Shown here in pieces: positions 1 to 64,000 of a stretch of DNA of 64,000 nucleotides. How positions within the stretch are numbered: the first letter of the stretch is position 1; each line of letters starts with the position of its first letter. The stretch comes from Sphyrna mokarran (lineage: Eukaryota), in the NCBI GenBank assembly GCA_024679065.1, contig JAGIQG010000048.1, positions 372,001 through 436,000 of the forward strand, in the 5' to 3' direction. The position numbers were made by a program, and so were the translations under genes. The notes under the pieces are model-generated. The model ran no database searches, was not told the DNA's origin, and was given only the letters and a program-made list of their open reading frames with translations.

Positions 1-54
1 TTTCGCAAAATCACAAACATCTACAAACGTTTACAAATATTTACAAACATCACA

Positions 55-420
55 AACCAGCCTCCCGTCCACTGACTCTGTCTACGCTTCCCGCTGCCTC
101 GGGGAAAAGCAGCCGGTATAATTCAGGACCCCACGCACCCCAAACATTCTCTCTTCCACTTTCTTCCAGAGGGGAAACAAATACAAAAGTCGGAGGTCAC
201 GCACCAAACACAAGAACAGCTTCTTCCCTACAGCTGTCAGACTTTTGAATGGATCGACCTTGCATGAAGTTGGCCCTCCTCTGCACCCTCGCTACAACCG
301 TAACACTAGTCTGCATTCTCTCGTTTCCTTCTCTATGAACGGCATGCTTTGTCTGTATAACATGCGAGAAACAATACTTTTCAGGATATGTTAATACATG
401 TGACAATAATAAACCAAATC
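55..420 (+). mobile_element. Rex1/Babar-type LINE 3' fragment (mirror ~7200-7565 minus; another copy ~7850-8445 minus)
   Basis: Degenerate translation SLPSxDSVYASRC...AAGIIQDPTHPKHSLF...KNSFFPTAVRLLN resembles the Rex1 ORF C-terminus. Confidence 0.7.
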
Positions 421-504
421 AAACATTTCCTCCCTCCACAGATTTCTCTCTAATTCCAGTTACAGAGTCCCACAAATCTCTCTATTTCCCAGGTATGAGT
501 TGAA

Positions 505-1008
505 CTCATAGAACACTACAGCACAAACAGGCCCTTTGGCCCACAAGTTGTGCCCATCATATCTATACCTACCAGGCCATTGAACTATCTGTAACTCCCA
601 ATCCCATGTACTCATCCAGAAGTCTCTTAAAAGACCCCAGCGAGTTCGCCTCTACCACCACAGACGGCAACCGATTCCATTCACCCCCCCCCACTCTGAA
701 TGAAAAACTTACCTCTAACATCTCCTCTGTACTTGCCCCCCCAGCACCTTAAACCTGTGTCCTCTCGAAGCGACCATTTCAGCCCTGGGAAATAGCCTGC
801 AAGAATCCACTCTATCTATTCCTCTCAACATCTTATAAACCTCTATCAGGTCGCTTCTCAACCTTTGTCTCTCCAGGGAGAAGAGACCCAGCTCCCTCAA
901 CCTAAGACATGCCCCCTTAATCCAGGAACATCCTTGTAAATCTCCTCTGCACCCTCTCAATAGCTTCCACATCCTTCCTGTAGTGAGGTGACCAGAACTG
1001 CGTACAGT
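505..1008 (-). mobile_element. CR1 LINE 3' fragment (mirror ~6613-7110 plus)
   Basis: QFWSPHYRKDV...[22 protein letters not shown]...RGHRFK and a CR1-type tail. Confidence 0.9.
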
Positions 1009-1289
1009 CCTCATTTCCTTTGACAGGAGGTTGGGCTGGACTCTCCCCCTCACCTCCACACACACACACACACAGCCCCAGGAGTCACAGCCTCTGGATC
1101 TCTCCCCAGTAGGTTCTCCCACTCAGCTGCTTTTTCCAGCTGCTCAGACTCCCTTCTCCCACTCCCTGAACTCTTCCCCTTCCCTCCTGAAAACCTCCCT
1201 CTTTCTCACTCACTGACCCTGGGTTGGATGGGGAGGGAGGGAGGGAGGGAGGGGGGGACACACAGGAAGAAGGTTCAATCTGTATGAGA

Positions 1290-1560
1290 GGCTCAACCTC
1301 CAACGTCACAAAGCCCACTCAACTGATTGGCTGGAGTACAAGAGTCCTTCCGGTCTGCCAGGGCTCCTGATTGGTCAGAACTTGGTTGGGGGGGGAAACA
1401 ATGGGTCTATTTTCCGGGATGGCCCGGGGAGGGGGAGGAGACAGGGTGTGCGCCTGCGCACTGGAAGCCCATGAGGTCATTGTGGAGCGGGCTGATTCCT
1501 ATTGGCTGATTCAGGTGGGGGTTCCCGGTGTGACGTCACAAGGCGGAAGTTGGTCAATGA
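1290..1560 (-). promoter_or_regulatory. Mirror copy of the housekeeping-type promoter (CCAAT x3, CRE, NRF1, ETS)
   Basis: Reverse complement of 6065-6330; tgacgtca, tgcgcctgcgca and ctgattgg motifs. Confidence 0.6.
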
Positions 1561-2039
1561 GCTTCAGAGTGAAACTCCCTCCTCTGAGGAACTCAATGTC
1601 TTCCCCTCTTCTCCATTTCTTTTCTCATTCCAGGGATGGAGGGGGGAATTGGGGACTTGCAGCAACTGGGGAGGGGGGGGTGGTGGGGGGCAAGGAAGTG
1701 AGTCCAGGGAGGCTGCAGATTCTGGAAAGGTTAAGACAAACATTGGAATTAGGAGCAGGACTAGCCCGGGTATCTTTCTGTCTCAAAGTCATTGACAACC
1801 TTCAACTCCCTCAGTTGGACAGATCTACTCATCTGGACAATAGGGTGGCCTCTTATCCAATGTTCACAATGAAAGGGGGAGCTTTCCCAGGAGAGGACTA
1901 ATATTTAAGTGAGGGGCAGAGATATGTTCAACGTAGTTACGTGTCATGTTATTTATGATTCTCTATTTCTTGTCTTGGAACATGTAGCACTTTGTCAATG
2001 TTACCTATTTGATTTGATTGATTCTTACCCCGTGTCCAA

Positions 2040-2950
2040 AAAAAGTGCAGATGGAAGCAAATTACTGCAGACGCTGGAATTGGAAACCAAAGGAGAAAAG
2101 GCTGGAAAATCTCAGCAGGTCTGGTAGAACATAGAACATTACAGCGCAGAACAGGCCCTTCGGCCTTCGATGTTGCGCCGACCAATTATGAAAAAGCAAT
2201 GACCCTCTAACCTAAACCATTCCCTTTTCGTCCATAAACTTATCTACTCACCTCTTAAACGCCCCCAAACTTGGCGCATTTACAACTGACGCAGGCAGGG
2301 CATTCCATACCCTTACCACCCTCTGGGGAAAGAATCTACCTCTGATATCCGTCCTATAACTACCACCCCTTAATTTAAAGCTACGTCCCCTCATGCTAGC
2401 TTTCTCCATCCGAGGAAAAAGGCTATCACTGTCCACCCTATCTAAACCTCTAATCATCTTATATGTTTCAATAAGGTCTCCAAGCACATAAGGAGAGAAA
2501 AGAGCTGACGTTTTAAGTCTAAATGACTCTTTGTCGATGCTAAAAGGCATTAAAAAAGGGGGATATTTGTAGTGCAGGGTGAGAGACTGAACAATGAGTC
2601 ATAGACACAAAAACCAGGGGAAAAGGCTGCTAATGGCAGCCCATAGATAATAATGCGTGTGAATGGCCTAATAGCAGAGGAGCTGAAATCAGAGAGTAAA
2701 CTGTGACAGATGAAGATGTTGGGCGGGGGTGGGGAGAAAGGGTGGGAGAGGGGTAATATTTACAAAAAGGGGAAGCAAAGGAGGTTCTATGACTATGACT
2801 CGTTTTTCATTCCCCACCCCTGCGTATGAATATCTCCCACTTTCTATGCCTTTTAGCTTTGGCAAAGAGTCATCTCGACTTGAAACACCAGCTCTTTCCT
2901 GTCCTTATAGATGCTGCCAGAGATTTTCCAGCATTTTCTCTTTTGAATCC
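2040..2950. mobile_element. Penelope-like remnant with inverted terminal repeats, interrupted by a CR1 (mirror ~4675-5580)
   Basis: gaaaaggctggaaaatctcagcaggtctg...gactctttgtc at the left matches inverted tttggcaaagagtcatctcgacttgaaac...gagattttccagcattttc at the right; decayed hammerhead-like core. Confidence 0.55.
2127..2480 (-). mobile_element. CR1 LINE 3' fragment (mirror ~5143-5498 plus)
   Basis: GDLIETYKMIRGLDRVD...RGRFF.QRVVRVWNALP; (atgttct)n tail. Confidence 0.9.
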
Positions 2951-5900
2951 AAAGATATGTGGGTTCGGTTGATTGGCCAATTTATCATGGCCATGGTGTC
3001 GGGGGAATTAGCGGATACGTTATGTGGGGTTGCAGGAATAGGGGCCTTAGGGTTGTGGTTGGTACAGACTCAGTGGGCCGAATGGCCGCCTTCTGCACTG
3101 CAGGGATTCTATTCTTGGGTTAGTGTATAATGAAAAGCATTGTTTTTTTTTGCCTGCTATAGAGACAAAACATACTGTGCATAGAAAAGGAAAGGAGAGG
3201 GTAGAATATGTAGTGTTACATATGTATGTATATGTCATGTACATTTCCAGTGATGCAAACATGACAGCATAGAAAGAATCCATTTGGCAACTCAAATCCA
3301 TGGCAACTCTCGGTAGAGCAGTTCCGTCCATTCCATTCTCCCTCGATATCCTCATTCTCCTGAGCTTCATGTCACAAATAGGCAACCTTGATGATGATGT
3401 GGGTGTGCGACTGGAAGCTCAGCTTGCAGTGGGAGATTTCACCCCTTGTCAGGAGGAAGGACGGGTTTGTGGGAGAGGGTGTGGAATTTGTAGGGGGAAC
3501 TGAACTCAATGGGTTCAGTGTTTATGTGGAAGAACTTTTAGCACTGGATGTCCGAGAAGTCAGAACGGTGTATGAGTTAGAAGGGAGCTTGGAGCTGATG
3601 GTGTTCACACCGACCTGCTACCTGGGTCCTTATCGGTGATGGAGTTTGGGAGATTCTGCCGACGTTTCTGTCGAGTTTAGATGTTTGAAATCCCTCTTCT
3701 TCGCCTCTCCCATTTCTCTCTGAAACCTCAGACAGATTCTTGTGTAGGCCCAGCCCAGGTGGCACAACCTTCCCTGACGGGACCTTAGTCAATCAGTTGG
3801 GTTGTTATGACAATCAGCGGCTTTCAACTTATCTTTTCCTCACTCCAGCCTCCACAAAAACACCACCTGGGCTGGGCCTACACAAGAATCTATCTGAGGT
3901 GACAGAGAGAAATGGGAGAGGCGAAGAAGAGGGATTTCAAACATCTAAACTCGGCAGAAACGTCGGCAGAATCTCCCAAACTCCATCACCGATAAGGACC
4001 CAGGTAGCAGGTCGGTGTGAACACCATCAGCTCCAAGCTCCCTTCTAACTCATACACCGTTCTGACTTCTCTGACATCCAGTGCTAAAAGTTCTTCCACA
4101 TAAACACTGAACCCATTGAGTTCAGTTCCCACTACAAATTCCACACCCTCTCCCACAAACCCGCCCTTCCTCCTGACAAGGGGTGAAATCTCCCACCGCA
4201 AGCTGAGCTTCCAGTCGCACACCCACATCATCATCAAGGTTGCCTATTTGTGACATGAAGCTCAGGAGAATGAGGATATCGAGGGAGAATGGAATGGACG
4301 GAACTGCTCTACCGAGAGTTGCCATGGATTTGAGTTGCCTAATGGATTCCTTCTATGCTGTCATGTTTGCATCACTGGAAATGTACATGACATATACATA
4401 CATATGTAACACTACATATTCTACCCTCTCCTTTCCTTTTCTATGCACAGTATGTTTTGTCTCTATAGCAGGCAAAAAAAAACAATGCTTTTCATTATAC
4501 ACTAATCCAAGAATAGAATCCCTGCAGTGCAGAAGGCGGCCATTCGGCCCACTGAGTCTGTACCAACCACAACCCTAAGGCCCCTATTCCTGCAACCCCA
4601 CATAACGTATCCGCTAATTCCCCCGACACCATGACCATGATAAATTGGCCAATCATCCGAACCCACATATCTTTGGATTCAAAAGAGAAAATGCTGGAAA
4701 ATCTCTGGCAGCATCTATAAGGACAGGGAAGAGCTGGTGTTTCAAGTCGAGATGACTCTTTGCCAAAGCTAAAAGGCATAGAAAGTGGGAGATATTCATA
4801 CGCAGGGGTGGGGGATGAAAAACGAGTCATAGTCATAGAAACTCCTTTGCTTCCCCTTTTTGTAAATATTACCCCTCTCCCACCCTTTCTCCCCACCCCC
4901 GCCCAACATCTTCATCTGTCACAGTTTACTCTCTGATTTCAGCTCCTCTGCTATTAGGCCATTCACACGCATTATTATCTATGGGCTGCCATTAGCAGCC
5001 TTTTCCCCTGGTTTTTGTGTCTATGACTCATTGTTCAGTCTCTCACCCTGCACTACAAATATCCCCCTTTTTTAATGCCTTTTAGCATTGACAAAGAGTC
5101 ATTTAGACTTAAAACGTCAGCTCTTTTCTCTCCTTATGTGCTTGGAGACCTTATTGAAACATATAAGATGATTAGAGGTTTAGATAGGGTGGACAGTGAT
5201 AGCCTTTTTCCTCGGATGGAGAAAGCTAGCACAAGGGGACGTAGCTTTAAATTAAGGGGTGGTAGTTATAGGACGGATGTCAGAGGTAGGTTCTTTACCC
5301 AGAGGTGGTAAGGGTATGGAATGCCCTGCCTGCTGCAGTTGTAGATGCGCCAAGTTTGGTGGCGTTTAAGAGGTTAGTTGATAAGTTTATGGAAGAGAAG
5401 GGAATGGTTTAGTTTGGAGGGTCATTGCTTTTTCATAATTGGTCGGCGCAACATCGAAGGCCGAAGGGCCTGTTCTGCGCTGTGATGTTCTATGTTCTAC
5501 CAGACCTGCTGAGATTTTCCAGCCTTTTCCCCTTTGGTTTCCAATTCCAGCGTCTGCAGTAATTTGCTTCCATCTGCACTTTTTTTGGACACGGGGTAAG
5601 AATCAATCAAATCAAATAGGTAACATTGACAAAGTGCTACATAATCCAAGACAAGAAATAGAGAATCATAAATAACATGACTCGTAACTACGTTGAACAT
5701 ATCTCTGCCCCTCACTTAAATATTAGTCCTCTCCTGGGAAAGCTCCCCCTTTCATTGTGAACATTGGATAAGAGGCTACCCTATTGTCCAGATGAGTAGA
5801 TCTGTCCAACTGAGGGAGTTGAAGGTTGTCAATGACTTTGAGACAGAAAGATACCCGGGCTAGTCCTGCGCCTAATTCCAATGTTTGTCTTAACCTTTCC

Positions 5901-6064
5901 AGAATCTGCAGCCTCCCTGGACTCACTTCCTTGCCCCCCACCCCCCCCCCCTCCCCAGTTGCTGCAAGTCCCCAATTCCCCCCTCCATCCCTGGAATGAG
6001 AAAAGAAATGGAGAAGAGGGGAAGACATTGAGTTCCTCAGAGGAGGGAGTTTCACTCTGAAGCT

Positions 6065-6330
6065 CATTGACCAACTTCCGCCTTGTGACGTCACACCGGG
6101 AACCCCCACCTGAATCAGCCAATAGGAATCAGCCCGCTCCACAATGACCTCATGGACTTCCAGTGCGCAGGCGCACAACCTGTCTCCTCCCCCCCCGCCC
6201 ATCCCGGAAAATAGACCCATTGTTTCCCCCCCCAACCAAGTGCTGACCAATCAGGAGCCCTGGCAGACCGGAAGGACTCTTTTACTCCAGCCAATCAGTT
6301 GAGTGGGCTTTGTGACGTTGGAGGTTGAGC
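6065..6330 (+). promoter_or_regulatory. Candidate promoter of the downstream zinc-finger gene
   Basis: TGACGTCA 6086-6093, ACTTCCGC 6074, TGCGCAGGCGCA (NRF1) 6164-6175, ACCGGAAG 6267, and CCAAT boxes near 6119, 6247 and 6291, all within 270 bp. Confidence 0.65.
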
Positions 6331-8069
6331 CTCTCATACAGATTGAACCTTCTTCCTGTGTGTCCCCCCCTCCCTCCCTCCCTCCCTCCCCATCCAACCC
6401 AGGGTCAGTGAGTGAGAAAGAGGGAGGTTTTCAGGAGGGAAGGGGAAGAGTTCAGGGAGTGGGAGAAGGGAGTCTGAGCAGCTGGAAAAAGCAGCTGAGT
6501 GGGAGAACCTACTGGGGAGAGATCCAGAGGCTGTGACTCCTGGGGCTGTGTGTGTGTGTGTGTGGAGGTGAGGGGGAGAGTCCAGCCCAACCTCCTGTCA
6601 AAGGAAATGAGGACTGTACGCAGTTCTGGTCACCTCACTACAGGAAGGATGTGGAAGCTATTGAGAGGGTGCAGAGGAGATTTACAAGGATGTTCCTGGA
6701 TTGGGGGGCATGCCTTAGGTTGAGGGAGCTGGGTCTCTTCTCCCTGGAGAGACAAAGGTTGAGAGGCGACCTGATAGAGGTTTATAAGATGATGAGAGGA
6801 ATAGATAGAGTGGATTCTCGGAGGCTATTTCCCAGGGCTGAAATGGTCGCTACGAGAGGACACAGGTTTAAGGTGCTGGGGGGGCAAGTACAGAGGAGAT
6901 GTTAGAGGTAAGTTTTTCATTCAGAGTGGGGGTGGTGAATGGAATTGGTTGCCGTCTGTGGTGGTAGAGGCGAACTCACTGGGGTCTTTTAAGAGACTTC
7001 TGGATGAGTTCATGGGATTGGGAGTTACAGATAGTTCAATGGCCTGGTAGGTATAGATATGATGGGCACAACTTGTGGGCCGAAGGGCCTGTTTGTGCTG
7101 TAGTGTTCTATGAGCTCAACTCATACCTGGGAAATACAGAGATTTGTGGGACTCTGTAACTGGAATTAGAGACAAATCTGTGGAGGGAGGAAATGTTTGA
7201 TTTGATTTATTATTGTCACATGTATTAACATATCCTGAAAAGTATTGTTTCTCGCATGTCATACAGACAAAGCATGCCGTTCATAGAGAAGGAAACGAGA
7301 GAATGCAGACTCGTGTTACGGTTGTAGCGAGGGTGCAGAGGAGGGCCAACTTCGTGCAAGGTCGATCCATTCAAAAGTCTGACAGCTGTAGGGAAGAAGC
7401 TGTTCTTGTGTTTGGTGCGTGACCTCCGACTTTTGTATTTGTTTCCCCTCTGGAAGAAAGTGGGAGAGAGAATGTTTGGGGTGCGTGGGGTCCTGAATTA
7501 TACCGGCTGCTTTTCCCCGAGGCAGCGGGAAGTGTAGACAGAGTCAGTGGACGGGAGGCTGGTTTGTGATGTTTGTAAATATTTGTAAACGTTTGTAGAT
7601 GTTTGTGATTTTGCGAAACCCGCTGTTATTGTCTGAATTATTTAAAAGTTAAATTTACCCAGTTCCTAAAAAGTATCATTGTCTGTGAATGCGTGTTTCA
7701 TTTATGTTCATTTTATTTTGATTATTGCTGTAAAAGTATTAAATTAATGAAACCTTATTCTTTGGTTTATTCCATTAGGATTGGCTGGGAAATAATTTAT
7801 TTGAAGATTATCAGTCTCTATGGAGAGGTATTTCTAGTTTTGTTACTGTATATTGAAAAGTATTGTTTCTTGCACGTTATACAAAACATACCATTCATAG
7901 AAAAGGAAAGAAGGGCGTGCAGAATGTAGTATCACAGTTATAGCTTAAGTGCAGAGAAAGATCAGCCTGGGTGCATGTAAAAGTTTGACAGCAGCAGGGA
8001 AGAAGCTGTTCTTATGTTGGTTGGTCCGTGCCCTCAGATTTTTGTATCTTCTTCCCGACAGAAGAAATC

Positions 8070-8333
8070 CTAGAATCCCTACAGTGCAGAAGAAGGCCAT
8101 TTGGCCCATCGAGTCTGCACCGACCACAATCCCACCCAGGCCTGATCCCCATATCCCCTATATATTTATCTGCTAATCCCTCTAACCTATGCATCTCGCA
8201 ACTCTTAAGGGTATTTTTTTTTTTAGCATGGCCAATTAACCCAACCCGCACATCTGCAGGAGGAAACCGGGGCGGAAACCCACGCAGACACGAGGAAACT
8301 GTGCAAACTCCCCACAGACAGTGCCCCAAGCCA
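8070..8333 (-). mobile_element. V-SINE (HE1-like) inserted in a Rex1 fragment
   Basis: V-domain gtctgtggggagtttgcac...gtgtctgcgtgggtttcc and CR1-like tail on the minus strand. Confidence 0.75.
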
Positions 8334-9339
8334 GGAAAAAGGTGGAGGAGAGAATGCCCAGGGTGTATATGGGGTCCTTAATTATACCGGCTGTTTTGCT
8401 GAGGCAGAGGGAAGTGTAGACAGAGTCAGTGGACGGGAGGCTAGTTTGTGATGTTTGTAAATATTCGTAAACGTTTGCAAATCTTTGTGATTTTTTTTAT
8501 GGAACCTGTTGTTATTTAAAATCAAATTTCTCCTACTTGTTGAAGTGCCATTGTTTGTGAATGTGTGCTTCGTTTATGTTGATTTTACTTTGATTATTGC
8601 AGTGGAAGTATAAAATTAATGAAACCTTATTCTTTGCTTTATTTCATTAGGATTGGCTGGGAAATTGTTTATTTGAAGATTATCAGACTGTGTGGAGAGG
8701 TATTTCTAGTTTTGTTATTGTGTGTGTTGGATATATTATTGTTGATGCTGCAGTAAGGTACATTTATTTTTATTCTTGGGGTATAGTAATGTAGTTATGT
8801 TATATATTTCCAGTCAGTGAGACATTACAGCACAAAAAATGTCCATTTGGCAACTTGAATGCATGTCAATTCTCTATCGAACAATCCAGTCAGTCCCACT
8901 GCCCCTCTGTATCACTGCCTGACAGGTTTATTTCTTTTGAATGACGAACATCATTTGAAATCATGTCCTCGTGTGGGGTGAATTCCAGTTTATTTCACTT
9001 GAAGTCCAAACCTTGTAAACATATTTCCCAACTCTAATAAAGCAACATCGAGCTTTCACACAAATTATACTCCAGTTGTATGAGGGATAGATGGGTGAAC
9101 AGCTTGCCTGAAGATTTTCAGGTCTGTGTGTCCTGGAGCAAGAACCAGCAGAATCGGGAGAGTGACCATTTGGTGCCGAATGTGTGGGACAGAAATTTCC
9201 AATTTTTCAGGACTACAAGAATAGAAAATAGTTCAATTGAATCGAGAATTGTCCATTCTGAATTTCTTCTCTATTGTAAACTTCCTTCACAGGATATTAG
9301 AAGGGGAGGATTTACAGGACAGAAATATCGAAACAAAAG

Positions 9340-9590
9340 TAAATTAAGGGGTGATAGTTATAGGACGGATGTCAGAGTTAGGTTCTTTACCCAAAGGGTG
9401 GTTCGGGAGTGGAATGCCCTGCCTGCGGCAGTTGTAGATGCGCCAAGTTTGTTGACGTTTAAGAGGTTAGTTGATAAGTATATGGAAGAGAAGGGAATGG
9501 TTTAGTTTGTAGGGGCATTGCTTTTTATATTGGTCGGCGCAACATCGAAGGCCGAAGGGCCAGTTCTGTGCTGTAATGTTCTATGTTCTA
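9340..9590 (+). mobile_element. CR1 LINE 3' fragment
   Basis: KLRGDSYRTDVRVRFFTQRVVREWNALP; gaagggcc...atgttct tail. Confidence 0.9.
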
Positions 9591-9882
9591 AAACATCACG
9601 CTCAGATCTGACAGAATCACTCAATTAATCTCAATGTGAATATCATCGCCTTGGATTCTAGAAGGAGAATTTTTTGTTTTTGTTTGTCAGTGGGAAAAGA
9701 TTGAACTTCAGTGTGATTGGAAAAGCACTGAGAAGTATAAACCTGAGTGAGAGTGTTCAGGTTACACAGTCTGACTAACATTGCACCATTTACATTGAGA
9801 GAGACTGTACATCTGTTCTCGGTGAGGACGAGGCTTCATTTGATCGTCAAACCTGGAGGAACAGAAGGCCTCCCGCATCAGG

Positions 9883-11083
9883 GAGAAACAGTGGAAATGT
9901 GGGGACTGTGGAAAAGGATTCAAAGCACCGTGTGAGCTGGAGATCCATCGGCGCAGTCACACTGGGGAGAAGCCGTTCACCTGCCCTGATTGTGGGAAGG
10001 GATTGATTCTCTCAGTTATCCAACCTGGTGACACATCAGAAAATTCACCGTGGGGAGAGGCCGTTCGCCTGCGCTGAGTGCGGCAAGGGTTTCGCTGATG
10101 CGTCCCGGCTCCTGGCCCACGGACGCACTCACACGGGGGAGAGGCCTTTCGCCTGCACTGAGTGCGGGAAGGGATTCGGAGACCCGTCCAGCCTCCGGAG
10201 ACACAAGCGAGTTCACAGCGGGGAGAGGTCATTCGCCTGCGCCGTGTGCGGGAAGGGATTCACTCTTTCATCCAACCTGCGCAGACACCAGCGAATACAC
10301 AGCAGGGAGAAGCTCTTCAGCTGCTCAGAGTGTGGCGAGGGATTCAGTAATTCCTCCGCTGTGCAGAAGCACCGGAGAGTTCACACCGGGGAGAGGCCGT
10401 ACGCCTGCTCTGACTGCGGGAAGGGATTCACTCGGTCATCCCACCTGCTGATACATCAGCGAGTCCACACGGGAGAGAGGCCGTTCGCCTGCTCCGTGTG
10501 CGGGAAAGGGTTCAGTGCGTCCTCCACCCTGCAGAACCACCAGGCGGTTCACACCGGGGAGAGGTCATTCACCTGCTCCGTGTGCGGGAAGGGATTCACT
10601 CAGTTATCGAGCTCGCTACGACACCAGGCGGTTCACAGCGGGGAGAGGCCGTTCCCCTGCTCCGTGTGCGGCAAGAGGTTTACCAGGTCCACCAGTCTGC
10701 TGACACACCAGCGCGTTCACTCTGGGGAAAGGCCCTTCAGTTGCGCCGAGTGTGGGAAGGGCTTCACGGACTCCTCCAGCCTCTGGAAACACCGGCGGGT
10801 TCACAGCGGGGAGAGGCCGTTCGCCTGCTCTGTGTGCGGGAAAGGATTCTCCGAGTTGTCCAGCCTGCGAGCGCACCGCCGGGTTCACACCGGGGAGACG
10901 CCTTTCGCCTGCTCCGTGTGCGGGAAGGGATTTACCGATCCTTCCAGCCTGCGGAAACACAAGCAAGTTCACACGGACGAGAGAGGCTGTTCACCTGCTC
11001 CGAGTGTAGGAAAAGATTCCCTGAATCATCCAGCCTGCTGAGACATTATGGCAGTCTCACCGATCAGAGATCCTCTGGGTATT
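9883..11083 (+). pseudogene. C2H2 tandem zinc-finger gene (~14 fingers, 11 intact in ORF 10028-11041), probably a pseudogene
   Basis: Repeated CxxCGKGF...HxxxH-TGERPF units. A 4-bp duplication (gattgatt, 10001-10008) shifts finger 2, an extra ag near 10980 shifts the last finger, and there is no ATG before [13 protein letters not shown]. Confidence 0.85.
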
Positions 11084-11417
11084 AATTGTATAATTTGGGG
11101 TTAAATATACACAAGCAGTGATGAGATGTTTACATGAGCACATATAGACACTTACTGACAGAGCACGGAGTGGTATTAGGAGGGAGATACCTGTAATCTT
11201 TCACTCTGAATAAATCTACAGCGAGTAAAGATTGGAATCAGTTTCCTCCTTCACCATAAGGTGGTTAGGATTATAACGTGCTGACAGAGAATATTTGAAA
11301 ATACCTGACATTTCCAATCTGAATAATTGAGAAGGAAGTAATGAGAGCTTTGATAAAAATCAGGAGGGAAAGGGGCAAATTATTTTAAAGCAACACAGAC
11401 AATTTGTTCACAGTATT

Positions 11418-11560
11418 TCTTATGAAGATAGGTTGAGGGAGCTGGGACTCTTCTCACTGGAGAGACGTAGGTTGAGAGGTGACCTGATAGAGGTTTATAA
11501 GATGTTGAGAGGAATAGATAGGGTGGATTCTCAGAGACTATTTCCCCGAGCTGGAATGGC
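11418..11560 (+). mobile_element. CR1 fragment abutting the long CR1
   Basis: [29 protein letters not shown]. Confidence 0.8.
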
Positions 11561-14492
11561 TGGAGTTGAGGAATAGGAAGGGAGAGGTTACGATGTTGGG
11601 TGTGTACTACAGACCGCCCAACAGCCCGCGGGCCGTGGAAAAAGGGATATGCAGGGACATTTTAGGTAAGTGTAGGAAGAATAGGGTAGTTGTAGTGGGA
11701 GATTTCAATTTCCCTGGGGTAGATTGGAAGGTGCCGAGAGCGGAAGGTGCGGACGGGGAGGAATTTGTACAGTGTGTTTTAGAAGGGTCCTTGGAGCAGT
11801 ATGTGGATAGCCCGACGAGAGAAGGGGCTGTACAGGATCTGGTTCTGGGGAATGAGCCAGGGCAGGTGGTTGACGTTGCAGTAGGAGAGCATGTGTCTAA
11901 TAGTGACCACAACTCTGTCTGCTTTAGGGTATTAATGGAAAAAGATGAAGCCTGCCCTAAGGAGAGGGTGTTAAACTGGGGGAGGGCTAGATATAGCCAG
12001 ATTAGGCAGGATCTTAAGGATACCGACTGGGATAAGCTGTTCGAGGGTAGGTCGACGCTGTACATGTGGGAGTCTTTCAAGGGAAAACTAAAATCTTTGC
12101 AGGAAAGACACGTGCCGGTAAGGAGGAAGGATGGGAAAGGTAGGATTAGAGAACTGTGGGTTACTAGGGATATCGAGGACTTGGTCAGGAAGAAGCGGGA
12201 GGCGTACGTTAGATCCAGGCAACTGAGGACAGAGACAGCGCTGGAAGAATATAGAGAGTGTAGACGGGATCTTAAAAGGGGTGTGAGAAAGGCAAAATGG
12301 GGCCACGAGATGGGTTTGGCAGGTAGGATTAAGGAAAATCCTAAGGCATTTTACTCCTATGTAAGGAGCAAAAGGATGGTTAGAGGGAAGATTGGACTTC
12401 TCAGGGACAGAGGAGGGGATCTATGCTTCGAGCCTGAGGGAATGGGGGAGATCTTGAATGAATACTTTGCATCGGTATTCACGCAGGAGAGGGGCCTGAT
12501 GTCGGGTGCCGGCTTTGAGGAATTTGAGGACCCGTTAAAGGAAATAACCATTACGAGGGAAGAGGTGTTGGGGCTTTTAGGTAGCATAAAGACTTATAAA
12601 GCTCCGGGGCCTGATGGTTTTTATCCCAGGCTGTTAAGGGCGGTGAGAGATGACATTGCTGATCCTCTGACGCAAATCTTTCTCTCATCTTTGGACACAG
12701 GTGAGGTCCCAGAGGATTGGAGGATAGCAAATGTAGTACCGTTGTTTAAAAAGGGTCAGAGGGATAACCCAGGAAACTATAGGCCGGTGAGCTTGACTTC
12801 AGTTATAGGTAAGCTAATGGAGAGGATTCTCAGGGACAGGATGTATGAGCATCTGGAGCGCTGCGATCTGATCAGGGATACGCAGCATGGCTTCGTTAAG
12901 GAGAGGTCGTGCCTTACGAATCTAGTGGAATTTTTTGAAGAGGTGACAAAAACGGTTGATGAAGGACAAACCGTGGATGTCGTCTACATGGATTTCAGTA
13001 AGGCGTTTGACAATGTTCCTCATGGTAGGCTGATAGAAAAGGTGAAGGCGCATGGGATACAGGGCCAGGTATGTAGATGGGTTGAGAACTGGCTTGGGAG
13101 GAGGAGACGGTGGGTAGTAGTGGAAGGCTCTTTTTCCAACTGGAGGTGTGTGCCTAGTGGTGTGCCACAGGGCTCAGTATTAGGGCCTCTTCTATTTGTG
13201 ATTTATATAAATGACTTGGTAGAGGGGGTAGGTGGTGTGATCAGCAAATTTGCTGATGACACTAAGATGCTTGGATTGGCAGGAACTGAGGAGCAGTGCC
13301 AGGCAATACAACAGGACATCGATTGGCTGGTAGATTGGGCAGATAGATGGCAAATGGAATTTAATCCGGATAAATGCGAGGTGATGCATTTTGGCCGGAA
13401 TAATGTAAAGGGGAGTTATAGGATAAAAGGTAAAACTATCCGGAGTATAGAGACGCAGAGAGACCTGGCGGTGCAGGTTCACAAGTCTCTGAAGGTGTCA
13501 GTACAGGTGGAGAATGTGATAAAGAAAGCGTATGGTATGTTAGCCTTCATAGGAAGGGGTATAGAATACAAGAGTAGGAGTCTGATTTTGCAAGTGTATA
13601 GAACGTTGGTTAGGCCTCACTTGGAATACTGCGTCCAGTTCTGGTCGCCGTACTACCAGAAGGATGTGGAGGCCTTGGAGAGAGTGCAGAGGAGATTTAC
13701 CAGGATGCTGCCTGGTATGGAAAGGCTGTCTTACGAGGAAAGATTGAACGCACTGGGGTTGTTTTCCCTTGAAAGACGTCGGCTGAGAGGGGATCTATTA
13801 AAGGTATATAAGATTATGAGGGGTATAGATAGAGTAAATGGTGGTAAGCTTTTTCCACCATTAGAAATGGATAGAACGAGGGGTCATGGCCTTAGGGTGA
13901 GGGGGGCTATGTATAAGACGAATATTAGAGGGCAGTTTTTCCACACAAAGGGTAGTGGGGGTGTGGAATGCACTGCCGAGTAAGGTGGTGGGAGCAGGCA
14001 CGCTAGGGTTGTTTAAGGGTCTCTTGGACAGCCACATGAGCGGTCTGCAGATAGAGGGATATAGTAGGACTGTTTAAATATCCTGTTTGTTTCCACAGGA
14101 TGTTCGGTCCACCTTGTTGACCAACAAGGTGCATGTATTTGGCAGGTCGTGCGAGGGCAGCTCTTGGATGTTACTTCAGGAGTGGCCTAGTGCTTCACAT
14201 CGTCAGTGTATGCTTAAACTGGACCATCTGATGGCAACATGACAGCTCAGAGACTATTGCTGTGCAGACACATAGATTTGCGCCTGTGTCTGCGGGAGTT
14301 TGCGCGTTCTCCCCGTGGGTGCGTGGGTTTTCTCCGGGTGCTCCGGTTTCCTCCCACATCCCAAAGATGTGCTCTTAGGCTGATTGGGTAACAAATTGGT
14401 CTCTATATGTCATTAAGACGTTAGGACGGCGTCGCGGGCTCGTTGGGCCGAAGGGCCTGTTTCCGGGGCTGTGTTGTTCTTTGTTCTTTGTT
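11561..14492 (+). mobile_element. 5'-truncated young CR1 LINE with near-complete ORF2 and an unusually long 3' region
   Basis: Contains the 805-aa ORF; ends in gggccgaagggcctgt...(tgttctt)n at ~14490. Confidence 0.9.
11566..13983 (+). CDS. CR1 ORF2: partial AP endonuclease plus reverse transcriptase (frameshift near the C-terminus)
   Basis: GVYYRPP, GDFN and SDH (endonuclease); [26 protein letters not shown] and FADD (RT). Confidence 0.92.
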
Positions 14493-14619
14493 ACCGAAAC
14501 ACTTGTAATGCAAAAATTTTGTTTCAGTTTAGTACACACACACATAAATGTTTTGATGCAGTAGGAATTGAGACGCAGTCAGATTGAAGTTTTGAAACTT
14601 ATTTATCAGTGTCATTAGG

Positions 14620-14886
14620 CCGAAATTAACACTGTAATTAAGTTACTGTAAAAATCCCCTACTCGTCTGTTGGGGTAGAATTTAGGGGAGAGTGTAGCAT
14701 GGCCGAAATTCACCTAAACAGCACGTCCTTCGGACTGTGGGAGGAAACTGGGGGACGGGGATAGAACCAGCAGCCACAGGGAGAACAGGCAGACCCCACA
14801 CAGACAGTCACCATAGCTGGGAAGTGAAGCCAGGTCCCTGGTGATGTCAAACAGCAGTGATAATCATTGTGCCAACGTGCCACCCA
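14620..14886 (-). mobile_element. V-SINE (HE1-like) with tRNA-derived head (mirror ~60818-61080 plus)
   Basis: gggtggcacgttggcacaatgattatcactgctg head and V-domain. Confidence 0.75.
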
Positions 14887-15011
14887 TATTAACTGAAATA
14901 TAGTTCAGCACAGTTATAACTCAGAAAGTACCGTCTAAATAGGGTCCTGGTCTCATCTAGGAACAACTGATATTGAGCCGAGTACAGAGCTAAAGGAGAA
15001 CTACAAGTGCT

Positions 15012-15460
15012 TTGGTCCACCTTGTTATCTAACGAGGGACATACACGTGATGGGTCGTGAGAGGGCTGCTCTTGGAGTTTTTTAGAGAGTATCCTAGTGC
15101 TTCACGTCGTTAGTGTATGCTTGACCAGGACCATTTGATGGGCAACACGACAGCTCAGTGACTATCGCTGTGCTGTGCAGATACATGGATTTGGGCCTGT
15201 GTCTGTGGGAATTTGCGCATTCTCCCCGTGCTTGCGTGGGTTTTTCTCCGGGTGCTCCGGTTTCCTCCCACATCCCAAAGATGTGCTCTTAGGCTAATTG
15301 GCAAAACAAATTCTCCCTAAATTGTCTCAAATTTGGTTTTTAATCCATAGATCTATAAACATAGACAGGGATCACGGGTAGAGGTGGGAACATAGGGGTG
15401 GTGGCGCAGGCTCGTTGGGCCGAAGGGCCTGTTTCCCGTGCTGTTTTGTTCTTTGTTCTT
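15012..15460 (+). mobile_element. Structured-leader + V-SINE-body retroelement (same module as the CR1 3' region 14100-14490)
   Basis: Colinear with 14104-14380; V-domain; (tgttctt)n tail. Confidence 0.8.
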
Positions 15461-16552
15461 TGAGATGGAACATGTTGCAGTGTGATCGAGACATGGCCTA
15501 TTGCAATGCAAACAGAGATGGGAGCTAATTGAATATAAGCAGAGATATGACACGTTCAAAGTTACTTTACAACATTTCCGTAAAGAAACATTTGTTTTTC
15601 ACTTTGAGAATGTGGTGATGAGCCCTCTCCTCGAACTATTTAATTCCAAACAGAGTAAAGACACACACAGTGCTGATAGAAAGGGAGTTAGAAGATTTTC
15701 ATCCATTGACACTGATGGCGTGTAGGTTTTATGGACACTTGCAAGCAATTGGACTCTCGGGCATCTGCTGCCCGTGTGTTTTGAAGTGTCAGAGTTAATG
15801 TGTTTGGAAGGTGCTGTGGGAGGATTATGTTGCTGGTATACAAGTTCTCTATATTTCAGACCACTGGAATTGTGAAGCAGGCAGTGAATGCTTAATGTGA
15901 TGTGTGGGGCCTCCATTGAAGCACCAGGGTGGTATGGAGATATTTGGGTGCTGCTTCAGGGTCACGTGTCAGACAAGTTGGAGAATATTCAATCACACTT
16001 CTCCATTTGCTGAGTTCCCATATCACTAAGAACGGGGAGTTTTATTTGAGACCCATGCTGCGGTTAATTGTTTAAATGTTCCAGCGCCCACTCAGGGCTG
16101 CATGCGACAGAACTGCAAAGTTAGGTCTGACCCGGATCAGGGTGATTGTGTGCTGTATAAATTGACATGTACTGGTGCAATACAAGTTTTATCAGAGAGA
16201 GAGAGGGGGGGAGGCTAATTCAAAATGAACAGATACAAGGTCCAGTGTATTGCAGTAATCCATGTTTCAAGGTAATGTAACCCATCCATATCTTATTTCC
16301 ATCTGCTGGCAAAACATTGTCGTTATGGCTACTGAGAAAATATGGCTGTCATGTATGATCTATGATATTAGTGTACCAAGAATTCACATCCATCAATGTA
16401 ACACCACATCCCTTTCTGGGATGTGCCAAAATTTAAGGTGCGACCCCTTGTACACATCCCTTGCTGGATTATGAAGGTTAGATGGCAGGAAATAATGGGG
16501 CCTCCATGATTTACAATATTCATTAAGGGCTTAGATAATGGGGACAAAAAGA

Positions 16553-17138
16553 TGAACATAGAACATTACAGCGCAGAACAGGCCCTTCGGCCTTCGATGT
16601 TGCGCCGACCAATTAGGAAAAAGCAATGACCCTCTCACCTAACCATTCCATTTTCATCCATAAACTTATCCATTGACCACTTAAACGCCACCAAACTTGG
16701 CGCATCTACAACTGCAGCAGTTACCCTCTGGGTAAAGAACCTACCTCTGACATCCGTCGTATAACTACCACCCCTTAATTTAAAGCAATGTCCCCTCGTG
16801 CTAGCTTTCTCCATCCTAGGAAAAAGGCTATCACTGTCCACCCTATCTAAACCTCTAATCATCTTATATGTTTCGATTAGGTCCCTTCTTAGCCGCCTCC
16901 GTTCTAATGAAAACAACCTCAAATCCCTCAGCCTCTCTTCATAAGACCTGCCCTCCATACCAGGCAACATCCTGGTAAACCTCATCTGTACCCTCTCCAA
17001 TGCCTCCACATCTTTCTTATAATGTGGGGACCAGAACTGCACACAATACTCCAAGTGCGGCCGCACTAGAGTTTTGTACAGTTGCAACATGACGTTGTAG
17101 CTCTGAAATTCAATCCCCCTACCAATAAAAGCTAAGAC
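16553..17138 (-). mobile_element. CR1 3' fragment nested in an older plus-strand CR1 (~16470-16550 and ~17140-17850)
   Basis: ORF 16635-17090 [21 protein letters not shown]. Confidence 0.9.
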
Positions 17139-18065
17139 ATTTAGCTAAGCTAAATGGGAGGTCAAAATATAATTTTTGGAAGACACAAAGTTAAATTTAA
17201 CGAATGCCAAAGAAGATTTGGGATTGGGCGCATGGTTTCTTAAAATGTCACGATCTGCCGCACAAAATAGTCATGAAGCCCAACGGAAGGCTGACCTTCA
17301 TTTCCAAAGGACTGGGGTATACGGATACAGATGTTGCACTGCAATAGTGCAAAATCCTTGTTTGACCCCAATTTTAGAGTACTGGGAGCAAGTGTGGGGA
17401 ACACACGTTTGGAGAGATTTCGGCTCTGGACGGAGTTCAATGTAAGTTGCCAGGAGAGATCAGGGAATTTAAGACTTTTCCTCTCGAATTCAGAAGGTTG
17501 AGGGCCGTTCCGATAGAAATTTCTGAAATACTCCCGGGTGAGGACTGTTTCCATTAGTTGGAGTTTCGAGAAGAAAGTGCCACATTTTGTAAAATAGGAA
17601 AGACCTTTCAGGAGATAGAAAGCATTTCTACACGCAGAGAGAGAGAGATGAATGTTTGGAACTCTCTTCTGCAATTGCGGATGGTGCTGGTTCAATTGTT
17701 AGATTTAAGTTTGAGATTAACAGGTGTATCAACAGATATGGGCCTCGGGAAGTTACATGGATTCGAGCACAAATCAGCCATGATCTTATTGAATGGTGCG
17801 GGGTGGGGAGAGTTCAGGAGCTGAGTGGTCTATTCCTGTGGCTATATTCCCATGTTGCCAGATCAGCATCAGATCAAAATGGCCCAGTCCGTGGGAATGT
17901 ATTTTTGTTCATTTTGGTGAAAAAGGAGGGATGTTGCCCTGGGAGCTGTTGGAGACCATGGGACCTTCAACATCCAGCTCAGCAAACATGGCCTTGTGGA
18001 AATATAGATTAGTTTGTCATTCTATTTGAATTTAGTTGGGTCTCTGGAAGCCAAGATGTAGTTTT

Positions 18066-18301
18066 NNNNNNNNNNNNNNNNNNNNNNNNNNNNNNNNNNN
18101 NNNNNNNNNNNNNNNNNNNNNNNNNNNNNNNNNNNNNNNNNNNNNNNNNNNNNNNNNNNNNNNNNNNNNNNNNNNNNNNNNNNNNNNNNNNNNNNNNNNN
18201 NNNNNNNNNNNNNNNNNNNNNNNNNNNNNNNNNNNNNNNNNNNNNNNNNNNNNNNNNNNNNNNNNNNNNNNNNNNNNNNNNNNNNNNNNNNNNNNNNNNN
18301 N
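18066..18301. other. Assembly gap (further gaps at 22175-22321 and 22400-22541)
   Basis: N runs. Confidence 1.
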
Positions 18302-18926
18302 GAACAATTTGTCGGAAAGAATGACAACGATACAATATTTGTGTGTGCGTCTTTATGCATTGCCTGAAAAACATGTTATATTGTTTCCGAATCAATGTCC
18401 CAATGATAAGCAGCATCCTCCCATTTACAATACAAGTTCGAATCACAGGAACCACATTCATTTTAACTTGGTGTGTTTTTTCTTCATATTTCACTTTTGT
18501 TGATGACTGAGGAGGACAATTTCGGAGAGATTGAGTCAATTGCAAGTGTTGCCCATGAAGTTATCAGTTGGGTTGTAAATTGTCCTTTTCTATATCAGCA
18601 ATGATACCAAGGATGTTTTGGGTGGAGCGCGCTTAGTTCCCCCAAATGTTGTAGTCTCTGATGTTAGTGTCGAATGTCTGACTGAGATTCACGAATGTAT
18701 GGGTGTGATATGTATATCTTCCAACACAAACACAACGCTGTGCTTCAGGTTCTTCAGGCAGATGAGGAACAACATTGGCATCCTATCAAAGACCTTTCCC
18801 GTGATGCTATGATTGAGATATATCTATAGATGTTGCCGTTTCCTCTGGCGGTCTTGTCTTCAGATAGTGTGATGTGTCTGAATCATGAATCTCCTGTAGA
18901 ATGGAACTTGTCTTCTGGCAGAGAAA

Positions 18927-19727
18927 GCGAAGGTCATAAATGTTCAGAAAGTTGGTATTTATTTCCATCAATTGCCATCCATTCTCAAAGATGCACAATT
19001 TTAGTTATCATCCATTCATAAACATTGATATATTGACATTTTAATGGAAGGGATATGGGTGTTTCCGGCCACGTCAGTATTTGTTGCCTATCCCTAATTG
19101 TGTTTAGTAAGCTGGTGGTAAGCTGCCTTCTTGAGTTGCTGCTGATCCTGCGGTGTAGGCACCCATACCGTCCTGTTAAGAGGGAGTTCTAGGATTTGAT
19201 CCAAAGACAATGAAGGAAGGATGATATAGTTCCACATCAGGTATATAACTGACTGGGAGGGGAATTTATAGGTGATATTCCCTAGTAACTGTGACCATGT
19301 TCCTTCTAGATGGTAACTGTCACGTGGTTGGAAGGTGCTGCCTGAGGAATCTTGATGAGGTTCAGAAGTGAAACTTGTAGATAACGATTCTCTCTCTGGT
19401 GGAGGGAGAGAACATTTGCAAATGTTATACCGGTTGCTTTGTCCTGAATGGAATGAAGATTTTTGAATGTTGTTCGAACTGCACTTACTCAAACAAGCGG
19501 AAAGAACCATTTGAGTCTCCTGATATGTGTCATGTAGGTGGTGCAGAGATTTGAGGAGTCAGGAGGTGAGTTACCCACAGCATGTTGACCTGATATTGCA
19601 GCCGGAGTATTCACATACCGAACTAATGCCAGCCAATGGTATCCCAGCGATGTTTGTAGTCTGTGATTCAGTGTCACAATATCATTATATGACAAAGAGT
19701 AGACTTTTCATTTTTTGCAGATGGTCA
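18927..19727. repeat. Inverted duplicate of 59897-60694 (contains a decayed LINE 3' part); 14490-15010 likewise mirrors 60693-61214
   Basis: Mirror ORFs 19489-19695- / 59928-60134+ are almost identical; ends checked by eye. Confidence 0.9.
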
Positions 19728-20374
19728 CGGGTAAATAGGTTTCTGATAGACAAGGGAATTACGGGGAGAAAGCGGGAAAGTGGAACTGATCCACTTCAGA
19801 TCAGCCATGATCTTATTGAATGGTGGGACAGGCTCGAGGGGCTGGATGGCCGACTCCTGCTCCTGTTTCTGATGTTCTTGTGGGTTTCCCCCATCACAGT
19901 GTGTTTATCTTGGTTCCTGTACAAAACTTCAAGCAAGTCAATCACTCTCAGTGAGAAGGGCTCTGTGTTATTCATCCCGATGAACAGCGAGGGCAGAAAC
20001 AGGAAAAGGCTGGGAATGAGCATGGGCTGGGCAAAATGAGTTCCAGAACAGACAATCTCCATGTCAAAGTGGGAAAATAATGACCCCACCGTTTCAAAAA
20101 CCTCACTGCACCCCCCCCCCAACCCCATTCACCCTCCCTCCCCTAACCCTCCATCTCTCCAATTGATTGATAAATGTACACTATTGAATCTATTGATGGT
20201 GAACGAAGAAGTGGAATCGAGATTGGTGTTGGTCTAGGGACAGGGGAGGGTGGAGTAGTCGGGGAGAGGTGGGACAGGGAGGGAGGGAGGCCTTGTTGGT
20301 GGGTGGGGGGGGGCGTGGAGGGGGGAGTGCAGAGGGCATGAGAAATTGCGATGGATGCTGAGATGAAAAATGTC

Positions 20375-23186
20375 CAGGCGCTGCTGTTCGTGGGTCTCAG
20401 AGAAGGTCAGTCACTCGCTGGGAACATCTGCAAAACCTGGGGCTAAAATGGGAATATTGAACGATATTGTCCGGGATTGGAGTTTCCAGGAGGAGGAGGA
20501 GGAATTCGCCCTTTGTTTTATAACCAGACACCGCACACAAACCGTGTTCTTCATTCCCCACAGGGGGATATTGTCTGGAGATTGCAGTTGGGATTATTTC
20601 AGACTGCAAATTGTACATTCCATGCAGTTCTCAAATGTTCATCAGCTTCAGAATATTAGTGGGGAAACTTTTCTGTCCTCTGTACTTCGTTTGTCAGACG
20701 TTTTCAAGGACTTCTCTTACAAGGGCATAAAAGCAGAGACATTTACAAGGGACACACAAACACACACACACACATATATACACATCACACACACACACAT
20801 ATATAAACACACACACCACACACACACACATAGGTACACACTACACACACATACACACTCACTCACTCAGGTCCTGGAGCATTGAGTTAGCGGACACACA
20901 CACACACAGGTACAGGGGTATACAGAGCTGCAGGGGGCATATACTGATTCAGGGCTACATGTCAATGCAGGGGCAGACAAAGATTCAGGCGAGCACACAC
21001 ACAGATACTGGAAATTACAAAGTTAGAAGGGCACACACAGAATCAGGGGTATACAAACAGTGAAACTGGGGCGTACACGGATACAAAGGTACACAGAATC
21101 AGGGGTATACAAACAGTGAAACTGGAGCAAACACAGATACAAAGGTACACAGAATCAACACAATTAATTTAAGGTGTTTGCAGAAGTTGGCTCTGCTCGT
21201 TCACATTCTCTTTACCCCTAATTGACAATTCAGAGGAGCCAGTGCCTGTGGGATCCAGCCCCTGGTTGTATGTCTGCTGTGTTTCATTCACGTGATATGG
21301 CTGACTGCTCCATTCCCTGTCTATACCTGTCTCTCCTTGCTTCTGTGTATCAGCCTCAGTCTATTTCACTCTCTCTGTGCCTAGATCTCCTTTCCCAATT
21401 TTCCTCTTATTTCCCTCTAAGCTCTCACTGTCTGTGTAACCAAGGTTCACTGGATTGATTACTGTGCGAGGCAGTTACCCTCGGAAAAGGGATTTAATGC
21501 CATGACACGGTTCTCTCTGGGGTTTGGAATAATGAGATGGGATCTCATTGAAAAGTCTGGAACTACGAGGGAGAGTTTGGCAGTGTACAAGCTGAGAGAT
21601 TGTATATGCTCCTGATTCTGTGTGTACCTTGTATCTGTGTATGCCCCAGTTTCACTGTTTGTATACCCCTGATTCTGTGTACCTTTGTATCTGTGTACAC
21701 TCCAGTTTCACTGTTTGTATACCCCTGATTCTGTGTACCTTTGTATCTGTGTATGCTCCAGTTTCACTGTTTGTATACCCCTGATTCTGTGTACCTTTGT
21801 ATCTGTGTATGCCCCAGTTTCACTGTTTGTATACCCCGATTCTGTGCCAGTTTCACTGTTTGTATACCCCTGATTCTGTGTGTGCCCTTCTAAATTTCTA
21901 ATTTCCAGTATCTGTGTGTGTGCTCGCCTGAATCTTTGTGTGCCCCTGCATTGACATGTAGCCCTGAATCAGTATATGCCCCCTGTAGCTCTGTATACCC
22001 CTGTACCTGTGTGTGTGTGTGTGTGTGTGCTTATGTATTTGTGTGTGTCCGCTAACTCTGAGTGCTCCAGAACCTGTGTGTGCCGAACTGTAAGTGTGTG
22101 TGTGTTTATATGTATGTGTATCTGTGTCTGTGTGTGTGTGAGAGAGTGAGTGTCTATATGTGTGTGTAGTGTGTNNNNNNNNNNNNNNNNNNNNNNNNNN
22201 NNNNNNNNNNNNNNNNNNNNNNNNNNNNNNNNNNNNNNNNNNNNNNNNNNNNNNNNNNNNNNNNNNNNNNNNNNNNNNNNNNNNNNNNNNNNNNNNNNNN
22301 NNNNNNNNNNNNNNNNNNNNNTGTTTATGTGTGTTCTTGTGTGTGTGGGTGTGGGGTGTGGGTGTGTGTTTATGTTGTGTGTGGGGTGTGTTTATGTGTN
22401 NNNNNNNNNNNNNNNNNNNNNNNNNNNNNNNNNNNNNNNNNNNNNNNNNNNNNNNNNNNNNNNNNNNNNNNNNNNNNNNNNNNNNNNNNNNNNNNNNNNN
22501 NNNNNNNNNNNNNNNNNNNNNNNNNNNNNNNNNNNNNNNNNTGTGTGTTGGTGTGTGTTTATATGTGTGTGGGTGTGTGTGTGGGTGTGTGTTTATATGT
22601 GTGTGGTGTGTGTGTGGGTGTGTGTTTATATGTTGTGGGTGTGTGGGTGTGTGTTATATGTGGGGTTTGTGTGTGTGTGTGTTATATGTGTGTGTGTGGT
22701 GTGTTTATATGTGTGTGTGTGTGTGTTGTGTGTTATGTGTGTGATGTGTGTTATATGTGTGTTTGTGTGTCCCTTGTAAATGTCTCTGCTTTTGTGTGTG
22801 TTTGTGTGTCCCTTGTAAATGTCTCTGCTTTTGTGCCCTTGTAAGAGAAGTCCTTGAAAACGTCTGACAAACGAAGTACAGAGGACTGAAAAGTTTCCCC
22901 ACTAATATTCTGAAGCTGATAAACATTTGAGAACTGCATGGAATGTACAATTTGCAGTCTGAAATAATCCCAACTGCAATCTCCAGACAATATCCCCCTG
23001 TGGGGAATGAAGAACACGGTTTGTGTGCGGTGTCTGGTTATAAAACAAAGGGCGAATTCCTCCTCCTCCTCCTGGAAACTCCAATCCCGGACAATATCGT
23101 TCAATATTCCCATTTTAGCCCCAGGTTTTGCAGATGTTCCCAGCGAGTGACTGACCTTCTCTGAGACCAACGAACAGCAGCGCCTG
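20375..23186. repeat. Palindrome: arms ~20375-21157 and ~21612-23186 with CA/TG tracts and a minisatellite
   Basis: Mirror ORFs 20397-20618- / 22943-23164+ are identical. Confidence 0.9.
21612..21880. repeat. 56-bp minisatellite, ~5 units (about 2 inverted units at 21040-21157)
   Basis: ctgattctgtgtacctttgtatctgtgtatgc.ccagtttcactgtttgtataccc recurs at 21669, 21725 and 21781. Confidence 0.9.
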
Positions 23187-23218
23187 CAGTTACAGTGGGC
23201 CGCCACCAGATGGTGGTG
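23185..23218 (+). promoter_or_regulatory. Candidate CTCF site with upstream motif
   Basis: TGCAGTTAC-6 nt-CCGCCACCAGATGGTGGTG. Confidence 0.55.
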
Positions 23219-23701
23219 CTGTACCAGTCTAATCACAAGATAGTGAAGCAGGTTGGAGGAGAGATTTGGGGGAAATTTTATTTCCCTCTTTCCCCAGAAA
23301 GCAAACAATTAGTAAAGCAACTGCATTAATCTCTCTGTCAGTAATATTCACAGGGAAAATGTACTTGCATTCATATTCCTCTTCCCACCAGTAAATATGT
23401 CGATTGCCAACTAATTATTTTATAAGCTTACCTTGTATTGTTTGAAAGATTTCTCTATTTTCTCATCCAGATTTATTAAATAATTGTTCAGTATAATGGG
23501 ACACAAATCTCGTTTACGCTGAATTTTCCATTTTTTTTTTAAACCCACATCTTTTTCCTTAGTCCCTTCAGAAATCCAGCTGAACCCAGTCTCTCTGTTA
23601 TGTTCTCTGTACATTTAAATACAGCTCCTTCTTATAATTTGTGACTTCAGCGCATTTCCAGCCCCTAACTCACTCTGATCTATAAAACACACACTGCAAA
23701 T

Positions 23702-24038
23702 TGCTTGACCTGGACCGTTTGATGGGCAACACGACAGCTCAGTGACTATCGCTGTGCTGTGCAGATACATGGATTTGGGCCCTGTGTCTGTGGGAGTTTG
23801 CACATTCTTCCTGTGCTTGCGTGGGTTTTCTCCGGGTGCTCTGGTTTCCTCCCACATCCCAAAGATGTGCTGTTAGGCTAATTGGCAAAACAAATTCTCC
23901 CTAAATTGTCTCAAATTTGGTTTTTAATCCATAGATCTATAACATAGACAGGGATCACGGGTAGAGGTGGGAACATCGGGGTGGCGGCGCGGGCTCGTTG
24001 GGCCGAAGGGCCTGTTTCCCGTGCTGTTTTGTTTGTTC
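23702..24038 (+). mobile_element. 5'-truncated structured-leader/V-SINE element
   Basis: Near-identical to 15118-15450. Confidence 0.85.
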
Positions 24039-24276
24039 TAATACTTTGACAGAGAGACTTGCCTCTGGTGGAAATAGATCTGAGATGAAAATAATGAAAT
24101 ATAAAATCAAGCAAATTAGGTTAAACATCCAACATATTGGAAATACTGGGACATCCCATCCTATCAGAAATATTGGGTTCACACTAAGTGACATGAATTG
24201 ATGTGATCACAGATATAGAATTGGAATCCACCATCACACCGAGTGAATCCGCTGGCTGGTTAAATAGAACAACCAC

Positions 24277-37054: not shown

Positions 37055-37369
37055 CCTGAGATGCGCTGATGTTCTGACTCTGGGTGACTCCGTCATGAGT
37101 GACCTGGCAGGTATAGACCGCTTTGCTGTACCATTCCCCAGCGAAGACTGTCAACCGACTGCTGGCCGAGAAGTTCCCGTTCACTTCACAGGGAGCAACA
37201 GTGACAATCCCTGAATCCACGTGTTGTCCATTCTTCAGCCACTTCACCGTCATTGATCCTGGCTGGAAATCAAAGATTGAACAGACCATGGTTGCTGATT
37301 TGCTGCTTGAGATTTGTTCACTGGAACTCACGGTGAGGATAACGGTTGGAGGGATATGAAGCGGAGGGC
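37055..37369 (-). CDS. IGHM: Cmu2 exon
   Basis: 315 nt; [14 protein letters not shown]...[12 protein letters not shown]...WLKNG...YTCQVTH. Confidence 0.96.
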
Positions 37370-37581
37370 CTTCAGGAAAAACAAAACATATTAGTCATTT
37401 CCTGCAGAAGATGTGGATCAATTCAACTTTTGTCTATATTACTAACGCATTTGCAGTCAATAGACACTAACCGGACCAATCCAGAGGGCCCGATTATGCA
37501 CATCTATTTAAATGAGTTATAACCAAAGCCCGACATGTTAACCACAGTGTTTCTCTTTTACACAAGCTGCACAACACTTAC

Positions 37582-37881
37582 ATGGCATTGGAACGGTCTT
37601 GGAAAAGTCAAGATGTCGAACCTCACAGCCAATATTGGGGCATTCTCCCGATGAGTCGCTGATGGTGAACTGGCTGCTCAGGGTGTAGGTTCCCTTCGTG
37701 TTTCTCACTGATGGGAAAGTCTTAAACCCAGAGTTGATGGTCTGCCCATCTTTCTTCCAGGTCAGTTTGGAGACATCTGGATTGTAATCCATCGCCAAAC
37801 AGCCGTAGGTGATGGAGCTGTCGGAGCTCTGTTGCCCACAGGAGGAGATCAGGCCGTAGACAGTGGGTGAAGATGGTGTCG
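37582..37881 (-). CDS. IGHM: Cmu1 exon
   Basis: 300 nt; ATPSSPTVYGLISSC...YGCLAMDY...WKKDG...CEVRH...PMP(C). Confidence 0.96.
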
Positions 37882-38394
37882 CTGGGAAAAAAAAATAGCC
37901 AGTTGAACAAGTTAGACTCTTATTTGTGTTTATTCAGTCAACAAACTTGTTACAACTAGGTTTCTATAGTAGATATAGCTCTTGGTGAGAAAGGGATGAA
38001 GGGATATGGGAAATAGGCATGATCAGGATGTTGATGAGCTCTGTGAATGGCAGCGTAAGCTCAAAGTGCCGAATGGCCTACTCCTGCTTCTATCTCGAAC
38101 GTTGATTGGAATTAGAGGGCCAAAGGGCCTGTACTGCACTGTAATGTTCTATGTTCCATTCTGAACTTATCCCAACATTTCTCCATTGAAACTTCCATCC
38201 ACCTTTGAGATTATGTTACTTCTTTCATTTGGGAATCGTCATCTCTGTAGGAACTCAAATCCCTGTCTCCGCCTCCATCAAATTCAGAAGGAAATAAACA
38301 TTCCAATAGTCTCTAAATGACGTCTCATTCATTGGATTAATAGAGAACAGGAAAGATTCTCTCTATTATTTGTAACCATTTGTTTCTCAAACAA

Positions 38395-38545
38395 CAGCAC
38401 TTTGTGATGAAGAAGTTCTCTTCATTCAGATCATCCACTCACCTGATGAAGGAGCTCCAACAGCTCGTGATTCCAAATAAACTTTAACCCGGTGTTGGGA
38501 GATTCCTTACTGTGTCCACACCAACCTATCACCGGCATCTCCACC
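38395..38545 (+). mobile_element. Penelope-like terminal remnant
   Basis: cacctgatgaaggagc...gctcgtgattccaaataaa...ggcatctccac. Confidence 0.65.
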
Positions 38546-38829
38546 CTAGTTTTGGAAATTGCCTGTGTTCAAACTGATTGATGTCCCTCCCTCTCTCCAA
38601 CTCACTGCCTCTCACTCCACAGAAAGATTAGTGACTTTGCTTCAAAAATACCTTTGGAATGAATACTTACTGAATGATCAGGAAATTCTAAACGTGATTA
38701 CAGATTCAAATAAATGCAACATTGAAGGATCACACGTTAATAGCAAGAGTTGCCCATTCGGGCCCTGAAGCCTCCTCCATCATTCACTGAGATTACACAT
38801 GAGCTGATTGTGGTATTTGCTCTATTTTG

Positions 38830-39700
38830 AAACCCCCCACACTCCGCCCATCCATCACCCGCTCTCTGCCCATTTTCCCCGGCTCTCTGCCTCTCGTGGT
38901 GCCTCTTTTTTCCTCCCATCCGGCTTTCTTTACTTCCACCTGGTTCTCTACACTTCCCTACTGCCCTGTGCCCTCTCCCCCGGCTCTCTGCCATTTCCCT
39001 CAGTCCCCTATGCTTTCCCTCCGCTCTCTGTCCTTGCTCCTGACCCTCTGTCTCCTTTCCCCCCCCACAACTCTGACCTTCTCCCCCTGACTCTCCTGCC
39101 CTTTCCCTCAGCTCTCTGCCTTTTCTTCTGCCTCCCTGCCCCTTTATCGTGCCCCCATTTTTCCCCCTTGTTCTCTCCCCTTTCCCTGGTCTCTCTACTC
39201 TTTCCCCTTACTCTCTGCCCTTTCCTCCGGCTGTGTGGCCTTTCCCCCGGCTCTCTGTTCCCCTTCCCCTCAGCCCCTGTCCTTGCCTGGCTCTTTGCTA
39301 TTACCCCCTGGCCCCCGAGCTCCCAGCGATTCCCTCCAGCTCTCTACTCTCCCAGGGCAGTGTAGTTTGAGTGAGGATGAGTGATTGAGGATGAGTAAGT
39401 GTGGGTGAGGGAGAGAGTGCGAGTGTAAATGACGGTGTTGAGAGTGTGGGTGAGTGGAGGTGGCTGGATGTGTGAGTGAAGGTGGGTGAGAGAGAGTTGG
39501 TGAGCAAGAATGAATGAATGAGGGAGGGAGGTTAGTGGAGGAGGCTGAGTGAATGAGGCTGAGGGAATGAACGTGACTGACTAAGTGAGGGATGAGTCAG
39601 GATATGTTATTGAGGGTGGGGAGAGTCTAAAGTGGAGAGTGGGAGAGTGAGGGAAGGTGTTTGAGTGAGGATGAGTGATTGAGGATCTTGAGTTAGGGTG
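38830..39700. repeat. Polypyrimidine (38830-39357) then polypurine low-complexity tract
   Basis: Abrupt strand-composition switch near 39357. Confidence 0.85.
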
Positions 39701-39709
39701 CATGATGTT

Positions 39710-40150
39710 ACATAGAACACTACAGCACAAACAGGCCCTTCAGCCCATAAGTTGTGCTGATCACATCTATACCTACCAGGCCATAGAACTATCTAACTCC
39801 CAATCCCATTAAATCCCACGTACTCATCCAGAAGTCTCTTAAAAGACCCCAGCGAGTTCGCCTCTACCACCACTGACGGCAGCCGATTCCATTCACTCAC
39901 CGCCCTCCGTGTGAAAAACTTACCCCTAACATCTCCTCTGTACTTGCCCCCCAGCACCTTAAACCTGTGTCCTCTCGTAGTGACCATTTCAGCCCTGGCA
40001 AATAGCCTCTGAGAATCCACTCTATCTATTCCTCTCAACATCTTATAAACCTCTATCAGGTCGCCTCTCAACCTTCGTCTCTCCAGGGAGAAGAGACCCA
40101 GCTCCCTCAACCTAAGGCATGCCCCCCAATCCAGGAACATCCTTGTAAAT
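39710..40150 (-). mobile_element. CR1 3' fragment
   Basis: ORF 39793-40302 C-terminal part. Confidence 0.9.
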
Positions 40151-40384
40151 CTAATATAGGATGGAATGTCCCATTGATGAAGCGATAGAAGATTGTTGGT
40201 CCCAGAACAGTCCCTGGCCAAACTCCTGCAGTGATATCTCAGCTGAGATGTTTGACCTCCAACAACCATTACCATCTTGCTTTGTGCTAAGAATGACTCC
40301 AAACAGAAGAATTTCCCGCTGGAACTTATCTACTTGAATATTAATCAGGCTCCTCGATCCCACTTCATTCAAATGTTGCGGGAG

Positions 40385-40680
40385 GGGGTGGGGAGGCACA
40401 GCACTGCTGCTTCACAGTTCAAATCCTGACTTGGGTCACCGTCTGTGTGGAGTTTGCAAGTTCACCCTGTGTCTGTTTGGGTTTCCTCCGGGTGCTCCTG
40501 TTTCCTCCCACAGTGCGGGGTTTAGTTGATTGGCCGCGTTAAGTTGCCCCTTGGTGTCAGAGGGAATTGTAAATACTTTACGTTACGGGGATAGGGCTTC
40601 GGTGGGATTGCTGTTGGTGCAGAATCGATGGGCTGAATGGCCCCCTTCTGCTCTAGGATCCTATGATTCTATTCTATGTT
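40385..40680 (+). mobile_element. V-SINE (HE1-like)
   Basis: gcactgctgcttcacag...gtctgtgtggagtttgca...ctatgattct tail. Confidence 0.8.
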
Positions 40681-40714
40681 ATCAAAAACTGTCACTGACG
40701 TATGTGAGATGGAA

Positions 40715-42620
40715 AGTGTGAGAGAGGGTGTGTGGGTGTAAGTGTGTGAGAGAGAGATAATGTGCGTGTTATAGTGCCTGTGTGTGATAGACCATATTGG
40801 CACACGTGAGACAGTGGGCTGTGTGTGCAAGAGGGGAGAGTGTACATGAGAGCAAGTGTGTGAGAGATGATAATGTGTGTGAGAATTAATATGTGTTTGA
40901 ACAGTTGTTTATGTCAGGGTGTCCCTTCTTGAAAGTGTGTGTGTGAGAGAGTGTGTGTGTAGAGGTGGGGAGAGTGTGCATGTGTGTGTGAGGAGGTGGG
41001 GAGAGTGTGCACGGTGGGGGGTTTGAGAGAGACAGTTCTTCAGTGTGTGATTGAGTGTGTGTTAATGTGAAATGAAGTGTGTCTATAGGAGATAAAGTCT
41101 GTCTGTGAAACAGAGTGTGTGTGCTTGAGAGGAAGGGTATGTGTGTGTTGAAGAGACTGTTGTGTGCATGAGAACTCAGTAAGAATTTAGCAACACCAAT
41201 TATTAATCCAACTGATTTATTTTATAGTAAATCCGCGAGCTTTCAACACTCTTGTGTTTGCGGATTTACTATCAAATAAATCGGTTGGATTAAAAATTGG
41301 TGTTGCTAAATTCTTACTGAGTTCTTACCACCCCAATCCAACGCCGGCATCTTTACATCGTGTTCATGAGAGACAGGGAGTACCTATTGGGAAACAAAAT
41401 AATAGTTTGATGAGTGTCTGAAAGTGTGCAAGGGATTGCACCCGAGTGAGAAAGATGTGTGCAATGTGTTCGATTGTGTGAGGCAGAGAGAGATGTTTAT
41501 TAGGTGTGAGAGAGAGAGGTTGTGTGTGGTTTATGTGTGAGTGTCAGACATATGAGTGTTTTTGTAAATGTGTGTAGGAGACAGTGGTCTGTGTGTCCAA
41601 GAAGAGAGACAGGATATGTGACAATGTGATATGTGAGAAAGAGAGAGTGTGTTTAATGAGTTATTCTTTATGTGTGAGAGAGTGTCTCTGTTCTTCAGTG
41701 TGTGTGTGTAAAGGCAGGGAGAATGTGTGTGAGAGAGAAAGTGTGAAAATTAAACAGAGTGGATGTGTGAGTGAAGTAACTGTTGTGAGAACATGTGTCT
41801 GTGATAGGTGGAGTGTTTGTGTTTACATTTGTGTCCGTGTGTGAGACGGAGAGAGTGTGTGCATGTGAGAGAGAGGCTGTTTGTGGGAGACAGTGTTTGA
41901 GAGCAAGATTGTGCATGTGTGAGATTATGTTTAAGGGAGTGAGCGTAAGAAAGAAATCTATCTTGAGAGAGAGAGAATGTATGTGTTTGTATGAGAGAGC
42001 GAGCATGTGAATGAGAGAGAGAGGAAGTGAGAATACGGAAGGGGGAATGTGAAAGAGATAGTGTGTGTGTGTGAGAGAGAGAGGGAGAATGCGTGCACGC
42101 ATCTGCTTCTGTGAGAGACAGTGTCTGCGTTTAAGAGGGCGTGTTAGAGTGTGTTTGAGAGAGAGTGTTTGTAAGAGAGCCAGTGTGCGAGGGCAAGAAT
42201 GTGTGACAGAGTGGGTGCAAGAGAGATAAATTATATGCATGGGTGTTTGTGTGTGAAAGAGAGAGACATGTGTGTGCAAGAGGAATTGTGAAAGAGCGTG
42301 TGTGAAAAAAATGAGAGACAGCTTGAACATAAATAAGAGAGTGTGGGAGAGAGAGAGCGAAAATGACTGTGTTTGTGTGAGAGTGTGTCTGTGTGTAAGG
42401 CAGAACGCGTGTGGTTGTTTGTGCGTTTCGTGTGTGGAGCATAAGACAGTGAATGAGCAAGCGAGTCTAAGTATGTATTCAGATTTGAGAGTGTGTAGAA
42501 CGAGAGAGAGAGAGAGAGCATGTGTATAGTTGTGTGTGAGAGAGACAACAAGTGTGAGTATGTATGTGTGAGAGAATATGAGTGTGTATATGTGGATATT
42601 TACGTGTGGGAGAGTGTGTA
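40715..42620. repeat. TG/AG low-complexity tract in the J-C intron
   Basis: Degenerate (TG)n/(AG)n. Confidence 0.85.
41173..41359 (+). mobile_element. Fold-back Penelope-like mini-element
   Basis: Internal inverted repeat; same family as 49957-50239; flanks tgtgcatgaga / tgttcatgaga resemble a target duplication. Confidence 0.75.
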
Positions 42621-44418
42621 AATCTCTATCTGGCTGATTCAGTCTGGAAAAGCACCCTCACTACACACACACTCACCCAGTAAGTGGGGTTGTCAAGCGA
42701 GCACAGTATGGATTGCGGGGCAAGAGTTGGAAAAACATTTACCAGTCACGATTGAATACATTCCTCTCTTCTCAAGGGGATAAACTTGTAAAATCCTCAA
42801 GAAATTTGACACAATCCAGGGTAAAGCCACCCACAAGTTTACCCGCTCCCCGCCCAGCCCTCATTCATCCTATTTGCTCTCTCCATCACTAACAAGCAGG
42901 GTGTATTATACACAACATGCACGGCAGCAACTCACCAAGGCTCCATACAATACACTGTCTAAACCTGCTGCCTTTACATCCCAATAGGACCAGGGCAGCA
43001 GCTACATATGAACACTACTACCTGCAAACTCCCCTCCATAACACACCATCCTGAGTTGGAACAAGATCTCAGTTCCTTCACAATCGCTGGGGCAAAATCC
43101 TGGAACTTCCTGTCTAACAGCAGGGCGGATGCCTGCGACATATGGACTGCAGTTATTCAAGGATGCCACACTTCGTGAAGGAAAAATTAGTGAAGGTTAA
43201 AAATCCTGGCCAAGCAAATGGCTCGAAAATGCCTTTAGAAGGTTAAAAATAAGATACAAATGAATTTGACCCTTCAACTATCCCTAAACAGTTCAGGGAC
43301 TGCTGTAGTACTGAGCACAACATAGGAAATCTCACTTTCAACTTGGTCATCGAACATTCCCAAGGCTGGTACATCACTGCTTAAAAATCATCCAATTCTC
43401 CCTCTACAATCTGAAGTTTCTGCTCCCTCTGACAATCACAATATGCTTCAGGGATCTAATTTCTGACTTGCTGAGTCTAGCAGGCACATTTCTCACAAAT
43501 ACAAGTCTATTGAAGAAATAAATAGAATTTCACTTCCTGAAATACAGCAGAAGGAACCAGAAGATTTTTTAACCAGTCGGACACATTCCTGGTCCCAACA
43601 CAGTGACCCAAGCTCAGAGAAACAGAACAAACACCAACGGTTCAGAAAGATCTCTTCAATCTGTAAATTCCATTCAAACTGTTGGATTCGAATTGATGAA
43701 TAGTCAACTTACATCAACCGAAAATCATTAACCTATTTTAAATTAAACTGATATTCATTTCAGAACTCCTCTCGACCTTTAATTATTTCTCTCTGCCTGT
43801 GTCACTTCTCAAAAACTTCATGTAAAAATGTAATTTTGCTGAAAATGAGCCAAAATAGCAGATTCAACTCAGTTCAATGTCCCCCAACACAGTAAGAATT
43901 AAACAAACTGGGAAACATTTACATTACATTAAGAAATTAGATCCAATCAACAAATTAATCAAGGCAAAACACTTTATCAAGCCGAGCAAAGAAATGGTTT
44001 GTTTTTGAATTCATTTTGGTACAATTAAATATTCTCTAAAACTGATGATATTTTGCACACTAGTGCAATATTCAAGGTCTTTTGTTTTGAATTAATCAGC
44101 ATCAATATTACATTTTAAGTTATCATTAATTGTCAATTAGTTTTCCTGCCAGCTGTTTTGTACTCGAATAAAATGAGTTTTCAATCATTCAAAACCTGCT
44201 TCTGCCCCCAACATTGTTAAATAATTAGGTTACATTAAATCTCAATGTTCAACTATAATTTCAAATTACTGAACAGAAACATTCATTTACTTAAATCTAA
44301 TCACATTGTAATATTACATTTACACTTTTCCTTCATATGTCTTAAAGGTGTTAAAAACACATACTTCTGAGTTTATATAGACTGTAACGGTCTGGCCGCT
44401 TGAAATCAATAATACTGC

Positions 44419-44503
44419 TTCCCAGATTTAATAATTTAGACCATCCATATAGTTCAGTTATAACTCAAGTTATATGGATGGTCTAAATTATTAAATCTAG
44501 GAA
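44419..44503. repeat. 33-bp inverted repeat with 19-nt spacer
   Basis: ttcccagatttaataatttagaccatccatata / tatatggatggtctaaattattaaatctaggaa (32 of 33 pair). Confidence 0.9.
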
Positions 44504-47249
44504 CACATTAATTAAAGAGGATCTGAATTAAACAGTGCAAACACAAAGAGAACAATTGATTCAAATCCTCTAATGCTAAAAACACGATGCAGAATATAAG
44601 TCTGGACCTTTTTTCATTATAATATTTAATAAGAATTAAACATAAGCTTCAGTTAGTATGAATTCTTCCATTCTGTCATTTATTCTTGCTGTAATTCTAT
44701 TTTGTGTTTAGCATTAATGGGAGACTTGTTAAGTGCCGAGCTAATATTATTTTTATGATATTTATCATACTATTTTTATATAAAATCATCTTCTTGAATT
44801 TCAAGCATTTAATTGTCACTGTAGCCAGTTTCTGCTGACATTTTACTACAATTCAAACAGAATCATGTAACAAATTTCCTTGTGTCAGCGAATTCCGTCT
44901 GTCAGAAAACTGTTCAGTCTGTCAATTTTTTATGAACTGTTTGATTCTACCTGATCAAAAGGTCAAATTGCAACAAAGAAAAAAATCATCAATAAACATT
45001 TTAAATTAACCCAATGTTCATTTTAAAATTCCCGTTGCCTTTCAACTCTCTCCCCGACTGTCTCAAATCCCAAAAACTGGGCAATTTTTTTCCTCTAAAA
45101 TGAGGACTTCAAATATAATAGATTCAGGGTAGTGTAATGTCCCTAACAGAGATACAGTGAATTGTAATTCATGTTTTAGTTTAATACGTAAGCATCAGTT
45201 AACATGAATAAAATGCCCTAACATATTTATTTTCCAATACTATTCTGCTTTTTCCCTACAAGAATATTCAAACGCAATTTTATTTTCATTTAGTCCGAAG
45301 TGCTCAGTGAGTTGATACAATGCAAAAACAATTGAGGGACGCCAAACCAATTCACAAATTGAGATGAGATAAGTAATTAATTATCTCGGTATCTAATTAA
45401 AAAATACCGAGAACGAATCGTCTGGCTGCAATTGCATAGAAAACATTATAATCGGATACAAAATTTTCCAAAAAGAAAATTATTCTGCAAAACTCGTATT
45501 CCAGTGAATGCGAATTTAATCTGGGATATAACCATTAATGCAAAGTATCTTGTTCAACTGAGCGCTGCTGTGAAAACAGCGTGTTATCATTCAAATAGCT
45601 TCTGGAATTGTCCCAAAATATTTCCTGTCTGGAAAATGCTCTGATCATGTTAATTGCATGAACACAGCAAAGCTATTAAAGGGGATTCTTGCTAACTCAA
45701 TGTAAAATAATCTGTGATGAATATGGAGTTATATTACCAATTAATGATTCTCTGATTTATATTAATTTTACTATTAAACTTGTGAATGAAAAGTTGGTAT
45801 TTACAGCAACGATTTAGTCTCCGAATGAGCGAATAAGTCATGATTTACTTGAATTTGTTAAACTTTATAAAAACGCTGTGATCTCTTCCGGGTTTTTTCC
45901 CCCAAACTTGCTTGTTTTCTCCCGACAGGGATTTTCAAACTCAAAGATTGTTTGTGTTCAACCAGAAAACATCTAAGCTCTCAACGGCACCGTTAAAACA
46001 CTATTTAAACAACGCAGCAGCAATAGTGCCACAAAACTAAACCATTTCACACATTTTAAACATTCACAGTGACCCACCCACAGAATCTCCTCCACAGAAA
46101 CACAACAAAACACAATGAATCCGTCTCATAGAAAAGCAGCCCAATTATCTATTCAACACAATCAAATGTAACATTGCAAAATAAAAATCTCAATATCGAA
46201 TCTAGCAAACCAGCTCTTAAACAATTATTAAATCAAACAGAAATCTGGAATAATAGCAATAGCATTGCGAGAATATACCCAACAAATTAGTATGGAAATT
46301 TTATCACATTTTATTCCTATTGGGTCATATTTCAAACATATTTAAACATTTGGATGGTAAAAGTTCGAGCCATCAAATGCCACCGAGATTAAACATTGCA
46401 GATACCCCCAACTGTGACAAACTATGTTCTGAACGAGTGGTGTAAGCCATTATCACTAAAGATTTTTAAAACTAGGCATACAATAAAGCCTGCTTCATTT
46501 CTGTCTGCAGTTCTGCGTCAAGCAGTGGCAAACATCAGTATGTTTGTACTCAATCACAAAACGTGTCACAATTCAGTCTCACTGAGTTCAAACGACGCAG
46601 AAACACCAAATTAAGTCACAATTTTTACGTCTTTAAAGTCACTCAGGCACAAACTCACCACTGAGAGACTGAACCCCGCTTCATGCAGAAGCAGCACAGT
46701 TCTGCAAACACTTCCAGTAGAAAGAAATGTAACATTTACAGAAATGTTTACTGTAAATTACAGCCAATTCGCCCACCACCAAACTAATCAATGTTTCCAA
46801 TAAGCAGAAATATTGGACAGCATTGAGAGAGAGGGGAACATTTTCACTGGATCAATTTAGAAATGAGATTTTGTTTTTAAGTTTAGGTTTAAATTTCAAA
46901 CACTTGTACAACCCGTAGCCACCAGATGTCACCAAGATTAAACATTGCAGAAACGCTGAATTGTTTAACAGATGTTCGGCTTTTAAAGTCACCCAGCCAC
47001 ACAATAACCTCAACAGACAAACACAAAATCACAACAATTTGGGATTGAAGCCCTCAGCAGCACCCACTGTCAAGGAAGAGCGGAATTCTAAAACCCTTTT
47101 GCAGCAGAATCATAGAAAACATTGTAAAAATTCTCAACGGAGAATCCACCGAACGCATATTTATGTTACCAAATGGATTATTAGTACGGATAAAAATTAT
47201 AAAACAAAGACACATTTAAACCAGTTATTCAATAAGTGATGGTTCTTAC

Positions 47250-47297
47250 CTGAAGTCACCGTCACCATGGTCCCTTGTCCCCAGTAATCGAAGTAGT
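47250..47297 (-). CDS. IGHJ: JH segment (YFDYWGQGTMVTVTS)
   Basis: WGxG motif; G|gtaag donor. Confidence 0.97.
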
Positions 47298-47336
47298 CAC
47301 AGTGTCACATTCCCTGGGCTGTGTCATACAATAACC
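47298..47336 (+). promoter_or_regulatory. JH 23-bp-spacer RSS
   Basis: CACAGTG-23-ACAATAACC. Confidence 0.95.
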
Positions 47337-47663
47337 GTCTCTGCACTAAATAGACACGCAAGCACCATTATTTTAAATATCCACCAACCCAAGGAAAAAC
47401 AAAGTCATTTAATGTTCAGTAAATTATAATTTGGGATTTCTGGCTACCATTTGATATTTATAAATGACCCTAATGTTTTATATTTCACAGAGTAATTCAT
47501 GAACGTGTTATCGAAAACGCCAATTAATAATTGAGTAATTATCAAGATTTTCCATGTTTATTTTTCTCAGGTGGTCTGTGCTGGATATAAATAATACTGT
47601 CCTGTGATTAAAGCTGGAATTTAAAAGTGACACTGATCCAGCTTCAATCAATCAGTGCTGAGG

Positions 47664-47732
47664 GGTTTTTGTATTGACAGTAACTGCTGTGCTATTCCAG
47701 CTATCACAGTGAGACACAGCATGACAAATACT
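47664..47732 (-). other. IGHD: DH2 segment ATAGCTGGAATAG (47692-47704) with 12/12 RSSs
   Basis: 5' RSS CACAGTG-12-ACAAATACT; 3' RSS CACAGCA-12-ACAAAAACC. Confidence 0.93.
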
Positions 47733-48024
47733 GAGACAGACTGTTCACTGTAAAATGCAGATAATTAATTTCACTGCAATTTCAAAACCCTGTTTCCAGC
47801 TCGGTAAGAGTGAGATATTTCAATTTTTACTGGTCATGATATTGATAAAGGGGAATTAGAAACTTTTACACTATCTGTGCACATTCAGCGTGCAAAACAA
47901 CAACAATAAGATTGAAGCATTTTACATCTTAAAACAAAAAACAATGCTGTTTCTACCCATTATTTTGTTGAACCCTCATTTAGTCTGGCATTCGGCAGTG
48001 GCATTGTAAGCAATGTCCTTCTGA

Positions 48025-48107
48025 GGTTTTTGTATGAGGATGTCGTTTTTCACAGCACAGTGACCCACTGCTATAGTATCACAGTGACACACAGCCATAC
48101 AAAAACT
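48025..48107 (-). other. IGHD: DH1 segment ATACTATAGCAGTGGGT (48063-48079) with 12/22 RSSs
   Basis: 5' RSS CACAGTG-12-ACAAAAACT; 3' RSS CACTGTG-22-ACAAAAACC. Confidence 0.93.
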
Positions 48108-48433
48108 GCATTCAGTCCTACTGTTCAATATTCACTTCAAATGGACCATTAGTTTTGGTCTAATGCGAAATGTTTCTATAACACAGTCTGTCAGAAATAT
48201 TAAGAAGACTAACATATTGGAGTGTCGTTCCTGCTGACACTCCAATGAATATAAAGTCGGTGAAAAGCTCAGCAGTGATATCCGTGAGTTTGTGAAGTTT
48301 TACTGTGAAATGTTTTGTGTTACTTTATTTAAAGGCGATTATAGTTTGGTTCTGACCACAGTCGATCATATTGCATTTGAAACAGACGCTGACCTTCAGG
48401 TTACGGAGGAAGATGCTGAATTCCCTCTGCAGT

Positions 48434-48472
48434 TGTCCTTGTACAGTTCCAGCCCTGGTTCCTCTCGCTGTG
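48434..48472 (-). promoter_or_regulatory. VH 23-bp-spacer RSS (non-consensus nonamer)
   Basis: CACAGCG-23-ACAAGGACA. Confidence 0.9.
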
Positions 48473-48777
48473 GTCTGTTGCACAGTAATAGATGGCGGTG
48501 TCTTCAATCCTTAGACGCGTCATGTCCAAAGAGAAGATGTTGTTTGAAGTGTCTTTGGACGCCGTAAATCGGCCCTGAATTCCGGGGGCGTACGCGTTAA
48601 TGGATGAACTATAGTAGCTAACCAGCCACTCCAGTCCCTGTCCGGGAACCTGCCAGATCCAAGCCATAGCAGAGCTGCCAAAGTTTAAGCCGCTGGTTTT
48701 ACAGGTCAGTTTCAGGGAGGCTTCGGGACGGCCGGTCTCTGCCTCTTTCTGGGTCAACACAACCTCCGACTGGACAC
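48473..48777 (-). CDS. IGHV: VH exon (IgM VH)
   Basis: tttacag|[30 protein letters not shown]...[11 protein letters not shown]...RFTASKD...[11 protein letters not shown]. Confidence 0.97.
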
Positions 48778-48902
48778 CTGTAAATAAAAAATCAAAAATT
48801 CTAAGGGTTAATCCTGGTGGAATGATTCTGGAGCATTCCAGAGATAGACTAACATTGAGACAGTGAAATGAAAGTCTTGGACAATGAAAATAAACTACTC
48901 AC

Positions 48903-48948
48903 CGGATAAGAAAGTCAGCAACAAACTGAGACAAATCGCCGACCTCAT
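48903..48948 (-). CDS. IGHV: VH leader exon (MRSAICLSLLLTFLS)
   Basis: 46 nt from ATG to G|gtgagt; hydrophobic signal peptide, phase 1. Confidence 0.93.
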
Positions 48949-49020
48949 CTTTCTGGTGATTTGGGGGCAATGGTTGTGTCAGGAACTCAGTGAACAAACC
49001 AGCTCCCGGGCTGTTGGATT

Positions 49021-49080
49021 GCGGTGCCGGTGAGCGGTATTTAAATAGCCGGTAGAAGGGGACGGCTTTCCGGGCACCGC
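49021..49080 (-). promoter_or_regulatory. VH core promoter (TATA-like TATTTAAATA 49038-49047; no proximal octamer seen)
   Basis: AT box 90 nt upstream of the ATG within a CpG-rich patch. Confidence 0.65.
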
Positions 49081-49956
49081 CTGTTGATTCCCTGCTGGAG
49101 GCGGCGCCTGGATCCACCTTCCACACCCCCAGATAGAATGGACTTCCCAGATTGACAAGAATTCATACTCAAATGGACATTTGATCTGTGTCGGGCTATT
49201 TGTTTGGCTGAATCTGTTCATGGATTATTCCTGATGGTGATATTACAATTCATCATTTATTTATTAAATTGACCAATTCCGTTGTAAATACGGTGATTTT
49301 ATTACCCCGCCCACAACAAGAAAACAAATCGAAAAATGATGGAATCACATTTGGGGAAATTAGACAATTTTGCAACAATTCCGTGCCTCTGCCACATTGG
49401 GATAATAAAACACAATTTATCCGAAGAAATAGCGTCGATTTCTGGAACTAAATGTGTGGAATATACAAAGTGATTGTATTTCCAGTGTGGATTCAGGTTT
49501 GAAGATGAGAAACAGCTCACACAGTATTTTCCTTGTATTTTTTTTCAAACTGTCCCAATCTGGAAGACAGCCCTCTGAAAATAATATGAATTCCTGAGAA
49601 TTATATAATTAATTGACAGAGAAACATAACATTAAATTGATTTTTGACTGAGAAGTGAATGAATTGGAATGCACACGAAGATCATTAAAGTTCTCCTTCA
49701 GCATCCAAATCATTGCAGCTCATTCTATTGGCCACCGGCTGTCTAACATTCGCTGGTATCAGGAACACACATTGTACAATGCACAATGTCACAAGAATAA
49801 ATGTTTTATCTTCCATTCAAGCAGCTTATGAAATGATCATTTCTCCACTCATTGGCAACTACGAGAGGAACTCTTTAATAACAGAAATCAGCTTATACTG
49901 TACAATAAAACACGGTGCAAATCAGCTACAGGAGATGCTGCTGTTTTAATAGGGGT

Positions 49957-50239
49957 CATGATGTAAAGATGCCAGCGTTGGATTGGGGTAGTAAGAACTC
50001 AGTAAGAATTTAGCAACACCAATTATTAATCCAACCGATTTATTTGATACTAAATCCGCGAGCTTTCAACACTCTTGTGTCTTCCTCAGGCAAGTGCAGT
50101 GTTCTGGTGTGTTCTGCAGTGTTCTGACCAGAACACTGCACTTGCCTGAGGAAAACACAAGAGTGTTGAAAGCTCGCGGATTTACTATCAAATAAATCGG
50201 TTGGATTAATAATTGGTGTTGCTAAATTCTTACTGAGTT
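49957..50239. mobile_element. Fold-back Penelope-like mini-element (arms 49996-50108 / 50127-50239)
   Basis: Near-perfect inverted repeat; flanks tttaatagggg t / tttaatagggt resemble a target duplication. Confidence 0.8.
50142..50179 (+). ncRNA. Minimal type I hammerhead ribozyme motif (second copy 50056-50093 minus)
   Basis: UUGC-CUGAGGA-A-AACAC(AAGA)GUGUU-GAAA-GCUC-GCGG. Confidence 0.65.
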
Positions 50240-52179
50240 TAATAGGGTGCAGAACTTTCACAATATTACAGGAATCGCCGTTGTTCATGTCAGTTTTATG
50301 TTGCTGGTTTAATATTTCAATTCACTGGGGAACTGTTACCATCAACATCTCTCTCTCTCTCATTCCATGATGTGGTTAATACACATTAATTAATAGAATG
50401 AAATTTACCTGGAAACTATACAATTGGAAAAAAAAGGTGACTTTATTGTATTGTAATACTATTTACTCACATAACGAACAGGGCATTGAATGAAAATACT
50501 TGATTAGAATGATTACCATTTTCTTGAGGGAATGAAACATTTATTATTAAAATGTCTGAATCCGGTTTTGTCCATTCAGGTTCACGCTAATCTGTGCCAC
50601 GCAGTATTTGGCAGCAATCCAGGCTGCTGTCAGATACTCAGTTATTGACAGGAAGCATCTGGGAGTGTTTGTGCAGTAGATGAAAGATCTGTTTCCTCAG
50701 TACTGACCGCTTGGCTGCAAGTCAACTTGAAACTCTTCACGTTGTCAGTGTGGACTATTTATAAACAAATCTACCCAGCAACAGTGCGGGGGGGCACTTG
50801 AATTTTTGGAAGTTATAAATCGAGATGATGTGTTGCCATCTCTAAAGAAGGGATTAATTTACACCTTCTTTGGCACCTTATTAATAACAGTGATGATTTA
50901 TACATGAGGAGATTGTGATGGACGGATAGAAAGAATCACAGGCAGATGGAAAAGTGGCTCACAGAGAGCTTATATGTTGTTATATTTGAGCATGCACATT
51001 TATATTTTATTTCCTTTTATCTTTCCCTCGGATGTTTGGTTGGAAAGACCGACACTTTTTGCCTTTCCCAAATTCCCCTAAATTGATTGTTTTTCTGGGA
51101 CACTTTCGAAGATATTAAAGAGTTAGCTATTTCACTCTCAGCCTGGACTTACATCCTTGTGAGGGAATGTAAGCAATGGCAGATTTCCTCCATTGGGGAA
51201 TAAGGGGGAGGTTCTAGTCCACATTTATCAATAGAATTCAAAATCTACCTGCGGGAATGGCCCGCCTTAAATCCCTGTCCTCACATCATTGGCCTGGGCC
51301 TCTGGATCACCGGATCAATTAAATTAATATCATGTCACCGTCGACACAAACAATATATATGTGACTGTGTTGACGCAGGAAGGAATGATATTTGAATGCC
51401 CCATGGATAAATGCCTGTTGGATGCCTGAATATTTTGATTGAGGAAATATTGATCGATGGTACTGAATGATGCTGTTCTACATTTCCATGTTTGTGTTTG
51501 ACTGCTTCATAAATTGAAAGAACTCCTTCATTCAATTTGTGTCCGTCTAATGCTTTCACTCCTTCCAGAGTGTCTGGGTGAAATCCATCCCGAGTTTCTC
51601 GGGAGTTTGCAAGCTGATCCTCGCGAAGAGAAGGAGGAGATGGTCCTGGGGTTCAGATGGTTCATTTCTCTGCTGATGTTGAATCTTCGTATCCAAGACA
51701 GGAAGAAGGAGCATCATGTAGTTGAGGAGGGATGACTGTACTGTACAAAATACTGACTCTTTCATCGAATCAATCAACATAGCCTCACCCAAATTAGTGA
51801 AGGCAACAGGGCGAAAAGTAAATACGGCAACAACAGAAATATTTGTGAAACTCACTGGCCAACTACAGGTGTGACATTACTTCCCAAAACAGTGAAATAA
51901 TGAATTGGAATTTAAAGATTCGGTAACTTCACATGAGGTACAGGTGACTCCATTTATATCATCACTTTGAAACCCACCCAGCTTTGTATCAGGACTTTCT
52001 GTGTGATGATGAGGTGCTGACTTGTCAATGAAGTGCAGAGGCTGCTGGTTCATTATCCTCCATCTGAATTAATTCCATTCCCCACTGAATTCTGGACGGA
52101 TTTTATTCCTTGGTGACAAAAAAGCCAATATATTGTCTATAAGTTTTAATACCAATAAATGATACGAAGCAAAGTACAA

Positions 52180-52682
52180 TTATACAGAAGGAAATACTGA
52201 AAATGAACAGAAAATACTGGATTATCTCAGTAACATCTGTGGAGGCAGAACAGATCCTTTGTTTCAAATCTGGATGACGCTTCGGCAGAGAATTCCTGAT
52301 GCTTTGGAGACACAATCATTGTGTCAGAAAAGCCAGATAAATTTCCTGTGAGATGGGAATAACAGAAATAGTAGATACTATTTCAGACAAACACAAGCTG
52401 CATCAATTCACAGAGTGATCCCAAATATCAGAACAAATTTCTTCATCCTAACCTAATCAACAACTCAATCACGAACTATATCCTTAAAAAAATCCTAATC
52501 CCTATCCACTCACATCATTTCTCAATTTCATTACTCTCTTCAATTTCCTCCAAATAAAAAAAATCTCACTGACTGGAAACTTTGGTTCTATTCTCTCTCC
52601 ACAGATGCTATCAGACCCGTTGAGATTTTCCAACATTCATTATTTTTGTTTGAGTTTCCAGAATCTGCAGTATTTTGCTTTG
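52180..52682. mobile_element. Decayed Penelope-like remnant with inverted termini
   Basis: acagaaaatactgg...catctgtggag at the left; ctccacagatgct...gagattttcca...gcagtattttgcttt at the right. Confidence 0.5.
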
Positions 52683-53599
52683 ATCAAACTGATGAACATA
52701 ATTGGTGATCTAATTGTATGAATTGATGATAACTGGAGAATTGGAACAACCTCGCTTATAAATTCCTCTCCAAGATACTCACAAGCCCCACTTGGACCAA
52801 TCCTTTACTAACGCTGCCTCGGGATCTGGGGGGAATCCTCCCTAAGAGCACTGTCGGTGTACCTACACTGCAGGTTCTGCAGCAATTGAATAAGGCGGCT
52901 CCCCACCAGCTTGCCGAATGCAGCTGGCAATGGGGAATAAGTGGGGGCCTCGACAAGATTGCCTTCCGCCTGCACTTAACTACGCCTCTCTTTGAATTAT
53001 GTTGGTTTTACTCCACTGTTTTGTGAGAAAAACAAGTCATATGTTGGGATAAAAAAGATTGCTATCAGGCAAGATGCAGAACCAGGCATATTGGTTCACC
53101 AGTATTTTATTGTGCTGTAATTTGCTTTTCTTTTGTTTTTCATTGACAGTGCACAAGACTTGATATCCATTTTCAATGCAGTCAGCAGAAGTAGATTTCA
53201 GATACCACTTCTTCTTTTCCACTGTTCAAAGCCTGATAGAGTTTGCATTTGTAGAAGGATGCAGAGATTTGTGTTCTGCCAGCTAGTTTCATCATTACTG
53301 CCCTTGACCAGTGCAATAAAAACTGAGCCCATGTCCCAGTGCAATAAAAACATGGAGACGGTCAATTACAGAAGTAAAACTGCATCTAGTTTGATACAAA
53401 CAGAGACAGATCTAAAATAATATAAACACAATTAACATCTAGTTTAATATAAACAGAAACATAAACCGGAACAGTGTCTAATTTAGTACAGATAATACAT
53501 CCAATTTACTGTGTGTAGAGACTTAAAATTCTACGTGCTAGATAAAAAGGGTCTAGTGGATGTGGCTTATCATATAAGCTGACACAGGCTGCATTTACT

Positions 53600-54200
53600 G
53601 TAATATAAAGAGACTGGTTCAATCCCCATGAAATTTGTAGAGACAGTTGACTGTCCCACTGAAAACTTACAGGACAGGAGTAACACGGGGTTAGCTGCGG
53701 AATTTCCCCTCTGCTCTGGCAAATGAATAACTCCCAAAGCAGGAATAGCATGATTTGGATGCAAAGTGAATCGCCTTCAATTCAAACATTCCAAGAACAG
53801 TCTACTGTCTATAAACAGAGTGAAACTCCGTCTACAAATCTGTTCAAACAATATTAAGGCAGAAAGGGCATGGACGCTCTTCTATGTAAAAACTCTCCTG
53901 CTCTCTCCCTTCAGAGATTCAGGAAGCAGGTTTCAATTAGCGTTAGGAATAGGGGAAAGAGCCGCCTGCACAGTTCCACAAAACACACCCAGGCCAGGTA
54001 CGGCAGAGATTAGATACGGATTAAATCTTCCTTGACAAAGATGCATCAAACGTCCATAAGCCAAATACAATGAGTTGAGACGCAGAGTAAATATTCCTCT
54101 ACTCTGTCCGGTCAAATACTCCAAGGACAGGGACAGCACTGGCTAAATATAGGGAAAAGTTCCACATTGAATCCTTACCACCAGGTTAGACGCAGAAGAA
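53600..54200. repeat. Degenerate tandem repeat (ggttagatacagagtaaa.ctccctct...tcaaacactccc-like units); paralogue ~62870-63130
   Basis: Recurring ttaga...gagt.aa...cctctac...tcaaa.a.tcca/c units. Confidence 0.55.
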
Positions 54201-56150
54201 AATGTATCAAGCATTTCAAGATCATGGATTTCTCAAGAGATCTGTTTGAGTAATTCTCAGTCATAGATTGCAATTTATTGAATTACATTATTTTAGAAGC
54301 CTGTAACTCTGGCTGAGAGAAGACATTGGGCTGACATGGACTTTATGCTGTGGAGTTAAGACAATGAACCATCTTGGAGAGACAGGACACAGACAGGAGA
54401 AAGACAGAGATAGAGATGAAACACGGGGAGATTTACAGGAACACATTTGCTGTGTCATTACATTTAGGATCAGAGGGATTATTCCTTAATTCTGAACATA
54501 GATATCATCATGATGTTTTTTTCCTCACATAACTGATGAAGAAATGATGTTGAAAACAATCCTCACTGGAATCCGTTGATTGATTTGCATGGTTGTCTCT
54601 ATTTCTGGGCTGTGTTGGTGGGGAAATATTTGCTGTGTTTTTATCAGTCAACAATCTAATTCGGAATTTCTATTTCTGTATTTATTTACATAAATACCTC
54701 AGTGTTTACAATGAAATGTCCGTGACAACAAAACCAGATAAACCGTCACTTATTGATCAGTTTCAATTCAAAATTGTGGTTTATTTTAAGAATTTTAACG
54801 GTTGGTTCAAAATGAATCGAAACTTTTTGAACATTTATAACACCAGTTCTGATGTCACAATTAATTCATTTACCAGGCAACATCCTGGTAATCCTCCTCT
54901 GTACCCTCTCCAATGCCTCCACATCTTTCTTATAATGCGGGGACCAGAACTGTACACAATACTCCAAGTGCGGCCACACTAGAGTTTTGTACCGTTGCAA
55001 CATGACGTTGCGGCTCCGAAATTCAATCCCCCTACCAATAAAAGCTACGACTCCATATGCCTTCTTAACAACCTTCTCGACTTGACTGCCTACTTTCAGG
55101 GATCTATGCACATACACACCAAGATCCCTCTGTTCATCAAGACTACTAAGAATCCTACCATTAGCCCTATACTCTACACATTTATTATTTCTGCCATAGT
55201 GCATTACCTCACACTTTTCCACATTAAACTCCTTTTGCCACCTCTCGGCCCAGCTCTGCAACTTGTCCAAGTCCCTCTGCAAACTATAACACCCCTCTTC
55301 ACTATCTACCACTCCACCGACTTTAGTGTCATTTGCAAATTTACTAATCCATCCTTCAATACCCTCATCCAGATCATTTATAAAAATTACAAACAGCCGG
55401 GGCCCCAAAACAGACCCCTGAGGTACACCACTTGTCACCGAACTCCACGATGAATATCTCCCATCAACCACCACCCTCTGTCTTCTATCTGCTAGCCAAA
55501 ATTTGCCCGTAATTATTTCCCATCCCAGTGTTGTATTGGGTTGGGGAAATCATCATTGTTACTAACAAGGTGCCAGAGAATCGGGATACCTTTCTTTTCC
55601 AAAGGAAATGGAAAGCATGCATCAGCTTTCCAGATTTAAAAAAATCATTAAGTTAGCTCCAGTACTGTTACTAGGCAGATTTGTTCAGAAATAGGCTCCA
55701 TTGACAATGCTGAGAGTTTGAAGTTGGATTGCAGCCAATCGCTCAGCACTGAGGAAACAGATTTTCGACTTACTGAACAAACAGCATCGGATGCTTCCTG
55801 TAAATATCTTGGCGTATTTGGGAACAAATTGGACTGGAGCCAAATACTGCGTAGGACAGATTAACGTGGACATGTAGGGATAAAATGGGACTTAACCAGT
55901 CCCACAATAAATACTTGATTCCCACAATAAAGACATGTTTTAAATGGTATTCACTCCAAGCAATATTTTCAGGGACTGTACTGTGATTAAACAGTAACAG
56001 AAATGGGTAAATTGGATCGATCCATTTGTGTAGATCCATTTGGTGATCTAATTGAGGCGTATAAGATGATCAGAGGGTTAGATAGGGTGGATAGTGAGAG
56101 CATTTTTCCTCAGATGGAGAAAGCTAACACGAGGGGACATAGCTTTAAAT

Positions 56151-56440
56151 CATGTCACACTATCTGTAACCCCCACGACTTGCCTGGGTTAGCAAAAAAC
56201 CTCACTTACTGTGCTGTCTGGAGACAATACACATCTCTCTAATCTGTGCTCAGTGCTCCTTCCACTCACATTGTCAGCCACTTTAAGACTTGAATAGCAG
56301 GTTAGGTGTAAGGATTCACATTCTAATCAGCAATCTGTAACTGTCTATGCTGATATGTGTGCTATTGCAGACCAGAACACCTCATTCGCCTGACGAAGGC
56401 ACAAACACCGAAAGCGAGCAATTTTACTATGAAATAAATC
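56151..56440 (+). mobile_element. Penelope-like 3' end with decayed hammerhead (ctgacga...ccgaaagc)
   Basis: Homologous to 24621-24965. Confidence 0.7.
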
Positions 56441-56464
56441 AGAATGACATTTATTTGGAAGTTA

Positions 56465-56820
56465 GAACATAGAACATTACAGCGCAGTACAGGCCCTTCG
56501 GCCCTCGATGTTGCGCCGACCAATGGAACCAATTTTATGACCCTCTATCCTAAAGTATTCCCATGCTATCCATCTGCCTATCCACTGACCATTTGAACGC
56601 CCTTAAACTTGGTGAGTCCACAACTGCTGTAGGCAGGGCATTCCATGCCCTTACCACCCTCTGAGTAAAGAACCCACCTCTAACATCTGTCCTAGAACTA
56701 CCACCCCTTAATTTAAAGCTATGTCCCCTCGTGTTAGCTTTCTCCATTCGAGGAAAAATGCTCTCACTATCCACCCTATCTAACCCTCTGATCATCTTAT
56801 ACACCTCAATTAGATCACCA
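56465..56820 (-). mobile_element. CR1 3' fragment
   Basis: ORF 56550-56858. Confidence 0.9.
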
Positions 56821-57359
56821 AATGGATCTACACAAATGGATCGATCCAATTTACCCATTTCTGTTACTGTTTAATCACAATACAGTCCCTGAAAATATTG
56901 CTTGGAGTGAATACCATTTAAAACGTGTCTTTATTGTGGGAATCAAGTATTTATTGTGGGACTGGTTAAGTCCCATTTTATCCCTACATGTCCACGTTAA
57001 TCCGTCCTACGCAGTATTTGGCTCCAGTCCAATTTGCTCCCAAATACGCCAAGATATTTACAGGAAGCATCCGATGCTGTTTGTTCAGTAAGTCGAAAAT
57101 CTGTTTCCTCAGTGCTGAGCGATTGGCTGCAATCCAACTTCAAACTCTCAGCATTGTCAATGGAGCCTATTTCTGAACAAATCTGCCTAGTACTGGAGCT
57201 AACTTAATGATTTTTTTAAATCTGGAAAGCTGATGCATGCTTTCCATTTCCTTGGGAAAAGAAAGGTATCCCGATTCTCTGGCACCTTGTTAGTAACAAT
57301 GATGATTTCCCCAACCCAATACAACACTGGGATGGGAAATAATTACCGGCAAATTTTGG

Positions 57360-58415
57360 CTAGCAGATAGAAGACAGAGGGTGGTGGTTGATGGGAGTTA
57401 TTCATCGTGGAGTTCGGTTACAAGTGGTGTACCTCAGGGGTCTGTTTTGGGGCCCCTGCTGTTTGTAATTTTTATAAATGATCTGGATGTGGGTATTGAA
57501 GGATGGATTATTAAATTTGCAGATGACACTAAAGTCGGTGGAGTGGTAGATAGTGAAGAGGGGTGTTATAGTTTGCAGAGAGACTTGTACAAGTTGCAGA
57601 GCTGGGCCGAGAGGTGGCAAATGGAGTTTAATGTGGAAAAGTGTGAGGTAATGCACTATGGCAGGAATAGTAAATGTGTAGAGTATAGGGCTAATGGTAG
57701 GATTCTTAGTAGTCTGGATGAACAGAGGGATCTTGGTGTGTATGTGCATAGATCCCTGAAAGTAGGCAGTCAAGTCGAGAAGGTTGTTAAGAAGGCATAT
57801 GGAGTCTTGGCTTTTATTGGTAGGGGGATTGAATTTCGGGGCCGCAACGTCATGTTGCAACTGTACAAAACTCTAATGCGGCCACACTTGGAGTATTGTG
57901 TGCAGTTCTGGTCCCCACATTATAAGAAAGATGTGGAGGCATTGGAGAGGGTACAGAGGAGGTTTACCAGGATGTTGCCTGGTATGGAGGGCAGGTCTAT
58001 GAAGAGAGGTTGAAGGATTTGAGGTTGTTTTCGTTAGAAAGGAGGCGGCTAAGAGGGGATCTTATTGAAGCATATAAGATGATTAGAGGTTTAGATAGGG
58101 TGGACAGTGATAGCCTTTTTCCTAGGATGGAGAAAGCTAGCATGAGGGGACACAACTTTAAATTAAGGGGTGATAGTTATAGGACTGATATCAGAGGTAG
58201 GTTCTTTACCCAAAGGGTGGTTCGGGAGTGGAATGCCCTGCCTGCCGCAGTTGTAGATGCGCCAAGTTTGGTGGCGTTTAAGAGGTTAGTTGATAAGTAT
58301 ATGGAAGAGAAGGGATTGATTTAGTTTGGAGGGTCATTGCTTTTTATATTGGTCGGCGCAACATCGAAGGCTGAAGGGCCTGTTCTGTGCTGTAATGTTC
58401 TATGTTCTATGTTCT
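57360..58415 (+). mobile_element. CR1 RT-to-3' fragment (partial mirror 54871-55495 minus)
   Basis: [14 protein letters not shown]...KFADDTK; atgttct tail. Confidence 0.92.
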
Positions 58416-58674
58416 AAATTGTGAGAGTTGATTCAGAGAGGTGATATATCTTATACTGTATAAACATTGTTGTGTTTTATTTCACTTTATTCTTCCAGGG
58501 GACGCGGGAGTCACTGGAAAGAACACCATTTGTTTCCTGTGCTAAATTCCTTTTCAGCTGAGTGGTGTGTCAGGGCATCTTAGAAGGCATTGTCTAGTTA
58601 TGTACATGGCGGCCCAACTTGAGTTACAGCCCGCTGAGCCATGTAGGGACGGCAGATTTCCTTCACTGGGGAAT

Positions 58675-59390
58675 CAGGAGGTGGAGAGGGACCTGGGGAT
58701 CCTTGTGCACAAATCACAAAAACCCAGTCTGCAGCTACAGCAGGTGATCAAGAAGGTGAATGGGATGGTGGCCTTTATGGCGAGGGGGATAGAATATAAA
58801 AGCAGGGAGGTCTTGCTGTAACTGTACAGGGCACTGGTGAGGCAGCAACTGGAGAACTGTGTGCAGTTTTGGTCCCCGCGTTTGTGTAAGGATATATTGG
58901 CCTTGGAGGGAGTACAGAGAACATTCACCAGGCTGATATCGGAGATGAGGGGTTAGTTTATGAGGGGAGATTGAATAGACTGGGTCTGTACTCGTTAGAG
59001 AAGGTTGAGGGGGGATCTTATAGAGACTTACAAGATAATGAAGGGAATGGATAGGGTAGAGGTAGAGAGATTCTTCCCACTTAGAAAGGAAACCAGAATT
59101 CGAGGGCACAGCCTCAAAATAAGGGGGGGTGGTTTAGATCAGAGTTGAGGAAGGAACTTCTTCACTCAGAGGATGGTGAATCTGGAATTCTCTGCCTCTT
59201 AAAGTGGCAGAGGCTCCCTCGCTGAATATATTTAAGTCACGGGTAGATAGGTTTCTGATAGACAAGGGAATTACAGGGAGAAAGCGGGAAAGTGGAACTG
59301 ATCCACTTCAGATCAGCCATGATCTTATTGAATGGTGGGACAGGCTCGAGGGGCTGGATGGCCGACTCCTGCTCCTATTTCTGATGTTCT
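58675..59390 (+). mobile_element. CR1 3' fragment (different subfamily)
   Basis: VERDLGILVHKSQK...GIEYKSREVLL. Confidence 0.88.
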
Positions 59391-61294
59391 AATGTCGCCT
59401 TTCTAGAGTAACAAAATCGCTCGACAGAACGTTACACAAATCAGTGAAGAATGAATCAATAAACAATATGGCAACTCAAATATTGTGAAAGTCACTGGAC
59501 AATTTGAAGCTTTAAATTATTTGTCAGAACCGTGTAAAAATCAATCTGGATTTTGAAGCTTCTATAAATTTATATTAGATAGAGATTGTTTCAGTCATAC
59601 AGCCATTTTTAAAATGGTCACATACTCGTTATATATCAAGAGTTTCTGTGTGATGATGAGGTGATTACTTGTCAATAAAGTTCAGAGGCTGCTGGGTAGC
59701 TACTACTATTTTGTCCTGATTTCATTCAATCTCCCGCTGAATTCTGGGGCAGAAAAGCCAATGCATTTGAATCCTAATATCTTATGTTAAATATACTGCA
59801 ATTAAATTGGCATCAGATAAAATATTGATAATAATTGGTGAAATATTAATTTATTTTTGTGAATTGAAGATTATTGGTAATATTGGCACCAGGCAATGAC
59901 CATCTGCAAAAATGAAAAGTCTACTCCTTGTCATATAATGATATTGTGACACTGAATCACAGACTACAAACATCGCTGGGATACCATTGGCTGGCATTAG
60001 TTCGGTATGTGAATACTCTGGCTGCAATATCAGGTCAACATGCTGTGGGTAACTCACCTCCTGACTCCTCAAATCTCTGCACCACCTACATGACACATAT
60101 CAGGAGACTAAAATGGGTCTTTCCGCTTGTTTGAGTAAGTGCAGTTCGAACAACATTCAAAAATCTTCATTCCATTCAGGACAAAGCAACCGGTATAACA
60201 TTCGCAAATATTCTCTCCCTCCACCAGAGAGAATCATTATCTACAAGTTTCACTTCTGAACCTCATCAAGATTCCTCAGGCAGCACCTTCCAACCACGTG
60301 ACAGTTACCATCTAGAAGGAACATGGTCACAGTTACTAGGGAATATCACCTATAAATTCCCCTCCCAGTCAGTTATATGCCTGATGTGGAACTATATCAT
60401 CCTTCCTTCATTGTCTTTGGATCAAATCCTAGAACTCCCTCTTAACAGGACGGTATGGGTGCCTACACCGCAGGATCGGCAGCAACTCAAGAAGGCAGCT
60501 TACCACCAGCTTACTAAACACAATTAGGGATAGGCAACAAATACTGACTTGGCCGGAAACACCCATATCCCTTCAATTAAAACGTCAATATATCAATGTT
60601 TATGAATGGATGATGACTAAAATTATGCATCTTTGAGAATGGATGGCAATTGATGGAAATAAACACCAACTTTCTGAACATATATGACCTTCGCACTTGT
60701 AGTTCTCCTTTCGCTCTGGACTCGGATCAATATCAGTTATTCCTCGATGAGACCAGGACCCTATTTAGACGGTACTTTCTGAGTTATAACAGTGCTGAAC
60801 TATATTTCAGTTAATATGGGTGGCACGTTGGCACAATGATTATCACTGCTGTTTGACATCACCAGGGACCTGGCTTCACTTCCCAGCTATGATGACTGTC
60901 TGTGTGGAGTCTGCCTGTTCTCCCTGTGGCTGCTGGTTCTATCCCCGTCCCCCGGTTTCCTCCCACAGTCCGAAGGACGTGCTGTTTAGGCGAATTTCGG
61001 CCATGCTACACTCTCCCTTAAACTCTACCCCAACAGCCGAGTAGGGGATTTTTACAGTAACTTAATTACAGTGTTAATGTCGGCCTAATGACACTGATAA
61101 ATAAGCTTCAAAACTTCAATCTGACTGCGTCTCAATTCCGACTGCATCAAAACATTTATGTGTGTGTGTACTAAACTGAAACAAAATTCTTGCATTACAA
61201 GTGTTTCGGTAACAGTATTGCTTGAACAATTCATGAAATCAAATGCTCTCGATCTTGTTTTAGTTGGAATTTGCTGTATGAGGAACGGGTTCAG

Positions 61295-61705
61295 GATTCT
61301 GGGTCTGTACTCGTTGGGAGTTTAGAAGGATGGCGGGGGGATCTTATTGAAACTTCCAGGATCCTGCGAGGCCCTGGATAGAGTGGACACAGAGAGGATG
61401 TTTCCACTAGTAGGAAAAACTCGAACCAGAGAGGGAACAACCTCAGGCTAAAGGGACGATCCTTTAAAACAGAGATGGGGAGGAATTTGTTCAGCCAGAG
61501 AGTGGGGAATGTGTGGAACTCTTTACCGCAGAGGAGGCCGGGTCACTGAGTGTCTTTAAGACAGAGATAGATAGGTTCCTGATTAATAAGGGGATCAGGG
61601 AAAAGGCAGGAGAATGGGGGATGAGAAAAATATCAGCCATGATTGAATGGGGGAGCAGACTCGATTGGCCGAGTGGCCTCATTCTGCTCCTATGTCTTAT
61701 GGTAT
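61295..61705 (+). mobile_element. CR1 3' fragment
   Basis: gggggatcttattgaaac...ttcagccagagagtgg...tgtcttatggt. Confidence 0.8.
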
Positions 61706-62107
61706 GATCTTAAAGCTCCATCAGTCCATGTATGTGTTTATTTGACCCTGACTCTGCCCACATTTCATGCGACCAGGTCACTGTTATTAATGCACTGGAT
61801 TTTGCATTTGTTTGAATTAAAGGCACATTAATCTACGGTTCTGTGAGAATAAGTTACTATGTTGTGCTAAAAACAATTGTATTCAGCAGGATCCTGAAAC
61901 AGAAACTATTACATCGACAGTGCAGCCAGCGCAGGGTTTGATATCCACTTGCAATGCAGAATTGGATTTCTAGAGATCACTTGCTCCAGTGCCCAAGACC
62001 AGTCTCCATCCGAGAGAGTGGTGTCTGTAGGAGATCAGAGAGAAATGTGTTCCCCAGCCATTTTTCACATTACTGCGCCTTGTCTAGAGCAGTAATAACT
62101 GAGTCGT

Positions 62108-62575
62108 AAGAACATAAGAAATAGGAGCAGGAGTCGGCCATCCAGCCCCTCGAGCCTGCCCCGTCATTCAATAAGATCAGGGCTGATCTGTAATGGTTCA
62201 GTTCCACTTTCCCACTTTCTCCCCGTAACCCTTAATTCACTTGTCAATCAAAAACCTATCCACTCTTAAACATATTCAGTGAGGAAGCCTTCACCACCTC
62301 ATCAGGCAGAGAATTCCAAATAACCACCCTTTGCGTGAAGAAACTCCTCCTCAACTCCGATTTGAACTGCTCCCTGCTCCCCTAATCTTGAGGCTGTGCC
62401 CTCTAGTCCTGCTATCTTTGCTAAGCGGGAAGAGTCTCTCAACCTCTACCCTATCCATCCCCTTCATTATCTTATACGTCTCTATAAGATCCTCTCTCAG
62501 CCTTCTAAACTCCAAAGAGTACAAACCTAGCCTATTTAGTCTCTCCTCATAATCCTACGCCCTCATCTCCGGTAT
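62108..62575 (-). mobile_element. CR1 3' fragment
   Basis: taagaacataagaaataggagcaggagtcggcc tail on the plus strand. Confidence 0.85.
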
Positions 62576-64000
62576 CCGTGTTCAATATGAAATAAACGTG
62601 GACATAAAGTGCAGACCTAAGACCGCATCCACTTTAGTAGAGAGACAGGCCTACATTAATAAAAGCAGAGTGTCTGTCGAGCTTAATAGAAACAGATAAA
62701 TGGTGGTGTGTCATATAAACAAAGACAGCATCTAATTTTGTATAAACAGAGAGCATATCTAGTGTAATATGAACAGAGAAATATCTTCATTTAATATAAA
62801 CTGGCATACTGATTAGTTAATTTAACATCAGCAGAGCAGGGTCACGGAGGATTGTTATATAGAGACTGGGCCTAGTGTCCCATCAAACATTCCAAGCTCA
62901 GGCGCAGCATGTGTTTAGGTGCTGAGTGTTAAGCTCCCTCCACATTGCAATATTAAACGTTCCCGAGGCACGGGATAGATACGAAGTGAATCTTCTTCCC
63001 CACTGTCTCAATTTAATATTGGCTGTTGAGAAATAATCAAACTCTCCATTCAAACAGGCGGGTGGCCGGGACAGGACGGGTTAGATTTCCAGGGAATGTC
63101 CAATATACACTTTGGAGAAAAGCTGCCCTGATATATTCCAATTAATTGAATTAGATCCATTTAGTTAGAAGCCTGTTGATTTGGCTGAGGGAAAACAATA
63201 ACTGGAGCTTGACCTGATGTTGTTGAAAATGATCTATCGTGAGAGACAAGACAGAGAATCAGATAGGAGAAAAACACAGGGACATAAAACACAAGAAATC
63301 TCCACAAGTATATTTGCGGTGGCGTTGTATTTCGAGATTACAGGGAATCTTTCCCTCAGAGATGATCATAGTCCTTTTTGTGTAAAATAACACATGAAGA
63401 AAAATGTCCAAGAAACGATCAGGATTGGAATCCGTTGATTTATATCCACGTTTGCCTATTTCTGTACTGTGTTGATGGAGAAATTTTTCTTGTGATTTTT
63501 CTCAGTCAATAAATGTATTCTGGGATTGCTATTTCTCTGTTTATTTACACAAACGCCTCACTGGTTGGGATGAAGTTTCACGACCGCAAAACCAGATAAA
63601 GAGTCACTTTTCGATTCGTTTTAACTCAGAATAATGGTTTAATTTAAGTACATTGACAGTTGATTCAAAATGAAGAGAATCTTCCTGAATACCCATTAGA
63701 GCAGGTGCTGTTTAATTCAAATAAAGAGATCCTTTCTAAATAAACATTTGTTCTGATGTCAAAATAAATAAAACATATTTGAACAGGTTGTTATTCCACT
63801 GAATGTCTAATTTGATTGACGATTTGATCTACTTAAATTGGACAAGTTAAAGCATCAGCCGCCGAGTGAGTACAATCTCAGAGCTTTCAACATATCAAAT
63901 ATTGTATTGTGTATTGGCAACATATGGAAAGAGCTTGCATTTAGTTCATGGAAATATAGAAACCATACATTGCAGAAGGAGGCCATGCAATCCGTCATGT

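Follow-up and report, generated by a model that had tools for sequence, protein, structure and literature searches.

Nurse shark immunoglobulin M (IgM) miniloci each contain a single VH, two D segments and a single JH within 2 kb and one set of Cμ exons, and occur in many copies that fall into subfamilies; in the accessible portions of the source papers, loci are described as at least 120 kb apart and of mostly unknown linkage (PMC2435157, PMC5192425), with one linked pair known, 120 kb apart (PMC2435157). Avian IGH loci show strand alternation from inverted duplications with non-palindromic spacers, for which template switching was proposed, and their units, averaging 2.8 kb, serve as a source of V pseudogene donors in somatic conversion (Voss et al., bioRxiv 10.64898/2026.09.05.749481). 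In the accessible text of this 2026 preprint, birds are set against mammals and reptiles, the architecture is termed unique to birds, and neither sharks nor cartilaginous fish are mentioned. Human fold-back inverted duplications have inverted arms and single-copy spacers of 0.7–70 kb, and the cases in the accessible part of that study are single, mostly de novo and located beside terminal deletions or translocations (Hermetz et al. 2014, PMC3907307).

The DNA analysed here, called the window, is the final 64 kb of a 436,136-bp Sphyrna mokarran contig (C1082) that bears eight IgM clusters. These clusters share the V-D-D-J-C makeup of nurse shark miniloci but are spaced 36–54 kb apart (once 112 kb), alternate strictly in orientation in the assembly and appear to have left a deleted sister behind. 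Strand alternation is common to avian IGH and the shark clusters (7/7 neighbour pairs on C1082 and 12/17 on the main IgH contig, C994), whereas the short, pseudogene-rich units of birds (mostly <5 kb) contrast with whole clusters of 40–50 kb with open exons in 8/8. Arms and spacers are laid out as in human fold-back duplications, with spacers here of ~0.13–7 kb, but the shark gene family carries a fixed series of seven or more linked inversions. In sex-chromosome palindromic amplicons, multicopy genes sit in mirror arms subject to arm-to-arm gene conversion, and Y palindrome arms are near-identical. The shark array likewise has mirror arms, apparently mosaic relationships and one mirror pair that is most alike; unlike in Y palindromes, its arms are 97–99.5% alike and most mirror pairs are not mutual closest matches. 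We consider it probable that a block downstream of the window's cluster is what remains of an inverted sister IgM cluster after loss of its V-D-D-J-C body, within an assembled eight-cluster alternating array likely grown by repeated fold-back duplication.

Alternating IgM clusters in the assembly

The window's cluster, the last of the eight, comprises the following features (window coordinates).

48473–48948, minus strand: leader exon, intron and VH exon (sequence; Pfam V-set)
48063–48079, minus strand: D1, flanked by recombination signal sequences (RSS) with 12- and 22-bp spacers
47692–47704, minus strand: D2, flanked by two RSS with 12-bp spacers
47250–47297, minus strand: JH, with a 23-bp-spacer RSS on its 5′ side
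37583–37882 (ends approximate), minus strand: CH1 exon (Pfam C1-set)
37056–37364 (ends approximate), minus strand: CH2 exon
35343–35648 (ends approximate), minus strand: CH3 exon
33773–34156, minus strand: CH4 and secretory tail (Pfam C1-set; Ig mu constant chains as the closest full-length matches in the PDB)
29972–30091, minus strand: IgM transmembrane (TM) exon (translation)

Leader to JH spans 48948–47250, with RSS spacers of 23 (weak nonamer), 12/22, 12/12 and 23 bp. The cluster thus has the form of an elasmobranch IgM minilocus, with VH-D-D-JH in ~2 kb and, all of mu type, four C exons together with a secretory tail and a TM exon. RSS-like sites at 46065 and 43599 in the J–C intron were considered as extra J segments and rejected, as no J coding sequence lies behind them; by eye, their heptamers are retained in 1/9 and 4/9 C994 paralogs, respectively.

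Across 436 kb, the eight clusters are 97–99% identical and lie head-to-head and tail-to-tail in turn, with every neighbour pair opposite (p = 0.008). V-D-D-J copies at ≥97% number exactly eight (next best, 81%), and V-to-V distances comprise six intervals of 36–54 kb and one of 112 kb. The V, CH1–4, secretory tail and TM exons are stop-free in all eight, and V differences fall mostly in CDRs. The arms are clean and distinct; the median count per kb is 3 for private substitutions and 0 for private indels, and pairwise differences are 0.5–2.9%. Spacers are single-copy and asymmetric (~0.13, 0.5, 1.1, 1.9, 6.1 and 7.0 kb); their boundaries show overlaps of just 1–4 nt, and the head-to-head joins are noisy. 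The closest pair over most of the unit is mirror clusters 6/7 (0.5–0.7%). The mirror arm is the closest match in 4/7 segments for clusters 6/7, in 1–2/7 for 4/5, but this does not hold for other pairs, and polishing may confound the count. Part of the mosaic signal could be an artefact of polishing paralogs with short reads.

Inverted pairs also occur without gaps on C994: the arms of a tail-to-tail pair are 89.1% identical across 26 kb and those of a head-to-head pair 92.6% across 32 kb. The two pairs are linked in a chain via one common cluster, and their spacers measure ~6 and 10.6 kb. These pairs (89% and 93%) are older than the C1082 array. Close neighbours on C994 are opposite in 12/17 cases (p = 0.07), and one 44-kb direct duplicate is present. 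A second candidate 'deleted sister' (V at 9.019 Mb, no C exons) was rejected, with a 100-N gap directly behind it, and a 92.6% head-to-head pair at 10.19–10.29 Mb spans a gap and was not counted as support. Among great white shark IgM models, 7/8 neighbours are on opposite strands by hand count (table S1, PMC12227049). Stingray neighbours are seldom opposite (IgNAR, 1/11; IgW, 3/22) and clusters lie in direct blocks. No cluster-orientation analysis was found in the accessible portions of the whale shark and VGP Phase I papers.

The flank block and the putative relic

With the IgM cluster on the minus strand, 59897–61214 lies 5′ of it (~11 kb upstream of V) and 14489–19727 lies 3′. Self-BLAST of the window bore out the two inverted blocks, GC overlap and 3.9-kb split described in the sequence-only reading: 18927–19727 matches 60694–59897 and 14489–15010 matches 61214–60693, both as reverse complements at E = 0. 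Upstream, blocks A and B share 2 nt (60693–60694, GC), confirmed at the single-base level, and downstream they are separated by 3,916 bp. The features concerned are as follows.

59897–61214, no strand: fused (deleted) 5′ flank block, common to the amplified clusters
1–7618, no strand: palindrome centre with 16.4-kb arms and a 100-bp spacer at 3763–3862 (98.1% over 3,762 bp)
5604–11328, plus strand: C2H2 zinc-finger segment with ORF 10007–11038 (98% to a single C994 locus)
11329–14492, plus strand: LINE linking the zinc-finger segment to the putative relic (Pfam RVT_1 and Exo_endo_phos_2; junctions)
14489–15010, plus strand: putative relic 5′ flank, block B, reverse complement of 60693–61214 (96.7% over 522 bp)
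15011–18926, plus strand: putatively ancestral 3.9-kb interval, in the relic and gone from all fused flanks (collinear C994 matches)
18927–19727, plus strand: putative relic 5′ flank, block A, in reverse complement to 59897–60694 (97.6% over 801 bp)
19724–19878, plus strand: 155-bp SINE 3′ piece, in opposite orientation to 59236–59390 (GTCA microhomology)
19879–20376, no strand: 498-bp filler at the putative deletion junction, present only here and in a sibling copy
20375–21157, plus strand: putative 3′-tail relic from the sister cluster, in reverse complement to 23186–21726 (complementary arms)
21154–21670, no strand: tail-to-tail centre, a single-copy spacer separating the tail of the putative sister from that of this cluster (ATC microhomology)

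The interval at 15011–18926 contains SINE/LINE insertions and one N run.

Searching the assembly returned seven full copies of the fused block at 98–100% and one partial copy. All 13 block matches at ≥96% are on the IgM contig or a flank-only contig, and 12/12 diverged copies on C994 are placed 3.7–19.5 kb 5′ of a same-orientation IgM V-D-D-J. These placements tie the block to Ig loci, as expected of the segmental copy, rather than dispersed repeat, that had been proposed. They also indicate that the 1.3-kb block is ordinary IgM 5′ flank and not, as had been claimed, a specific bracket of the window's cluster.

On C994, the 5′ flank of one IgM paralog holds collinear matches to the 3.9-kb interval (67–78%). 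A paralog at 75–80% still carries the interval that is absent from all fused flanks, and its collinearity there speaks against a later insertion. In the block-B tree, the eight fused copies form one clade (98/97) with three split copies outside it; the block-A tree does not separate split from fused copies. The paralog's flank and the block-B clade indicate that the split downstream form is the ancestral state of the flank block, in which case the downstream block is older than the 3.9-kb deletion common to every fused copy and does not derive from the present-day flank. The original suggestion of a recent duplication of the cluster's own 5′ flank does not agree with the retained 3.9 kb or with the block-B clade. 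The flank block is probably a passenger and time marker.

Beyond block A, the match runs on through the 155-bp piece and the 498-bp filler into an inverted copy of the 3′ tail (20375–21157 against 23186–21726). The SINE piece is 97–99% identical to six flank copies, does not exceed 97% identity with unlinked copies among 40 scored, and was likely templated from 59236–59390. An assembly search for the source of the filler found none, its sole matches being the window and the sibling copy. The putative relic tail is ~99% identical to the tails of other clusters, and its arms are complementary over 423 nt at 96% and 176 nt at 98%, with a 512-nt gap between them. In the second relic copy, the same filler is joined to the tail at 23708, likewise in sister orientation. 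In both copies, the flank and tail pieces have the order and orientation expected of a sister, with differing tail breakpoints. From left to right, undeleted 5′ flank, filler, 3′ tail, spacer and this cluster's tail follow one another just as in a mirror sister minus ~36 kb. Order, orientation and two independent copies agree with one option of the sequence-only reading, a stump left when an inverted sister cluster was deleted.

At its left end (14489), the putative relic meets the LINE 3′ tail at a TGTT microhomology. The LINE ORF (11518–13980) encodes an endonuclease and a reverse transcriptase (Pfam), the zinc-finger segment was copied along with the relic, and the palindrome at 1–7618 mirrors the relic leftward beyond the window's left edge. 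The foreign zinc-finger segment and LINE at this end indicate that ectopic copying happened at this site.

Alternative readings and assembly evidence

An unlikely alternative accepts the relic and the paralogous clusters as real and attributes the strict alternation partly to the assembly: copies of a larger array would have collapsed, and the head-to-head joins between them, perhaps also the short tail-to-tail join, would be gap-fills or mis-joins. On one side of each of the three head-to-head joins (C1082 positions 79,313, 180,605 and 282,447) there are 150–400 bp of indel noise resembling raw long reads, and two of the joins begin at one shared base and are identical past the noise; these joins may therefore be gap-fills or mis-joins. 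A short tail-to-tail join, assembled twice (near 124.0 and 230.7 kb), is not among the joints of read sets X1 and X3–X5, which represent at most two other samples, and an X1 contig continues unbroken there; many reference-private bases are missing from all of these reads, so the sets are not of the assembly's haplotype. Naive read depth suggests ~27–29 copies against nine assembled, a hint only, given the lack of a single-copy control. In favour of the preferred reading, depth in another sample's reads stands at 1:1.8:4.2 for filler, interval and block A, compared with 1:1.45:4.5 in the assembly; against it, the centre segment has half the depth that the assembly predicts. An X1 contig spans the split-form boundary between block and 3.9-kb interval on the sibling copy, and the filler–SINE joint is crossed by just ~27 letters in reads. 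Against an assembly product, gaps are marked by 100 N (on C994) and the examined C1082 stretches contain no N outside the window's own runs; the tail-to-tail centre junction in the window is clean, spans <3 kb and recurs behind cluster 7; mirror clusters 6/7 are closest over most of the unit; and the older inverted pairs on C994 are gap-free.

The downstream block could instead have arrived by independent transposition of an old 5′ flank, with the LINE and zinc-finger segment, beside an existing tail-to-tail junction, no whole sister having ever existed. The sourceless filler and the foreign left end would fit this, but two copies whose tail breakpoints differ both hold flank and tail in sister orientation and order, which makes it improbable. 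Far less credible is the other option of the sequence-only reading, in which recombination between the two inverted blocks flips or amplifies the 40-kb cluster. Inverted repeats of 801 bp at 97.6% could recombine in principle, and block A of the sibling relic differs by 1.5% from the flank of this cluster but by 2.3% from the window relic, which hints weakly at exchange. However, 0/9 block-A copies at ≥97% in this assembly have a recombinant arrangement, the seven other clusters are part of the same amplification but have no such downstream block, the adjacent 40-kb arms are much longer substrates, and the amplified unit is bounded elsewhere. As for a high-copy dispersed element unconnected to Ig loci, parts of ~300 bp do match old repeats at 73–78% on many contigs, but no full-length unlinked copies were found and the linked placements given above leave this reading a negligible probability.

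A proposed model of cluster gain and loss

The array would have formed, in the reading that we prefer, by a mechanism likely to be fold-back inverted duplication followed by internal deletion, with the repair pathway inferred solely from junction sequence. An ancestral cluster would have been duplicated tail-to-tail, after which a microhomology join, with templated filler, would have removed the body of one arm, and the body-less arm would have been connected by the LINE to the zinc-finger segment. The surviving lineage would then have shed 3.9 kb of flank at the GC microhomology, and more inverted duplications would have produced at least eight intact clusters. Palindrome centres may subsequently have been trimmed by asymmetric deletions, and exchange between copies may have made them mosaic.

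More tentatively, and with somewhat less than even confidence, shark IgM miniloci may arise mainly by whole-cluster fold-back duplication into palindromic chains, undergo homogenization between arms and be lost through internal deletion, with flank-and-tail stumps such as the one in the window left behind. This bears on the origin and layout of the tens to hundreds of Ig miniloci in cartilaginous fish, for which inverted duplication is a candidate mechanism of birth and internal deletion with a stump a candidate mechanism of death; the 1.3-kb block itself serves as a marker only. If the general model holds, inverted-duplication architecture of IGH would not be confined to birds. Inter-cluster switching has been reported in sharks (review, PMC4279169), and the same model predicts that such switching or rearrangement in B cells would be inversional rather than deletional, between neighbours 36–54 kb apart.

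Genomic context of the flank block

Self-BLAST of the window recovered two flank blocks in the places named by the sequence-only reading, which took them for a recent inverted duplication of this IgM cluster's own 5' flank. Block A (18927-19727) matches 60694-59897 (97.6% over 801 bp) and block B (14489-15010) matches 61214-60693 (96.7% over 522 bp); in the fused upstream copy the blocks overlap by 2 nt (GC), as described. Between the downstream blocks and the fused upstream copy lies:

Minus strand: one IgM minilocus, with leader, VH, D1, D2 and JH within 1.7 kb, then CH1-CH4, secretory tail and TM exon

A genome search, in which the best 40 of 9,877 candidates were scored so that copy counts are lower bounds, found the fused block in 7 full copies at 98-100% and one partial copy, and split copies of block A (two) and block B (three). 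All sit on the present contig (C1082; 436,136 bp, the window being its last 64 kb) or on C1196, a 23-kb contig of flank only. Further block copies at 70-80% occur on C848 and on C994, the main IgH contig, where 12/12 tested matches lie 3.7-19.5 kb 5' of V-D-D-J in the same orientation. These Ig-linked matches and the near-identical copies on C1082 and C1196 exclude a dispersed repeat unlinked to Ig, and the claim of a segmental copy is borne out. By its genomic context the block is general IgM 5' flank rather than a bracket particular to this cluster; it is a marker, not a device.

A C994 paralog flank carries, in order, block A, four collinear matches within the 3.9-kb interval and block B, beyond which it runs on into 60721-62107 and 62577-63996. 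Because this paralog keeps blocks and interval collinear, the fused form is a deletion at the GC microhomology, common to all fused copies. Judged by this order the split form is ancestral, and the downstream copy cannot derive from today's flank, contrary to the proposed recent duplication. The block-B tree places the 8 fused copies in one clade (98/97) with the 3 split copies outside; the block-A tree does not separate the two forms. The 5' flank also contains a local inverted LINE-fragment pair (54871-56150 and 56711-57984; 97.1%, 560-bp spacer), of which 54848-56150 is found in clusters 2 and 8 only, another small marker of fold-back or deletion. An old direct internal duplication (54263-54831 versus 63131-63689; 69%), also seen in C994 paralogs, is possibly a conserved non-coding element.

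The IgM array on C1082

IgM clusters of C1082, by V exon position and strand
Cluster 1: 11.2 kb, plus
Cluster 2: 63.6 kb, minus
Cluster 3: 99.8 kb, plus
Cluster 4: 152.2 kb, minus
Cluster 5: 202.4 kb, plus
Cluster 6: 255.0 kb, minus
Cluster 7: 308.8 kb, plus
Cluster 8 (the window's): 420.9 kb, minus

All neighbour pairs are in opposite orientation (7/7, P = 0.008). V-D-D-J copies at ≥97% are confined to these eight clusters (next best 81%), and V, CH1-4 and TM exons are stop-free in 8/8. Pairwise divergence is 0.5-2.9% and near star-like, with the nearest neighbour shifting along the unit; mirror pair 6/7 is the closest pair in 4/7 segments. The arms are parted by asymmetric single-copy spacers of about 0.13 to 7 kb, compared with 0.7-70 kb for human fold-back duplications in the available text of PMC3907307. 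The 62 kb between clusters 7 and 8 comprise three zinc-finger/LINE/relic modules in alternating orientation, with palindrome centres near C1082:350,460 and at window 3763-3862.

The palindrome centred in window 1-7618 (16.4-kb arms, 100-bp spacer; a second, noisier copy of the centre near C1082:350,460) triples a C2H2 zinc-finger ORF; in one of the three the finger array is shortened. VH protein is identical in clusters 3, 6 and 7, whose C regions group differently, which suggests that the V-D-D-J part may have been exchanged between clusters. The VH of cluster 8 has a distinct CDR1 and, in framework 2 (48661-48651), WIWQ where the other seven have WIRQ; this copy may be drifting or be less functional. 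Two RSS-like sites in the J-C intron (46065-46102 and 43599-43635; consensus heptamer, 22- and 21-bp spacers) have JH-RSS orientation without J coding sequence; they are found in array copies and kept only partly by C994 paralogs.

As to assembly artefact, private changes in the arms are few (medians per kb: 3 substitutions, 0 indels). Large indels and changes in the CDRs set the arms apart, which makes them distinct paralogs. Indel noise, at 10-20 events per 150-200 bp, adjoins all three head-to-head joins: it covers 200-400 bp immediately to the right of two of them and 150 bp immediately to the left of the third. The first two share their starting base, and past the noise their sequences are identical. 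These joins may be gap-fills, and the array picture is limited accordingly.

Probable relic of an inverted sister cluster

Layout of the window from its left end
1: zinc-finger segment, 98% to C994:11.31 Mb
2: LINE
3: undeleted flank, reverse complement (61214 to 59897)
4: oppositely oriented 155-bp match to 59236-59390, with GTCA overlap
5: filler, 498 bp
6: 3' tail, reverse complement (23186 to 21726)
7: 0.5-kb spacer, then this cluster's own tail

This layout fits an inverted sister lacking the equivalent of 59896-23187 (36.7 kb), from which we infer that the relic is what remains of a mirror-image sister cluster stripped of its interior. To the left of the window, a sibling relic repeats the flank-SINE-filler junctions and has its tail joined at 23708, again in sister orientation. 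The centre junction (21154) is found again behind cluster 7. Beside the tail-to-tail centre lies a 56-bp tandem repeat (21600-21940), far longer in other clusters; in the window the centre junction falls within it.

Reads were compared with the sibling relic only (4 runs, at most 2 samples). A contig from run X1 bridges the split-form boundary, and depths of filler, interval, block A and tail were 1:1.8:4.2:3.9 in sample S3 versus 1:1.45:4.5:4.5 assembled. The joints listed from these reads did not include the short tail-to-tail one that was assembled twice; the X1 contig passes this position unbroken. Depth of the centre segment was half of that expected, and naive depth, taken without a single-copy control, gave ~3x more copies than assembled.

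We consider the following sequence of events probable as a whole. An ancestral cluster would have duplicated tail-to-tail; one arm would then have lost its body via a microhomology join with templated filler, the surviving lineage 3.9 kb of flank, and more fold-back duplications would have followed, with centres trimmed and arms exchanging sequence. The geometry and order of the deletion are shown at the sequence level; repair pathway and conversion we infer. An invertible 40-kb unit, also proposed, finds no support (recombinant block-A copies, 0/9). What survives of the sequence-only reading is thus a segmental Ig-linked copy and a deleted-sister layout, not a recent copy of its own flank or an invertible unit.

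Inverted pairs beyond the array

C994 (12.3 Mb) carries a further 24 or more IgM CH4 exons (83-96%). Within the roughly 0.6 Mb compared, three consecutive clusters chain a tail-to-tail pair (89.1%, 26 kb aligned) to a head-to-head pair (92.6%, 32 kb aligned), both without internal N gap. Over C994 overall, close neighbours are opposite in 12/17 cases (P = 0.07). Great white shark IgM models lie on opposite strands in 7/8 neighbours, 0.19-2.1 Mb apart (counted by hand from 9 rows with a C region, leaving out one V-only row), whereas stingray IgNAR (1/11), IgW (3/22, two V-only rows dropped) and IgM (0/3) form direct blocks (PMC12227049, table S1). For IgM in this genome, inverted duplication thus seems to be recurrent, but it is not universal.

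Nurse shark IgM loci are described, in the available text, as lying 120 kb or more from each other, and most of their linkage as unknown (PMC2435157, PMC5192425). The available main text of the 2025 linkage paper uses the word 'orientation' 0 times, strands being given in its table (PMC12227049), and that of the bamboo shark paper reports 37 IgM clusters without discussing relative orientation. A 2026 preprint, in the portion available, states that the inverted-duplication IGH architecture of birds has been reported from no other vertebrates; sharks go unmentioned there. No palindromic shark IgM array was found described in the literature on shark Ig organisation, in coverage mostly outside subscription journals. 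What the block marks, a mirror-image array of IgM clusters with a presumed deleted sister, belongs to a known type of rearrangement and bears on how shark Ig clusters multiply.

C994 also holds a 44-kb direct duplicate (97.2%; 9,032,611-9,085,011 versus 10,172,258-10,221,527, 1.1 Mb apart), one end of which adjoins an assembly gap; it is either a real duplication or a retained haplotype. At C994 10,352,891-10,353,050 and 8,820,137-8,820,297, JH is 9 bases shorter at its 5' end than in other clusters.
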